Below the pieces are notes generated by a model. That model saw nothing but the letters and a program-made list of their open reading frames with translations. It was not told where the DNA came from and did not search any database. A DNA stretch of 42,686 nt from a virus (lineage: Duplodnaviria; Caudoviricetes), in the IMG/VR virus record IMGVR_UViG_3300043443_000105, positions 1-42,686 of that record. One strand, 5' to 3'. The position numbers were made by a program, and so were the translations under genes. The number at the start of each line of letters is the position of its first letter. Within the stretch, counting starts at the first letter, position 1. Positions 1-42,686 of this stretch are shown here, in pieces.

Positions 1-366
1 TGTAATACCAGCCATGAGACGACCCATTAAGTTCTTTTCTTCGTCTTCGTCTTCCTCAAGATCTAATTCGCCACCATCAGCAAATGCAACAATGCCACCA
101 CCTGCATAGCCTTCTTCGGGTAGATTGGATTGAAGTTTCTCTAAACCAGACATAACGTCTGCTTCTTCCATAACTTGACGAGCAATCGGAGGCTGGGCTT
201 GAGTCTGAGCTACCATTGCTTTAGCAGCTTGGTCAGCTCTCATTTTTTCTTGGATAAGCGGAACGCCTACATAGGCTGGGATTGTTCCATTCTTAACGGC
301 TTGGTTTAATTGCGGAATAGATAACTTCTCGGCATCCGCCATCCGACTCATTAAGCTACCAATCAT
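1..366 (-). CDS. putative internal virion/ejection protein (runs off the left edge of the window)
   Basis: Hand-translated open frame from ATG at 366 (MIGSLMSRMADAEKLSIPQL...GYAGGGIVAFADGGELDLEEDEDEE...). It follows the gp7-like gene in a P22-type ejection gene order. Confidence 0.6.
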   Translation of the reverse strand, partial: MIGSLMSRMADAEKLSIPQLNQAVKNGTIPAYVGVPLIQEKMRADQAAKAMVAQTQAQPPIARQVMEEADVMSGLEKLQSNLPEEGYAGGGIVAFADGGELDLEEDEDEEKNLMGRLMAGIT

Positions 367-367
367 A

Positions 368-1552
368 TTAACCTGCCTTACTCATAACATTGTAGAGACC
401 TAGCTCAGCCAAACCATCAGAAGCTTTGACCTTACCGCCCTTGTTAAATATTCCTGCTGCACGTCCTAACCCATACGCACCCACACCAGCCGTACCTAAA
501 CCAGCAATCTGTGAAACAGCGCTTGGAGCTGCCTGATACTGTTGGGTTGTAGCTTGTTGAAGTGGAAGACCTCGCAACAAACTGCTCATCATGGACAACT
601 GCATCTGTGGATGTTGTTGTTGCAAAGCATAATTCTGAATAGCTTGATTGACTCGTTGCTGCTCAAGGGCTTGTTGCTGCGCACCAGCTTGAGTTTGTAG
701 TCCAATAATGCCTTGCTGTGCCTGTAATTGTGCGCCACCAATATCAGCTAAAGCTTTACCAGCACTCGTTAATTGACCAGTGCCTTGCAATGCTGTGCCA
801 TAGCCTTGAAGACCTAAATTAGCCCCAAACTGCTGAGCTTGCTGCCCAGCTTCAAATGCCTTTTGTGTGCCTTGAGCTTGGATTTGTCCCAGTTGGGTTT
901 GAAGATTACGGCGGGCTTCAGCCGCTTCAATGGCTTGACGGCTACCACCAAATGCACCTTGACGAGAAGCTTGTGCCTGCATGCCAGGTAACGTCTTCAT
1001 ATAATCTCGAACGGCTTCTTGCTTTTGAACGTCAACCGCATTTTGCATATAGGGTGACATAAACGCTTGTTGAGCAAATGGGTTTGTAGCCATCCCGTAA
1101 TAACCCTGCCCAATTCCTGCAGCTTGTTGAGCTATATTTGCAGCACCCATACCGCCAGCACCAGCGTACATAGATCCAATCCCATATTGCCCAGGAACCT
1201 GCATTCCAGCAACTTGTCTAAAAGCTTGCTCTTGCATTGGAGAAAACCCAGCCACTGCGGCTTGAGCTTGTTGTTGTGCAGTATTAGTAATATTTCCCGC
1301 TGCATCTACCGTTGCACCATAAGGCACATAAGGTTGGAACCCTACAATATTGCCGGAATCGTCATACTTATAAGCCTGCTTTTGTGCAGCGCCCAACATG
1401 GTTTCTACATAAGGCTTGGCGTATTCTGGGAGATTAGTTTGATAGGAAGTAGATTGGGTAGGCTGACTGCCACCACCGCCTGAGCCACCACCAAAAGGAG
1501 TACGTCTTCCTTCCCAGGTCCAACCACTGTGTTTTGATCTTAATATGCTCAT
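368..1552 (-). CDS. DNA ejection (pilot) protein, P22 gp7-like
   Basis: 394 aa, rich in Q/A/G. A 20-aa basic leader precedes GGGSGGGGS, and there is a C-terminal Gly-rich hydrophobic segment. Lies directly after the GNAT-like gene, as in P22 gp14-gp7. Confidence 0.65.
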   Translation of the reverse strand: MSILRSKHSGWTWEGRRTPFGGGSGGGGSQPTQSTSYQTNLPEYAKPYVETMLGAAQKQAYKYDDSGNIVGFQPYVPYGATVDAAGNITNTAQQQAQAAVAGFSPMQEQAFRQVAGMQVPGQYGIGSMYAGAGGMGAANIAQQAAGIGQGYYGMATNPFAQQAFMSPYMQNAVDVQKQEAVRDYMKTLPGMQAQASRQGAFGGSRQAIEAAEARRNLQTQLGQIQAQGTQKAFEAGQQAQQFGANLGLQGYGTALQGTGQLTSAGKALADIGGAQLQAQQGIIGLQTQAGAQQQALEQQRVNQAIQNYALQQQHPQMQLSMMSSLLRGLPLQQATTQQYQAAPSAVSQIAGLGTAGVGAYGLGRAAGIFNKGGKVKASDGLAELGLYNVMSKAG

Positions 1553-1980
1553 AGTTTTACTTCCACTAAAGTAGTGCGTTCTTCAAACCCATACCGCTTC
1601 CACAATCTGGCTATAGCAGGACGAGCCATTCCTTGAATCTTTGTTGCTCCAGCATGTCTTAATATGTTGCTCATTTGTGCAAATGTATCCTGATTAGATA
1701 TTAATTTTCCACCAATAAGCGTTATAAAAGCTACTCTATTCTTAGGGTAATTAGCAAACGATACAGTTGCAGCACCATGTATTTTATTCTCTTCGTCAGT
1801 GGCTACTAACAACGTCCACACCCCAGAAGTCAAAAATCCTTGTACATGTGATATATCGTAATTATCACTCCACTGCGGAACAGGGTCTCCCTTTTCTAAA
1901 GCTTCCTTTAAAAACTCTTCAACAAAAGTCCAAACTTGTGCAACATAATCCGTTCCAACCGGTTGAATCTTTAAATTCAT
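1549..1980 (-). CDS. GNAT-fold acyltransferase-like virion assembly protein (P22 gp14 / T7 gp13-like)
   Basis: 143 aa with a GNAT-like end (ARPAIARLWKRYGFEE), located just upstream of the ejection genes. Confidence 0.6.
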   Translation of the reverse strand: MNLKIQPVGTDYVAQVWTFVEEFLKEALEKGDPVPQWSDNYDISHVQGFLTSGVWTLLVATDEENKIHGAATVSFANYPKNRVAFITLIGGKLISNQDTFAQMSNILRHAGATKIQGMARPAIARLWKRYGFEERTTLVEVKL

Positions 1981-3185
1981 GCAGGCACAAACCTATTAGG
2001 GTTAATCTGCTTACCTTGCTTTTTAGTACCAGTACGAGCCTTACGAACCTTATCCATCATCGAATATAACCGTTTAGCACCAGCATCAGTAGAGCCGTTA
2101 CCGAGATGAGAAACCACATCCGCAGGAACCACAAATTCCCCATCAGCCAAGCGGGCAGGCTGTTTACCAGCGATAACGCCAGGAATAGAGTCAGACATAC
2201 CATCACCGGGACCTTTAAGCATTCTGCCGCCATCGGAGTAGCTTCCTAATGAAGAAATGCCGCCACTAGCGTATTTAGCCCGTTTCATAGCTGCATACAT
2301 GTCTTGTAGGGCATTACCTCGCCCATAGATTTCGTCGTATTCTTTAAGCCCATAACCTTGAGCCTTAGCAGATTCAAGTATCTCAGCAATACCACCACCA
2401 GCCATTAGCATGGGGTTAGACCGCTCATAGCCAGGGGTGTCCATAACCATTTCAGAACTTACTGGACGCTGGATTGGGCTAGCATACTGGGTTTTATCAA
2501 TCATACCTTGGGGGTACAAGCCACCTTGGGGGTTCATTGCTGTATTAGCCATAGACATACGCTCTACAGGACCACCAGCTTGATACGCTTTCATAATACC
2601 GCCCTCGGCAGCATAGGATTTATACCCCGGTTGATACACACCTTCAGGAGCATAGGTAGGCTCAGACCGTCTAAATTTAGAAGCGTCAAAACTACTTACG
2701 TATTCTTCTTTACCAGGAACTCCAAAGCCTTTTCGCTCGTTATCCATCAAACCTGAAAGAGCAGCTCCACCACCAATAAGACCTAGTTGGGTATTACTTA
2801 AAGGTGAGAAACCAAGTACATTTGGTGAAATCGGCTTAATCCCTTCAAAAGCTTGACTAAAAGATTGCCCGTATTGATTAGCAGCTTCTAGAGGGATTGC
2901 GCCTGAAGAAACACCCTGACTTACAGCTTGTGGGCTCATTGTGCTAATACTAGCTAAACTAGGGTCTATTGCGGCATTTAAAGAGCTTGTACCAGCTATG
3001 GAGCCAGCTTCAGTTGCTCCAGCCAAAGCCGTTGGGTCGAATCCAGGGGCAGCAAAAGCACCCCCAATAGCACCCGTAGCTGCACCCATCATAGCGCCTT
3101 TTAAAGGATCGCCACCTGTAAGAGCAGAAGAGCCACCGCCAACAGCAGCTCCAATTAACATTGCCTCGCCTACACCGGTTCCCAT
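1977..3185 (-). CDS. internal virion protein with C-terminal tape-measure-type 'GG..GPGDGMSDSIP..GEFVV' domain and multiple [YM]xxGG motifs
   Basis: Start moved to ATG 3185 because of a GAGG RBS. Gly/Ala-rich hydrophobic N-terminus; C-terminal YSDGGRMLKGPGDGMSDSIPGVIAGKQPARLADGEFVVPA. Confidence 0.55.
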   Translation of the reverse strand: MGTGVGEAMLIGAAVGGGSSALTGGDPLKGAMMGAATGAIGGAFAAPGFDPTALAGATEAGSIAGTSSLNAAIDPSLASISTMSPQAVSQGVSSGAIPLEAANQYGQSFSQAFEGIKPISPNVLGFSPLSNTQLGLIGGGAALSGLMDNERKGFGVPGKEEYVSSFDASKFRRSEPTYAPEGVYQPGYKSYAAEGGIMKAYQAGGPVERMSMANTAMNPQGGLYPQGMIDKTQYASPIQRPVSSEMVMDTPGYERSNPMLMAGGGIAEILESAKAQGYGLKEYDEIYGRGNALQDMYAAMKRAKYASGGISSLGSYSDGGRMLKGPGDGMSDSIPGVIAGKQPARLADGEFVVPADVVSHLGNGSTDAGAKRLYSMMDKVRKARTGTKKQGKQINPNRFVPA

Positions 3186-3222
3186 AAGATATACCTCGCC
3201 TAATTTAAACAGTACTTTATCA

Positions 3223-4092
3223 TTAATATAGCGCCGAAACAAACGTTACCGTCAAGATTAATGACGGGGAAATAGGGTGAACTGGGCTTGTGCCAGCGGG
3301 GTAAGTTGCCAATACGGTGTTACCAGAATCAGAATGCCAGTAAAGCTCAAAATAATCACCAGCAGCAAAAGAGTCTACATAGTTCCAAGCAGTAATACCA
3401 GCTCCTGGACTAGTTCCGTGTTTAGCATTTACTTGCTGAACACCAGCGCTATAAGGTACATCTACCCCATTTTTTCTAAACCAAACAGTTACGTTATCTT
3501 CTGAAGTTGTGTAGTTTAAAAGCTGAGCGCTAAACTGAATATCGTATACACCAGCGCTATTAAAATAAACCTTTGAGTCTGGCGTGGTGCAAGTAATGCC
3601 ATTTGAAATTGTAACTGTGTCTATTATCATAGCTGCCGCAGTTCCTACCGTTGTTCCCGCTGCCTCGGTAATTGCTACGCCTGCTGTATGGGCTACGTTA
3701 GTTGTGCTTTTAACACCACGAGTTATGCCTGTAAATGTCGTGCTGGTTTTGCCTGTGTATTGAATAAGCTCACTTCCAATTAAAAGAAATCCAGACGATT
3801 GAAAATTCGCCGTAGAAGTAACTTGAATTGGTGTGGTAGATACGTTGGTCATATTTGCCGTAAGCGTTGTATTACCGTTTTGGTAGGCAGAAAAATACGG
3901 AAACTGTAGAAGCCCACCACCATTAGGTGATAGCAAGGATGCCAGCCCGTTATCAATCTGGTTAAAGTACAACCGCAAGGCATTTAAAAGCTGATCTTGG
4001 TATAGCTGGCGGTACTCTACGGGCGCAATCGGTAAGTTAGGCGCCTTTGGCGGTCTAAGATCTAAGGTCTTAATCTGGGGGTTAACTGCCAT
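3223..4092 (-). CDS. tail needle/plug-like protein with C-terminal C1q/TNF-like knob
   Basis: N-terminal helical segment, an inserted beta domain, and a C1q-like end (AGVYDIQFSAQL...WFRKNG...GDYFELYW). Follows the nozzle gene, like P22 gp26. Confidence 0.5.
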   Translation of the reverse strand: MAVNPQIKTLDLRPPKAPNLPIAPVEYRQLYQDQLLNALRLYFNQIDNGLASLLSPNGGGLLQFPYFSAYQNGNTTLTANMTNVSTTPIQVTSTANFQSSGFLLIGSELIQYTGKTSTTFTGITRGVKSTTNVAHTAGVAITEAAGTTVGTAAAMIIDTVTISNGITCTTPDSKVYFNSAGVYDIQFSAQLLNYTTSEDNVTVWFRKNGVDVPYSAGVQQVNAKHGTSPGAGITAWNYVDSFAAGDYFELYWHSDSGNTVLATYPAGTSPVHPISPSLILTVTFVSALY

Positions 4093-6296
4093 TACCTACG
4101 TCCGTCGTTGCGAATATCAATCCGTGGGCTACCTAACTGCCATGCCACACCTAACGAGTCAGACTCAATCCTAAAGGCAAGCTGGCGCCCTCTTAGGCGG
4201 GTATAGACCTGTCCAGTAAACTCTTGGACGTTATAGACCGGGGCAGTAGAAAAGTTATCCCCACTAATTACTTCTGGGTTATCTGCCGTACCATAAGGCG
4301 CTCCAGAGTTTTGACGGGGTTTAACCCTCATCGTGACGTATGGGTTGTTGACGTTAGAGCCGTTAAAGTTAATATCAGGCAGGATACGCCAGACAAAGCC
4401 AAAGTTATGCCCATCTCCAATATCAAAGTCAGAAGACTGTATATAAGCATTAATTGGCACGGGGGATGTGCCTGATACGTCATCTACCGCAGACTCATGG
4501 AACAGCATTCTATTGTTGTAGTCAGCAGCCATTGGATACTGACGTAAGCCAGAGTCTAGCCAAGCCGTGCGACCCATTGTGCCGTAGTACCAAGTGCGCT
4601 CTAAGTAGTTGTAAATGATGTACTTATTTATGACATTGCTTCCTTGTGAGCAGTAAAACCACCATACTTCGTTATAGCTTTCGTTACCCCCACAGAATAC
4701 TTGGAAGGCTTGTTCTTTATTAATATCCTCAAAGGTGTACTGCCAGAGCGAACAAGGTAGGGTCTCAACACGACCTGAATACATGTAAAACTTATCAACC
4801 CCCATCCAATACGTTACGTTATTAACCGTAATCATAGCGTTTGGCGACATAATTGAAATGTTGTCCATAAGGATCTGGAACCCCCAAACATAAGGAGGTC
4901 CTAGGTATTGCATGGAATAAATAGCAGCATCTGTCCATACCAAAATCTCTTGGCGGGTAGCACGAGCGCCCATAATAAATGAGCCGTTAGACAGCCTAAA
5001 TTCACCTGATTGATTTGTTACTGCTGGCACCCATTCATAGGGGTTTTCTTGGTCAGACCAACGCACCAGCATTGGGTCAAAGGTTGTAGCTGCTGTTGTT
5101 GGATCATATGGGTTAGCGCCCATGCAAATAATAAAACGTTGGATTGCTGAAGCTAAAACTTGAAAAGTAGCGGTTGGAACCCTTGTACCATCATATCCAG
5201 CAGCGGTAGACTGAGTAGAAAGAAGCTGTGATCTTACAGTTAAACCACCAGCTATGTTACTAGGATAAGTGCTTCCGGCTGGAATCCAATAGTAAACTGC
5301 GCCACCACGAGGAGCTATAAATAGCTGCTGCCCATAGTTATCATTAGTCCAAAGCCGTAACTGCTGACCAATGCCTGATGTAAATGCTTCGCCCCAACCA
5401 TGAGTGCCCGATTCGGTATAGGCAATAACGTTACCGCCGCCAGTTGTTGTAGAGGTGGCATTAGCCTGAACTGTGATGGTATATGCGTTGGCATTAGCGA
5501 CTGTGGGGTAAAACAATGTATTTAGAAGAACAGCTGAAACACCACCCGTTGCCGTAGCATTAGCAAAAATAACTGCCTGTCCATTAGACAAACCATGGGC
5601 TGTCTGAGTTACTACAACAGAATTACTGCCGTTAGTTGTGGCAAAAGGGTTAGTTAAGTTAGTTGTTACCCCTGTAACAGGCCAAGGACCAGCGCCCCAT
5701 CCAGTACCTAAAGTGTATGTATTTAGACCAATAGGTTGTTGATAAGAGGCTATAACTGTATTGCCGCCCCCCGTAGCGTTAGCGTTTGCTGTAGTTGATA
5801 CTGTTATTCTATAAGCTACTGTATTAACTGTAGACGCCACTACATATTCTTGATTAAGAATAGTATTTGTTATGTTGGTTCCCGTTACGGTATTAGCACC
5901 CGAAAAGGTTACATAATCGCCAATGCTTGGGCTGTATTGTCCATCTATTACGGTTACTAAATTTGACCCGCTAGTAACTACAAAACAATTATCTAACGCT
6001 GGGCTTGAAAAGTACACAACGGGAGTAACGTCGTTATAAGTGCCACCCTGCTCAATGTAGTACTTAATGTTTGTACCAACACCTAAATAGTTAGAACCTG
6101 CTAACGAAACCCAATTCCATAATGCCCTTGCTAACCCCAAGAACTGAGCATTAGCCATGCGGCTCCAACCACCAATTTTTTCAGGAAAGCCTGAACGGAA
6201 ACGCACTTTGTCGGCATCGTACCAACCACCTTCGTTAGAGTAATCTGTGCCTTCTCGGTTAAGACCTGGGCGGAACTGTAATTTTTGTAATGGCAT
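4092..6296 (-). CDS. tail nozzle / tail tubular protein B (P22 gp10-like)
   Basis: 734 aa with beta-propeller-like motifs (VRWSDQEN, ILVWTD, NEVWWFYCS, YNYLERTWYYG). Size and position fit. Confidence 0.7.
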   Translation of the reverse strand: MPLQKLQFRPGLNREGTDYSNEGGWYDADKVRFRSGFPEKIGGWSRMANAQFLGLARALWNWVSLAGSNYLGVGTNIKYYIEQGGTYNDVTPVVYFSSPALDNCFVVTSGSNLVTVIDGQYSPSIGDYVTFSGANTVTGTNITNTILNQEYVVASTVNTVAYRITVSTTANANATGGGNTVIASYQQPIGLNTYTLGTGWGAGPWPVTGVTTNLTNPFATTNGSNSVVVTQTAHGLSNGQAVIFANATATGGVSAVLLNTLFYPTVANANAYTITVQANATSTTTGGGNVIAYTESGTHGWGEAFTSGIGQQLRLWTNDNYGQQLFIAPRGGAVYYWIPAGSTYPSNIAGGLTVRSQLLSTQSTAAGYDGTRVPTATFQVLASAIQRFIICMGANPYDPTTAATTFDPMLVRWSDQENPYEWVPAVTNQSGEFRLSNGSFIMGARATRQEILVWTDAAIYSMQYLGPPYVWGFQILMDNISIMSPNAMITVNNVTYWMGVDKFYMYSGRVETLPCSLWQYTFEDINKEQAFQVFCGGNESYNEVWWFYCSQGSNVINKYIIYNYLERTWYYGTMGRTAWLDSGLRQYPMAADYNNRMLFHESAVDDVSGTSPVPINAYIQSSDFDIGDGHNFGFVWRILPDINFNGSNVNNPYVTMRVKPRQNSGAPYGTADNPEVISGDNFSTAPVYNVQEFTGQVYTRLRGRQLAFRIESDSLGVAWQLGSPRIDIRNDGRR

Positions 6297-6307
6297 ACGG
6301 GTTTACC

Positions 6308-6784
6308 CTAAGATAAAAATAACGCTCGTTCGTCGTTTCTACGAGTTACCAAGCCTTTTAGTACTTTACCGCCAGCGAGCGTATATTTCAAGAACTCTTC
6401 TGCCGCTTCTGCCATATCGCCACGAATAACCTTCTGACGGAGGGTGCTGCGCTGTAGTGTTCCCAGACCAACATTAAAGCTAAAAGATACAAGAGCATCG
6501 AATTGACCTTGAGTGAGCTTGACAGGACAGAAGCGTTCAACACCTCGCTCAAAGCGATTAAGATCGTCTCGAAGAATGTCATCTACTTCCTCCATAGAAA
6601 AGGTACGGTCATCCTTGTACTCTAGTGGGTAGGCATCCCGCTCATCTATTTTTAACGCACCTTGCCGTGGGTAGAGTACATGCCCGACACCAATCGTCCA
6701 CAATTTTGCGGGACAGCGATATGGACGCTGACGAACGCCCTCATGGTGCTTAATCATTTTGATGGCTTTATCGCTTACTTTCAC
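6308..6784 (-). CDS. endolysin, GH24 phage lysozyme
   Basis: HEGVRQRPYRCPAKLWTIGVGH (E-x8-C-x5-T catalytic motif), QGQFDALVSFSFNVG and GLVTRRNDE. Confidence 0.92.
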   Translation of the reverse strand: MKVSDKAIKMIKHHEGVRQRPYRCPAKLWTIGVGHVLYPRQGALKIDERDAYPLEYKDDRTFSMEEVDDILRDDLNRFERGVERFCPVKLTQGQFDALVSFSFNVGLGTLQRSTLRQKVIRGDMAEAAEEFLKYTLAGGKVLKGLVTRRNDERALFLS

Positions 6785-7263
6785 TTCTTAAATGCCTGTG
6801 TGCCAAACCAGAAAGAAACAATGCTTGCCCAAATGATCTGGGTCTCGTCATCCCATAGAAGGTTTAACGCCACGTCAAATGGCACTTCCCGATGAAAGGC
6901 AAACCAGAACCCAAACAGCTCTACAAACATAAACATAATGAACATACCGTAGGTAATGGCTGGTCTAACCATAGCTCTAGAGTTAGTAACCCACTGAGAA
7001 GCACCCTTGCCAATCTCGATGTCGTGAGCATACAAAGACGTCCTTTCTTGAGCTTGGGTCTGCATCTCAATCTGTTGGGTCTTAATCTCTTCTACATGGG
7101 CTTGGGCTGCAAAGCCACGCTCTGCCATTTGGAGTTCCCGTTCGGTCTGCAAACGAGCCATTTCCATCTCGTGCTTCTTGTCGGACTTATCTTGAAAAAA
7201 CCCTAATAGGCTGGGTAATCCACCTGACAGGAACGATATAAGGGTAGTAAATAGGGTAATCAT
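6781..7263 (-). CDS. putative holin (membrane protein)
   Basis: Hydrophobic N-terminus, coiled coil and two C-terminal TM segments (VRPAITY..., IIWASIVSFWFG). Overlaps the endolysin start. Confidence 0.6.
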   Translation of the reverse strand: MITLFTTLISFLSGGLPSLLGFFQDKSDKKHEMEMARLQTERELQMAERGFAAQAHVEEIKTQQIEMQTQAQERTSLYAHDIEIGKGASQWVTNSRAMVRPAITYGMFIMFMFVELFGFWFAFHREVPFDVALNLLWDDETQIIWASIVSFWFGTQAFKK

Positions 7264-7520
7264 TTTTTAGCTCTTTCTTCTAAGAGTTTGACCCGCACAT
7301 GGAGGTCTTGAATATCTTTGTGTAGCTCGGCTTTTAGGGTATGACGCTTTTCTGCGGATATTGGGCTGTCTGTTGGTACGCCTTCGTTAGTAATTAAGGC
7401 TGGCATCTTGCCCTCAATCTTAGTAAGACGCTCTTGGAATGAAGAAACCTGACCGAGTAGCCACGCTATACAGGCTACCAAAATCGGTATCACCGCCTTC
7501 ATAATATCTTGCATATTCAT
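7260..7520 (-). CDS. small membrane-anchored coiled-coil protein (lysis module)
   Basis: 86 aa with an N-terminal TM segment followed by a coiled coil. Confidence 0.55.
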   Translation of the reverse strand: MNMQDIMKAVIPILVACIAWLLGQVSSFQERLTKIEGKMPALITNEGVPTDSPISAEKRHTLKAELHKDIQDLHVRVKLLEERAKK

Positions 7521-7969
7521 TTTTTAGCCCCCCATACCATGTAATAAGCAATCCAGCCTGCTGCCATAAAGCACCAGAACTGCACCCATTTAACTTTTGA
7601 CAGCTCTGCGTCAAAGTACTTCTTGTCTTCCTTTTCAAGCCGTTCAATCTCGGTCTTGATGTCTAGCACCTTTTGCCACTCTTTGGTGCCGTGCTGCTTT
7701 ATAAACTCCACCCTTAATTTGTACTCTTCATCGCTAATTTTTTTGCGGTGTTTGTACTCTTCAAGGGCTTTAAATATTGCCCGTTCTTTCTTTAACTCTG
7801 CTTCTCTACGCTCACGAATCTTGGCATTTGCTTGCTGCCTTGCAACATCTACCGCTTCTTTTTGAACATCCTCGATGTTCTTGCCAATCTCTCGCCCAGC
7901 CTCACGCCCAGTCTTTATCCCTTCGCTAATACCCTTGGCACCAGCCGATAACCCCAGTTCGTCTGACAT
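7517..7969 (-). CDS. coiled-coil protein with C-terminal TM helix
   Basis: 150 aa, charged and helical, with a hydrophobic C-terminus. Its stop overlaps the next start. Confidence 0.6.
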   Translation of the reverse strand: MSDELGLSAGAKGISEGIKTGREAGREIGKNIEDVQKEAVDVARQQANAKIRERREAELKKERAIFKALEEYKHRKKISDEEYKLRVEFIKQHGTKEWQKVLDIKTEIERLEKEDKKYFDAELSKVKWVQFWCFMAAGWIAYYMVWGAKK

Positions 7970-7987
7970 ATCTCACTGTTCTTTGCC

Positions 7988-8197
7988 TCAGAGTGTTGAC
8001 CCACCAAATGACATATTGGCTACCACAATAGCTACGTGTTGCTCTGGATCTTCAAGTGAATCTCCGCAGTCGTTGCACTTTTTAGCAGCAAGCTCGTCTT
8101 CATCTACATCACGACCACAGTTAGGGCAATAAATTTCAATGGTATGGCGTGGCTTAAACTCACCGTCACTTAACTCGTCTTGAATGGTCTTAATCAT
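7988..8197 (-). CDS. small zinc-ribbon protein
   Basis: CPNC...CNDC; 69 aa. Confidence 0.6.
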   Translation of the reverse strand: MIKTIQDELSDGEFKPRHTIEIYCPNCGRDVDEDELAAKKCNDCGDSLEDPEQHVAIVVANMSFGGSTL

Positions 8198-8757
8198 GCT
8201 AACTCCGTTTCTTTAAACTCATATTCACACCAATATTCTTTAGGGATATATGCACCAAACATGTACATGATTCTAGGTGTTTTGCCTTTGGCTGTTGTTA
8301 CAAAATGCGGTAGTTCTGAAGCCATATAACAATGTAAATCACCCGCTTCTATATCAATTTTCTTACCCTCAACATAAAGTTCTGCCCCATCTTCATTAGT
8401 TTGGGTCAATATATTGCACCGATAAGCAGGGAGTCCTTCAGTGCTTTTGGGATCTTTATGAATAGGAACATTACCATTTTGATAAGTAATAGACACCACA
8501 ACGCCATCTGAACCATGGTCGTAAATTAATGGGAACTTATCTACACCAACAAACTCACGAACTTTTTTTGACACGTCCAATACTTCTTGTGTATATGTTT
8601 TGTTTTCCATATAAAGACGAGTGGTTAAACGGTTGTCAATAAAAGTACCGTGACTTAAGCCAAAACCAAACCAATTATTGGTATTAGCTAAAGCTATATT
8701 ACTAAGCATCTGGCATTCGTCATTAGATAAAAAGTTTTTATACACTTTTATGTTCAT
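8194..8757 (-). CDS. 2OG-Fe(II) oxygenase (prolyl 4-hydroxylase-like)
   Basis: NFLSNDEC N-terminal motif, HKD (HxD), distal H (LPHFV) and a 2OG-binding R. Confidence 0.75.
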   Translation of the reverse strand: MNIKVYKNFLSNDECQMLSNIALANTNNWFGFGLSHGTFIDNRLTTRLYMENKTYTQEVLDVSKKVREFVGVDKFPLIYDHGSDGVVVSITYQNGNVPIHKDPKSTEGLPAYRCNILTQTNEDGAELYVEGKKIDIEAGDLHCYMASELPHFVTTAKGKTPRIMYMFGAYIPKEYWCEYEFKETELA

Positions 8758-9185
8758 TAATTTTGTGGTGTTATATCAACAACAGGGATAGGATCAACCG
8801 ATGGAACAAATACGGGTGCTAAAACCCAATTTACTGTTAGCTCATCCCAAATATAAATTCTGCCGTCTGTTGGATATGGCACAGGTGCTTGCCATTGACA
8901 AGTATTTTCGTTTAACAACCAACTTTGATGGGGCTTGGGTGGTATAAATGCATCTCGCTGTATATCGTATGAATAGCCTATACCCGCATAATTTTTACGT
9001 AGTGCCTTACTTTGATCTGCGCTAGGAGTATTAGAGTCGGGCATATAGTGAACTCCATTACGAGTGTTATAGCTTGTCTGAACCCAAGAGGCGGAGTCCC
9101 CAAACAAACCAGAATTAATTACATCTTGTTCGGCAACAATAACTTGAGTTACTACACCGTTTTCAACTTTAGCAAAATGTGACAT
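8757..9185 (-). CDS. tail-fibre-associated protein (assembly/chaperone-like)
   Basis: MSHFAKVENGVVTQVIVA...RKNYAGIGYSYD...DAFIPPKP...WDE. This type of protein typically follows Gly-rich adhesin genes. TAATG overlap with the upstream gene. Confidence 0.6.
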   Translation of the reverse strand: MSHFAKVENGVVTQVIVAEQDVINSGLFGDSASWVQTSYNTRNGVHYMPDSNTPSADQSKALRKNYAGIGYSYDIQRDAFIPPKPHQSWLLNENTCQWQAPVPYPTDGRIYIWDELTVNWVLAPVFVPSVDPIPVVDITPQN

Positions 9186-10225
9186 TACGCACCCCACCTA
9201 ATAGAACCAGAACCAGTAAATATATAAATTTTATTACCACCTGTATTTGTAAAAGTATAAGTACCCGTTACTGTGGTTGCATCACCAGCAGTATTTGAAT
9301 AACTAACAATTACAATACCTGACCCTCCTGGAGCACCGGGGAAAGAACCGTTAGCACTACCACCCCCACCACCACCTAAGTTAGTACCACCCGATGAGCC
9401 TGGTGCGTTCAAGCCTCCATTACCACCACCGCCACCGCCGCCACCGCCACCAGAAGCAGGATAGAAAGGAGTTTTCCCACCACCAATATCAGCAGCGCCA
9501 CCGCCACCGCCACCTGCATACGTTACGGAACTACCCGATATAGATGAAGAACTTCCACCCCCACCACCACCCGCTGAAGCAGGGCTAGAGGCATTACCTT
9601 GACCACCACCGCCCCCTTTTCCACCACCACCTCCAGCCCCAGAACCCCCATCAAAAGCGTTGCCCCCTGGATTACCTTGACCAGGAATGCCAGAGCCGCC
9701 ACTAATACCTGGCCATGCAGCGCCACCGCCACCACTTCCACCAGAGGGTGTGGATTGAGCCTTGCCACCGCCTCCACCACCTCCTGTTGATGTGATACTA
9801 GAAAATACAGAAGAACCACCAGAACTACCAGGAGGCGGAAAACCACCACTATTTGGACCGCCTGAACCCCCGCCTCCAACAGTAACGGTATACGTTGTAG
9901 ATCCACTAACAGGAAGCGTACCGGTTTGCATACCACCAGCACCGCCACCGCCTCCACCATAATAGTTATTTGCAGCACCAGCACCGCCACCGCCTCCAGC
10001 AACAACAAGATAGCTAACTGAAGTAGGGGCAATGTAATTAGAAGTTCCGTAAAAATTACTAAACGCAATTTGACCAGAAGAAGGCACTGGACCATTGGTA
10101 CCTGATGTACCCGCAGGGACTAAACCGCCACCAGCATAATATTCAGATATGCTATGCGGAGTTGAGCCACCGAACTCTGTGGCTATTGTATTTAGTGATA
10201 TTGCACCAGATGAAGGAATTGCCAT
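9185..10225 (-). CDS. glycine-rich tail adhesin / receptor-binding protein (polyglycine-II type)
   Basis: N-terminal attachment-like domain (GAISLNTIATEFGG...ISEYY...GQIAFSNFYG), then YLVVAGGGGG...GGSGIVIVSY Gly-rich domain. Confidence 0.65.
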   Translation of the reverse strand: MAIPSSGAISLNTIATEFGGSTPHSISEYYAGGGLVPAGTSGTNGPVPSSGQIAFSNFYGTSNYIAPTSVSYLVVAGGGGGAGAANNYYGGGGGGAGGMQTGTLPVSGSTTYTVTVGGGGSGGPNSGGFPPPGSSGGSSVFSSITSTGGGGGGGKAQSTPSGGSGGGGAAWPGISGGSGIPGQGNPGGNAFDGGSGAGGGGGKGGGGGQGNASSPASAGGGGGGSSSSISGSSVTYAGGGGGGAADIGGGKTPFYPASGGGGGGGGGGNGGLNAPGSSGGTNLGGGGGGSANGSFPGAPGGSGIVIVSYSNTAGDATTVTGTYTFTNTGGNKIYIFTGSGSIRWGA

Positions 10226-10234
10226 AATTTATCC

Positions 10235-10876
10235 TTATTTAAACGGGGTTCCAGTTATCCATGCAACTAAACTATAACGAGTTCCTTTTGTAACTGGACG
10301 AACTTCGTGTAATACATAACTTGGAAAACAAACCAATTTACCTTGTTCTTTAGCCATAATAGTTTCTTCTCCTGTATTAAGAACAAGTTCACCACCTTCA
10401 TAATCATCAGGATCAGATAGTTGAATTGTTAAAGATAGTTTACGAACAGGACCATTGAGCCATTTATCTATATGCGCTCCGTAAAACCCTGATGGCGCTT
10501 CGTATTTAGTAAATTGAAAACCTTCTGCAAAACCAAACAACTCAAATTTAAAAAATTGATTGTTAAGAGAAGTTATTACATCTGTAACTTTTTGATAGGC
10601 CCATTGCATATTATCTGCTGAATACAACCAACTTACCTGGCTATCACGAGCATCTAAAATAATTTTATTATTTATTACGGTAGCTTTCTCTAGAATTTTT
10701 TGTTCACCTAATTTAATAATTTCTTTACACTCCTGCGGAGTAAAAACACCATTCCAATACGCCCAATTATCAACATGGTCTGCATTAAAAAACCATGCAG
10801 CATTAGCCGTTTGTGGTTGTAGTTGTAGTTGTGGTTTTTGTACAGGAAGATTAATTATTTTTTTAGCGTTTTTCAT
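10235..10876 (-). CDS. PKHD-type 2OG-Fe(II) oxygenase
   Basis: FQFTKY..FYGAHID, RKLSLTIQLSDPDDYEGGEL and FPSYVLHEVRPVTKGTRYSLVAW. Start set to the ATG overlapping the cupin end. Confidence 0.9.
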   Translation of the reverse strand: MKNAKKIINLPVQKPQLQLQPQTANAAWFFNADHVDNWAYWNGVFTPQECKEIIKLGEQKILEKATVINNKIILDARDSQVSWLYSADNMQWAYQKVTDVITSLNNQFFKFELFGFAEGFQFTKYEAPSGFYGAHIDKWLNGPVRKLSLTIQLSDPDDYEGGELVLNTGEETIMAKEQGKLVCFPSYVLHEVRPVTKGTRYSLVAWITGTPFK

Positions 10877-11261
10877 CAAGATACTCTTTTGGTGTTGATT
10901 TAATCCCATTAAATCCTTCTTCAATAAATCTGTAGTCCATACCTCCTTCAGGTATATCCGCCGGATCAATAATGTCCTCTACTCTTTCACCATCACGGAT
11001 AGCATGAATACAATAACAAACCGTGTCGTCCTCAAGTGCTTCAAGTTCGTGTTTAAATCCTGCGGAAATAAAAATAATAGTAGGTGCAATAAATTCAGTT
11101 GCTTTACCATTAACCGTTACTTTTACTTTACCTTTACCAAGCAAGGTCTGGTGATCAAATATATGCGTATGCCCTTCATTTATGTCACCTGCTTTTACAA
11201 AGTGCATTTGTTTAACCCATGTATTTGCTACAAGACTAATTTTAGAAAGTGGGTATGCCAT
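10863..11261 (-). CDS. cupin-domain protein
   Basis: GHTHIFDHQTLLGKG...AGFKHELEALED (cupin metal-binding histidines). Confidence 0.75.
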   Translation of the reverse strand: MAYPLSKISLVANTWVKQMHFVKAGDINEGHTHIFDHQTLLGKGKVKVTVNGKATEFIAPTIIFISAGFKHELEALEDDTVCYCIHAIRDGERVEDIIDPADIPEGGMDYRFIEEGFNGIKSTPKEYLDEKR

Positions 11262-11263
11262 TT

Positions 11264-12055
11264 TTATGGTGTTCCAAAACCAGTAATATTAGAGGCAGAT
11301 GTTAAATTACCTGTAGCGTCCATAGACATTACTACAGTAGCACCATATTTAAATTGCAACACACCGCCAGATTCAGTAATTGTAAAGTTAGTAGTTTTAA
11401 AATTTGTAGCGGCTACATTTGTTGCATTTACAGTTGTTGCATTTACGGTTGTTGCATTTACGGTTGTTGCATTTATTGTTGTTGCGTTTGCAGTAGTAGC
11501 AAATAAAGAAGTAGCTGTTACGTTAGCTGATGTAAGCGTGTTTGTGATAGTTGCATTATTACCAAGCAAAAAAGAAGTAGCTGTTACGTTGCTAGTAGCA
11601 ACTAAATTAGTAGCAGTTCCAGTACCATTAACCGTAAAGTTACCTGCCGAACCAGACAACCCATTGACAAAATTAGTGCCGTCACAATAGACAAGGCATG
11701 TAGCTCCATTAGGTATAATTACACCTGTACCAGAAGCCCCAATTATTCGGATTGCGTAACCACCGGTAGTATTGTTTACAACGGTATATAACTTTTCAAC
11801 CACGGGTGGGATAAGGTCACGTTGGGCATTATTAGTGCCAGTAACCACTAAAACCGCATTTCTAGCCTCGTCTGATATTCCGTTAAAGCTAGTTAGGGTG
11901 TAGTTGGCATCAGTCATTACAATAGACTGTACGCCAGTAATAGCCTGTTCAACCAAAGTACCTAGGTTGGTATTAGTTGTTTGCCCCCAAAGACCCGCTT
12001 GGTCACCATCCCCCATTAGGGTTAGCTTTAAACTTGTCGAATATGTACTTGCCAT
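11264..12055 (-). CDS. tail fibre / tail structural protein
   Basis: MASTYSTSLKLTLMGDGDQAGLWGQTTNTNL N-terminal domain; T/N/A-rich with pentapeptide repeats. Confidence 0.65.
   Translation of the reverse strand: MASTYSTSLKLTLMGDGDQAGLWGQTTNTNLGTLVEQAITGVQSIVMTDANYTLTSFNGISDEARNAVLVVTGTNNAQRDLIPPVVEKLYTVVNNTTGGYAIRIIGASGTGVIIPNGATCLVYCDGTNFVNGLSGSAGNFTVNGTGTATNLVATSNVTATSFLLGNNATITNTLTSANVTATSLFATTANATTINATTVNATTVNATTVNATNVAATNFKTTNFTITESGGVLQFKYGATVVMSMDATGNLTSASNITGFGTP
11421..11490. repeat. 15-bp tandem repeat, about 5 copies (encodes NATTV)
   Basis: GTTGCATTTA at 11421, 11436, 11451 and 11466, with a variant at 11481. Confidence 0.9.
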
Positions 12056-12064
12056 AATTTATCC

Positions 12065-12541
12065 TTAAGGTGTTAAAACCAAGCCCCAGACGTTAACACG
12101 CTTTATCTTACCAACAGCCATAACACCTGTTACATCAACTAATGACCCAGATTGAGTGCCTACAGTACCAACTTGACCAACTGCGTAAACACCTGTTACG
12201 TTAACATCTGACCCTGCTGTGGGTTCTACGTTACCTAGGGTAACAATAGATGAAACACCCGTTAATACAAGCGTAACACTTTCAACTATCGAGACATTGC
12301 CAATTACACCTACAGCATTAACGCCCGTTGGTACAACGTTACCTTGCGCCACAATTGTTACGCTACCCGTTTGACCTACTGCAACAACGCCTGTAGGTAG
12401 AATTTCAATACCTAAGCCTATGGCAACCGTGCCAACTTGACCTACGGCAGATACCCCAGTAAGTTGGACCGATATACCAATCGTTGCCTCACCAGTATCA
12501 GCAAATGGGGCACCAGCGTAGGGCGAGAAGCCAAAGGTCAT
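12065..12541 (-). CDS. virion structural protein with TGVxAVGxVG repeats
   Basis: MTFGFSPYAGAPFAD start and about six ~21-aa beta repeats; lies within the tail module. Confidence 0.6.
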   Translation of the reverse strand: MTFGFSPYAGAPFADTGEATIGISVQLTGVSAVGQVGTVAIGLGIEILPTGVVAVGQTGSVTIVAQGNVVPTGVNAVGVIGNVSIVESVTLVLTGVSSIVTLGNVEPTAGSDVNVTGVYAVGQVGTVGTQSGSLVDVTGVMAVGKIKRVNVWGLVLTP

Positions 12542-14919
12542 TACTTGCCTTTCAGAGCATCTACTTCGGCCTTCAACTCCTTAATAGCCTCAATGAGCAA
12601 CGGAATAATTCGGTCGTATTTAACTGCTTTCATACCGTTTTCTCTAGTGCCAACTACTTCTGGAATCACTTTTTCAATCTCTTGGGCAATTACACCAACG
12701 TCGTGTTTACGAACAAAGTAACCGTCTTCTGGCTCATCCAAGTTATTCCAATCAAACTCAACACCACGAATTTGAAGGACTTTAGCAAGCGCATTTGCAA
12801 TTACTTGTACGTTGTCTTTTAAACGTTCGTCTGAAGAGTAGTATGCAGTAACGTTATTTGTTGCACGAATCTCACCAGTAGTGCCTGATGCCGCTGTACC
12901 AACACCCAAAGAAGAAATTTGAGTGCTACCTAAGCTACCAACAGAAGTAATGTTGGTTTGCGCAGCGGTACTTAATGTGCCAGCAACTGTAGTAAATGTA
13001 CCTACGTTTGCAGTAAACGAACCATCAGAATCACGAGCCACAATAGTAGAAGCTCCATTGGCAGAAGCCGCAGTAGTTCTAGCGTTAGCAACAGTGCCTG
13101 TAGTTACGTTTGATCCATTGATAGCAGATACGTTGGACCCATCACCAATAATAAACGAACCTGTTATTGCCCCAGCAGCAAACGCTCCACCTGCATCACG
13201 AAGCACAATAGTACTAGCACCGTTACTAGAAGAAGCAGTCGTTCTTGCATTATCGACAGTCCCTGAAGTTAGGTTGGACGCATTAATAGCAGATAGAGCT
13301 ACACCGTTACCTGAAATAGAATTAGCCGTAATATCGCCAGCACCAAAGCTACCAGATGAATCACGAAGAACAATCGTAGCTGCCCCGTTAGCAGAAGCCG
13401 CTGTGGTTCTAGAGTTACCAATAGTTCCAGACGATATATTGCTTGCGTTAATAGAGGTTATGGTTGTACCAGCACCAATAAAGTTTGCTGCGGTTACGTT
13501 GCCACCTTCAAAAGCACCATTAGCATCACGCAGTACCAAAGTCGAAGCGCTATTAGCCGTGTTGGCTGTAGTACGGGCGTTATCTAAAGTACCAGAGGTG
13601 ACGTTAGAGGCATTAATAGCTGTTAGGGCTACGCCGTTACCAGTAATGTTAGTGAAGTTTCCGCTGGTTGCATTAACCGTTGTAGCTGTAACTACGTTGG
13701 CAGCAAAAGAACCATTAGAGTCACGAGATACGATAGTAGAAGCGCCGTTAGAATCAGAAGCAGTGGTTCTTGCGTTGGCTAAAGTGCCAACAGTAATGTT
13801 AGACACGTTAATAGCAGAATTAGAAGCAGAAGTTAACTGCCCCTGTGGGTTTACCTCAATAACGGCTACGTTAGCTGAATCACCATATAAACCTGTAGAA
13901 ACAGTAGTATTCGATATGCTAAACGTTAGATTAGAAAGGTTAAGACCGGTACCTGCTGCATAGATCTGAGCAGAACTAATCTGCGCAAACGTAAGGTTGG
14001 TTGAACCAAAAGTAATTGTGCCTACGGTATTGAGAATATAAGTTTCACCAGCCCCCGTATTACCAGACTGAACGAAGAATGCATCACCCTGACCTAGCTT
14101 ATTTGGGTCCCCAACGCCATAAGTATCAGCATCGGTCGCACGAGTAAGCACCCAAGCAGCCCCAGGACCAGGGGCATCGGGCGCACCGGGATTAGTAACC
14201 GTATAAACACCGTTTTGAACAGCATTAGCTTGGTTATAAACCAAAACACGAGCTGTGTTAGATAGAGACACACCATCAATACTTAAAGCTACGTTTGCGC
14301 CGCTATTAGTCAGCGTAGCACCTACGCCGTTTCCGGCACCGCCTGGCTGATTATACGTAGCGGTTAGAGCTGTCGGTGTTTCAACAAGAACAGGAGCGTG
14401 ATATGTGATACCTGTTGAAAAAAGCCCATCAACATAAGTCTTATTGGTAATATCCGTGGCGTTTGCAGCGTTGGTGCTAATTGTTCCGTTTGTTAGCGTT
14501 ACAGTAGTAGCTGTTAAGTTTGTGGTGTTGACATTAGTGAATGCTACGGTGTTTGTGCCATTACCAAATACTTCTACCTTACCTGTGGCTTGATTTGTAT
14601 ATAGCGCTTGCTCGGCTGGTTGAGTAATAAATACCTCAAGCCCACTTACACCACTAGTAAAGTTAACCTTAGATCCTGTTGATGAGGAAAAAACCGTATC
14701 CCTACTTAGCGTAGCTGGAGACGTAAATGTACCAACGCCAACTTCCCACTCTGTATCAGATCCAGCAGTTAAGTTATGGATGGTGTAATAAACGGTAGAA
14801 CCAGTAGTTATGGCGGCATTAAACGTTTGATAGCCAGGAAATGCACCACCAAGCGTAAGACTGCCTGTGCCAGAGCTAGAGCTGGATTCTTTAACCCTAT
14901 CTTTCAGAATCAAAGCCAT
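12541..14919 (-). CDS. long tail fibre with C-terminal intramolecular chaperone (peptidase S74) domain
   Basis: MALILKDRVKES head-binding region, five ~55-aa repeats, and YSSDERLKDN...GVIAQEIEKVIPEVV...VKYDRIIPLLIEAIKEL. Confidence 0.88.
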   Translation of the reverse strand: MALILKDRVKESSSSSGTGSLTLGGAFPGYQTFNAAITTGSTVYYTIHNLTAGSDTEWEVGVGTFTSPATLSRDTVFSSSTGSKVNFTSGVSGLEVFITQPAEQALYTNQATGKVEVFGNGTNTVAFTNVNTTNLTATTVTLTNGTISTNAANATDITNKTYVDGLFSTGITYHAPVLVETPTALTATYNQPGGAGNGVGATLTNSGANVALSIDGVSLSNTARVLVYNQANAVQNGVYTVTNPGAPDAPGPGAAWVLTRATDADTYGVGDPNKLGQGDAFFVQSGNTGAGETYILNTVGTITFGSTNLTFAQISSAQIYAAGTGLNLSNLTFSISNTTVSTGLYGDSANVAVIEVNPQGQLTSASNSAINVSNITVGTLANARTTASDSNGASTIVSRDSNGSFAANVVTATTVNATSGNFTNITGNGVALTAINASNVTSGTLDNARTTANTANSASTLVLRDANGAFEGGNVTAANFIGAGTTITSINASNISSGTIGNSRTTAASANGAATIVLRDSSGSFGAGDITANSISGNGVALSAINASNLTSGTVDNARTTASSSNGASTIVLRDAGGAFAAGAITGSFIIGDGSNVSAINGSNVTTGTVANARTTAASANGASTIVARDSDGSFTANVGTFTTVAGTLSTAAQTNITSVGSLGSTQISSLGVGTAASGTTGEIRATNNVTAYYSSDERLKDNVQVIANALAKVLQIRGVEFDWNNLDEPEDGYFVRKHDVGVIAQEIEKVIPEVVGTRENGMKAVKYDRIIPLLIEAIKELKAEVDALKGK
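13005..13812 (-). repeat. five ~55-aa (about 165 bp) repeats in the tail fibre
   Basis: INxSNxxxGTxxNxRTTAxxxNxAxTxVxRDxxGxF repeated 5 times. Confidence 0.85.
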
Positions 14920-14932
14920 AAGGCTCTCCTAA

Positions 14933-15364
14933 TTACGAAGCGGTTAAACGAATAATTGCGTTACTTGCATCAGCAGTTGGGAAGTTAACAGCAAAAGTAC
15001 CATTAGTAGAGGTCTTATCGCCGCCAAAAGCTAGTACAGCAACAGCCGCATTTGCTAAGTTAGCGTTATAGATCAAAGCGCCATTCGCAGTAATGGTTGC
15101 ATTTGCCCAAGAAGTATTGGAGAACGAGATGTAAGCTACGTTTCCAGAGTTAGTTGGGGTTACGCTAACCGACAAAGTATTACCACCAGCAGAATAATTG
15201 CCAGTAGAAGCTACTTCATTAGTTGTTGAATAAGCAGTTGTGTTCTCGTTAATGGTAGCCGAGCTGGTATACAGGGCTAATTTAAACGTATTTGCTGAAA
15301 AATTGTGCTGACCATTCAAGAGTTGAACCTTGAACGATGTAGCCATTGCTTGAGTAATTGCCAT
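14933..15364 (-). CDS. virion structural protein (tail-associated)
   Basis: MAITQAMATSFKVQLLNG..FKLALYTS..GALIYN..FGGDKTST; AGGAG RBS. Confidence 0.65.
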   Translation of the reverse strand: MAITQAMATSFKVQLLNGQHNFSANTFKLALYTSSATINENTTAYSTTNEVASTGNYSAGGNTLSVSVTPTNSGNVAYISFSNTSWANATITANGALIYNANLANAAVAVLAFGGDKTSTNGTFAVNFPTADASNAIIRLTAS

Positions 15365-15380
15365 TTTTTGCTCCTAAAAA

Positions 15381-16289
15381 TTATCTTACGGGTCCAGGTA
15401 CAGGTAATCGTAATTGTCCATCACGATAAGCGCTACGTCTATCTTTACCATCACCCAAATCTTTGAGCAACGCTAAGGATTCTTGGTACTTCTGCTCGTA
15501 ATAGTTGACCATATCTTGCTCACCCTTTTGGAAGATTATAGCCTCACGTAACGAACCATACAACAAAACACTTTCAAAATTATCACCCAGCCAGGAAGTT
15601 CCGGCTGCGTTCTGAATATTATTAACGGGTACTGAAAACCCACTTCCCGTACCCCCGATTGTAGATACCGCAGCGCTTAGTGTGTTACCCACAAGATATA
15701 GATACCCTGGGTTTACTAAAGTAACCGTAGTTACCACTCCTCCAGATACAGTAATCGTAGCAGTCCCATTTGAACCATTACCACCCGTCAAAGGAACATT
15801 GGTGTATACACCGTTGGTATATCCCGAACCACCAACAATCGTACCAAAACCAGCTAATCCGCCTTGAACAATCGTGGTTGGGTAGTAGTAATAATGCAGC
15901 TCGGTGTTGTAATTGTCATCTGGGGTCGGCCCAATTATGTAGGTATAGGGGGCAAACTGGGCATAGTACCTAGGTAAACCTGTATCAGTAGTTGGATTTG
16001 GGTAGGACTGACGGATAAAGTTAACGTCTTTATCAATTAAATACTCGTAGCTACCGTCGCTATTAATAACAGCAAGGGAGAAAGACGCCAAATAATCGGT
16101 GGGAAGCGCTATATAGTAGTCTCCCTGAATAAAGTTACCAATAACATTTTTACGGATAGCAGGGATCTGAACGGCGTTGTACACCCGCTCTTCGCAAAGC
16201 TGGACAAAGTTAGGAATGTTGTAGACAAAGAGTTGCTCTGTCGACTCAGCGTAGCTTTGTATTGCCTCAGATAACTGCTGGTAGTTCAT
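15381..16289 (-). CDS. head-tail adaptor / tail tubular protein A-like, with inserted beta domain
   Basis: GLPRYYA..IGPTPD..ELHYYY..LLYGSLREA adaptor motifs; insertion GGSGYTNG...GSGFSV. Confidence 0.65.
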   Translation of the reverse strand: MNYQQLSEAIQSYAESTEQLFVYNIPNFVQLCEERVYNAVQIPAIRKNVIGNFIQGDYYIALPTDYLASFSLAVINSDGSYEYLIDKDVNFIRQSYPNPTTDTGLPRYYAQFAPYTYIIGPTPDDNYNTELHYYYYPTTIVQGGLAGFGTIVGGSGYTNGVYTNVPLTGGNGSNGTATITVSGGVVTTVTLVNPGYLYLVGNTLSAAVSTIGGTGSGFSVPVNNIQNAAGTSWLGDNFESVLLYGSLREAIIFQKGEQDMVNYYEQKYQESLALLKDLGDGKDRRSAYRDGQLRLPVPGPVR

Positions 16290-16555
16290 TAGCCCATTTT
16301 CCCGCTAATTTTGCGACCCTTGGTAGCAGCACCATAACCACGCATTTCACCAACACCGTACGGGTTTATTGGCTTGTAGTTACCTTTACTAACGCCACCA
16401 ACAGACATATTCATTGTGTCCATTACTTTGGCACCGGGAGTATAAGCACTGTCTGCCACGATGCTAGTAGCTTTACCGTCCATTGTGTGCGGTGCAGCAT
16501 AAACCTCAGCAGGTCCTACTTCTTTACCGCCTTTTTTCATAGAGAACTTAGCCAT
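16289..16555 (-). CDS. small basic protein (MKKGG and RGYGAATKG motifs)
   Basis: 88 aa; translationally coupled to its neighbours. Confidence 0.7.
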   Translation of the reverse strand: MAKFSMKKGGKEVGPAEVYAAPHTMDGKATSIVADSAYTPGAKVMDTMNMSVGGVSKGNYKPINPYGVGEMRGYGAATKGRKISGKMG

Positions 16556-16749
16556 TATCGACCTCTTCCTGATTTCTTCTGATTCATGATACGAGCCATA
16601 TTGCGACCCATAGTCTTCATGTTTTTGTTCATTGAGCTAGTGCTTTTCTTTGGACCCTTCTCAATACCTATTGATGGACCAGAGTCACCTAAGTTTTTAC
16701 CTTCGGTTTTGCCCTTTTTGGTAATACCATCTGCGCCTTTTTTGTACAT
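16555..16749 (-). CDS. small basic protein (ADGITKKGKTEG motif)
   Basis: 64 aa; AGGAG RBS. Confidence 0.65.
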   Translation of the reverse strand: MYKKGADGITKKGKTEGKNLGDSGPSIGIEKGPKKSTSSMNKNMKTMGRNMARIMNQKKSGRGR

Positions 16750-16759
16750 TTTTAACTCC

Positions 16760-17185
16760 TTAAGTTGTTGTTACTGATACTGTACCAAGAATTACTTGTT
16801 GTACCAAGTCATTTGGAGTTAAACCTGCATCAGGACCTCTACTACCCCCGACTGGGTTCCACCCCCACTGAAACACCCTACTACCTAACTCTGGACTACC
16901 AAATCCATCTGGACCAATGCCCGTCTGGTTAATTTGTAAACCACTTTGTCCTGATACTAAATAACTCACGTCTGGTCTTGGTTCCCGCACCGCCTGTGGA
17001 TCATTTACTGGGTACAAGCCTAGAGACAACTGAGGCTGATCTGGATCCCAACAAGACGGGCAAACCTTAACTTGATACGGTTTTGTCTTTAATATCTGTA
17101 TCTTTAACTCCGTAAGTTTATACCGTTGTGCACATCTGTCGCACTCCGCAATAGCATATTTACCTGAAGAAAACTTATTTGGCAT
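16760..17185 (-). CDS. conserved phage zinc-finger-like protein
   Basis: CDRC...CPSC followed by DPDQPQL...DPQAVREPRPD. Confidence 0.7.
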   Translation of the reverse strand: MPNKFSSGKYAIAECDRCAQRYKLTELKIQILKTKPYQVKVCPSCWDPDQPQLSLGLYPVNDPQAVREPRPDVSYLVSGQSGLQINQTGIGPDGFGSPELGSRVFQWGWNPVGGSRGPDAGLTPNDLVQQVILGTVSVTTT

Positions 17186-17191
17186 GGCATA

Positions 17192-18124
17192 TCATCTGTA
17201 ATAAAACATATTGCGTGGAACTATACGGATTGTGGCTGTTTCTCTGTCTTCGTCCGCAGCCAACTGCCATTGTTGTTCATAGTCAGATTTGAGCATCATT
17301 ATTCTATTTGGATCGACTCCAGGCATTTTGGTACTTAATTGATAAGCCAGACCAGCGGTCATACAGGGGATAAATCTAAATGGAATATCTTGGGTTCTGA
17401 TACCAGTGCCTGCGTCTTGGATTCTACGCATTCTGTAATACACAAATGTGTATTGGTCGCCAGGTGCATTAGGGGTGGGCCAGACGTTAACACATGGTAA
17501 ATTGTTGGTATATACGTTTGCAGCTGTTAAATGACTAGCCGCTGTAGTGCCATTCTGACCACGCCAAGCATTAATAATCTGGTTGCCTACGATGTTTTGA
17601 TAGCCAATGGTTTCGTTGTCAATATTAACAAAACCTTGAGTTGGGATATTAGCAGCATTAACTAAGGTAATAGTTGTATCAGTTGCGGTTATGGCGCCAT
17701 CTAAAACAGCTTGTGGGGTTGCTGCCACATTACCTGACTGTCTGTTAAACCAAACTTGAATTGGGCGCCCATTAGCGTTTTTATTGGGGATGGTAAGGTA
17801 AGTAGGTTCACTAATACGGCTAATATTAATGTCAATTTGGTTATTGCTCTGACCATTATTAGTACGCACCACGGTATCTAAAAGGTCAACTGTATCAACG
17901 GGAATAGGGTAAATAGCCTGCCCAGTATTCATTACAAACTGCCCTTGCTCTACAGTCCACAAGTTAATACCACGGTTAGCCCACTCAATCGTCAATAGGT
18001 TTAAAGACCGCCGTGCAGTACGAAAGTCATAACCGGAGCGAACCTCTAAACCACAACGTTCAAACGCCTCCTCAATGAGGTCGTTCATGTCTAAGTTGAA
18101 GTTATTTGTACCAGTAGTGGTCAT
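17192..18124 (-). CDS. head-tail connector / adaptor protein with inserted beta domain
   Basis: DLIEEAFERCG..ARRSLNLLTIEWANRGINLW..VWPTP..FRFIPCMTAGLAY. Confidence 0.65.
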   Translation of the reverse strand: MTTTGTNNFNLDMNDLIEEAFERCGLEVRSGYDFRTARRSLNLLTIEWANRGINLWTVEQGQFVMNTGQAIYPIPVDTVDLLDTVVRTNNGQSNNQIDINISRISEPTYLTIPNKNANGRPIQVWFNRQSGNVAATPQAVLDGAITATDTTITLVNAANIPTQGFVNIDNETIGYQNIVGNQIINAWRGQNGTTAASHLTAANVYTNNLPCVNVWPTPNAPGDQYTFVYYRMRRIQDAGTGIRTQDIPFRFIPCMTAGLAYQLSTKMPGVDPNRIMMLKSDYEQQWQLAADEDRETATIRIVPRNMFYYR

Positions 18125-18468
18125 ATCTTCCTAAACGGTTTTACTTTTGCTTTTACTTTTGCTGGCTGGGGCACGAACTGCTTTCCCTGTGCTTTGCCTG
18201 CTCGTTTTGCTCGTGTTGTTGCTGCGTACTCGGATGGACTCAATGACTGGATCGCCTTTTTGGGTAGGTATCTTTCGCCTGTTTCGGACGACTTCTTCCC
18301 TGACTTGGTTGTCCACTCTTGGTCGCCCCAAGCCTTTAAAGAACGTTGCGATGCGGCTAAACCACCCCCTACCATCTTCTTCTTTTTGCTGGCGCAATGA
18401 GCCTTCTCCGAGAACCCCTTTGGGCTGTCGCAGTTGATTGACTTTTTGCGTTTGTCGGACCATTTCAT
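18121..18468 (-). CDS. small basic conserved protein
   Basis: SLKAWGDQEWTTKSG..ERYLPKKA motif; overlaps its neighbours. Confidence 0.7.
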   Translation of the reverse strand: MKWSDKRKKSINCDSPKGFSEKAHCASKKKKMVGGGLAASQRSLKAWGDQEWTTKSGKKSSETGERYLPKKAIQSLSPSEYAATTRAKRAGKAQGKQFVPQPAKVKAKVKPFRKI

Positions 18469-18731
18469 TTTTTTAGCTTTGACAAAGTCTGTGCTAATCT
18501 CGCTCTTTGCCCCATCTTACCTGGCTTTTTAGCTGCCACAGCAAGTTTTTTAGCGGGGATCTTCTCACCTTTTTTAACACCCATAGATGCTCTTAAGGCG
18601 CCCGGTTTTTTAATTGCATCTTGGATCCAATTAACTTTGCCACCTTTTTTCATCTCAACGCCACGTCCTTTTAGGACGTCAGCACGGGTTACTTCACCAT
18701 CTTTATTTAGATCAGGAAACGATTTAGCCAC
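18465..18731 (-). CDS. small basic protein with EF-hand-like motif
   Basis: GTG start after GGAGG; DLNKDGEVTRAD, MKKGGKV and WIQDAIKKPGALR. Confidence 0.7.
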   Translation of the reverse strand: MAKSFPDLNKDGEVTRADVLKGRGVEMKKGGKVNWIQDAIKKPGALRASMGVKKGEKIPAKKLAVAAKKPGKMGQRARLAQTLSKLKK

Positions 18732-19011
18732 GATAACCTCCACCTTTTGCTTTGTATTTTTTAGCTAAGAGTTGTGCCTTCCTAGCCGACCATTGACCCG
18801 CCGCAGTGCCTTGCACAGCCGACGCTTTAATACTCTCAAATAAAGATTTGCGCATACTAGGCTTCGTATAGTTACCAGCCTGATTAACCTTAGAAGTTTT
18901 ACCCCCTTTGGAGTACATATCCACTGCATCGGGATTATCTTTACGATGAATAACTTTACCTTTAGGCATTTTAGAAGGGAGAATGGCGCCCATACCACGG
19001 CTGGCTCTCAT
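18724..19011 (-). CDS. small basic conserved protein
   Basis: NYTKPSMRK..GQWSARKAQLLAKKYKAKGGGY. Confidence 0.7.
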   Translation of the reverse strand: MRASRGMGAILPSKMPKGKVIHRKDNPDAVDMYSKGGKTSKVNQAGNYTKPSMRKSLFESIKASAVQGTAAGQWSARKAQLLAKKYKAKGGGYRG

Positions 19012-19310
19012 ACCATTTTTCCTTTGGTTTTACCTCGCATTGCGCAGCCGTCAGCTCGTTTAGAAGCTGAGGATACCTTGCCACCCTTTTTATACCCAGC
19101 ATACTCATATGCCTCGCCCTCACGGGCACGGGCAGGAACAGATTCACGCAAAGCACGGGCTGCTCTCATTTCGTCTCTAGCTGCTTTAGCCATGGTTGGC
19201 ATCATTTTAGAGAGAATATCTTTCTCCCCTTCAATACCTTGAACCATCATCTCACGAGACTTTTCAAGCTTCTCGCTCTCTTTAACTGTAGGTTTACGAT
19301 AATCTGGCAT
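19008..19310 (-). CDS. small basic protein with GG tag and RADGxAxRGKTKG tail
   Basis: YKKGGKVSSASKRADGCAMRGKTKGKMV. Confidence 0.7.
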   Translation of the reverse strand: MPDYRKPTVKESEKLEKSREMMVQGIEGEKDILSKMMPTMAKAARDEMRAARALRESVPARAREGEAYEYAGYKKGGKVSSASKRADGCAMRGKTKGKMV

Positions 19311-19702
19311 TACACAATCCTTCCTTTAGTCTTACCCCGCTGGGCTATGCCATCAGCACGGGATGATGCACTTACTTTACCGCCAGCTTTTAATTTAGGC
19401 TTTGGCATATTACTACCCATCATGCCTTTTTCAAGCTCAATTTTTGCCCCAGCTGCGCCACTAGGTTTAGGTAATCTACCCATATCTTGAAGTCTTTCGG
19501 TATAGGTACGTGGGCGCGTAGCTTCAGCATTTGTTTTTTGCTCTCCTGCTATTTTGCTTATTTCATCCCTAGCCTTTTGAGCCTTCTCAGCTTTCTCTAG
19601 AATTTCGTCAAACTTTCCAGGACCGTGCTTAGGCTTAGCTGGATACTTCTCCTGCCCGTCACCGCCAGTCTTTTTAGAAGGGTCTACAGGTTCAATTGGC
19701 AT
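19310..19702 (-). CDS. small basic protein with GG tag and RADGxAxRGKTKG tail
   Basis: LKAGGKVSASSRADGIAQRGKTKGRIV. Confidence 0.7.
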   Translation of the reverse strand: MPIEPVDPSKKTGGDGQEKYPAKPKHGPGKFDEILEKAEKAQKARDEISKIAGEQKTNAEATRPRTYTERLQDMGRLPKPSGAAGAKIELEKGMMGSNMPKPKLKAGGKVSASSRADGIAQRGKTKGRIV

Positions 19703-19897
19703 TTAGCAAGCCTTACCGCCGCCCATCATCTTAATCATTGTGCCCTTGGTTTTACCCTTAGTAGCACAACCGTCTGCACGGGCAGACGCAGTACCGCCTT
19801 TAGCCATCTTGTGCATACGCTTCTCATGGCTTTTAACAGCCTCGCCAGCGACTTTTTTCATCATTGGCATGTCTTTTGCAATATCTGAATGTTTCAT
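19703..19897 (-). CDS. small basic protein with GG tag and RADGxAxKGKTKG tail
   Basis: MAKGGTASARADGCATKGKTKG. Confidence 0.7.
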   Translation of the reverse strand: MKHSDIAKDMPMMKKVAGEAVKSHEKRMHKMAKGGTASARADGCATKGKTKGTMIKMMGGGKAC

Positions 19898-19898
19898 A

Positions 19899-20084
19899 TT
19901 AGCAAGCCTTTCCGCTTTTCTTTTTAGCCATACCGCCGCTCATCATTTTCTTTGCAGCTTTTTTAGCCACGCCACCTTTTTTCATACCAGCTTCAGCCAT
20001 TTCATGCTTAATCATGGACTTAGGAGCGCCCTTTTTCTTCATAAAGCCAATTTCTTTTTTAACCATCATTTTGGACTCTTTCAT
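19899..20084 (-). CDS. small Lys/Met-rich protein with GG tags
   Basis: MKKGGVA and MMSGGMA; ends in GKAC like its downstream neighbour. Confidence 0.65.
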   Translation of the reverse strand: MKESKMMVKKEIGFMKKKGAPKSMIKHEMAEAGMKKGGVAKKAAKKMMSGGMAKKKSGKAC

Positions 20085-20332
20085 GCTACTAACCCTTTCT
20101 GAATAAGTTGGTCAATTTTTGCTTCAAGTTTGTTAAAGCGTTGGTCAATATGGACCATAATTTTGTCAATTTCTGCTTGAGTGACGTTATCACGAGCCAC
20201 CTCCTCACGAGTTCTGTTTAATAAAATATTAAGACGAGCTAGTTCCGCAGATTTTTCTCTTGCCCAAAGACCCACGATTACCCCCGCTAAAGATAAAACT
20301 GCGTTCCATAACATTAAAAACTCAGGACTCAT
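20081..20332 (-). CDS. small membrane-anchored coiled-coil protein
   Basis: N-terminal TM segment and C-terminal coiled coil. Confidence 0.65.
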   Translation of the reverse strand: MSPEFLMLWNAVLSLAGVIVGLWAREKSAELARLNILLNRTREEVARDNVTQAEIDKIMVHIDQRFNKLEAKIDQLIQKGLVA

Positions 20333-20649
20333 ACCATCTTCCCTTTAGTTTTGCCACGGACTTCGCAGCCACCACCACGAACAGATCCACCTTCTTTGCA
20401 GTTCCAAGCTCGTAAAGACTTATTGATGCGTGAATCTGGGTCGTTAGCGGTTTTAGCGCTGGTTAGCTTACGCTTCATGCCTTTCATGCGGGCACAGAAC
20501 GAATCACGTCTAGATCCACCTTCTGGCTGAGGACGCTTTAGCCCAGGTTTACCAGGATTGGCAGCGTTATAGGAGGCACGCCCCTTAGCGTTCAAGCCGC
20601 CTTCGGGGTTTTTGCCTTCTTTGCGTTGCCAGGCAGGGGTCTTAGCCAT
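20329..20649 (-). CDS. basic conserved phage protein (DUF6321-like)
   Basis: GGLNAKGRASYN..RRDSFCARMKG..DPDSRINKSLRAWNC with an RGKTKG tail. Family recalled, not searched. Confidence 0.6.
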   Translation of the reverse strand: MAKTPAWQRKEGKNPEGGLNAKGRASYNAANPGKPGLKRPQPEGGSRRDSFCARMKGMKRKLTSAKTANDPDSRINKSLRAWNCKEGGSVRGGGCEVRGKTKGKMV

Positions 20650-20932
20650 AAAACACCGTTACAGGCATATCTGCTGGAGTAGTTGCATAAATACCGCTAT
20701 CGCATCGAATACCTTCGCCAGGTACAAGAATATTGGTAACAGTAGCATCACCAGCAGGGGCTACAAAACTAAAACGAATTGTGCCTCCAGAACCATCTCG
20801 CAGAGTTAAAGTACCACCAGCAGCGGGGATAGCAATGACCATACCTTTAATGCGAGCAGCTCCAGCAAACACCGCAGCGTTTGTCTGTCCAGCAGCTATA
20901 GCCGTTGCTTTAACGTCATATTGCATGCCCAT
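20642..20932 (-). CDS. small beta-rich virion protein
   Basis: 96 aa, RIKG..PGEGIRC..VTVFYG; AGGAGG RBS. Confidence 0.65.
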   Translation of the reverse strand: MGMQYDVKATAIAAGQTNAAVFAGAARIKGMVIAIPAAGGTLTLRDGSGGTIRFSFVAPAGDATVTNILVPGEGIRCDSGIYATTPADMPVTVFYG

Positions 20933-20945
20933 AAGAGCCTCCTAT

Positions 20946-21446
20946 TTAGGCGCTTTGTTGACCAGCGTCGGCTACGTGATAAATGATTCTTCCGCTTACC
21001 ACACCAGCAATTGCATTAGCAGCACCTTGAGTATTAGTAACAACAACTAAGTTAGTTGCGTTAGCTGCATTACCCAAAGAAGCACCGCCGCCTGTACCAC
21101 CAACAGTAAATACTGTACGAGCAGATACGTTACCAGCAGAAACAAAACCAGTAGGAACGTTTGTGCCTAGGGTAGTAGTTTGACCAGGACCAACGCTGAT
21201 TAGTGGGGTAAACCCTACGTTAGCTGTAGCATTACCGCCGCCACCGCTAGAAATAATAACTTCAGTTACTACTGCGTTAGCAGGAAGAATTAAAGCTGAT
21301 CCGCCAGAAACGTTAAGAACGTTTGCGGTTGCTGCAGTATTTGCAATATAGAAGGGGACTGCCATAACCATGGAGCCTGCTTCTGCAGTGCGTGTTTGAT
21401 CTCCACCAGTGGAGCGCCATACGGCTGAGGTAGTTGATGTTGCCAT
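20946..21446 (-). CDS. putative capsid decoration/structural protein
   Basis: Start set to ATG 21446 after an AAGGA RBS; G/A/T/N/V-rich; follows the major capsid gene. Confidence 0.6.
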   Translation of the reverse strand: MATSTTSAVWRSTGGDQTRTAEAGSMVMAVPFYIANTAATANVLNVSGGSALILPANAVVTEVIISSGGGGNATANVGFTPLISVGPGQTTTLGTNVPTGFVSAGNVSARTVFTVGGTGGGASLGNAANATNLVVVTNTQGAANAIAGVVSGRIIYHVADAGQQSA

Positions 21447-21455
21447 TTTAAATTG

Positions 21456-21528
21456 TCCTTCATACAAAGTTCAGCCCATCAATCGTGTATGCGTCCGCTG
21501 GGGCGGTTTGACAGGCGATTCACCCAGA
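21456..21528 (-). ncRNA. putative kissing-loop/pseudoknot cis-regulatory RNA
   Basis: Stems CUGGG/CCCAG and CAUACA/UGUAUG; 9-bp loop-loop pairing GCCUGUCAA/UUGAUGGGC with two G-U pairs that work only on the minus strand; abuts the RBS. Confidence 0.6.
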
Positions 21529-21550
21529 TAAATCAAATCTTACAACAAAT

Positions 21551-21578
21551 AAAACAAAAAGGGGGGATTTCTCCCCCC
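21551..21578 (-). terminator. Rho-independent terminator after the major capsid gene
   Basis: GGGGGGA-GAAA-TCCCCCC followed by TTTTTGTTTT on the minus strand. Confidence 0.9.
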
Positions 21579-21583
21579 GATTT

Positions 21584-22489
21584 TTAGGCTCCTGCGGAAC
21601 CGAACATTCCCAATGGATCCGAGAATCCAAATGAGTAACGCTCACGTGCTTTATAACGTACGTTGCCTGTGTCGAAGTCCCCATCCATAGAATTCTGGAG
21701 TGGTGTACGAACAAAGTGCTTCATACCGTTAGGTACATCAGTGCACAAGAACCATGCATTGGTGTCGGTCAGATAGTGGTTAATTGTGTAACCTTCTGGG
21801 ATCGAACCATTGTTCTTAATTGCATTGATGTCGTTGTCGTTAGTACCAACACGGAGTTCGGTTTCTAGCAAACGAGTTGCAACGAACTGTAGTGCAGGTG
21901 GCACGATCAACTTACGTGGTTTGGAAGCAATCAACAGTCCACGCTCATCAGTCCACAAGCTGATTTGAATAACGGCGGCTTCTAAAGAAGTCTCGTTAAG
22001 GTCAGCAGGGGTTGTTGGGATGTTACTGTTAGTACCGCCAGAAACCAAGGGGTGGCTTGCGCTGAATAAAGGCTGACCATCACCACCAACAGCAGCGGTA
22101 AAGCCAGTATTTAATACAGAAGCAGCACGAACTTGCTTGGTATACGCCATGGAACGAGCTAACGCCTTGGTATAACGACCAGATAGGCTGTCATACAAGT
22201 TGTCCTCAATTGCCTCTTCTGTTAAGGAGAAGCCTTGAGCAATCGTTACGTGGGTATAGCGAGCTGTAAATGCCTCTTGTGCATTGTCATAAGCGATGGC
22301 AGAACCTTCGTTTTTGACTGGTGCAGCTGAGAAGCCAGACAGTTTTACTTCTTCTTCAAAAGAACGCTCAGAGGTTTCTGTTTCATAGATCTCTTTGTGT
22401 TCTTCACCGTAGCGAGCATACTCCAAACCGAACAAAGCGTTCAAGCCTGGGAGGAGCTCTTTTAGTAGTTGGGCACGAGAAATAGCCAT
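21584..22489 (-). CDS. major capsid protein (HK97 fold)
   Basis: MAISRAQLLKELLPGLNALFGLEY..EEAIEDNLY..PRKLIVPPALQF..GDFDTGNVRYKARERYSFG. Lies after the scaffold and is followed by a strong terminator. Confidence 0.88.
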   Translation of the reverse strand: MAISRAQLLKELLPGLNALFGLEYARYGEEHKEIYETETSERSFEEEVKLSGFSAAPVKNEGSAIAYDNAQEAFTARYTHVTIAQGFSLTEEAIEDNLYDSLSGRYTKALARSMAYTKQVRAASVLNTGFTAAVGGDGQPLFSASHPLVSGGTNSNIPTTPADLNETSLEAAVIQISLWTDERGLLIASKPRKLIVPPALQFVATRLLETELRVGTNDNDINAIKNNGSIPEGYTINHYLTDTNAWFLCTDVPNGMKHFVRTPLQNSMDGDFDTGNVRYKARERYSFGFSDPLGMFGSAGA

Positions 22490-22500
22490 TTTTAAGCTCC

Positions 22501-23127
22501 TTAAGCGGCGTAGTCAATACCCGTTGTACGGAGTATTTGTGGGTTGTTCAACTTCACTACTACTTCAGTGAAGGCATTTGTACCAGTAGCAGTTTCTGGA
22601 ACTACGGAAACAGCACGAACTGGCAGCGTAGCTGCGTTACCAAGATTGTCGGTAGGAACAAGAACGCCAAAACCAGAATTACCAGTAGTAGCACTACCTG
22701 TACCTTGGTCAATCGCCATGTTAATACCTACAACGCTTTGGTTAACTGTGGTTACAACGCTGTTTGCAAATACAACAGCTACTTTAAAGGCAGCCATTGG
22801 ATCGTCAACAACATAGGCAATAGCAGAAGAAGCAGCAGCATTACCTGGGTAGTACTGGGCTTGAACTGTTTGACCTTGTGCATTGACGTACTGAACACCA
22901 ACAAATACACCATAGGTGTAGTTAGCAGCGGTAGTTGTAGAGTCGTTTGTAACGCCTGATACTGCAATAGTGCCACCATCAACTAGAGCTACGATATCCC
23001 CGTTATAAATTGGAGTGTTATAAGTACTCGCAATTGGCAATTGACGGGTTGCACCAGCGTAGGGTTTGCCATCTACGCTGTTGATCGGAACTAAGCCGTA
23101 TGGAGCTGTTACGCTTGGATAAGCCAT
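22501..23127 (-). CDS. capsid-associated (cement/decoration) protein
   Basis: 208 aa between scaffold and major capsid genes; APYGLVP..IYNGDIV..AYVVDDP. Confidence 0.6.
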   Translation of the reverse strand: MAYPSVTAPYGLVPINSVDGKPYAGATRQLPIASTYNTPIYNGDIVALVDGGTIAVSGVTNDSTTTAANYTYGVFVGVQYVNAQGQTVQAQYYPGNAAASSAIAYVVDDPMAAFKVAVVFANSVVTTVNQSVVGINMAIDQGTGSATTGNSGFGVLVPTDNLGNAATLPVRAVSVVPETATGTNAFTEVVVKLNNPQILRTTGIDYAA

Positions 23128-23148
23128 AATAAATCTCCTAAATTAAAA

Positions 23149-23601
23149 TTAACCACCTTTTCCAAAAGAACCCGTCGTAACTTTCCCTTCATTGAAGAGA
23201 GGCATCCGAGGATCATTCTGGCGCATAAGAGTGTTCTCTACAGCTTTCATTTGGGCATCAGCTTGGTCAGAGTAATGTTTATTACGCTGAGCAACGAACT
23301 CAAGTGGAGTCTTGCAAAGTAACAATCCACCAATCTCAATATTGTCTTTATATCGACTATTGGGATCAGCTAGCAGTTGTAATTTGGGTTGTTCCTCAAT
23401 CCTTACTGGTTCCCAACCTTCTCTCAATTTAGCTGAAAGATTGCGGGGGTCCGAATTGTTAAGGGTTGAAACACGAATCCAACGGTACGCATAACCATCC
23501 TGTTTGTCAGGTTCTGGTAATAGCTCTGGCTGTTGCCACTGCTTAGGGCGTTCAACCAATTCCCGGGTATCAATACTTCTATCTAATCTATTTGTAGCCA
23601 T
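23149..23601 (-). CDS. conserved head-module protein
   Basis: GYAYRWIRVS..KLREGWEPVR..GGLLLCK; GGAGG RBS. Confidence 0.65.
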   Translation of the reverse strand: MATNRLDRSIDTRELVERPKQWQQPELLPEPDKQDGYAYRWIRVSTLNNSDPRNLSAKLREGWEPVRIEEQPKLQLLADPNSRYKDNIEIGGLLLCKTPLEFVAQRNKHYSDQADAQMKAVENTLMRQNDPRMPLFNEGKVTTGSFGKGG

Positions 23602-23602
23602 G

Positions 23603-24604
23603 TCAGGCCTCCAATTTCATAAGTTCACGGACATATTGCTCAGGGGTAAGACCAAGTTTCTTTGCTATCGCAACTTGCGACTGCTTTAACCTAATCTTTT
23701 TCGGTGCGGTCGACCGAGTTGCCGGAGCTACAACCGTTGCTGGCTTAGCTTTTGGCGTGTCTGCCTTTTGCGCTGCCTCTTCTACTTCTACTTCTGGCGG
23801 TTCGATGTCTTCATCGAAGCTTTCAGGGAACCGCTTGCGCATTGTTTTGTCTAACGTTGCGTAATATTCGTCAGAACCAATCTGCATCCCTTGGCGTTTT
23901 AGCTTCTCATGGAGTCCCAGAGCCGCTGCCGTCATCTCTTCGTCCTGTCCGAACCAAGTATTACGGTTTTGCCAATCCACCAACTTTTTGTCTTGTTGGG
24001 GCGCATTTTGATACTGTTGACTCGTTTGTACATCAAATTTATCTTCTTGTAAAGGGGGAAGTTTAAAGTTTTTTGCACTTTCGAGTTGAATTTGAGCTTT
24101 TGTTAGCGCCGCTTGCGCTTCCATGAGTTTTTCTGAATCGCCAGCATCATATGCTTCTTTATAAGCACGTTTAGCCATTTCATACTGAACTTCTGACGTA
24201 GTAGTAACTGCGGCTTTGTACTCTGCTTCACCTTTGGTAAGCATTTCCTTAATCCGTTTGTTTTCCTCCATCAAACGCTGGGCAGCATCAATAGCTGCTT
24301 GTTGCTCCCGCTGGGCAGCATCCGCACGACGACGCTCATCGTTCCAGACACGCTTCATCTTAATAAGCTTGTCCTTTGCTTCTTTACTGTATTTGTCTAA
24401 GTCGTCAACTTCAACCTCTAGTTTCTTGACTTGCTCAGGATCAGCAGGTTTTCTACCTTGATCTTCAACAGGAGTATCGTCTTCAATTACGACTTCAATA
24501 TCATCGTCTAAGGGTTTACCCTGAATTTCTTCCGTATCTACGGGTTTACCCTGATCTTCTGCCTCATCAGGGAATTTAAATACTTCTTTTTCCATTTCAG
24601 CCAT
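23603..24604 (-). CDS. capsid scaffolding protein
   Basis: Acidic N-terminus, long coiled coil and C-terminal AIAKKLGLTPEQY. Lies between portal and major capsid genes. Confidence 0.75.
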   Translation of the reverse strand: MAEMEKEVFKFPDEAEDQGKPVDTEEIQGKPLDDDIEVVIEDDTPVEDQGRKPADPEQVKKLEVEVDDLDKYSKEAKDKLIKMKRVWNDERRRADAAQREQQAAIDAAQRLMEENKRIKEMLTKGEAEYKAAVTTTSEVQYEMAKRAYKEAYDAGDSEKLMEAQAALTKAQIQLESAKNFKLPPLQEDKFDVQTSQQYQNAPQQDKKLVDWQNRNTWFGQDEEMTAAALGLHEKLKRQGMQIGSDEYYATLDKTMRKRFPESFDEDIEPPEVEVEEAAQKADTPKAKPATVVAPATRSTAPKKIRLKQSQVAIAKKLGLTPEQYVRELMKLEA

Positions 24605-24615
24605 GTCCAGCCTCC

Positions 24616-25026
24616 TTAGATAAATTTACGCTTGATGCCCCGTGGGTCTTGTACTACAGCTTCCACAGAATCATCGTTAATCAAACGGAACTCACGGTCG
24701 TGAATTACCAATCTAGTACCTGCATTTGGTCTAACCAAAACAAAATCACCTTCTTTACACCATGCTCCATTTGGGAAACGGACAGGATCTTTATAGCAAT
24801 CTGCCCCCATCTTCACTACAAATAGCACTGTAGATAAGAGTTCATCATGCCGACGGGTTTCATCTGATTTGAGAATCCCACTATCAAAGGCTTCTTCTGC
24901 TTCTGGTATTGCACATAGTATGCGGTAGCCTCTAGGTTCAGGCAGTTGTTGTGCCCGCTCCTCAGCTGTTTTCTGCATCACAGCAGCTAAGTCTACTGCC
25001 CGTGATAAATCCAAAGTTTCACTCAT
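24616..25026 (-). CDS. groES: GroES-like co-chaperonin
   Basis: PRGYRIL..SGIL..VVKMG..KEGDFVLV..GTRLVI..FRLINDDSVEAVV matches the Cpn10 pattern. Confidence 0.8.
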   Translation of the reverse strand: MSETLDLSRAVDLAAVMQKTAEERAQQLPEPRGYRILCAIPEAEEAFDSGILKSDETRRHDELLSTVLFVVKMGADCYKDPVRFPNGAWCKEGDFVLVRPNAGTRLVIHDREFRLINDDSVEAVVQDPRGIKRKFI

Positions 25027-25210
25027 CGTCCGAGTTCTCCAATTTACGTTTTAGGTCTAATATTTCCTGCTTTGCGAAGAGCAGACCCTTAATCTCACCA
25101 CAAACTCTTTGGTATTCAGAATAGTCTTTAGCTTGTCCGCTGCCTATCCAATCCTGTTTACTTGTTATTTCTTTGTCTAGCATGTCCACTAGAACATCAG
25201 AAGCATCCAT
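25019..25210 (-). CDS. small conserved protein after the portal gene
   Basis: 63 aa, DYSEYQRVCGEIKGL; coupled to the portal stop. Confidence 0.7.
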   Translation of the reverse strand: MDASDVLVDMLDKEITSKQDWIGSGQAKDYSEYQRVCGEIKGLLFAKQEILDLKRKLENSDDE

Positions 25211-27648
25211 TACTGTCCTTTCCCACTAGATTTATTAGGTTTCATAACGTCTAACACTTCCTTCATTACTAACTTCTCACGCTCGTCACGCATTTCTGCG
25301 GCTACTTTTAACATCTCATTCTTAGTCTGAGACTCGATCCGCTTGTTCTCAGTAGCAATCTGAGCAGCCTTGAGCTGGGCATCAGCCATGTCTTTCTGTG
25401 CCTTGCGTTGCTGATCTGCTTCCTTGATAGCCACTTCACGCTGCTGTAACTGGAGCATCGGATCTTGAGCTTGCTGCATAGCTTGCTGTTGTGCAGCTTG
25501 TGCCTGGTTCTGTTGTAGAACTTGCTGGGCTGCTTGTGCAAGTAGTGGTGCCAACTTAGATTCAAGAGCTGGGTCCATCGGATTCTCTTCGCCCGACTCA
25601 TCGTACTGAGCAGGTAACTGAATACCAAGACGCTTCTCAATCTCAATCCGATACTGCATACCCAAGTGCTCAGCAATATGCGCCTGCATGGCAGCCTGCA
25701 TCTGTGGTGCCTGTGGGTTGTTCTGCAATAACTGAATAATCATCGGATCCTGTATAGCAGCTGTGTGTACTTGAATATGTGCTTTGTGATCCTGATATGA
25801 AAACGCCTTGGTAGGTTTAAGCATCAGTACATCTTGGTTCTCTGTAACTGGATCCTTGGGTCTCATATCCTCTGGTAGAGGTACAAGCTTCTGCGCATCC
25901 TTAATACTGAGTACGTCTAGCATCTGACGATACAACAATGGCATATTAAATAAGTTTGGTGACTGTGCTGCAAGCTGCATTACTGCTTGGTATTGAACAA
26001 TCTTCTGTGCCATTGTTGAAGCGTTAGGATCACTAACAGGGATGACGTCCACATCATCGTAGTCAGACTTCTTAGCAAATCTGGATCCTTCATCTGGCTC
26101 ATAGCTGTACTCCTCTGGTGTGTATTCAGCAATAATCTTCTTCAGTAACTTCAACTCTTGCTTTAAGCTGTAGTGAATGCGAGCTTGTACAGCAGACATC
26201 ACTTTGAGCGTACGCTCTAGGATAGCTAGCGTAGTACCTACTGGTGCTTGTGAAGACATGTCACTGATCTGTAGATCAGCAGTATTTGCAAAGCGACGAC
26301 CTTCTTCCACAATTTGATTGAGCAACGTCATTAATACTTGGCTTGGCTCTTTGTATGGAAGAGGCAGGATGTTGTCACGCATCGTGCCACTAGGTACGTC
26401 TACATCACGGAACTCTCCCGGTGCTATCGGGGTGTCATCGCCCCTAATTCGCAAGCCACGGGCCTTAAAGCCGCCTGGCAGGTTGCTAAGGGTTCCAGCA
26501 TCCACGAGCTGCCGAATAAGACTAGTACCAGACTTAGCAAAAGCACCGATAAGGTGAATAAGCCCAAAGTAATAAAAGCCAAAGCCCGGAACGTATCCAT
26601 AATGGACAAAATGTTGACGCTTTTGACAAGTTTCATCATTCGGGTCCCAATTACGTCTAATAGATAGAACATTTTGTGTACCTTTCTCGATAGTGACTAC
26701 GTAAGGTAGTGCAATACCGGTGGGTTTACCGTCTTCGTCCTTGTGCTCGTACCCAGGAATATCTAAGTTGACGTGCATCTCAAGGAGTTTGTAGCGGTCA
26801 TCTGTTGTTGCTCTAAAGCCAAGCTTCTCGGCAATCTTCTTCTCTACTTCGTCCATTACATTGACAGGATCACCTAAGTCAATGTCACGATAGAAACCTG
26901 ATACTTGTAGCTTGCGTAACTCGTTCTCATTCTTGCGCATGACGTGTGTAACACGCTCAGCAGCTTCAAGTGACGGTGCGCCGTAGGGCACGACCATATC
27001 TTCTGCTGGTACAAACATAGCCACTTGACGCTCTAAGTTAGGGTCAAAGTACACTTTCTTAAACGCATTACCAGCTAGACCCAAGCCCCAGAGCATACGC
27101 TCTGTCTCAGGACGATACTCAGGCATCATCTCGGTCAACTGATAGTTCATGTCCTCACGTACACGCTCAGACGCATCTTTCTTCTCAGGTGTCTCTTTAC
27201 CAACGACCAATGTTTTTACAGGACCTGCAGCGGGGAAGATAGACATCATGGTCTCTGCCTGGAACTTAACTAGCGCCTCAGAAAGTAAGGGGTGGTATAC
27301 ACCGCATGCGCCTTCCCAAGGTTCAGAGCGCTCTTCAATCTTCAAACCAAGTAACTCAAGACCATCTACATAAGTCTGTATCCAATCTTTGCGAGCACCA
27401 ATGTCAGAATCAAAGTCAGCAACCAAATCACCACAAATTTCTGTAAGGGTGCCTTCATCAATGTACTCTGCTAAGTTAGCATTGAAGTCATCCTCGGACT
27501 CTTTTTCTGGCTCAATCTGTATTTCTAAGCCATCTATGCCAATAGTGACTGACTCAGGATCCTCAATCTCGATCTCTATCGGACTCTCCATCGCAGCTGC
27601 TTCTTCTATGCCTACTGGAGCTTGATACAGTGCCTTATCTATTGCCAT
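25210..27648 (-). CDS. portal protein (P22-like, long C-terminal coiled-coil barrel)
   Basis: 812 aa following terL; GNAFKKVYFD, PGFGFYYFGL and a Q-rich helical C-terminus. Confidence 0.85.
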   Translation of the reverse strand: MAIDKALYQAPVGIEEAAAMESPIEIEIEDPESVTIGIDGLEIQIEPEKESEDDFNANLAEYIDEGTLTEICGDLVADFDSDIGARKDWIQTYVDGLELLGLKIEERSEPWEGACGVYHPLLSEALVKFQAETMMSIFPAAGPVKTLVVGKETPEKKDASERVREDMNYQLTEMMPEYRPETERMLWGLGLAGNAFKKVYFDPNLERQVAMFVPAEDMVVPYGAPSLEAAERVTHVMRKNENELRKLQVSGFYRDIDLGDPVNVMDEVEKKIAEKLGFRATTDDRYKLLEMHVNLDIPGYEHKDEDGKPTGIALPYVVTIEKGTQNVLSIRRNWDPNDETCQKRQHFVHYGYVPGFGFYYFGLIHLIGAFAKSGTSLIRQLVDAGTLSNLPGGFKARGLRIRGDDTPIAPGEFRDVDVPSGTMRDNILPLPYKEPSQVLMTLLNQIVEEGRRFANTADLQISDMSSQAPVGTTLAILERTLKVMSAVQARIHYSLKQELKLLKKIIAEYTPEEYSYEPDEGSRFAKKSDYDDVDVIPVSDPNASTMAQKIVQYQAVMQLAAQSPNLFNMPLLYRQMLDVLSIKDAQKLVPLPEDMRPKDPVTENQDVLMLKPTKAFSYQDHKAHIQVHTAAIQDPMIIQLLQNNPQAPQMQAAMQAHIAEHLGMQYRIEIEKRLGIQLPAQYDESGEENPMDPALESKLAPLLAQAAQQVLQQNQAQAAQQQAMQQAQDPMLQLQQREVAIKEADQQRKAQKDMADAQLKAAQIATENKRIESQTKNEMLKVAAEMRDEREKLVMKEVLDVMKPNKSSGKGQ

Positions 27649-27657
27649 AATGTGTCC

Positions 27658-29211
27658 TTAATAATATCCTTTGAACCGTTTAGACTTAAATAGTCTGATT
27701 TCATCTGGCTCATCGTTAGGTAATTTAATAAACCCGCCTTGTCTAAAGCGCATTAGCGCCATCACCGTTGAGTCAACTAAGTCATCATGGCTCATAAACG
27801 GAAATCCTGCAATCTCTTCTACTACTTCTTCAGCCCAACGTGTCTCGGGCACCCATACTAGACCACTTTTAACAATATCAGCAACGGAATTGAGCCTAGC
27901 AAGCTTATCACCACTACCCCTATGGGGGGTGTACTCTATGACGGGCATCCCAGTACGCCGTAATTCTTGATATAACGCTGTACCAGCACTCTTTTTCTCC
28001 ACAATGAACGCATCAGGGTTCCATTCGTGCCACTCGCTCCACGCTAAATCCTTTAATTCTGGAAATTCTAATCTTTTCTTAATAGAATTCAACAAAATAA
28101 TGCTGTGGCAGTCCATTTCTTCGTTAAAAAACACCCCCCAAACCGTTATTGCAGTAAAGTCTGCCCTATTATGCGTCTCTGCAGCGGCGTCTAAGGACAT
28201 AATCACGTATTCGCAGGACGGCGGGGTTTCTTGCTTCCACCACTTCCACCATTCTCGCTTGACAACGCTAGCTTCTTCGGCTGTGGGGTTTTGCTGGTAC
28301 TGAGCGTTCCACTGGAACACAGGCATAGAAGCCTTAGTTTGACGCAAAGAGGCCAATGACAGCCATTCAGGCCACAAAGCTGCTTCTTGATCTGTTCCTT
28401 CATTAAAAATCGCTGGAAATTCGACAAGTTCATACTGGTCTGCCTCTTCGTTCTGGACCATATCACGGACAACCTTACCTGTTAGGTCATCTTGGTGCCA
28501 TCTAGTCTGTACGATAGCAACTCTTCCGCCTGGCATCAAGCGTGTTCTTGCTCCGTAGGTGAACCATTCATACGCTTTCTCGAATACATCGAAGTTCCCA
28601 TTGATGATGTCCTGCTCGTTATGGGGGTCGTCCACCAATAGTAGATCAGCTCCACGACCAGCAAGGGCAGAACCCACACCACAAGCAAAATACTCACCAC
28701 CAACATTAGTATTCCAACGCCCAGCAGACTTATTATCTTGCGCCAGACTGACAGTAGGAAAAATTTGTTTATATATGGGTGTGTCAATTAGGTTCCTCAC
28801 TTTCCGTCCAAAGTCCACAGCAAGATCGGTCGTGTGGGAGACCATTAAAACCTTTTTATCAGGGTATTTTCCAAGGAACCATGCAGGAAAATAGATAGAA
28901 ACAAGCTGGGATTTACCGTGCCGTGGGGGTATGTTGACCGCAATTCGGTTCTTTTTACCCTCAGCAATCTCCATAAGGAGGTTTGCCAACCTGCGGTGAT
29001 GCTCGCCAACTTTATAGTCTGACTGCATTATTTGACAAAACGCTATTAAATCTTCTCTAGCAGCCTTAGCCTCTTTGCGCCTGTTCATTTCATCAATAAC
29101 AAGCTCTGTTTCTTCAGCGTCTATCTCATCAAACTGGTCCAAATTGTCCAGTAAGAACTGTAATTCAGCGTCCGTTAGGTCTTCAAGCGGGTTTAGGGTC
29201 GCTGTCGTCAT
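27658..29211 (-). CDS. terL: terminase large subunit
   Basis: Walker A PPRHGKS, Walker B LLLVDDP, TRWH motif, and nuclease motifs SLD / HDDLVD. Confidence 0.95.
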   Translation of the reverse strand: MTTATLNPLEDLTDAELQFLLDNLDQFDEIDAEETELVIDEMNRRKEAKAAREDLIAFCQIMQSDYKVGEHHRRLANLLMEIAEGKKNRIAVNIPPRHGKSQLVSIYFPAWFLGKYPDKKVLMVSHTTDLAVDFGRKVRNLIDTPIYKQIFPTVSLAQDNKSAGRWNTNVGGEYFACGVGSALAGRGADLLLVDDPHNEQDIINGNFDVFEKAYEWFTYGARTRLMPGGRVAIVQTRWHQDDLTGKVVRDMVQNEEADQYELVEFPAIFNEGTDQEAALWPEWLSLASLRQTKASMPVFQWNAQYQQNPTAEEASVVKREWWKWWKQETPPSCEYVIMSLDAAAETHNRADFTAITVWGVFFNEEMDCHSIILLNSIKKRLEFPELKDLAWSEWHEWNPDAFIVEKKSAGTALYQELRRTGMPVIEYTPHRGSGDKLARLNSVADIVKSGLVWVPETRWAEEVVEEIAGFPFMSHDDLVDSTVMALMRFRQGGFIKLPNDEPDEIRLFKSKRFKGYY

Positions 29212-29851
29212 CTTTTTTTGTCTCGGCTGCGGTATTTTGGACTTCTTGGACTTCTTCTTTGTCCTCCTCTATACCCATTTCTTTGTCTACGTCGATAGTT
29301 TCCCCATTTATCTCTACCGCTTTTACGTCCTCTACCCCCTGTGGGTGCATGAGTTTTTGTATCTTAGAGCGCAAACTGTCCATCAGTTCTTTGTTTGACC
29401 GGTGGTTAATAGTAACCTCGGACTTCTCGGTAAATAAGCCTACATCGGTAATCTTACCCAGCAGTTCTAAGGCACGGATACGGATCTTGGCATCCTCATT
29501 AACAGACTCAAGTAGTAACTTATTTGTTACCAATAACCTAATCTGCAGTGCGTTATCTACTACCTTTGTGGAAAACTCTTTCAGAATGTCATTGACTGCG
29601 TAATATGTCGCAGGTTTTATGGTTGATGCTTTTTTCGTGGTTATTTTGGTATTTACTTTGTCTTCGTTCTTAGCGACTTCATAGACAATAGTCTCCGCTA
29701 CCGCCATGTCTTCATCGGTCGGGGTAGTATCAAGCTCCAGTAATTCTGCCGTGCGGCATGCCGCTTCAGCTCTTTCCCTGAAGTTTGCTAGCACCGGATT
29801 GTCTTCCGGGAACGGTATTGCCAAGTCTGGCTCTACATTTATTTGTTGCAT
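29183..29851 (-). CDS. terS: putative terminase small subunit
   Basis: Immediately upstream of and overlapping terL; IRIRALELLGK..VGLFTE motif. Confidence 0.7.
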   Translation of the reverse strand: MQQINVEPDLAIPFPEDNPVLANFRERAEAACRTAELLELDTTPTDEDMAVAETIVYEVAKNEDKVNTKITTKKASTIKPATYYAVNDILKEFSTKVVDNALQIRLLVTNKLLLESVNEDAKIRIRALELLGKITDVGLFTEKSEVTINHRSNKELMDSLRSKIQKLMHPQGVEDVKAVEINGETIDVDKEMGIEEDKEEVQEVQNTAAETKKDDDSDPKPA

Positions 29852-29899
29852 CAATTCCTGTCCGAATTAGATGTTGTTAGGCGAAGTATATATTAAAAA

Positions 29900-29972
29900 T
29901 TGGTGAGAAGGGTGAAGACCGTATGTATGTGAAGCATGCCGGCAATCCCTTGCAAGATTTACCCTCACCCAA
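29900..29972 (-). ncRNA. putative structured RNA (three-way junction) upstream of terS
   Basis: Closing stem GGUGAG-GGU/ACC-CUU-CUCACC, hairpin AAUCUU-GCAA-GGGAUU (GNRA loop) and stem GCCG/CGGU. Confidence 0.45.
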
Positions 29973-29979
29973 CCCGTAG

Positions 29980-30017
29980 AAAAGAAAGGAGGGAAGCCCC
30001 GGTAGAAGACTTCCCCC
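29980..30017 (-). terminator. Rho-independent terminator in the late leader
   Basis: GGGGGAAGUCUU-CUACC-GGGGCUUCCCUC followed by CUUUCUUUU. The G-U pairs work only on the minus strand. Confidence 0.7.
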
Positions 30018-30064
30018 TAAGTACCACTTAACAAGGAAACGGCAATGAACAAGCCGTATAGACA

Positions 30065-30190
30065 GTATATAACAATTTTTTAGGCTAGGTACTTAAAAAA
30101 CATGACGGGGGGTGTTTCTACATGGCGCCGATTTTTGTCTGGAAAAAACTTGTATGGGGGGTGGTATATATTTTTTGGGCTAGGTACTTA
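30065..30190 (-). promoter_or_regulatory. tandem putative leftward (late) promoters
   Basis: 20-bp repeat TTTTTT(A/G)GGCTAGGTACTTA at 30076 and 30171, each next to GTATATA (minus-strand TATATAC). A third GTATATA is at 29886. Confidence 0.5.
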
Positions 30191-30323
30191 GGCAATGTAC
30201 CGGGGGCCAATTTGAAAAAGTGAGCTATGAGGATGCGGAATAGCAAACCACAAGCCGACGGAGAGGCTCAATACAATTTTGGGGGGTGGGGTGTCGCTAA
30301 ATCGCTAGGCAAAATCGGCTTTG

Positions 30324-30339
30324 CGTCTAACGTTAGACG
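30324..30339. promoter_or_regulatory. palindrome CGTCTAACGTTAGACG, copy 1
   Basis: Perfect 16-bp palindrome. Confidence 0.9.
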
Positions 30340-30349
30340 AAATTATCTA

Positions 30350-30379
30350 TTGTCAAACACTATCAAATTCTATTAAACT
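30350..30379 (+). promoter_or_regulatory. putative sigma70 promoter
   Basis: TTGTCA-18-TAAACT upstream of the first early gene. Confidence 0.45.
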
Positions 30380-30432
30380 TTAGTTAATGGTTCGGGGCGC
30401 TTTGCTTACGACATTATTTGAAAGGTATCAAA

Positions 30433-31026
30433 ATGAAAAACGTTAAATCTGCTGTATCTGCTATCAGTCAAGTTAGCAAAACCCTTGCTAATACTGAGCC
30501 AGTCGCTAACCCTTATGCTTTGAATAGCGAAGTAATCAATTCTATTCAGACATGGTCTGGTCTTAGCAAACAAGCCAGCGAGGCGGGTGATCGCTTAGTT
30601 GACGTGCTGATTGCTAATAAGGTTAAGCCTACTCAATTCGTCGCTTTCAATGAGAGCGAAGATAAACAAGGCATGCGCTTTAGAGATGAAGTATTCAGCC
30701 ACATTGTTAAGGGTTGGGGCGATAAGGTCGCTGAGAAATTGGTTTACGCTGATCCTAAGACATTATCAGTAAGCGAGCAGGCTCAACAGGTTGTTTTGCG
30801 TGATATGGCTCGCAAGGCTTACAACAATCTCAAGGCTCAGTTAATCCGTCGCATTGAAAAGGGTGATAAGGTAAGCAAATCAGCACCCGCAAGCAAATCG
30901 ATATTGGCTCAACGTGCCGTTAAGCAAGCCATTAAGTATCTTGAAGAAAACAAGTCAGGATATGCTGGCATGCCTGAAGATATTAAGGCTCTCAAGGGCT
31001 TAGTAGTTCTTAAGGTTATCAAGTAA
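30433..31026 (+). CDS. hypothetical first early protein
   Basis: ATG after AAAGGT; about 197 aa, helical; followed by a terminator. Confidence 0.75.
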   Translation: MKNVKSAVSAISQVSKTLANTEPVANPYALNSEVINSIQTWSGLSKQASEAGDRLVDVLIANKVKPTQFVAFNESEDKQGMRFRDEVFSHIVKGWGDKVAEKLVYADPKTLSVSEQAQQVVLRDMARKAYNNLKAQLIRRIEKGDKVSKSAPASKSILAQRAVKQAIKYLEENKSGYAGMPEDIKALKGLVVLKVIK

Positions 31027-31033
31027 TCATTAT

Positions 31034-31060
31034 GCCCCCCGATTTGGGGGGCTTTTTTTT
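31034..31060 (+). terminator. Rho-independent terminator
   Basis: GCCCCCC-GATTT-GGGGGGC followed by T8. Confidence 0.9.
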
Positions 31061-31070
31061 CGGGGGTTTT

Positions 31071-31214
31071 ATGGTTATCAAACGTAAATCAATGCTTTAT
31101 AAGTTACTTAATGCTTTACCTTATCGTTTTTGCTTTTACCAAATCTGGAATGTTAGAGTAGGTAATGACCTAACATCTTATGCCAAGATTACTTTTGGCT
31201 TTCCCTCGTATTAA
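31071..31214 (+). CDS. small hypothetical protein (47 aa)
   Basis: ATG after GGGGGT; lies between two terminators. Confidence 0.45.
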   Translation: MVIKRKSMLYKLLNALPYRFCFYQIWNVRVGNDLTSYAKITFGFPSY

Positions 31215-31217
31215 CTT

Positions 31218-31243
31218 AACCCGCCTTTTGGCGGGTTTTTTTT
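31218..31243 (+). terminator. Rho-independent terminator
   Basis: AACCCGCC-TTTT-GGCGGGTT followed by a T tract. Confidence 0.9.
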
Positions 31244-31257
31244 CGTCTAAATTTTTT

Positions 31258-31386
31258 ATGATGCCAGTGACTAGGAGAAGCGGATCGTTGTGCGGTTCGC
31301 CGTGCGGTAAATTCGGCTTAACAACTTATTCCTATGTTTGCGTCTAACGTTAGACGAAATGATGCCAGTGACTAGGAGAAGCGGAT
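31258..31386 (+). repeat. 28-bp perfect direct repeat, 2 copies
   Basis: ATGATGCCAGTGACTAGGAGAAGCGGAT at 31258-31285 and 31359-31386. Confidence 0.9.
31341..31356. promoter_or_regulatory. palindrome copy 2
   Basis: CGTCTAACGTTAGACG. Confidence 0.9.
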
Positions 31387-31415
31387 AGCGACGGGTTAAA
31401 TTTGTTTTGTTTTTG

Positions 31416-31439
31416 TTTTAACCTGCTAGCAGGTTAAAA
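31416..31439. repeat. perfect 24-bp palindrome
   Basis: TTTTAACCTGCTAGCAGGTTAAAA. Confidence 0.9.
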
Positions 31440-31490
31440 GTATTTTCTGAGTTTGTCAAGGCATATTTGCATAGGGGTTTACCCTGCTAT

Positions 31491-31734
31491 TGTTCCGAAT
31501 GTTCCGTAATGTTCTGCCCTATTGTTCCTATTGATCCTATTGATTTATAAGGAAAAAGTTGTATTGTTCCTTTTGTTCCGCCAATTTTAGAGTATGAATC
31601 CAAAAACATACCAAAATCTCTTCTGCAAGGGACTGAGGGAATCTCTCGCAGGGTCGCTTCATAATCTCTATCAACTACTCCATATGGAACAATACTTATA
31701 TATCAATAACTTACAAAGGAACAATACAAGAACA
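31491..31734. other. putative replication origin (inverted TGTTCC/GGAACA iterons, IHF-like site)
   Basis: TGTTCC at 31491, 31500, 31523, 31565 and 31574; GGAACA at 31686 and 31718; TATCAATAACTTA at 31701. Confidence 0.45.
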
Positions 31735-31797
31735 AATAAAGACATTATAGACACTACACTCTTTAATAGAGTCTGATACTCTTTGATAGCCAAAACC

Positions 31798-31850
31798 TTG
31801 ACCTTGGGGTCTATATCGCTTAAAATATATATAGTGGTAAAAAAGTTGTA
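31798..31850 (+). promoter_or_regulatory. sigma70 early promoter with conserved downstream element
   Basis: TTGACC-17-TAAAAT, then ATATATAGTGGTAAAAAAGTTGTA. Confidence 0.75.
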
Positions 31851-31875
31851 GCGCAGGTGGCAGTTCCAAACCTTG

Positions 31876-31891
31876 CGTCTAACGTTAGACG
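31876..31891. promoter_or_regulatory. palindrome copy 3
   Basis: CGTCTAACGTTAGACG. Confidence 0.9.
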
Positions 31892-31945
31892 AATTTACCA
31901 CTTGACGTAGATTTACCCACTTAACATCTTAACAGGAGAATTACT

Positions 31946-32140
31946 ATGGCATCAGTACGCATTCTTAACCCAATGGTTTACGGCAAGATCAAACTACTAG
32001 CACCAATCGTTAACCCCGATACTCATAGAGTCATGTACGACACTAACGCTATTTTGTCGTGGAACGATTTTGTCAAATTGCTTTCGCTTGGCATTGAGAA
32101 GATCGACATTGAACCTGCACAGGAGGGGGTGACAGTATGA
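31946..32140 (+). CDS. hypothetical protein
   Basis: 64 aa; TTAACAGGAGAA RBS. Confidence 0.7.
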   Translation: MASVRILNPMVYGKIKLLAPIVNPDTHRVMYDTNAILSWNDFVKLLSLGIEKIDIEPAQEGVTV

Positions 32141-32349
32141 CCAAATTCATACCACGTTGTAAGTTGTGTGGTGAACCATATGACGTAGCCCGTATGAAGT
32201 TGGGTTATGCCATATGTATGCCATGCGGTGAGGAGGTAGCCAAGGAACGTAAGTTCACCATAGCACCAATGCACAAAAGCAATTACGTGGCGATCTTTGA
32301 TCGCTCGGATCTAGTCGGGTTGAACAACAAGGGAGGGTTAGTTAAATGA
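32137..32349 (+). CDS. DksA/TraR-type C4 zinc-finger protein
   Basis: CKLCGEPYDVARMKLGYAICMPC. Confidence 0.6.
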   Translation: MTKFIPRCKLCGEPYDVARMKLGYAICMPCGEEVAKERKFTIAPMHKSNYVAIFDRSDLVGLNNKGGLVK

Positions 32350-32492
32350 TGACCGAAAAAGAAGTACAGGCATTGATAAGCCTGTTGTTGTACATAGACA
32401 ACGATGGGTGGAAGTACAGGGATTCGGACAGATTGGTTGAGATCCTGTCTGATTATGTTAAAGGGTTGTATTCAACGGGGAACATCAAATGA
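32346..32492 (+). CDS. small hypothetical protein (48 aa)
   Basis: Hand-translated MMTEKEVQALISLLLYID...; ATGA overlaps at both ends. Confidence 0.55.
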   Translation: MMTEKEVQALISLLLYIDNDGWKYRDSDRLVEILSDYVKGLYSTGNIK

Positions 32493-32704
32493 GCAAAAGC
32501 AAAGTGAAAACCATGTCAGGTGAGGACACCTTATTCATGCTTGAGGCAATCCTAGCGGTTGCGGGTACAGACGAGACCAAGGCGCAGTTCATGCTTGACC
32601 CTCGGAAGTCAGCACGTCTCATCATGATTAGGCAGTTATACGGCAAAGATGTTATGGAACAAACCATTGATAAGTTAAAGGAGGTTGTATATGAGCAAGA
32701 CTAA
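32489..32704 (+). CDS. hypothetical protein
   Basis: 71 aa, translationally coupled. Confidence 0.6.
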   Translation: MSKSKVKTMSGEDTLFMLEAILAVAGTDETKAQFMLDPRKSARLIMIRQLYGKDVMEQTIDKLKEVVYEQD

Positions 32705-32978
32705 AGATACTAGACCCGTAATTAAAACGGGGATCGTAGTAGAAGGGGTAGACATGCGGACTTATCGCAGTACGGAGAATCCTCGCCATGTAGCGGGGGT
32801 GACGTATCGCTCGGTCAACGAAGCATTCAAGGGTTGGGAGTATGCCTGTGCGATAGAGAAGCACAAGTCAGATCTCAGGCACGGACTCGAATGGTTCAGC
32901 GAGTTGTTTATGTTTTTCTTTTGGATTGGTGCGGGTTTATCTTTGCCAATTTTGTTTGTGCTGTGGTTGTTTAGATAA
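32691..32978 (+). CDS. hypothetical membrane protein
   Basis: AGGAGG RBS; C-terminal TM helix. Confidence 0.65.
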   Translation: MSKTKDTRPVIKTGIVVEGVDMRTYRSTENPRHVAGVTYRSVNEAFKGWEYACAIEKHKSDLRHGLEWFSELFMFFFWIGAGLSLPILFVLWLFR

Positions 32979-32987
32979 GGGGGGATC

Positions 32988-33140
32988 GTGAATACAGGAC
33001 AGATCAAACGCATAGGAAAAAGAACTTACTGTGTGGTTGCTTGGACGAACACGGATGTAACCCTGCAAAGTATGGACGAGGAGAAGTTAATCCTAGTCAT
33101 ACCACGTACTCGCATGGGTGGTCTGAAAACTGGACAGTAG
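32988..33140 (+). CDS. small hypothetical protein (50 aa)
   Basis: GTG after AAGGGGGG; hand-translated. Confidence 0.5.
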   Translation: MNTGQIKRIGKRTYCVVAWTNTDVTLQSMDEEKLILVIPRTRMGGLKTGQ

Positions 33141-33185
33141 TGGTAAACTTTAGTAAAATATAATATATAGTGGTAAGAAGTTGTA
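33131..33185 (+). promoter_or_regulatory. sigma70 early promoter with conserved downstream element
   Basis: TGGACA-17-TAAAAT, then ATATATAGTGGTAAGAAGTTGTA. Confidence 0.7.
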
Positions 33186-33223
33186 AGGCGTAGTAAATGT
33201 CATTAACTTAACAGGAGAAAAAC

Positions 33224-34135
33224 ATGACAACAAGTAATCAAGAAGTTGCGTCTAACGTTAGCCGAGAGTTCCACGTTGACGTGGGTAGCGTACCCAGTAT
33301 CAGCAGTAGTGCCATGCTCGTGGAGTTGAACATCAGCACATGGACAGGGCGCAAGTTTGACAAACAAGTTAGTGCCGAGATCGACGTGCAGAAGAATACC
33401 CAGACTAGGGCGGGTAACTATCACAAGAAGTTGTTTGCAGACGAACCGCAGTTTGAGGCAATAGCCAAGTATGCGGGTAATGCACGGACATACCACTACT
33501 ATGCCACGATGCCATGGTCGGACTCAGGGCTTAGGTTGTTAACCACTGCTATGTACTTTGACTATCAGAAACGGGTCACGGACATTGAGCAGGAGTTCAC
33601 CAAGTTAGTGGGTGAATTCATTGGGGACTATGACAACATGGTGGCAAGAGCGCAGGGTAAATTGGGTGCGTTGTTCAATGCCGAGGACTATCCGAGCAAG
33701 GACGAGATCTTGGAGAAGTACAAGTTTTCAGTCAAGTATTCGCCTGTACCCTCGGTAGGAGATTGGCGAGTCGACATTGGGAATGACGCACAGCAACAAC
33801 TTAACATGAGTTATGCCAAGGCATATGTGGATAACCTACAACAAGCGTTGGCTGAACCATGGGAACGCATGCACGAGGCGCTTAAGAACATGAGCGAGAG
33901 ACTAGCGGGTGAGAAGAAGCAGATCTTCCGAGACTCTTTGGTCACAAACGTCATGGACATGTGCAAGTTATTGGACAAGTTCAATGTGACAGGCGATGCC
34001 CGCATGAAGCAAGCACGTCTACGCATAGAGAACATCTTGATGGGAGTCACCCCCGATGCACTACGGGAGGACGACGACTTACGTCACGATACCAAGAGCA
34101 AGGTAGATGCACTGCTCAAAGAGATGTCATGGTAA
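33224..34135 (+). CDS. DUF3150-like protein
   Basis: SAMLVELNISTWTGRKFD..TMPWSDSGLRLL..LFNAEDYP, next to AAA and vWA genes. Family recalled, not searched. Confidence 0.55.
   Translation: MTTSNQEVASNVSREFHVDVGSVPSISSSAMLVELNISTWTGRKFDKQVSAEIDVQKNTQTRAGNYHKKLFADEPQFEAIAKYAGNARTYHYYATMPWSDSGLRLLTTAMYFDYQKRVTDIEQEFTKLVGEFIGDYDNMVARAQGKLGALFNAEDYPSKDEILEKYKFSVKYSPVPSVGDWRVDIGNDAQQQLNMSYAKAYVDNLQQALAEPWERMHEALKNMSERLAGEKKQIFRDSLVTNVMDMCKLLDKFNVTGDARMKQARLRIENILMGVTPDALREDDDLRHDTKSKVDALLKEMSW
33249..33264. promoter_or_regulatory. palindrome copy 4 (1 mismatch, intragenic)
   Basis: CGTCTAACGTTAGCCG. Confidence 0.8.
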
Positions 34136-34137
34136 TC

Positions 34138-34153
34138 CGTCTAACGTTAGACA
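34138..34153. promoter_or_regulatory. palindrome copy 5
   Basis: CGTCTAACGTTAGACA, intergenic. Confidence 0.85.
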
Positions 34154-34177
34154 CAACTTTTTAACAGGAGAAACAAA

Positions 34178-35290
34178 ATGAAACAAACCGCAGATCAATT
34201 ATTTTCACAATCCCTTGACGAGGTAGTCGAGTCGATTCTAGCGAATCCCGATGGTACTGTATTGGTACAGGGTCACATGGGTACAGGTAAATCTTCTATC
34301 CTTAAGATCTTGGCAGAGAAACTGCCCGATCATGTGCCGTGCTACTTTGACTGTACTACCAAGGACTTGGGCGATCTCATGCTACCTAAGATCCTACGGG
34401 ACGACAGTACCCAAGACTACGTTAAGTTTGTACCTAACGAGGAGATGGGTCTCCACCATGGCAAGCCAATCATCTTAATGATTGACGAGTTTGGTAAGGC
34501 GAATCCCGCAGTCAAGAACGGCATGATGCGTGTGATGCTCGAACGTGCCTTTGGTACAGACAAGATACCCAAGGGGTCTATCATATTTGCCACCACTAAT
34601 CTTGGTGGTGAGGGTGTTGGTGACTTACTCATGCCACATCACCGCAATCGTATTACTGTGGTGCGTATGAAGAAACCTACGGCAGTAGATTGGATAGAGG
34701 GGTATGCCTTCAACGCAGGGATACATCCTGCCATGATCTTATGGGTCAAGGAGGAGGGTGCGAGATTGTTCCAGTCGTATGAAGAGGTGGACAATCCTGA
34801 CGATCAGGTATCGGGTAATCCGTATATCTATCATCCCAAGTCGCAGAGACCTGCCTTTGTTACCCCAAGATCTTTGGAGTTGGCAAGTCGTTGGCTATGG
34901 GCTAAGGACAAGATCAGCGACAACGCATTGAAGTCTAACCTGATGGGTACTATCGGGGATCGTGCGGGTGCAGACCTTGGCGCATACATCAAACTTGTTG
35001 ACGAGTTACCCAAGCAAGACGAGATCAAGGCAGATCCTAAATCAGCCAAGATTCCTACAACATCTTCAGCCGTTGTGATGGTGGTGTATCGTGCCTTGGC
35101 TACCATGAGCAAGGAGTTTGTTGACCCATGGATGGAGTATCTGAACCGCTTGGACAAGGAGGCGCAGTCATTGTTTGCTATGCAGGTGCGCAATCCCAAG
35201 TACAACAAGCAAGGTGTTGTCATGACCAATAAGAAGTTTACACAATGGTGTATGGACAACAACTTCATGTTCAGCGCAGATAAGAAGTAA
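34178..35290 (+). CDS. AAA+ ATPase (MoxR/dynein-related clade)
   Basis: Walker A GHMGTGKS, Walker B ILMIDEFG, ATTN sensor 1 and TPRS sensor 2. Confidence 0.85.
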   Translation: MKQTADQLFSQSLDEVVESILANPDGTVLVQGHMGTGKSSILKILAEKLPDHVPCYFDCTTKDLGDLMLPKILRDDSTQDYVKFVPNEEMGLHHGKPIILMIDEFGKANPAVKNGMMRVMLERAFGTDKIPKGSIIFATTNLGGEGVGDLLMPHHRNRITVVRMKKPTAVDWIEGYAFNAGIHPAMILWVKEEGARLFQSYEEVDNPDDQVSGNPYIYHPKSQRPAFVTPRSLELASRWLWAKDKISDNALKSNLMGTIGDRAGADLGAYIKLVDELPKQDEIKADPKSAKIPTTSSAVVMVVYRALATMSKEFVDPWMEYLNRLDKEAQSLFAMQVRNPKYNKQGVVMTNKKFTQWCMDNNFMFSADKK

Positions 35291-35299
35291 GGGGGAGAT

Positions 35300-35413
35300 A
35301 TGTGCGACTTTGATTATTTGAAGTTCGGGTTATTTCTAATCGTGGTAGTGCCTGTATTGTCCATGACTTTTTTATTGGTATATGCGGGTTGGAAAATTAT
35401 AAGGAGTGAATGA
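35300..35413 (+). CDS. small membrane peptide (37 aa)
   Basis: GGGGGAG RBS; MCDFDYLKFGLFLIVVVPVLSMTFLLVYAGWKIIRSE. Confidence 0.5.
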   Translation: MCDFDYLKFGLFLIVVVPVLSMTFLLVYAGWKIIRSE

Positions 35414-36588
35414 TGCTAACAATCGGTAAACAACTTACCGCAGAGCAACGCATGTACAAGGCAACGACAGACTTGATAGGTTGTGACGAGTTTGTCGCCT
35501 TGGCAGGTGTTCTCATGGTCGGTAGTAAGAAAGTGGTGGACGATAAGATCACCGCATGCACTAATGGTCGTGACGAGAAGTATGGTCGTGGGTTTGTTGA
35601 TAGTCTCAATGATGCCGAGTTTAGATTTCTTATGCTACATGAGTGCTATCACAAGATGTATCGTCATCTAACAACGTGGCAAGATCTTCACAAGATAGAC
35701 CATGATCGTGCCAATCGTGCGTGTGATTACGTCATTAACCATAAACTTGTGCATTCTGAATCAGGCAAGTCAGGTTGGATCAAGATGCCTGATGGTGGGT
35801 GCTATGACGATAAGTACAAGGACATGAATGCCAAAGAAGTTTTCGACTTACTTGAGTCGCAAGATCAAGAAGGTCAAGGTCAAGGTCAGGGAACTGGCTT
35901 CGACGATCATGACTGGGAGGGGGCGCAGGAATTGTCCGATGAGGAACAGGAGAAACTCGCTAAAGAAATTGACGAGGCAGTACGTCAAGGCGCAGTCTTA
36001 GCGGGTAAGGTCGGGTCGGGTGGTAATCGAGACTTGACTGAACTCTTAGAACCTAAGAAGGATTGGCGAGAACTATTGCGTGAGTATGTTAAGACAACAT
36101 GTTCGGGCAAGGATTACTCAACGTGGCGCAAACCTAATCGTAGATATGTTGGCATGGACTTGTTGATGCCAAGTGCGATTAGCGAGGCTATGGGTGAGAT
36201 CGTGGTTGCTATTGATACGTCAGGATCTATTGGTCAGCGTGAACTGAACAACTTCCTAGGCGAGATCAAAGGTATCTGTGAACAAGTTAAGCCAAGCAAG
36301 GTGCATGTAATGTACTGGGATACAGCGATATGCCGTACAGAAGTGTACATGCAGGACGAACTCGACAACTTGGTGAAGTCTACTAAACCCGCAGGGGGTG
36401 GTGGGACTGATCCATCATGCGTACCACAATATCTTAACGAGAAAGGTATCAAGCCTGAGTGCGTGGTGATGCTAACCGATGGCTATGTCGGCGGTTGGGG
36501 TCAATGGTCTGTGCCTGTGTTGTGGTGCATCTTAAACAATCGGTCTGCAAACCCAAGCGTGGGTGTAGCAGTTCATATTGACGGCTAA
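35410..36588 (+). CDS. HExxH metallopeptidase-like plus vWA domain protein (DUF2201-like)
   Basis: TACTNG, HECYH, and MIDAS DTSGS..GGGTD..LTDGY. Confidence 0.85.
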   Translation: MMLTIGKQLTAEQRMYKATTDLIGCDEFVALAGVLMVGSKKVVDDKITACTNGRDEKYGRGFVDSLNDAEFRFLMLHECYHKMYRHLTTWQDLHKIDHDRANRACDYVINHKLVHSESGKSGWIKMPDGGCYDDKYKDMNAKEVFDLLESQDQEGQGQGQGTGFDDHDWEGAQELSDEEQEKLAKEIDEAVRQGAVLAGKVGSGGNRDLTELLEPKKDWRELLREYVKTTCSGKDYSTWRKPNRRYVGMDLLMPSAISEAMGEIVVAIDTSGSIGQRELNNFLGEIKGICEQVKPSKVHVMYWDTAICRTEVYMQDELDNLVKSTKPAGGGGTDPSCVPQYLNEKGIKPECVVMLTDGYVGGWGQWSVPVLWCILNNRSANPSVGVAVHIDG

Positions 36589-36597
36589 CGTTAGACA
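36582..36597. promoter_or_regulatory. palindrome copy 6 (overlaps stop codon)
   Basis: CGGCTAACGTTAGACA. Confidence 0.8.
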
Positions 36598-36607
36598 GGA
36601 GAATGAA

Positions 36608-36697
36608 ATGATGAGTGATATGTTGCAGGAAATTTTTGTCTTGGCTGTGGTAGTTATCGCCACATGCCAAGTTATTAAATTGTTTAAGGGAGATTGA
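36608..36697 (+). CDS. small membrane peptide (29 aa)
   Basis: AGGAGA RBS; MMSDMLQEIFVLAVVVIATCQVIKLFKGD. Confidence 0.5.
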   Translation: MMSDMLQEIFVLAVVVIATCQVIKLFKGD

Positions 36698-36698
36698 T

Positions 36699-36884
36699 AT
36701 GACTTTATCAGTTGCGGAAATGTACTTAGTAGTGTGGGCATCATTCATGACGCTTTTATATTTTATATCTAAGCACGATGCTAAGAACTTCAAGCAGTTC
36801 ACTATCTACAAGTTAAGACAAGTAGCAAAAGGGAAAGCCAAAGTCGTTGACGATGGCGAGAGTGTTCAAATTGTTGATTGTTAA
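36699..36884 (+). CDS. small membrane protein
   Basis: 61 aa with an N-terminal TM segment; GGGAG RBS. Confidence 0.6.
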   Translation: MTLSVAEMYLVVWASFMTLLYFISKHDAKNFKQFTIYKLRQVAKGKAKVVDDGESVQIVDC

Positions 36885-36896
36885 TAGGAGAATGAT

Positions 36897-38012
36897 ATGG
36901 CATGGAGTGAATCGGTAGATCCAAATTATCCTAACATCAGGATGGAGACGTATAAGAGTAGTAATGGGGAGTACAAAGGATATAACAGAACTCATTACTA
37001 CGATATGCCTACCCGTAAACATCTTGGTTGTATATATGAGGATAACGACGAAGGTGGTAAGACAACGCAGTTTCAACAAGTACTTGACAGACAGAAGGAG
37101 ATTATTGAAATGAACTCACGTTTTTGTAGTTTTGATAATGTAGCAAAGATGTATGAAGATATTAAGCCATTACGTGGTTTACGTAAGAGTGAAGACATTC
37201 GTCCAATATGGGCTAGACGTTACCATTGGAGACGAGTTGCCAAGATCAACGACAACAAGTATGTCTTACATGATGGTGACTACAAAGTAGGAAGAACTTT
37301 TGAGGAGTCGTGCGACCTTGCGCCTATTACATGGGAACGTAAGGCAGACGGCGATTACATGACAGTTCGTAATTGCCATGCACCATATTACTCAATGTCA
37401 CGTTATGCGTTTTTGTCTCAGGCTTTGCCAAGATCAATGTGGTTCAAGATCGACAACGGCAAACACTACATTGTGCAGGGTGACAAAGAGCATTATTTGG
37501 CTAAGTTCAAGGCGCACTACGATAGTAATGTAGGCAAGCACGTTGTTACAGAAGACATGACTATCACCTTCAAACATCTTGGTGGTACTGAGTTTGAACG
37601 TGTATCGGAGTTGTTGCCAATGAAAGTACGGCGCATGAACAAAGATCTTAAGGCGAAGTATGACCCCTTGATTAAAGATATGTGGGATTGGGCTTGTATG
37701 GTGCTACCGATTCTTGGTGAGACCATGCACGATTGGGATGTACGGAATGCTCATGCAGAAAAAGTGTCAGGTAGAAGTGCTTGGTATTGGGATAGAGAGA
37801 CTAGCGCTGAAAGAATTAGAGAGATCGTTGAAGATCCTGAACATGAGTTTCGTCTATCGTTAGTCGCAATAGCGTCTTGGACTGCGGGTGCGTTTGATAC
37901 TGGGTCTAAAGAGCACAAAAATAAGACGTTTGCCCCAAGCAAAGACGCATGCAGAGAGTTTAAGAAGGTCATGCGTAAGGTAATCGATATATCAGCAGTA
38001 GAGTTACGGTAA
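36897..38012 (+). CDS. hypothetical protein
   Basis: 371 aa; AGGAG RBS. A second strong in-frame start lies at 37110. Confidence 0.75.
   Translation: MAWSESVDPNYPNIRMETYKSSNGEYKGYNRTHYYDMPTRKHLGCIYEDNDEGGKTTQFQQVLDRQKEIIEMNSRFCSFDNVAKMYEDIKPLRGLRKSEDIRPIWARRYHWRRVAKINDNKYVLHDGDYKVGRTFEESCDLAPITWERKADGDYMTVRNCHAPYYSMSRYAFLSQALPRSMWFKIDNGKHYIVQGDKEHYLAKFKAHYDSNVGKHVVTEDMTITFKHLGGTEFERVSELLPMKVRRMNKDLKAKYDPLIKDMWDWACMVLPILGETMHDWDVRNAHAEKVSGRSAWYWDRETSAERIREIVEDPEHEFRLSLVAIASWTAGAFDTGSKEHKNKTFAPSKDACREFKKVMRKVIDISAVELR
37851..37866. promoter_or_regulatory. palindrome copy 7 (2 mismatches, intragenic)
   Basis: ttt-CGTCTATCGTTAGTCG-caa; the flanks match the reverse complement of copies 1-2. Confidence 0.65.
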
Positions 38013-38034
38013 ACAACTTAACAGGAGAATAGTA

Positions 38035-39024
38035 ATGACTAGAATACATAAGATGGCAGAGATAATGGACAATGCCAACATAAAGGCGAAAGTAGAACGT
38101 ACTGTGAGATCAGTACAGAACGATGGTTGGGAACATCAATTCCAAGGATCAGCAGTAGTCGAAGAACTGAAAAACTTCTTAACACAAGTTAGTTCGGTGA
38201 TGCCGAATGTAAAGTTCTACCCGTTTAACGACCAGACCATACACCACAATTTTCTTTGCAAGGAAAGTAATTCCATGCAGTTCAAACAAGTATTTGTGGT
38301 TAGTGATTGGTTTGTTTACACGGATGACTTCCCATATGAAATTGGTCGTCTAAGTTACAAAGATCACTCAGCAAAATCCAATGGTGAACTTACCTATGGT
38401 ATATACAGTCGCAAGATACAGAATGCCAAGTACCATACTGGGCGGGATCAGCACAACATGATGATGTCTAAAGATCTTAATAAAGCAATTAAGTTGGCTA
38501 AGACTTATCTGACCCCGTACTCTACCTATGAACTTGCCACAGCTTCTTATGAGGCGATACATCAACGAACATGTAAAGCTCTAGAAGATACTGCTAGAGG
38601 CATGCGGGTAGCCATAGAACCTATTAGGAACAATACAGATACCCTGATTGCGGAGATGATGCACCTTATTAAGCAGGGCGCTCAGTTCAGTACCGATGGA
38701 TTCAAGTCGGTGGCTAACCAAATAGAAGCAAAGGTCATGGCATACAAAGCCGAGGAGGAACGCAAGGTCAGCGCATTGTTTGTGCGTCTTTACAACATAG
38801 GGGAAGACACCTATGCCGATGTGCAAGAAGCGTCTAACGTTAGACACAATGCCTTTGCGGGTAAGGGTTTGAACGGATCATCTACCTTGACGTACAAAAT
38901 GTCGGATCTGCCTGAAGAAACTGCACATGCGGTGGCTTCTCTTAGTATCTTGGAGAGAGATCAATACGTGACAGGGGTCGGCATGAAGATTGACGAGCGT
39001 CACTTTTGGGTGGAGCGTGGCTAA
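38035..39024 (+). CDS. hypothetical protein
   Basis: 329 aa; TTAACAGGAGAA RBS. Confidence 0.8.
   Translation: MTRIHKMAEIMDNANIKAKVERTVRSVQNDGWEHQFQGSAVVEELKNFLTQVSSVMPNVKFYPFNDQTIHHNFLCKESNSMQFKQVFVVSDWFVYTDDFPYEIGRLSYKDHSAKSNGELTYGIYSRKIQNAKYHTGRDQHNMMMSKDLNKAIKLAKTYLTPYSTYELATASYEAIHQRTCKALEDTARGMRVAIEPIRNNTDTLIAEMMHLIKQGAQFSTDGFKSVANQIEAKVMAYKAEEERKVSALFVRLYNIGEDTYADVQEASNVRHNAFAGKGLNGSSTLTYKMSDLPEETAHAVASLSILERDQYVTGVGMKIDERHFWVERG
38831..38846. promoter_or_regulatory. palindrome copy 8 (intragenic)
   Basis: CGTCTAACGTTAGACA. Confidence 0.85.
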
Positions 39025-39025
39025 C

Positions 39026-39448
39026 ATGCACAACGAATACATAACCCCCCAAGCTAGGCGGGAGAGGGAACTTTACATTAGTATCTTTTGTGACTTATCT
39101 TATACCTTTATGGATAAGGTAAAACAAAGAGTTTCTGCCCCCGAAGAAGTAATCTTTTCTTACATTGAAAGAACCAAGAAAGAACCCATATATAGGATCT
39201 GTCTAAACTCAGACGGAAGCGCACAAACAACATGTTATGAGATGTTGGATGCTTTTTCTCCTGAGTTAAAAAGTTTCTATTCAAGTGTTGACGAAATGCC
39301 AAAATGGGTGCAAGATAGGATCGCCGTATTAATGTTACTCGACCCCAGTAAATTAAACCAAGAAGTCGAGAACGTTGGACGACGTATAAGTGATGATATA
39401 TTTTGGGTCTTCAAAGGAGAAGCAGATGGGGATGACCCCCGAAGCTAA
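39026..39448 (+). CDS. hypothetical protein
   Basis: ATG just after the upstream stop; its C-terminus resembles that of the upstream gene. Confidence 0.7.
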   Translation: MHNEYITPQARRERELYISIFCDLSYTFMDKVKQRVSAPEEVIFSYIERTKKEPIYRICLNSDGSAQTTCYEMLDAFSPELKSFYSSVDEMPKWVQDRIAVLMLLDPSKLNQEVENVGRRISDDIFWVFKGEADGDDPRS

Positions 39449-39752
39449 AGTAAAGAAAGCCGTGCGCCAAGTCCTTGATGGGCTTGGTGCCTACTATGTG
39501 ATGCCAGTGACAGGCGGATATGGGAGGCAGGGCGCACCTGATTTTTTGGTTTGCCTAAACGGGCAGTTCATAGGCATTGAAACCAAGGCAGGAAAAGGCA
39601 GACTAACCGCTTTACAAGAAATGAATCTTAAACAGATCATCGATGCGGGTGGTGTGTCTCTCGTCATAAGGGAAGACGACGTTAAATATCTTCCTAGTTT
39701 GTTATCAACAGGAGAAAGTAATGAAGAAGCGAAAGGTAAAACCGAGCAGTAA
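39426..39752 (+). CDS. VRR-NUC / Holliday-junction-resolvase-like PD-(D/E)xK nuclease
   Basis: TPEAKVK..GAPDFLVCLNGQFIGIETKAGKGRLTALQ..GG. Confidence 0.85.
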   Translation: MGMTPEAKVKKAVRQVLDGLGAYYVMPVTGGYGRQGAPDFLVCLNGQFIGIETKAGKGRLTALQEMNLKQIIDAGGVSLVIREDDVKYLPSLLSTGESNEEAKGKTEQ

Positions 39753-40137
39753 TGTAGCAAAGGTCTTAGACCTGATGAAAGCAGATGCCAAGGTATCTGT
39801 AAAAGAAATTGTTGAGAAGACAAATCTCAAGACTTCTAACGTCTATGCAATACGCAACTATATCAAGAAGCACGGGTTATTAAAGCCGTTGCCAATGACG
39901 GGTATAGCGCCAAAGGCGAAAGCACCAAGCGCTGAAAAAGAAATAACCAACTTACTCAAAGAGAATAGACAACTTACTGAGTGGACACAGATGTGGAAAC
40001 ATAGGTGCGACAAGTTAGATCAAGAATTAAAAGAAGCTAAGATTTTGTTTTTAGATCAATTAGCCGTAGTGCGTTACTTAGAAGCAAAACTTTTACAACT
40101 CGTCGAAGCAAAAATTAAAGAAAGGGATCAAGCATGA
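39721..40137 (+). CDS. putative HTH DNA-binding protein with coiled coil
   Basis: VSVKEIVEKTNLKTSNVYAIR is HTH-like; C-terminal coiled coil. Confidence 0.6.
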   Translation: MKKRKVKPSSNVAKVLDLMKADAKVSVKEIVEKTNLKTSNVYAIRNYIKKHGLLKPLPMTGIAPKAKAPSAEKEITNLLKENRQLTEWTQMWKHRCDKLDQELKEAKILFLDQLAVVRYLEAKLLQLVEAKIKERDQA

Positions 40138-40277
40138 AAAAGATCATTGCAATTGTTTGTCTAACATTAGCCACAACTAGCGTATTCGCTCAAGTTAAAT
40201 GCGAGTCTGATGGTCGTGGTGGTATGTGTTGTTGGGATACTAAAGTCAACGGACCTTGGAAACCTATTGGTTGCTGA
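40134..40277 (+). CDS. secreted Cys-rich mini-protein (47 aa)
   Basis: Signal peptide MKKIIAIVCLTLATTSVFA followed by QVKCESDGRGGMCCWDTKVNGPWKPIGC; ATGA overlap. Confidence 0.65.
   Translation: MKKIIAIVCLTLATTSVFAQVKCESDGRGGMCCWDTKVNGPWKPIGC
40158..40173. promoter_or_regulatory. palindrome copy 9 (degenerate, intragenic)
   Basis: TGTCTAACATTAGCCA. Confidence 0.5.
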
Positions 40278-40327
40278 TAGAAAAAAGATGTGTGTGGCTT
40301 AACCGCCACACCATTTAAGGAGAATGT

Positions 40328-41263
40328 ATGCAAAAACAAAATGACCAAGTAACTTTCTTTGACATAATGGAACAACATAAATTATCTTTTGATAAAGTCA
40401 AAGACGCTTACGATCACCCAATGATGCGAGAAATGTTAATGGTGACATTTCAGACGCAGGTTGAGGGGCTTGATAGTGAAGACTTTGTTGGTTTAGATTT
40501 GGCACAAGAAGACATACCCGATGCAATTTACAACTACCCAAAAGTTATTTTTGAGCCGTCATTTAACGTGGATCGTGGGGTTATTGCCAACGCATTTAAC
40601 GAAATAGGTCAGGTGCGTTTACCCTTTCCAAAAATGACAATCATTACTTGCCCTCCACCACAAGGATTTAACGGTAAAGTAGCCGCCTTACTACCTATCT
40701 ACGTAACACAAGATCATGATTCAGTCTTAGCTTATTTTGTTACCAACAGAAAAGAAAAGGTTGATGTATTAGCTTTTCGTTATTACATGAGAGAAGTGAT
40801 TGTAGATGGTGAGAGAAACAAGATGCTCACCGAGATAATTGCAACACCAGCACAAGTTGAACGTTTGGGTGGTCAAGACGCAGTGCAGTACTTTGCTCAG
40901 TTTTATATGCACGTCATAACAAGAGTGATTTATATGATGACTATATCGGGTGGAGAATTTTACATGTGTAAGCCTTCCCCTAAAGATGCCACCATGAATG
41001 CCAAACGTATACGCAAGGGTAAGAAGCCTTTACTTGAATTTCGTATGATAACGATTGATGGTAGAAAACCTAACTTACCTTCAGTACCCCATGGCACTCA
41101 TGCTTCACCACGTCAGCATTGGAGACGTGGGCATTGGCGAAACACAAAGACAGGTAAGAAAGTATGGATTGATCCGATGTTAGTCGGTGACGAAGAGAAC
41201 GGTAAGATCATAAAAGACTATGCCGTTGGTCAATACGAGGAGAAAGAACTTGTACATCATTAA
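40328..41263 (+). CDS. hypothetical protein with C-terminal SPRxHxRRGHWR motif
   Basis: 311 aa; AAGGAG RBS; HASPRQHWRRGHWR..GKKVWI. Confidence 0.8.
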   Translation: MQKQNDQVTFFDIMEQHKLSFDKVKDAYDHPMMREMLMVTFQTQVEGLDSEDFVGLDLAQEDIPDAIYNYPKVIFEPSFNVDRGVIANAFNEIGQVRLPFPKMTIITCPPPQGFNGKVAALLPIYVTQDHDSVLAYFVTNRKEKVDVLAFRYYMREVIVDGERNKMLTEIIATPAQVERLGGQDAVQYFAQFYMHVITRVIYMMTISGGEFYMCKPSPKDATMNAKRIRKGKKPLLEFRMITIDGRKPNLPSVPHGTHASPRQHWRRGHWRNTKTGKKVWIDPMLVGDEENGKIIKDYAVGQYEEKELVHH

Positions 41264-41414
41264 AGACGAAAACGGCGAAATAATGCGGATAGTAAATAGG
41301 CAAGAAGAGGCAAGACAAATCGTACAAAGCCGAGAAGGTTGGACATTTAAGTGCGTACGGAAGGTAGTACGTAAACTGGTAGAAGGATATAAATTTGAGG
41401 AGGCACTATTTTGA
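41250..41414 (+). CDS. small hypothetical protein
   Basis: TTG after GAGGAG; ends in FEEALF. Confidence 0.55.
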   Translation: MYIIKDENGEIMRIVNRQEEARQIVQSREGWTFKCVRKVVRKLVEGYKFEEALF

Positions 41415-41584
41415 TCGTCACAATACTTAACATGTTTGCATTATTTGTCGCTACCTGTGCGGTATTGATATTTATGGTGGTGTTTAGCTTCTTCTTGTTC
41501 ATTATGTATGCCTGTATACACATTGGCTGGAAAGAGATTAAAGGTATGTCGTTGTCTGAACTATGGAATAGGATTCAGAAATGA
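41411..41584 (+). CDS. small membrane protein (57 aa)
   Basis: TTG overlapping the upstream stop, GAGGAGG RBS and a long hydrophobic stretch. Confidence 0.55.
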   Translation: MIVTILNMFALFVATCAVLIFMVVFSFFLFIMYACIHIGWKEIKGMSLSELWNRIQK

Positions 41585-41763
41585 ACACGTTTAAAGAGTT
41601 TCCTATCGGCACTTTGGTAATGCGTTTTTATAAGACCGACCATGTATGGACTTGCACAGTAACAGAAGATATGTTGGATGAAGTAATCAAAATAGCCAAG
41701 CCATTGTCAGAAGAATACATTGAGGCGGAGTGGCTTCGATTAGGAAAGGCACAAGAGAAATGA
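41581..41763 (+). CDS. hypothetical protein
   Basis: 60 aa with ATGA overlaps. Confidence 0.6.
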   Translation: MNTFKEFPIGTLVMRFYKTDHVWTCTVTEDMLDEVIKIAKPLSEEYIEAEWLRLGKAQEK

Positions 41764-42398
41764 ACGCATACAAATTAGCAGATGCTTTAGATTGGGTTTG
41801 TAAAAATCACTTGATAGGGATTGGCGATGCAGACTTTAAAACAACCGCAAATATGCTCCGCCAACAAGCAGACCGCATAGCGGAATTAGAGAAAGCGTTT
41901 ATTAATCAAAGAGTGCAAGCATATGCTAAAAGCCTTACTGATGGAACTAAAGCAAGTGCTATAGCTAAAGTATTAAATGCTGAACCAGTAGATATTTGGA
42001 CTTCTTGTCTTGATTGTGGTCAAAGAATAACTAACGATTCCATTCATACTTGTTCACCACAAATAAAAGAGTTAACAGACCGTATAGCGGAGTTGTCAAA
42101 AAATGTTGATGAACTGGAAGAAGAATTGCTAAAAGCGACACACCCAAATTCTGAACCAGTAGCGTGGTTTGATGGTAAATATTATGTTTGCCCTGAACTT
42201 GGCTATGAATACACAATCACAGAACAACATCCAAAAGATTTAGGCTGGATTCCACTCTACACCACACCACAAATAAAAGATTTAAGTGATGAGGAAATAC
42301 GCACTATTCAGGACATGTGCCACTTGAAAAACGTTGGATACAACACTTTTATTATGCGTTTTGCCAGGGCAATACTAAAAAAAGCGAGTAAGAAATGA
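41760..42398 (+). CDS. modular early protein (Ea/Ead-like; EPVAW..PLYTTP motifs)
   Basis: Repeated blocks DRIAEL, EPV and PQIKxL. Confidence 0.65.
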   Translation: MNAYKLADALDWVCKNHLIGIGDADFKTTANMLRQQADRIAELEKAFINQRVQAYAKSLTDGTKASAIAKVLNAEPVDIWTSCLDCGQRITNDSIHTCSPQIKELTDRIAELSKNVDELEEELLKATHPNSEPVAWFDGKYYVCPELGYEYTITEQHPKDLGWIPLYTTPQIKDLSDEEIRTIQDMCHLKNVGYNTFIMRFARAILKKASKK

Positions 42399-42562
42399 GA
42401 AAGGTAAGCATACGCACAGTTAAAAATACTATTGGGCTGGCACGTAGTGTTGCTAATGGAACAACCAAATTTCCGTTTATGGGTTATTGCGCAGACCTGA
42501 TGGAAAAGATGTTGGAAGAGATTAAACAAACAAGAAATGAACAAACTAAAAAGGAGCATTAA
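42395..42562 (+). CDS. small hypothetical protein (55 aa)
   Basis: Hand-translated MRKVSIRTVKNTIGLA...; ATGA overlap. Confidence 0.55.
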   Translation: MRKVSIRTVKNTIGLARSVANGTTKFPFMGYCADLMEKMLEEIKQTRNEQTKKEH

Positions 42563-42686
42563 ATGTTAGAAAATGTAGAAGCAATACAAGCACCAAAACC
42601 CGCTAAGTTGTTTGTAGCTACCCCGATGTATGGTGGGTTATGCACAGGCGGTTACACAATGGGTATTCTTAATTGTGTGCAGACAT
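42563..42686 (+). CDS. putative GT-A fold glycosyltransferase (runs off the right edge of the window)
   Basis: AAGGAG RBS; KLFVATPMYGG resembles the first strand and loop of phage GT-A proteins. Only 41 codons are visible. Confidence 0.45.
   Translation, partial: MLENVEAIQAPKPAKLFVATPMYGGLCTGGYTMGILNCVQT

Follow-up and report, generated by a model that had tools for sequence, protein, structure and literature searches.

Tag peptides of the form [F/Y/M]-x-x-G-G mark module seams in likely injected and small basic proteins of an HTVC023P-type phage: candidate cut sites with a putative GEFV-module processor

In the stretch of phage DNA analysed here (42,686 nucleotides, "the window"), short [F/Y/M]-x-x-G-G tags lie where exchangeable modules join in small basic proteins and in proteins that are likely injected. 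Judging from sequence comparisons, we tentatively propose that the tags may be polyprotein cut sites and that a C-terminal GEFV module with a near-invariant Glu may be their processor—a real possibility, though we stop short of calling it probable. The window is the partial genome of an HTVC023P-type freshwater phage (42.7 kb vs 53-67 kb in near-complete module-positive relatives), with the head module present; its capsid protein has 64.5% similarity to that of HTVC023P and 74.2% to that of MinM2, which, with a capsid tree, places it in the HTVC023P type. Because of its gene content, the phage is probably short-tailed. Twelve GTDB matches fall mostly on short contigs in metagenome bins, and were set aside as host evidence.

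The gene for the module protein follows a nozzle-like gene and precedes a DNA ejection gene, in a neighbourhood of SU10-type adaptor, nozzle-like, and ejection genes. Its ATG start is at 3185; the longest open reading frame reaches a TTG at 3242. The relevant features are as follows:

1977..3185, minus strand: first ejection-type protein, 402 aa, with variable tag-separated N-terminal modules and a conserved C-terminal GEFV module
1980..2240, minus strand: GEFV module, residues 316-402, with its own tag YSDGG, a GPGDGMSD loop, a LADGEFV hairpin, and two helices
2226..2240, minus strand: YSDGG, the GEFV module's own tag
2136..2138, minus strand: Glu350, candidate catalytic or new-N-terminus-binding residue
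2259..2612, minus strand: four more tags of this protein, YASGG 2259-2273, MAGGG 2391-2405, YQAGG 2571-2585, and AAEGG 2598-2612
4092-6296: nozzle-like gene, phrog_3287

The tag also occurs on other proteins of the window:

1..366, minus strand: third ejection-type protein, truncated at the edge of the window; tags YAGGG 94-108 and FADGG 70-84
368..1552, minus strand: DNA ejection protein (phrog_4287, E 2.7e-8); C-terminal tag FNKGG 434-448
16289..16555, minus strand: small protein; weakly conserved MKKGG 16526-16540, C-tail variant 16310-16342
18121..18468, minus strand: small basic fusion of a leader, MVGGG 18361-18375, then a module; phrog_14910 on residues 37-114
18465..18743, minus strand: small basic fusion whose seam carries MKKGG 18639-18653; phrog_20603 on residues 38-92
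18724..19011, minus strand: small basic fusion of a leader, YSKGG 18901-18915, then a module; phrog_17747 on residues 37-94
19008..19310, minus strand: variable module, YKKGG 19080-19094, conserved C-tail RADG...GKTKG 19020-19058
19310..19702, minus strand: variable module, LKAGG 19379-19393, C-tail 19322-19360
19703..19897, minus strand: small basic protein with MAKGG 19793-19807, C-tail 19742-19780, and MMGGG 19715-19729
19899..20084, minus strand: small basic protein with MKKGG 19971-19985 and MMSGG 19932-19946
20329..20649, minus strand: DUF6321 protein (PF19846, residues 12-82) with CKEGG 20386-20400 and C-tail variant 20341-20376

Every peptide listed in the first-pass annotation is found at its gene on the minus strand, and the motif is real. 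The strict pattern [FYM]xxGGx[VIA] occurs 11 times in 8 of the 12 named proteins (1,769 aa) against a shuffle mean of 0.72, and the loose pattern [FYM]xxGG 17 times in 10 of the 12 against 3.5; neither count was reached in 2000 shuffles. The 32 other late proteins, a set that excludes the Gly-rich 9185 protein, hold six loose matches (4.9 expected) and one strict match (1.2 expected), the latter being FRQGGFI of the terminase, while 18 early proteins hold one and none; portal and scaffold lack the tag, as had been noted. F/Y/M occupies the tag position in 17 of 35 GG runs in the named proteins vs 10 of 84 elsewhere. An artefact of composition was ruled out as the origin of the tags by the within-protein shuffles and this GG-run control, so that Gly/Lys content, a doubt raised at first pass, does not account for their frequency. 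The [F/Y/M] label fits most of the peptides but not LKAGG, CKEGG, and AAEGG; CKEGG, like MVGGG, nonetheless sits on a module seam. MKKGG of the 16289 protein is present but weak, being kept in one of five homologues. A second common C-terminal peptide, absent from the earlier list, reads RADG-x-x-x-[RK]GKTKG in the 19008, 19310, and 19703 proteins, with variants at 20329, 16289, and 16555.

Modules that a tag joins in the window occur elsewhere as genes of their own, and vice versa (18121, 18724, 19703, 19899, and 20329). The module after the tag in the 18121 protein is a separate gene of 80-86 aa in relatives, and the two halves of the 18465 protein are joined there to other partners. For the 18724 protein, the module is an untagged 62-aa gene in the module-negative genome G027, and the leader is joined to another module in G009. 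A tag junction replaces the start of the 19703 protein in G001; the 19899 protein lies inside longer tagged proteins, as one of their modules, in three genomes (G002, G005, and G006); relatives of the 20329 protein end at the Cys of the CKEGG tag. That seams coincide with gene boundaries counts in favour of cut sites. That the tag is no more than a flexible hinge and point of recombination, which module shuffling has spread and nothing reads, we regard as highly improbable: indels and swaps do map to tags, and several tags have similar codons in common (e.g. ATGAAAAAAGG), but the tags differ at synonymous positions and across F/Y/M with the pattern retained—and distant clades retain them, with counts no higher than chance in phages that lack the module.

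The 12 named proteins had been picked for motif presence, and a cross-genome comparison is therefore the fairer test. It bears out the expectation that tag and module occur together: with the module protein left out of the count, 108 tags are found in 20 module-positive genomes (21.6 expected) and 6 in 10 module-negative ones (7.9 expected), with a fixed pattern picked after tags had been seen in module-positive phages, and with as few as about two evolutionary changes on the capsid tree behind the association. A looser score-matrix scan separated the two groups less well; it was noisy and caught Gly-rich fibres (CRP-901 gave 4 sites vs 1.4 expected), and the fixed pattern was therefore used instead. 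At 52 of 54 informative loci of the window's clade, the large proteins encoded downstream of the module gene have a tag. Counting against cut sites are phage RW, which has the module and 1 outside tag vs 0.6 expected, and the module-negative CRP-type loci, two of seven of which have FAEGGGL. The co-occurrence fits equally well with the main rival, which strikes us as rather unlikely: the tag would be an uncut docking peptide, bound by a portal-anchored module, like crAss001 C1, that draws tagged proteins into the prohead. Some proteins with a single tag near the end (368-1552, 16289) also suit docking, which leaves unexplained the tags between every module and the stop-start that replaces a tag.

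The GEFV module is not the stand-alone domain it had been taken for: in the window it forms the C-terminal end (87 residues, 316-402) of a 402-aa protein, and in relatives a tandem protein of ~190 aa is dedicated to it. Among the best 120 matches the module is 88-99% identical in proteins of 222-640 aa, and 10,663 cluster representatives match it at E<=1e-3. Glu350 is invariant in the 54 rows of the podovirus-only alignment A1, and is found in 40 of 44 rows of a broad set; the four Ser rows are first tandem copies, whose second copies retain Glu. In the dedicated tandem family, x-[ASKT]-x-GG lies no more than 16 residues before the Glu-bearing core in 120 of 120 members, and long inserts are tag-bounded in the five examples read. 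AlphaFold2 predicted helices for the window's single module (overall pLDDT 65; below 50 at residues 1-25 and 28-33) and a hairpin plus helices for a tandem relative (overall pLDDT 73), folded as two hairpin-helix-helix units; the tag was unplaced in both models (pLDDT <50), which counts against cut sites. PDB fold searches with these weak models gave no match at E<=0.001; the top Z scores were 2.6 and 5.8, and the 5.8 alignment fell on an unrelated pair of N-terminal helices. A viral structure library gave four matches at that threshold, all uncharacterised phage proteins.

Homology of the module to siphophage tape-measure modules, suggested at first pass, is confirmed: the A1 profile matches PDB 8zdo at E 6e-14 and the tape measure 8rk3 at E 0.042. 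PHROG tape-measure matches reach E 1.7e-3 for the window and, for the RW and DSL-LC04 homologues, go down to 5e-8 and 3e-10; a homologue's module matches 536 phage records, mostly tape measures. The more specific likeness to lambda gpH proved weak and transitive (E 0.017 among 28 proteins, with 1 of 100 shuffles equally good). The 1977-3185 protein is not a whole tape measure, with 402 aa, TIGR01541 not matched, and no tail-tube operon neighbours.

No classical prohead protease had been recognised at first pass, and no such family is found among the 55 open reading frames of this partial genome, in which the head module is covered; the two PHROG matches with a protease label belong to fused families and align with the capsid part alone. 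The di-Gly proteases adenain, ASFV pS273R, and JAB have Cys- or Zn-protease domains that cut at or after GG. No domain of the adenain, pS273R, or JAB type is evident here: alignment A1 has no conserved Cys or His, and the GEFV module has no Pfam or NCBIfam match. The tags might instead be cut by a host or unrecognised phage enzyme, the module being merely an anchor or hook that begins at the cut site. We consider this unlikely. In its favour, the module is small (~50-residue core) and its weak models matched no known protease fold, the window genome is partial, a 1973 title cited in the accessible part of PMC10038345 concerns host involvement in tail-protein cleavage, and the homologous stretch of JBD30 (residues 1022-1066, two helices and a hairpin) is called a predicted hook in the accessible part of PMC11445458; however, a host enzyme leaves unexplained the chance-level tags in module-negative phages, the near-invariant Glu, and the dedicated tandem module proteins.

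The sole mapped cut comes from T5, whose pb2 is cleaved after R1127 on maturation to pb2* and pb2C (Linares et al. 2023, PMC10038345, accessible part). The site reads R|AEGG and is followed by a GE-x-G-x-E stretch, which YAAGG precedes in a divergent T5-like relative. T5 pb2 is thus cut at x|A-x-G-G ahead of a Glu-bearing stretch, in the register proposed for the tag; unlike the window, it has a single site in a single protein, and the accessible text names no protease for the cut. The first suggestion, a cut at or after GG as in adenovirus and ASFV, is unsupported because the T5 cut falls before A-x-G-G; tape-measure homology and co-occurrence are what stand of that earlier interpretation, while the stand-alone domain, like GG-type cleavage, lacks support in the window. 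Docking leaves the T5 cut unexplained. Against cut sites, the T5 residue at the cut is Arg rather than F/Y/M, and the T5 authors interpret the downstream motif as a muralytic metallopeptidase (PMC10038345, accessible part).

The crAss001 cargo protein C1, gp45 (PDB 7QOG, PF25725), resembles the window in its gene position after a muzzle/stabilisation gene, its eight tag-like peptides, its tag-to-tag indels, and a portal-bound domain that begins A425-F-G-G. Among 23 length classes of gp45 relatives, 13 lack the block from tag 260 to tag 329 or 370, and two lack the block beginning at tag 559. Residue 425 is the first one resolved in the domain (Bayfield et al. 2023, PMC10172136, accessible part), and the sequence there reads N|AFGG, a register found at 8 of 842 positions; the model may merely start where order begins. 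Docking draws on the same domain, twelve copies of which bind the portal wing (PMC10172136, accessible part), and the authors' proposal there of a continuous, uncut gp45 chain counts against cut sites, as does the absence of the stem "cleav" from the main text. Comparison of the module with C1 gave no clear sign of homology, a point against docking (hhalign 0.1-0.2%, shallow alignments; 0.05-0.2% across T5 and crAss segments). Against cut sites too, the module core profile found no domain in either segment (100 of 100 shuffles equally good), bridging searches towards T5, lambda, and crAss C1 returned only near-identical sequences, and profile comparisons gave no link. The nearest named ESM Atlas cluster, crAss_CARG1, scores only 0.84 and 0.77, and 7QOG was not among the matches listed in the fold searches. 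The accessible parts of PMC11101478, PMC10713586, PMC1796659, PMC6235969, and PMC13243795 state neither where lambda gpH is cut nor the size of a gp45 band, and a literature search with subscription journals mostly outside its coverage found no description of tag or module as a system.

The co-occurrence, the T5 cut and crAss001 start register, the invariant Glu, and the tandem copies with Glu only in the second count for the tags as cut sites. On that reading, the module protein would collect in the prohead, possibly at the portal. The module would probably act as a pair, on its own tag before those of other proteins, cleaving each just before the small residue, with Glu350 acting in catalysis or binding the new N-terminus. 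Cutting would free short basic peptides and ejection-channel pieces, in place of the missing prohead protease. A wider version, which we consider doubtful, would make the module an undescribed minimal self-cleaving peptidase with one Glu that cuts x|A-x-G-G—the missing tape-measure-processing enzyme of T5 and lambda, reused at the portal by short-tailed phages and crassviruses on tag-joined cargo polyproteins, so that packaging, release, and injection would follow for any tag-fused protein.

It was established decades ago that the tape measures of lambda and T5 are cleaved; the accessible text of the papers cited here names no enzyme for it, and the cut-site reading supplies a candidate enzyme, residue, and cut register. 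If true, it would account for the presence of crAss001 gp45 in head and tail alike, make the mature cargo peptides of very widespread aquatic phages predictable, and provide a short, transferable tag with which proteins could be loaded into phage particles.

T4 gp21 and its capsid targeting sequence exemplify prohead-protease maturation of head cargo, and such systems use a serine prohead protease that cuts after Glu. The window is unlike them (T4 gp21, SPN3US gp245, HK97 gp4) in that the serine prohead protease family was not found; as is proposed for the tag, the motif of these systems is short, sits on many packaged proteins, and is cut during head assembly (T4 gp21; SPN3US gp245, PMC10052503, accessible part). 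In contrast to tape measures, the window module sits at the end of an ejection-type protein, the phage is probably short-tailed, and the tag occurs on other proteins too. The distal modules of siphophage tape measures share with it the tag-flanked arrangement GG...G-x-G-x-x-D...GE[FY]V, at residues 966-1007 and 1415-1451 of gp16 (8zdo), in JBD30 gp46 (8rk3), and at ~733-785 of lambda gpH, inside TIGR01541.

The window is a partial phage genome of 42,686 bp; near-complete relatives carrying the GEFV module, a tape-measure-type C-terminal domain, span 53-67 kb. Its capsid protein is 64.5% identical to that of Pelagibacter phage HTVC023P and 74.2% to that of phage MinM2. By family matches, its minus-strand genes comprise terminase, portal, GroES-like, scaffold, capsid, SU10-type adaptors, fibres, lysis genes, nozzle-like and ejection genes—a content that suggests a short tail. 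The phage GroES-like gene (24616-25026; phrog_3188) adjoins the scaffold, and most relatives with a fetched head region have one annotated too. The early region holds a gene pair, an AAA ATPase with a DUF2201 metallopeptidase-VWA (33224-36588), and a 2OG-Fe(II) oxygenase and related genes (8194-8757, 10235-11261) lie amid the tail-fibre genes, as in HTVC023P. The module protein and the following ejection gene are separated by a small gene (1549-1980), whose product might act on new N-termini; in CRP-901 the matching slot is taken by a GNAT acetyltransferase.

The tag peptides ([F/Y/M]-x-x-G-G type) listed in the first-pass annotation were all found in the window. The strict form, [FYM]xxGGx[VIA], occurs 11 times in the 12 listed proteins (shuffle mean 0.72; reached in 0 of 2000 shuffles) and once in 32 other late proteins, where 1.2 are expected (Gly-rich 9185 excluded). 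The 12 were chosen for the motif, so other genomes were tested. A second common peptide, RADG...GKTKG, follows the tag in the proteins starting at 19008, 19310 and 19703; three further proteins carry variants of it.

RADG-x-x-x-[RK]GKTKG and its variants, from sequence (window coordinates)
19020-19058, minus strand
19322-19360, minus strand
19742-19780, minus strand
20341-20376, minus strand
16310-16342, minus strand
16699-16737, minus strand

This peptide forms the C-terminal end of many small proteins whose N-terminal parts are unrelated, in the window and in relatives, and may be the real packaging or DNA-binding handle.

We fetched 31 genomes or large genome parts sharing the capsid family, several of them partial (RW, MinM2, HTVC023P, QDWS535, G024, G027, G029), and dropped G010, which had no capsid gene in the 60 kb taken. 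Tags were counted in capsid-strand ORFs, module protein and terminase excluded, with a fixed pattern set after a noisier score-matrix attempt. The proposed co-occurrence of tag and module held: 20 module-positive genomes contain 108 tags against 21.6 expected, and 10 module-negative genomes 6 against 7.9 (Mann-Whitney p 1.3e-5, kinship not corrected for). Most module-positive genomes were located via the module. On the capsid tree (27 rows; G013, G016 and MinM2 skipped) as few as 2 changes explain the trait, and independent evidence is therefore thin. The CRP-901 clade and G029 have the nozzle and ejection region and lack the module; PK1, in which neither a portal nor a nozzle homologue was found, is a poor control. 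RW departs from the pattern: it has the module but 1 outside tag. Downstream of the module gene, large proteins are tagged in 52/54, 41/67, 34/43 and 39/51 informative loci of four clades, and 2/7 CRP-type loci have the tag without the module.

In module-negative CRP-type phages a protein after the portal (L179:43167-44747, L466:43299-44774, G026 34733) carries a GGI[NA]D peptide that could be a remnant tag. Large multi-tag proteins adjoin the portal gene elsewhere (L443:29016-37678 in MW202675, G028 51894, L467:38651-41323 in MW202545); the MW202675 annotations of these candidate injected cargo polyproteins read peptidase M15, type I restriction enzyme and yenB. In MW202545, a ketoacyl-ACP synthase gene (L467:14938-15882) lies directly ahead of the ejection genes.

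Although first described as stand-alone, the module occupies residues 316-402 of a 402-aa protein, and its first residues are its own tag, YSDGG. No Pfam or NCBIfam family covers it; 10,663 cluster representatives match at E<=0.001. Its suspected likeness to tape measures is borne out by the profile of 54 podovirus sequences: two matches fall in the PDB 8zdo tape measure (E 6e-14) and a weak one (E 0.042) in the JBD30 tape measure, whose homologous stretch the JBD30 authors describe as a predicted hook (PMC11445458). The DSL-LC04 homologue matched 536 phage records (mostly annotated tape measures among the 60 matches listed) and phrog_24 (E 2.7e-4); through it the window module would be linked transitively to lambda, direct scores being marginal. 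Tags flank the module on both sides in lambda gpH, the Constance and SBP9 tape measures and phage RW. Glu350 is without variation in the 54 sequences; this, with the co-occurrence, makes the module a plausible tag reader.

A dedicated family of 164-225-aa proteins, found starting from MW202675, consists of two tandem modules.

Tandem-module family, from sequence
L469:8103-8684 (MW202675) and P0267-P0386, strand not given

A family search matched 3,178 of 3,864 candidates, a count that will include single-module proteins. Ser replaces Glu in the first copy and Glu is kept in the second (Asp, then Glu, in the MW202545 protein), a pattern hinting that modules may act in pairs. In the first copy His50, Asp63 and His64 are invariant and, with the Ser, could form a separate metal or catalytic site; phrog_2423, a distinct family of 52 positions, matches the 44 residues at the N-terminus. 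A single module gives a poor fold prediction. A tandem relative (81 protein-search sequences) is predicted as two hairpin-helix-helix units (pLDDT 73, pTM 0.57), and PDB fold searches with the module models returned no match. Both tags are disordered in this model.

Tags behave like gene boundaries, because modules joined by tags are separate genes elsewhere and because of tag positions and inserts in the tandem family. In the small basic proteins, PHROG and Pfam matches start just past the tag or stop just short of it. In module-negative G027, the part of 18724 past YSKGG stands alone as an untagged 62-aa gene; the 18724 leader is joined to another module in G009. G001, G006 and G027 encode the part of 18121 past MVGGG as a gene of its own. 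Most relatives listed have a DUF6321 protein that ends at the CKEGG Cys, and in others it has an N-terminal tag. Counterparts of 19703 and 19899 lie inside longer proteins, joined by tags to the neighbouring modules, in G001, G002, G005 and G006. In the tandem family, a tag-like peptide lies <=16 residues before the second core (the Glu-bearing part) in 120/120 proteins; where inserts are long, a second tag closes them.

Two published boundaries fall at similar peptides. T5 pb2 is cut after R1127, as mapped by mass spectrometry; the site reads R|AEGG, then GE-H-G-T-E, which the T5 authors read as a muralytic metallopeptidase motif (PMC10038345). In crAss001 gp45, the portal wing is bound by a part spanning residues 425-552, and residues 214-245 are located in the tail (PMC10172136); residue 425 is the first of AFGG, and 214-245 falls between tags at 206 and 260. 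Relatives of gp45 fall into 23 length classes: in 13 a block between the tag at 260 and the tag at 329 or 370 is missing, and in 2 a block that begins at the tag at 559. Save for one 305-324 difference, the others vary at their ends or show no difference. In PMC10172136 the gp45 chain is assumed uncut. A search with the core profile detected no domain in either T5 pb2 or gp45, and hhalign gave 0.05-0.2% probability on shallow alignments; their boundaries match the window tags in register only.

Our tentative preference is that the tags are cut sites processed by the GEFV module, with cleavage just before the tag's small residue, favoured by the way tags act as seams, by indels that span one tag to the next and by both published boundaries. 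The module would be anchored at the portal and act as a catalytic pair, and the small basic proteins would be packaged. That the tag is an uncut docking peptide is somewhat unlikely, cutting by another protease unlikely and a passive hinge improbable. A prohead protease, not recognised in the first-pass annotation, has no family member among the 55 ORFs scanned in this partial genome. None of the papers listed by our literature search describes tag or module as a system. The proposed arrangement resembles the protease maturation of head cargo, but falls outside the membership of those systems.

Follow-up and report, generated by a model that had tools for sequence, protein, structure and literature searches.

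What does a folded RNA do between the terminator of a phage capsid gene and the ribosome-binding site of the gene that follows? How phages match decoration protein to capsid number has, to our knowledge, been little studied, and the question is raised by a viral DNA of 42,686 nucleotides (Caudoviricetes; IMG/VR record IMGVR_UViG_3300043443_000105), the whole of which is here called the window. A preliminary description, made from the letters of the sequence, had noted on the minus strand two hairpins whose loops could pair with each other, and had offered three readings: a cis-regulatory RNA setting the stoichiometry of the post-capsid genes, a protein-binding RNA, or a small ribozyme, perhaps corresponding to an orphan Rfam motif from aquatic metagenomes such as Polynucleobacter-1. 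The capsid gene is of the type found in HTVC023P, and phages of that type are described in the accessible text of PMC9599517 as widespread and among the most abundant pelagiphages.

Genomic Setting of the Leader

The major capsid protein gene of the window (21584–22489, minus strand; 301 aa) is Mu gpT-like and of the HTVC023P type (phrog_371, major head protein, E 2.3e-24). Its product is 58–74% identical to the capsid proteins of Pag-Yong1, DSL-LC04, HTVC023P, HTVC027P, and CRP-901/902, with 64.5% identity to that of HTVC023P and 58% to the CRP-902 protein annotated “Mu-like prophage major head subunit gpT.” The gene is followed by a predicted intrinsic terminator (21551–21578, minus strand) made up of a G-C stem (21578–21561) and a U tract; among 153 distinct near-clade loci with the RNA, 125 show a hairpin followed by at least four U within 9 nt. 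Between the portal and capsid genes of the same head module lies a GroES-like co-chaperonin gene (24616–25026, minus strand; phrog_3188, E 8e-9). An oppositely oriented block of the window (34178–36588, plus strand) holds adjacent genes for an ATPase (phrog_1297) and a phrog_1314 protein (labelled HNH endonuclease).

Past the terminator is a predicted σ70-type −10 hexamer, TAAGAT (21537–21542, minus strand), from which transcription would start at about 21529–21530; a strict two-hexamer promoter scan does not list this site. In 62 distinct close relatives, the distance from the end of a −10-like hexamer to P1, the first helix of the RNA, is 8 nt in 29 cases and 9 nt in 13, and no other distance from 0 to 29 nt accounts for more than 6. 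This fixed spacing makes the RNA likely to be the whole 5′ leader of its own transcript in the close clade, where it would be transcribed from its own promoter. The promoter is not universal, since in several short and distant-clade forms the RNA comes immediately after the terminator, with no room for one. A single contig assembled from RNA runs bridges the capsid gene end, terminator, and leader, and is uninformative on transcript units, starts, ends, or levels.

The gene downstream (20946–21446, minus strand; 166 aa from the ATG at 21446), likely the regulated gene, is predicted to encode a jelly-roll capsid cement (decoration) protein. The protein has no PHROG match and its AlphaFold model is of low confidence (pLDDT 50.6), and Foldseek gave no match to that model at E 0.001 or better; both structure searches nevertheless put phage capsid accessory chains first, the top matches being the KHP40 cement protein (Z 8.5) and capsid chains of Pam1 (Z 8.0) and GP4 (Z 7.7). 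The DSL-LC04 homolog of the protein is annotated “cement protein.” Its body is detectably homologous to the jelly roll of the window in only 102 of 191 relatives, and cement-slot bodies range from 84 to 237 aa (10th–90th percentile). Genes in this slot combine widely differing bodies with a short N-terminal arm that is retained and mostly MAxTTFSGPV-like, which suggests a swappable capsid display module; the arm of the window protein itself differs from the common TTFSGPV type.

Insertions of over 300 nt behind the capsid gene occur at 30 of the 220 loci classified, and at all 30 the RNA adjoins the cement gene. Judged by gene order, the element is linked to the cement gene and not to the capsid gene. 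The interval between the capsid terminator and the leader promoter is itself an insertion hot spot, many of the inserts resembling, by eye, endonuclease genes of the HNH or GIY-YIG type (L003, L013, L015, L030, L072, L074, L078, L457, L463, L479, L509–L511, L515, L547, L553, L610, L620, and L644 are among the loci concerned).

Architecture of the Window Element

The element comprises 67 bases (21527–21461, minus strand) joined by four interlocked pairings. P1 (21527–21523 with 21502–21498) has 5 bp; Pa (21516–21508 with 21482–21474), the core stem, has 9 bp, two of them G-U; Pb (CCG 21506–21504 with CGG 21497–21495) has 3 bp and encloses the P1 3′ strand; and P2 (21491–21486 with 21466–21461) has 6 bp. 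The 3′ strand of P2 abuts the Shine-Dalgarno (SD)-like AAGGA (21460–21456), as read from the sequence, without pairing to the SD itself, and Pa ends 28 nt before the AUG. Two stretches are conserved as sequence: a junction (21493–21507) made up of the unpaired A21507, Pb with the enclosed P1 strand, and AC (21494–21493), and a (C)GA (21485–21483) directly before the 3′ strand of Pa. The 5′ strand of P2 (21486–21491) lies within an internal strand of 8–9 nt, whose counterpart in other forms of the element pairs with the start codon.

The preliminary description is confirmed in its minus-strand sequence, in the lengths of P1 and P2, in the 9-bp helix with its two G-U pairs, and in the placement of the end of P2, 21461 adjoining the AAGGA; the extra CCG/CGG pairing that it had put forward as possible also holds, being almost always paired and covarying in relatives (see below). 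Its drawing of two kissing hairpins had the right pairs and the wrong hierarchy: Pa, its “kissing” helix, and Pb form the constant core, P1 is optional, and P2 changes partner. It had also missed the −10-like site directly 5′ of P1.

Single-sequence folding is unremarkable (z-score +0.56 for 73 nt against shuffles, no better than chance, with a program that does not allow pseudoknots and whose minimum free-energy structure uses Pa and Pb but not P1 or P2), so the case for the structure rests on covariation.

Covariation among Relatives

The element is present at 69 of the 80 closest capsid loci in IMG/VR (66, plus L003, L020, and L038); the remaining 11 have no cement-type start within the sequence examined. 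In a MAFFT alignment not fitted to the structure (n = 66), the covariation score is 0.443, compared with 0.166 for shuffled sequences. Double-sided changes occur at 9/9 pairs of Pa (89.0% of cells paired) and 5/5 pairs of P1 (90.9% paired), and Pb is 98.0% paired, its middle pair alternating among UA, AU, and CG. When a covariance model was fitted to P1 and P2 only, it matched 75 of 100 chosen sources, all but the window lying outside the training set; in the resulting alignment, which includes start-codon forms, the unfitted Pa and Pb are 89.4 and 96.3% paired, and P1 and P2 91.1 and 61.0%, with double-sided changes once more at 9/9 pairs of Pa. P2 scores low here and lower still in the plain MAFFT alignment (32.4%) because it is misaligned and hence under-counted. 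Measured without alignment in 111 distinct elements, it averages 6.3 bp, against 4.5 bp in shuffled sequences (maximum 4.8 in 500 shuffles), and it occurs as 48 different helix sequences.

A blind test used a metagenome pattern that fixed only P1 itself and the flanks of Pb and allowed a Pb mismatch. Ninety-two of its 113 distinct matches lie in the phage slot, the other 21 being mostly chance; in these 92 the free Pb pair is complementary in 92/92, Pa averages 8.4 bp (shuffled 4.9), and P2 averages 6.6 bp (shuffled 5.0). The shuffles ignore the relatedness of the sequences, but the many distinct helix sequences together with the blind test make an artefact very unlikely all the same. Comparative analysis of the loci downstream of the capsid gene in relatives of the HTVC023P-like phage confirms that all four helices covary and that the element is real, and the conservation on which the preliminary description had staked its reading is present. 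One search pattern is estimated to match about 5400 IMG/VR stretches, 99 of the 120 examined having the structure; matches in genome collections fall in metagenome bins of many unrelated taxa, without host indication.

In 27 of 58 distinct long forms from L001–L080 (L011, L042, L050, and L059 among them; the window is not one of these), an alternative 5′ hairpin competes with P1 and shows compensatory variants. It is possibly a folding intermediate or a second state.

Kinship with the Orphan Motif Mu-gpT-DE

Rfam was searched with the window and 20 of its relatives, as the preliminary description had advised, and returned no hit. The identity with Polynucleobacter-1 (RF01718) that it had floated is not borne out: that motif was among those without a hit, and although it too is an orphan motif from aquatic metagenomes, the alignment rows in the accessible part of PMC2864571 look unrelated in sequence. 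Seven weak Rfam matches near the terminator were rejected as chance, driven by the terminator hairpin.

A small self-cleaving ribozyme processing the late transcript, the third of the original suggestions, seems most improbable. The compact double pseudoknot would suit such a ribozyme, and CUGANGA is found in 11 of 63 long forms. The hammerhead ribozyme has a fixed core of CUGANGA and GAAA around a three-way junction; in the long forms the CUG is a strand of the covarying helix Pb (CUG/CAG/CGG), not a fixed core, downstream GAAA occurs in only 4 of the 63, and neither motif occurs in the window, which has no Rfam ribozyme hit either. A hammerhead was rejected on these counts.

The suspicion of kinship to an orphan motif from aquatic metagenomes was nonetheless sound, the relative being Mu-gpT-DE (RF03012). 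This motif reportedly comes from the 2017 set of Weinberg et al., where its function is said to be unknown. Its Rfam entry has 53 positions and the type Gene; sRNA, and draws two nested helices ending at the AUG; extra covarying pairs are given in PMC7657543, the accessible text of which names no function. Mu-gpT-DE occupies the same slot in Roseobacter phages, between a Mu gpT-like capsid gene and a cement-type gene, and the phage family is the same; CRP-901 and CRP-902 carry RF03012 there (72.3 bits), and 118 of 121 Mu-gpT-DE pattern matches have a homolog of the capsid gene of the window nearby.

The two RNAs have a common core that reads stem, A, CNG…CN′G, AC, a strand mostly of 8–9 nt, RA, stem. 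They differ around it. The outer stem of Mu-gpT-DE has 4 bp and overlaps the SD, unlike the 9-bp stem of the window, which stops 28 nt short of the AUG; its inner hairpin is extended, whereas the 6-nt Pb loop of the window pairs with the 5′ end to form P1; and its internal strand, UAGCCA, pairs over the AUG, whereas that of the window differs in sequence and pairs before the SD.

Intermediate forms bridge these differences. The 220 classified loci are what remains of 283 after removal of 59 without a cement-type start and four with wrongly called starts (L455, L607, L635, and L649), and the form labels were partly set by eye because descriptor scans misclassified some loci. Form A, that of the window, has P1 and places P2 before the SD (138/220); form B, the Rfam type, lacks P1 and places P2 over the AUG (35/220); form C lacks P1 and places P2 before the SD (10/220); and form D has P1 and places P2 over the AUG (11/220). 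The element is missing at the remaining 26 loci, all of the distant clade (L504, L514, L516, L518–L523, and L529–L568), and is therefore dispensable. Form A occurs in both deep capsid clades, which are about 39% identical, and on a FastTree of 205 capsid proteins the target of P2 changes at least 10 times and the presence of P1 16 times. Since the intermediates C and D link the window element to Mu-gpT-DE, a pseudoknot core to which P1 may or may not be added describes it better than kissing hairpins do.

The window gives no RF03012 hit at the gathering cut-off (49 bits) or at E up to 10, and the model matched neither the 20 close relatives nor the long-form carriers HTVC023P, DSL-LC04, and ct7L0027; the window element is therefore not filed as a member of RF03012. 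A model built from 25 P1-less sequences (forms B and C) ranks the element first in the 42.7-kb window, albeit weakly (13.3 bits, E 0.19), and matches the element at 14 of 22 P1-bearing loci, accounting for 13 of the top 14 rows. The window element is likely homologous to Mu-gpT-DE and likely works as it does. We regard the long form as an uncatalogued, longer form of that motif. No published description of the long form was found in the literature covered, which took in seven supplementary files of PMC10690425, where the short motifs of the element and “gpT” are absent, and the main text of PMC5737381, where “gpT” is absent; files 1 and 2 of the former or the supplement of the latter may list the long form.

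Contact with the Translation Initiation Region

In 107 of the 119 long forms (forms A and C), no base separates P2 from the first SD 4-mer, the two either adjoining (0 nt) or overlapping. In form A, P2 ends 8–17 nt before the AUG in nearly all cases, a position inside the footprint of the 30S subunit. With this and the covariation, the preliminary proposal of a conserved, structured cis-element at the ribosome-binding site of a post-capsid gene is upheld.

The internal strand of the short forms can base-pair with the start codon and the codon after it (codon 2). When short forms were collected with a pattern that left this strand free (109 distinct among 120), it tracked codon 2 without exception: GCC with Ala in 69, CCC or ACC with Gly in 40, and no discordant case. 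The covariation is seen in RF03012-type elements such as that of L206 (2496–2552) and those of L335–L454. A capsid tree was built for the 61 rows in which enough of that protein was available; on it the two traits undergo 15 changes apiece, and independent pairs agree 8/8 (p 0.008); both codon-2 states occur in 7 of 28 downstream-protein families. Part of the association could come from module exchange. One internal strand is thus directed at the initiation region in either of two ways, before the SD in the window form or over the AUG and codon 2 in the Mu-gpT-DE forms, and that a single core strand reaches the region by both routes is hard to explain except by control of initiation in cis. 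From these sequence comparisons, cis action on translation initiation is very probable, through which the element would control the stoichiometry of the post-capsid genes. At the same slot of Planktothrix phage Pag-Yong1 (L201, 2401–2515) is a different-looking knotted leader without the shared core, the helices of which, by eye, would also cover the SD and AUG.

The same data bear on the idea of a trans-acting small RNA or a structural or packaging RNA, in which the 9-bp helix would form between molecules, as a helix does in the pRNA of phage phi29. A likely promoter of its own, P1 strands that are palindromic in several relatives, the location in the head module, and the sRNA label that Rfam gives to Mu-gpT-DE would all accord with such an RNA. 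No terminator-like site lies between the element and the ATG, however, and the element runs into the SD, pairs with the AUG and covaries with codon 2 in its short forms, and follows the cement gene through insertions; a role in trans is accordingly judged very unlikely.

A helix that occludes the initiation region is conserved, as it is in a translational riboswitch or a protein-gated operator. The preQ1, SAM-II, and guanidine-III (ykkC-III) riboswitches act on translation through a pseudoknot that closes on the ribosome-binding site and a short conserved junction, and a riboswitch for a small molecule or ion, with the junction as aptamer and P2 as expression platform, would have the same layout; it would also accommodate the survival of the core when the body of the downstream protein is replaced. 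Unlike those riboswitches, the window element has no Rfam riboswitch match and no metabolic gene context, every structured match examined lies in the same phage slot with no metabolic genes, and few bases are conserved. We consider a riboswitch unlikely, if less so than a role in trans.

A Possible Off-Switch for Cement Synthesis

The leader likely controls the amount of cement protein by blocking the landing site of the ribosome. How P2 would be held is suggested by the junction, a candidate binding site: about nine of its bases are fixed although the helices change freely, a pattern that such a site would be expected to show. P2 is short and long-range and would likely need stabilizing; taken together with the fixed bases, this leads us to infer an off state stabilized by a ligand. 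In the mechanism that we favor, and hold at a little under even confidence, the double pseudoknot is a translational off-switch: formation of P2 would block ribosome loading at the cement gene, and a phage head-assembly protein would bind the conserved junction and hold P2 in this off state. The first guess for that protein is unassembled cement protein, which would exert negative feedback as soon as the sites on the capsid are occupied. Homology of the cement body is patchy and the arm of the window protein atypical, so that simple self-binding by the cement domain could not be universal, and free capsid or scaffold protein is a real alternative.

A precedent for such an operator exists in phage T4, where soc is a capsid decoration gene. 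According to the accessible text of PMC3014915, the SD and AUG of soc are sequestered by RNA structure, and a leader pseudoknot allows gp32 to repress the mRNA that encodes it. The gene 32 operator serves as a model for the window as a phage leader pseudoknot tied to translational repression; it differs in being, as described there, a simple pseudoknot of two stems that lies well before the start and nucleates cooperative gp32 binding over an A+U-rich tract (PMC3014915). In the window the knot has four helices and extends as far as the initiation region, and its gene encodes a structural protein.

The distribution of terminators partly fits this off-switch. In the distant clade, a U-tailed terminator precedes the cement gene at 14 of 31 loci with the RNA versus 0 of 20 without it; the other 17 RNA loci have a hairpin lacking a U tail (12) or no hairpin in the stretch scanned (5). 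The association accords, in part, with a requirement to bring cement output back into step with capsid number once the two genes are transcribed separately. At the RNA-less distant-clade loci, the cement-slot gene starts 12–60 nt after the capsid gene, with no U-tailed terminator.

The principal competitor is a knot without a ligand, which would set a fixed translation rate, shield the 5′ end against decay, or both, with no switching. P1 begins about 2–3 nt after the inferred start site, so that the 5′ end would be buried; RNA-less loci often keep a plain hairpin there (11/20); and the bases conserved at the junction could serve purely in tertiary contacts. Against this, P1, the very helix that holds the 5′ end, is the dispensable part, being absent from forms B and C; a fixed attenuator needs no conserved junction sequence; and the compensatory variants of the alternative 5′ hairpin, which would exclude P1 in nearly half of the long forms compared, suggest two states. 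A ligand-free knot is thus rather doubtful, although less so than a riboswitch.

Significance for an Abundant Phage Group

The protein-gated off-switch may be of wider occurrence than the window. The core common to the long form and Mu-gpT-DE could be a widespread modular phage switch that senses head assembly (or a small molecule), gates cement synthesis, and has been repeatedly re-wired between the pre-SD region and the start codon, a generalization that we put forward tentatively and with less assurance than the off-switch itself. Cultured carriers are at hand for both versions, HTVC023P, HTVC027P, and DSL-LC04 for the long form and CRP-901/902 for the short one. An orphan entry typed as sRNA, RF03012, becomes a testable cis-regulator, one whose start-codon helix the Rfam model, stopping at the AUG, is too short to hold. 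The long form was missed by Rfam despite the thousands of IMG/VR stretches estimated to match a single pattern. Should the modular switch prove true, a phage group that is among the most abundant in aquatic habitats would possess a regulatory RNA of a new class.

Follow-up and report, generated by a model that had tools for sequence, protein, structure and literature searches.

The early region of an uncultured freshwater HTVC023P-like podovirus carries one short dyad again and again, within and between genes, which raises the question of what reads these sites and to what effect. The window analysed here is a stretch of 42,686 nucleotides, 42.7 kb of a genome of ~59.8 kb whose replication arm lies outside it. 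In this window the dyad GTCTAACGTTAGAC occurs in nine copies with 0–2 mismatches between 30325 and 40172, and in no copy in the late arm. An earlier note had described these sites as a 16-bp palindrome, and all nine of its exact, one-mismatch and two-mismatch copies were recovered, its positions being one base lower because the 16-bp form was counted instead of the 14-bp core. The complete 16-bp palindrome is free of error in copies 1–3 only; what all nine sites share is the 14-bp core. This core is present without mismatch at 30325, 31342, 31877, 34139 and 38832, with one mismatch at 33250 and 36583 and with two at 37852 and 40159. The copies, to which no strand is assigned, and the gene that bounds the array are as follows:

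29183..29854, minus strand: probable terminase small subunit gene (terS), assigned by its position before TerL; divergent neighbour bounding the array and used as linkage control
30324..30339: dyad copy 1, free of error over 16 bp; its centre precedes the -35 hexamer of the first-gene promoter by 18 bp
31341..31356: dyad copy 2, likewise free of error over 16 bp
31876..31891: dyad copy 3, perfect 16 bp
33250..33263: dyad copy 4, one mismatch; codons 9–14 of the DUF3150-like gene 33224–34135
34139..34152: dyad copy 5, in the gap that separates the DUF3150-like gene from the MoxR-type AAA ATPase gene 34178–35290
36583..36596: dyad copy 6, one mismatch; includes the stop codon with which the peptidase-VWA (DUF2201) gene 35410–36588 ends
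37852..37865: dyad copy 7, two mismatches; in CDS 36897–38012, near codon 321
38832..38845: dyad copy 8, in CDS 38035–39024, near codon 268
40159..40172: dyad copy 9, two mismatches, the weakest; in a 47-codon ORF at 40134

When up to three mismatches were allowed, the window contained 11 matches against a mean of 1.58 in shuffled sequences, a number reached by none of 100 shuffles. Within positions 1–30000 the closest match to the core has three mismatches (at 2669), which bears out the claim that the late operon is devoid of a full copy. Successive copies are separated by 1017, 535, 1373, 889, 2444, 1269, 980 and 1327 bp (mean 1229), as expected from the gaps of 0.5–2.4 kb given before, and they are spaced more evenly than under random placement (CV 0.43 vs 0.85, p 0.015). 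The quality of the dyads falls inwards, with the best copies closest to terS. Three long CDSs (33224, 36897 and 38035) contain a copy, a fourth intragenic copy lies in the ORF at 40134, and copy 6, on a stop codon, abuts a ribosome-binding site; the reported four copies in coding sequences and one on a stop codon were therefore found again. The 47-codon ORF, as read from the sequence, is absent from some strains. No Rfam family matched in the window. The centre of the dyad is tolerant, the central 1–3 bases being free, and one variant with a single mismatch is present in both orientations (33250 and 36583). Both properties point to two-fold recognition of double-stranded DNA.

Sigma-70-like promoters in the vicinity of the dyads were located by their match to the consensus:

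30350..30379, plus strand: promoter of the first early gene, 9/12, consensus match only
31798..31826, plus strand: promoter, 10/12, ~50 bp upstream of copy 3
33131..33159, plus strand: promoter, 10/12, ~90 bp upstream of copy 4

Such promoter-like sites are found a short way upstream of copies 3 and 4, and many dyads are far from promoters. Across 42 loci, the distance between copy 1 and the promoter varies from -47 to +87 bp. Since this distance is not fixed, copy 1 does not behave as a classical operator. The free centre, the use of both orientations and the variable promoter distance agree with the earlier suggestion that the dyads may be sites for a dimeric protein and not simple promoter operators.

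A scan of related phages, as proposed before, was performed on 80 early loci taken from 582 confirmed DUF3150 relatives. A repeated dyad was detected in 71 of the 80 early regions and in none of 52 late-region controls. Genomes of this family carry ~4–15 dyads, mostly in the early arm and with many different words across the family; the dyads span 3.4–12.6 kb in 11 relatives and are distributed genome-wide only in G014, MinM2 and the unrelated G011. The CV of the spacing was below random in all seven other genomes tested (p < 0.01 in three). MinM2 (OQ594354), a cultured distant relative, has a dyad array of which two copies flank its first early gene. A strong array was absent from HTVC023P, from 50 kb of DSL-LC04 and from G013, G015, G018, G019, G021 and G024. 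Eight stretches beside close relatives of the ejection protein, which are not assignable to the lineage of this phage, contained no copy of the word.

At homologous places the word differs from lineage to lineage, and identical codons of a single gene have been rewritten: in this phage and in G001–G007, each lineage has its own word in the N-terminal codons of the DUF3150-like gene. The loci L442 and L443 share several gene blocks with 93–99% identity and differ sharply at every dyad and at the first gene. Such sharp breaks of identity, together with the position of some sites at gene junctions where strains differ, might be read as a sign that the dyads are hairpins or cassette borders, that is, structures or recombination sites that gene conversion keeps alike and that no protein reads by sequence. 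We regard this as very improbable. The flanks of the copies are not homogenised, a hairpin needs no lineage word, sites within intact genes are no cassette borders, and the co-variation with a protein helix described below would be left unexplained.

Well-known sites for which a decoy of a host protein might be built are parS, matS and SlmA sites, and a host-protein decoy was among the options raised before. Among bacterial and archaeal genomes (596 billion bases, 185,579 species genomes) only 11 exact 16-bp matches were present, one of which is a piece of this phage group. No multi-copy chromosomal array was seen around these matches within the 6 kb viewed, the search covering exact forms, and this argues equally against a host protein as reader. 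In a Parcubacteria contig two copies of the word were noted, both in a duplicated insertion inside uvrA. Since close relatives have different words and bacterial genomes show no enrichment of this one, a decoy is disfavoured. The parS-like option fared no better: the ParB profile PF02195 was found in none of five relatives that are 97–100% complete, and the candidate reader belongs to no Pfam family. The integrase profile PF00589 was likewise absent from these five genomes, with controls detected and serine integrases lying outside the profile search. Nothing therefore supports lysogenic immunity, which is what such site systems usually serve.

Of the several candidate binders listed in the earlier note, co-variation with the word singles out the first early gene. 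Dyad copies flank it, and it has its own promoter-like and terminator-like elements:

30433..31026, plus strand: first early gene; all-helical product of 197 aa with a C-terminal hairpin at residues 150–197, outside any Pfam or PHROG family; predicted dyad reader
30766..30843, plus strand: predicted recognition helix, codons 112–137, with Asn132 at 30826–30828
31034..31052, plus strand: terminator-like hairpin directly 3' of the first gene; a second one is found at 31218–31237

In a comparison of 55 loci, changes of the word go along with changes in helix 112–137 of this protein. The partial rho was 0.51 with DUF3150 controlled for and 0.33 after control for the whole protein; under the latter control the remaining segments gave -0.08 to -0.05. 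Among the controls TerS, TerL, AAA and DUF3150 there was no comparable signal (AAA 0.14 and TerS 0.04 in 44 loci). Residue 132 is Asn in 11 of 15 A-words, Lys or Arg in 16 of 20 C-words and Asp in 14 of 16 G-words, with an excess mutual information of 1.02 compared with at most 0.65 in 1,867 control column–position pairs; the base it is predicted to read is the third from the dyad centre. Asn with A, Lys/Arg with C and Asp with G are pairings of standard protein–DNA chemistry. When only distal sites were considered (38 loci), the helix signal fell to 0.33 vs 0.18 for AAA, and to 0.17 vs 0.14 given the whole protein. A tree test on independent pairs was underpowered and did not reach significance, with no more than 7 pairs and p ≥ 0.5; of the pairs for C and Lys/Arg, 3.5 agreed and 2.0 opposed. 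A column test over the proteins shared by 11 genomes singled out no clear region. The same word was found with readers merely 52–55% identical. As the word changes with this helix, the product of the first gene is likely to be the dyad reader and a DNA reader of a new kind, and we infer that it binds the dyads as a dimer with helix 112–137 as its base-reading element.

No family in Pfam or PHROGs was found for this protein, and 58 members of its group were without a Pfam match. A sequence search of the PDB returned helical matches at chance level only. The model of the reader domain has a pLDDT of 95.8; Foldseek searches with two reader models against the PDB and BFVD gave nothing at E 0.001, and VIA-align reached top Z values of 6.0 and 5.6. 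With regard to a helix-turn-helix fold as in sigma region 4, Cro or TetR, the ties of the domain model at Z 5.2–5.6 comprise the SASP–DNA complex 2z3x (rmsd 2.5, 56 aligned), the sigma factors 9n9q (3.7, 69) and 3mzy (2.7, 63) and also chorismate mutase and TRP channels. On these models the reader appears to be without a clear fold match, and the searches establish neither a known nor a new fold. The ESM Atlas indicated a sub-threshold resemblance to phiC31 repressor c (PF25746; 0.79, 119/256 features), which serves as a lead only. Of 79 loci in which a dyad is present and the gene would fit, 7 had no match to the reader profile, and clades of the G012/G016/L019 type gave none. G010, a fragment that is 45% complete, has the identical word and no reader homologue; the unrelated G011 has a nearly identical word and no protein in common.

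It could be argued that another protein reads the dyads and that the first gene merely travels along, since copies 1 and 2 physically bracket it. One protein considered as binder in this sense is encoded near the inner end of the array:

39721..40137, plus strand: HTH-like and coiled-coil protein, disfavoured as binder

The 39721 product, named by the earlier note as one possible binder, is disfavoured, its HTH being missing in G004 and the gene being absent behind VRR-NUC in G010. TerS, an Xis-like HTH protein of the replication arm and the giant ejection protein were rejected, as they track the word more weakly or not at all. The giant LPD39 protein does, in its middle part, separate G001, G002, G006 and G007 from G003, G004 and G005, the tree-independent test was not significant, and the window excludes the replication arm and the giant protein of this phage. 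Linkage, however, does not explain why the signal is confined to one face of a helix and why its residue–base pairs make chemical sense; TerS, equally close, has no signal, and the Xis-like HTH follows the genome tree. Another reader, be it one of these or a host protein, is thus quite unlikely.

We propose, with a probability of about 0.5, that the dyads are sites for a dimer of the 30433–31026 product, in which each half-site would be read by one long helix, and that the bound reader brakes early transcription from dispersed sites, similar to Cro or to stoperators, at which a bound repressor halts elongation. Phages with the same word that arrive late would be silenced by the resident reader, and escape from a neighbour's reader may drive the turnover of word and reader. 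Given binding, early-gene shut-off and exclusion of same-word kin, with turnover by such escape, is a guess to which we assign about even odds. Cro of the temperate phage lambda is a repressor and the first product of the earliest promoter, and its operators overlap promoters; the dyads described here do not. The repressor c of the temperate phage phiC31 acts on conserved inverted repeats dispersed in the early region, and the likeness of our reader to it is the language-model resemblance mentioned above.

Among phages with many dispersed sites, Cluster A mycobacteriophages of the L5 type are described as having a repressor and numerous stoperators whose specificities diverge and set exclusion; in these accounts the sites are asymmetric and oriented with transcription, and the phages are temperate, carry either an integrase or parABS and encode an HTH repressor (PMC6550527, PMC4351075). 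The phage studied here also has many dispersed sites and a word diverging with its candidate reader, as judged by co-variation only. It differs in that its sites are dyads, with one variant in both orientations, and in that the candidate reader is the product of the first early gene, of no known family, in a group with no integrase or ParB in five complete relatives. Cluster O mycobacteriophages carry 17-bp dyad repeats with a free centre, about one-third intragenic and mostly off promoters, in >30 copies genome-wide with one word per cluster; the part of the account drawn on here predicts a dimeric binder and names none, and it describes the phages as not obviously temperate and the function of the repeats as unknown (PMC4351075). 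Free-centre dyads, partly intragenic and mostly away from promoters, are likewise present here, with the difference that nine copies lie in 10 kb, many words exist across the family and there is a candidate reader with a residue-level code. Finally, KorB acts at palindromic OB operators of plasmid RK2 away from promoters and exerts long-range silencing (PMC11790492), which offers a model for repression from distant sites. KorB is a ParB-type CTPase clamp, and the ParB N-terminal domain is absent from the reader and from the five complete relatives. In the open-access literature, supplements excluded, no published description of this dyad–reader system was found.

Instead of braking transcription, the same reader, which would be made from the first kilobase to enter, might bind the dyads for DNA handling, to ratchet the DNA in, to loop or shield the early arm or to mark it as self against nucleases and defence. 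The even spacing here and in the seven other genomes, the decay of quality away from terS, the many promoter-distant sites and the weak fold tie to DNA-protecting SASP would fit this. Contig ends are also in excess just upstream of terS, with 22 of 80 within 500 bp compared with 2 of 80 downstream, a weak hint of a genome end; they do not fall on one base, and the contigs, a kind of data that cannot reveal such points in any case, gave no sign of a site at which molecules start or stop. One site per kb, on the other hand, cannot coat DNA, protection would be needed genome-wide and yet the sites end after 3–13 kb in most relatives, private words are not explained, and the SASP match is at background level. 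We consider DNA handling unlikely.

Behind the first gene, an element of a different kind was found within a direct repeat:

31258..31285, plus strand: 28-bp direct repeat, first copy, holding the family-conserved one-strand element TGAT(A/G)CCAGT
31359..31386, plus strand: second copy of the same repeat, directly next to dyad copy 2

In 54 of 67 loci TGAT(A/G)CCAGT is present behind the first gene, in 1–3 copies confined to one strand, and in 35 of 82 measured distances it lies 1–10 bp after a dyad. It occurs nearly nowhere else in the genomes scanned, and its sequence stays constant while the dyad changes. One could imagine that the reader licenses its own DNA for replication or packaging beside this element, a candidate origin iteron or pac-type site, and that genomes lacking the right word would then not be used. 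Against this, just one or two of about ten dyads adjoin it, and G010, G012, G016, G025 and MinM2 have dyad arrays without it, so that we hold licensing to be rather improbable. In a tentative, broader version, possible but not favoured, the system would be a lytic self/non-self barcode: in these phages devoid of an integrase, a first-made reader of new fold would recognise, by one helix with a re-programmable code, the private word of its lineage along the early arm, silence or exclude co-infecting kin and license its own genome, possibly at TGAT(A/G)CCAGT, and the intervening genes would recombine freely between lineages.

Dispersed dyads have stood out as an oddity since Cluster O, and a named candidate reader can now be offered. 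With this candidate, dozens of natural reader–word pairs and predictions at the level of single residues, the question becomes directly testable. If the proposed reading is true, abundant aquatic phages that are apparently lytic would be engaged in an immunity-like arms race, and many orthogonal specificities would be available on one small, all-helical scaffold for DNA binding.

The nine copies of the palindrome (the word) were confirmed in the window at the positions reported by the earlier note. With up to three mismatches, 11 matches occur in the window compared with a mean of 1.58 after shuffling, and 0/100 shuffles reached 11; the late arm (1-30000) contains no copy with fewer than three mismatches. 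Gaps between copies average 1229 bp with a CV of 0.43 versus 0.85 for random placement (p 0.015), so that the copies are more evenly placed than by chance. Two small ORFs of the window, 40134-40277 and 35291-35412, are missing from close strains: absence of the former is absence of copy 9, and absence of the latter is accompanied by an additional copy at the AAA-VWA junction, within the 2.4-kb gap. The two central bases of the word vary freely among close relatives and one variant occurs in both orientations within the window, the trace that a protein of two-fold symmetry would be expected to leave on double-stranded DNA. Much less probably, the dyads act by structure only, with no reader.

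A de novo dyad search (threshold p <1e-8) was performed on regions centred on the DUF3150-like gene in the best 80 of 582 confirmed relatives. A repeated palindrome was found in 71/80 of these regions compared with 0/52 late regions. More than 20 clearly different words were counted by eye among relatives, all with arms of 6-9 bp and 0-3 free central bases. The array is real, strongly selected and family-wide, but the word is private to the lineage. In 11 relatives (G002-G009, G012, G016, G025; whole records) sites extend over 3.4-12.6 kb behind terS, in G001 over about 9 kb (a weak outlier lies outside this span), and in the fragment G010 over 15.6 kb. Sites are genome-wide in G014 (n=8), the cultured distant relative MinM2 (29 in 45 kb) and the unrelated phage G011 (n=27); thus, the proposed confinement to the early region is true of the near family and not of all kin. 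A strong array is absent from HTVC023P itself and several further relatives scanned.

Individual genomes showed further features. The MinM2 sites (L138, OQ594354; CGGTTCAG-N-CTGAACCG) are denser in the early arm, and two of them flank the first early gene. The 27 GTCYAACGTTRGAC sites of G011 (L192-L194, a 59.7-kb record) are evenly spaced (CV 0.48 vs 0.95), and no protein common to G011 and the window phage family was found. In G022, whose genome has a G+C content of 56%, GTTTAAAC occurs 29 times (whole record). Locus L110 (6867-13242, same record as L422) has a mosaic array: the outer arms of the three sites proximal to the first gene are unlike those of the five distal sites, and all have in common only a GTAA-NN-TTAC core. 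The clade of L003, L005, L007, L011, L012, L017, L019, L021, L022, L027 and similar loci has other multi-copy words and retains a single exact GTCTAACGTTAGAC as a second, conserved site immediately upstream of terS, some 150-190 bp past the terS match. A duplicated in-frame insertion in a Parcubacteria uvrA (L327 3002, 4142) contains the 16-bp palindrome.

Codons 8-12 of the DUF3150-like gene encode each phage's own word in the window and G001-G007, with the peptide altered accordingly, and the AAA gene start does likewise in G001, G004 and G005. In G025, the ribosome-binding site occupies the free centre of a dyad. Loci L442 and L443 share 93-99% DNA identity in several gene blocks and differ abruptly at every dyad and in the first gene. 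These comparisons indicate that the intragenic copies are under selection as DNA.

The first early gene (30433-31026, plus strand), bracketed by copies 1 and 2 in the window and likewise in relatives, has its own promoter-like and terminator-like sites. Its product was among the binders suggested earlier and indeed co-varies with the word, above all in the predicted recognition helix, residues 112-137. A dyad was present at 79 loci. Of these, 67 contained a homologue, 5 ended too early, and 7 offered enough space yet gave no match; one of the homologue loci did not contain the control gene, and clustering at 90% identity reduced the remainder to 55 related loci. Given DUF3150, word similarity followed the first protein with a partial rho of 0.43 and the helix with 0.51; given the whole protein, the helix retained 0.33, compared with -0.08 to -0.05 for three other segments. 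The control proteins AAA and TerS gave 0.14 and 0.04 (44 loci containing them). The strongest residue-base pairs lie on the helix. For the third base from the dyad centre, residue 132 was Asn in 11/15 for A, Lys/Arg in 16/20 for C and Asp in 14/16 for G (52 loci with a call; exceptions include Tyr in three A-word and Asp in three C-word loci), and for T at the eighth base residues 124 and 127 were Gln in 21/27 and Gly in 26/27. These pairings are as protein-DNA chemistry predicts, in which Asn or Gln pairs with adenine, Lys/Arg with guanine and Asp with cytosine. Excess mutual information for residue 132 was 1.02 versus at best 0.65 among 1,867 DUF3150/AAA/TerS/TerL column-position pairs (42 loci). 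AlphaFold predicts with confidence a domain of four helices (residues 28-148, pLDDT 95.8) that ends in the long helix 112-137. A flexible linker connects this domain to a helical hairpin at the C terminus, plausibly a dimerisation module.

Several results speak against this reader. An independent-pairs test was not significant, with at most seven pairs among loci related by descent. Restricted to sites away from the gene (38 loci), the lead of the helix is smaller (0.33 vs 0.18 for AAA; given the whole protein, 0.17 vs 0.14). The word of the window is common to candidate readers that are 52-55% identical. G010 and G011 have the word or a near-word and no detected first-protein homologue; both were retrieved by searching with the word, so coincidence is plausible. 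In more distant clades and MinM2 the first gene is present and the reader profile gives no match, and fold comparison of reader models gave no match above background. Another protein might be the reader of the dyads; we put the probability that the first early protein binds them at roughly three in four.

The distance from the copy 1 centre to the -35 start of the first promoter varies between -47 and +87 bp (42 of 54 loci with a call). Copy 1 is hence not an operator of the classical kind, and not a phased activator site either, in line with the earlier view that the copies are not simple operators. Promoter-like sites precede copies 3 and 4 by 50-90 bp, and the other copies are distributed at about one per kilobase across the transcribed early arm. 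The two strongest promoter-like sites (31798-31850, 33131-33185) have about 20 bases in common downstream of the -10 hexamer. One repeated element was recorded:

31258-31285 and 31359-31386, plus strand: 28-bp direct repeat containing the family-conserved one-strand element TGAT(A/G)CCAGT

In 54/67 loci the first gene is followed by 1-3 copies of this element, often adjoining a dyad, and the repeat is a candidate origin iteron or packaging-type site. A less likely alternative is that the reader licenses such an adjoining site. More contigs end upstream of terS (22/80) than downstream (2/80), but not at one base. The gap between terS and copy 1 (29950-30300), near which related contigs often terminate, is rich in G runs and has a 37-bp imperfect repeat (30075, 30170). 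Another less likely alternative is that the dyads serve DNA entry or protection.

TerL is 45-47% identical to that of pelagiphages HTVC023P and HTVC027P, DSL-LC04 and MinM2, and sequencing runs containing window DNA are mostly labelled freshwater or aquatic. The window consists of one 42,686-base contig. A 59,790-base contig on record carries the first early protein as well, so that roughly 17 kb are missing here, which probably comprise the replication arm and giant ejection gene. Early-arm genes encode the DUF3150-like protein, a MoxR-type AAA ATPase and a DUF2201 peptidase-VWA protein (33224-36588, a conserved early module) and a VRR-NUC-type nuclease. G001-G009 encode a giant LPD39 ejection-type protein of 1,866-2,593 aa (G002 20833-27564, L140, plus homologues) with a swappable middle: a metallopeptidase-like HExxH module, an uncharacterised domain or, in G005, an ATPase-like insert. 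Neither a tyrosine integrase nor a ParB domain was detected in relatives of 97-100% completeness (0/5 each; controls detected).

Inverted repeats of phiC31 and Cro of lambda are among the systems compared. The array may be likened in its many sites, and in its proposed working, to the Cluster A repressor-stoperator system, which differs in having asymmetric oriented sites and a temperate phage (PMC6550527); the sites here are dyads, and the five near-complete relatives gave no tyrosine integrase or ParB. The 17-bp dyads of Cluster O mycobacteriophages resemble ours, and their function is stated as unknown (PMC4351075). The array is not a ParB/KorB system (PMC11790492), no ParB domain having been detected in the first early protein or in the five near-complete relatives, and the suggested parS-like sites are likewise not supported. 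The searched passages of the HTVC023P-type genome paper do not mention such an array (PMC9599517), and no description of this array-reader system was found in the open-access literature, supplements aside.

If the first early protein is the reader, it would be synthesised first, build up and then occupy the array, where it may damp early transcription by roadblock or looping; Cro and stoperator repressors likewise damp transcription. Any phage that arrives later and carries the same word would be silenced as it enters, and joint change of word and helix would thereby be rewarded. Given binding, we lean towards this brake on early transcription with same-word exclusion. We regard the array as a new variation on the dispersed operator arrays of phages; its candidate reader falls in no known family and yields testable single-residue predictions.
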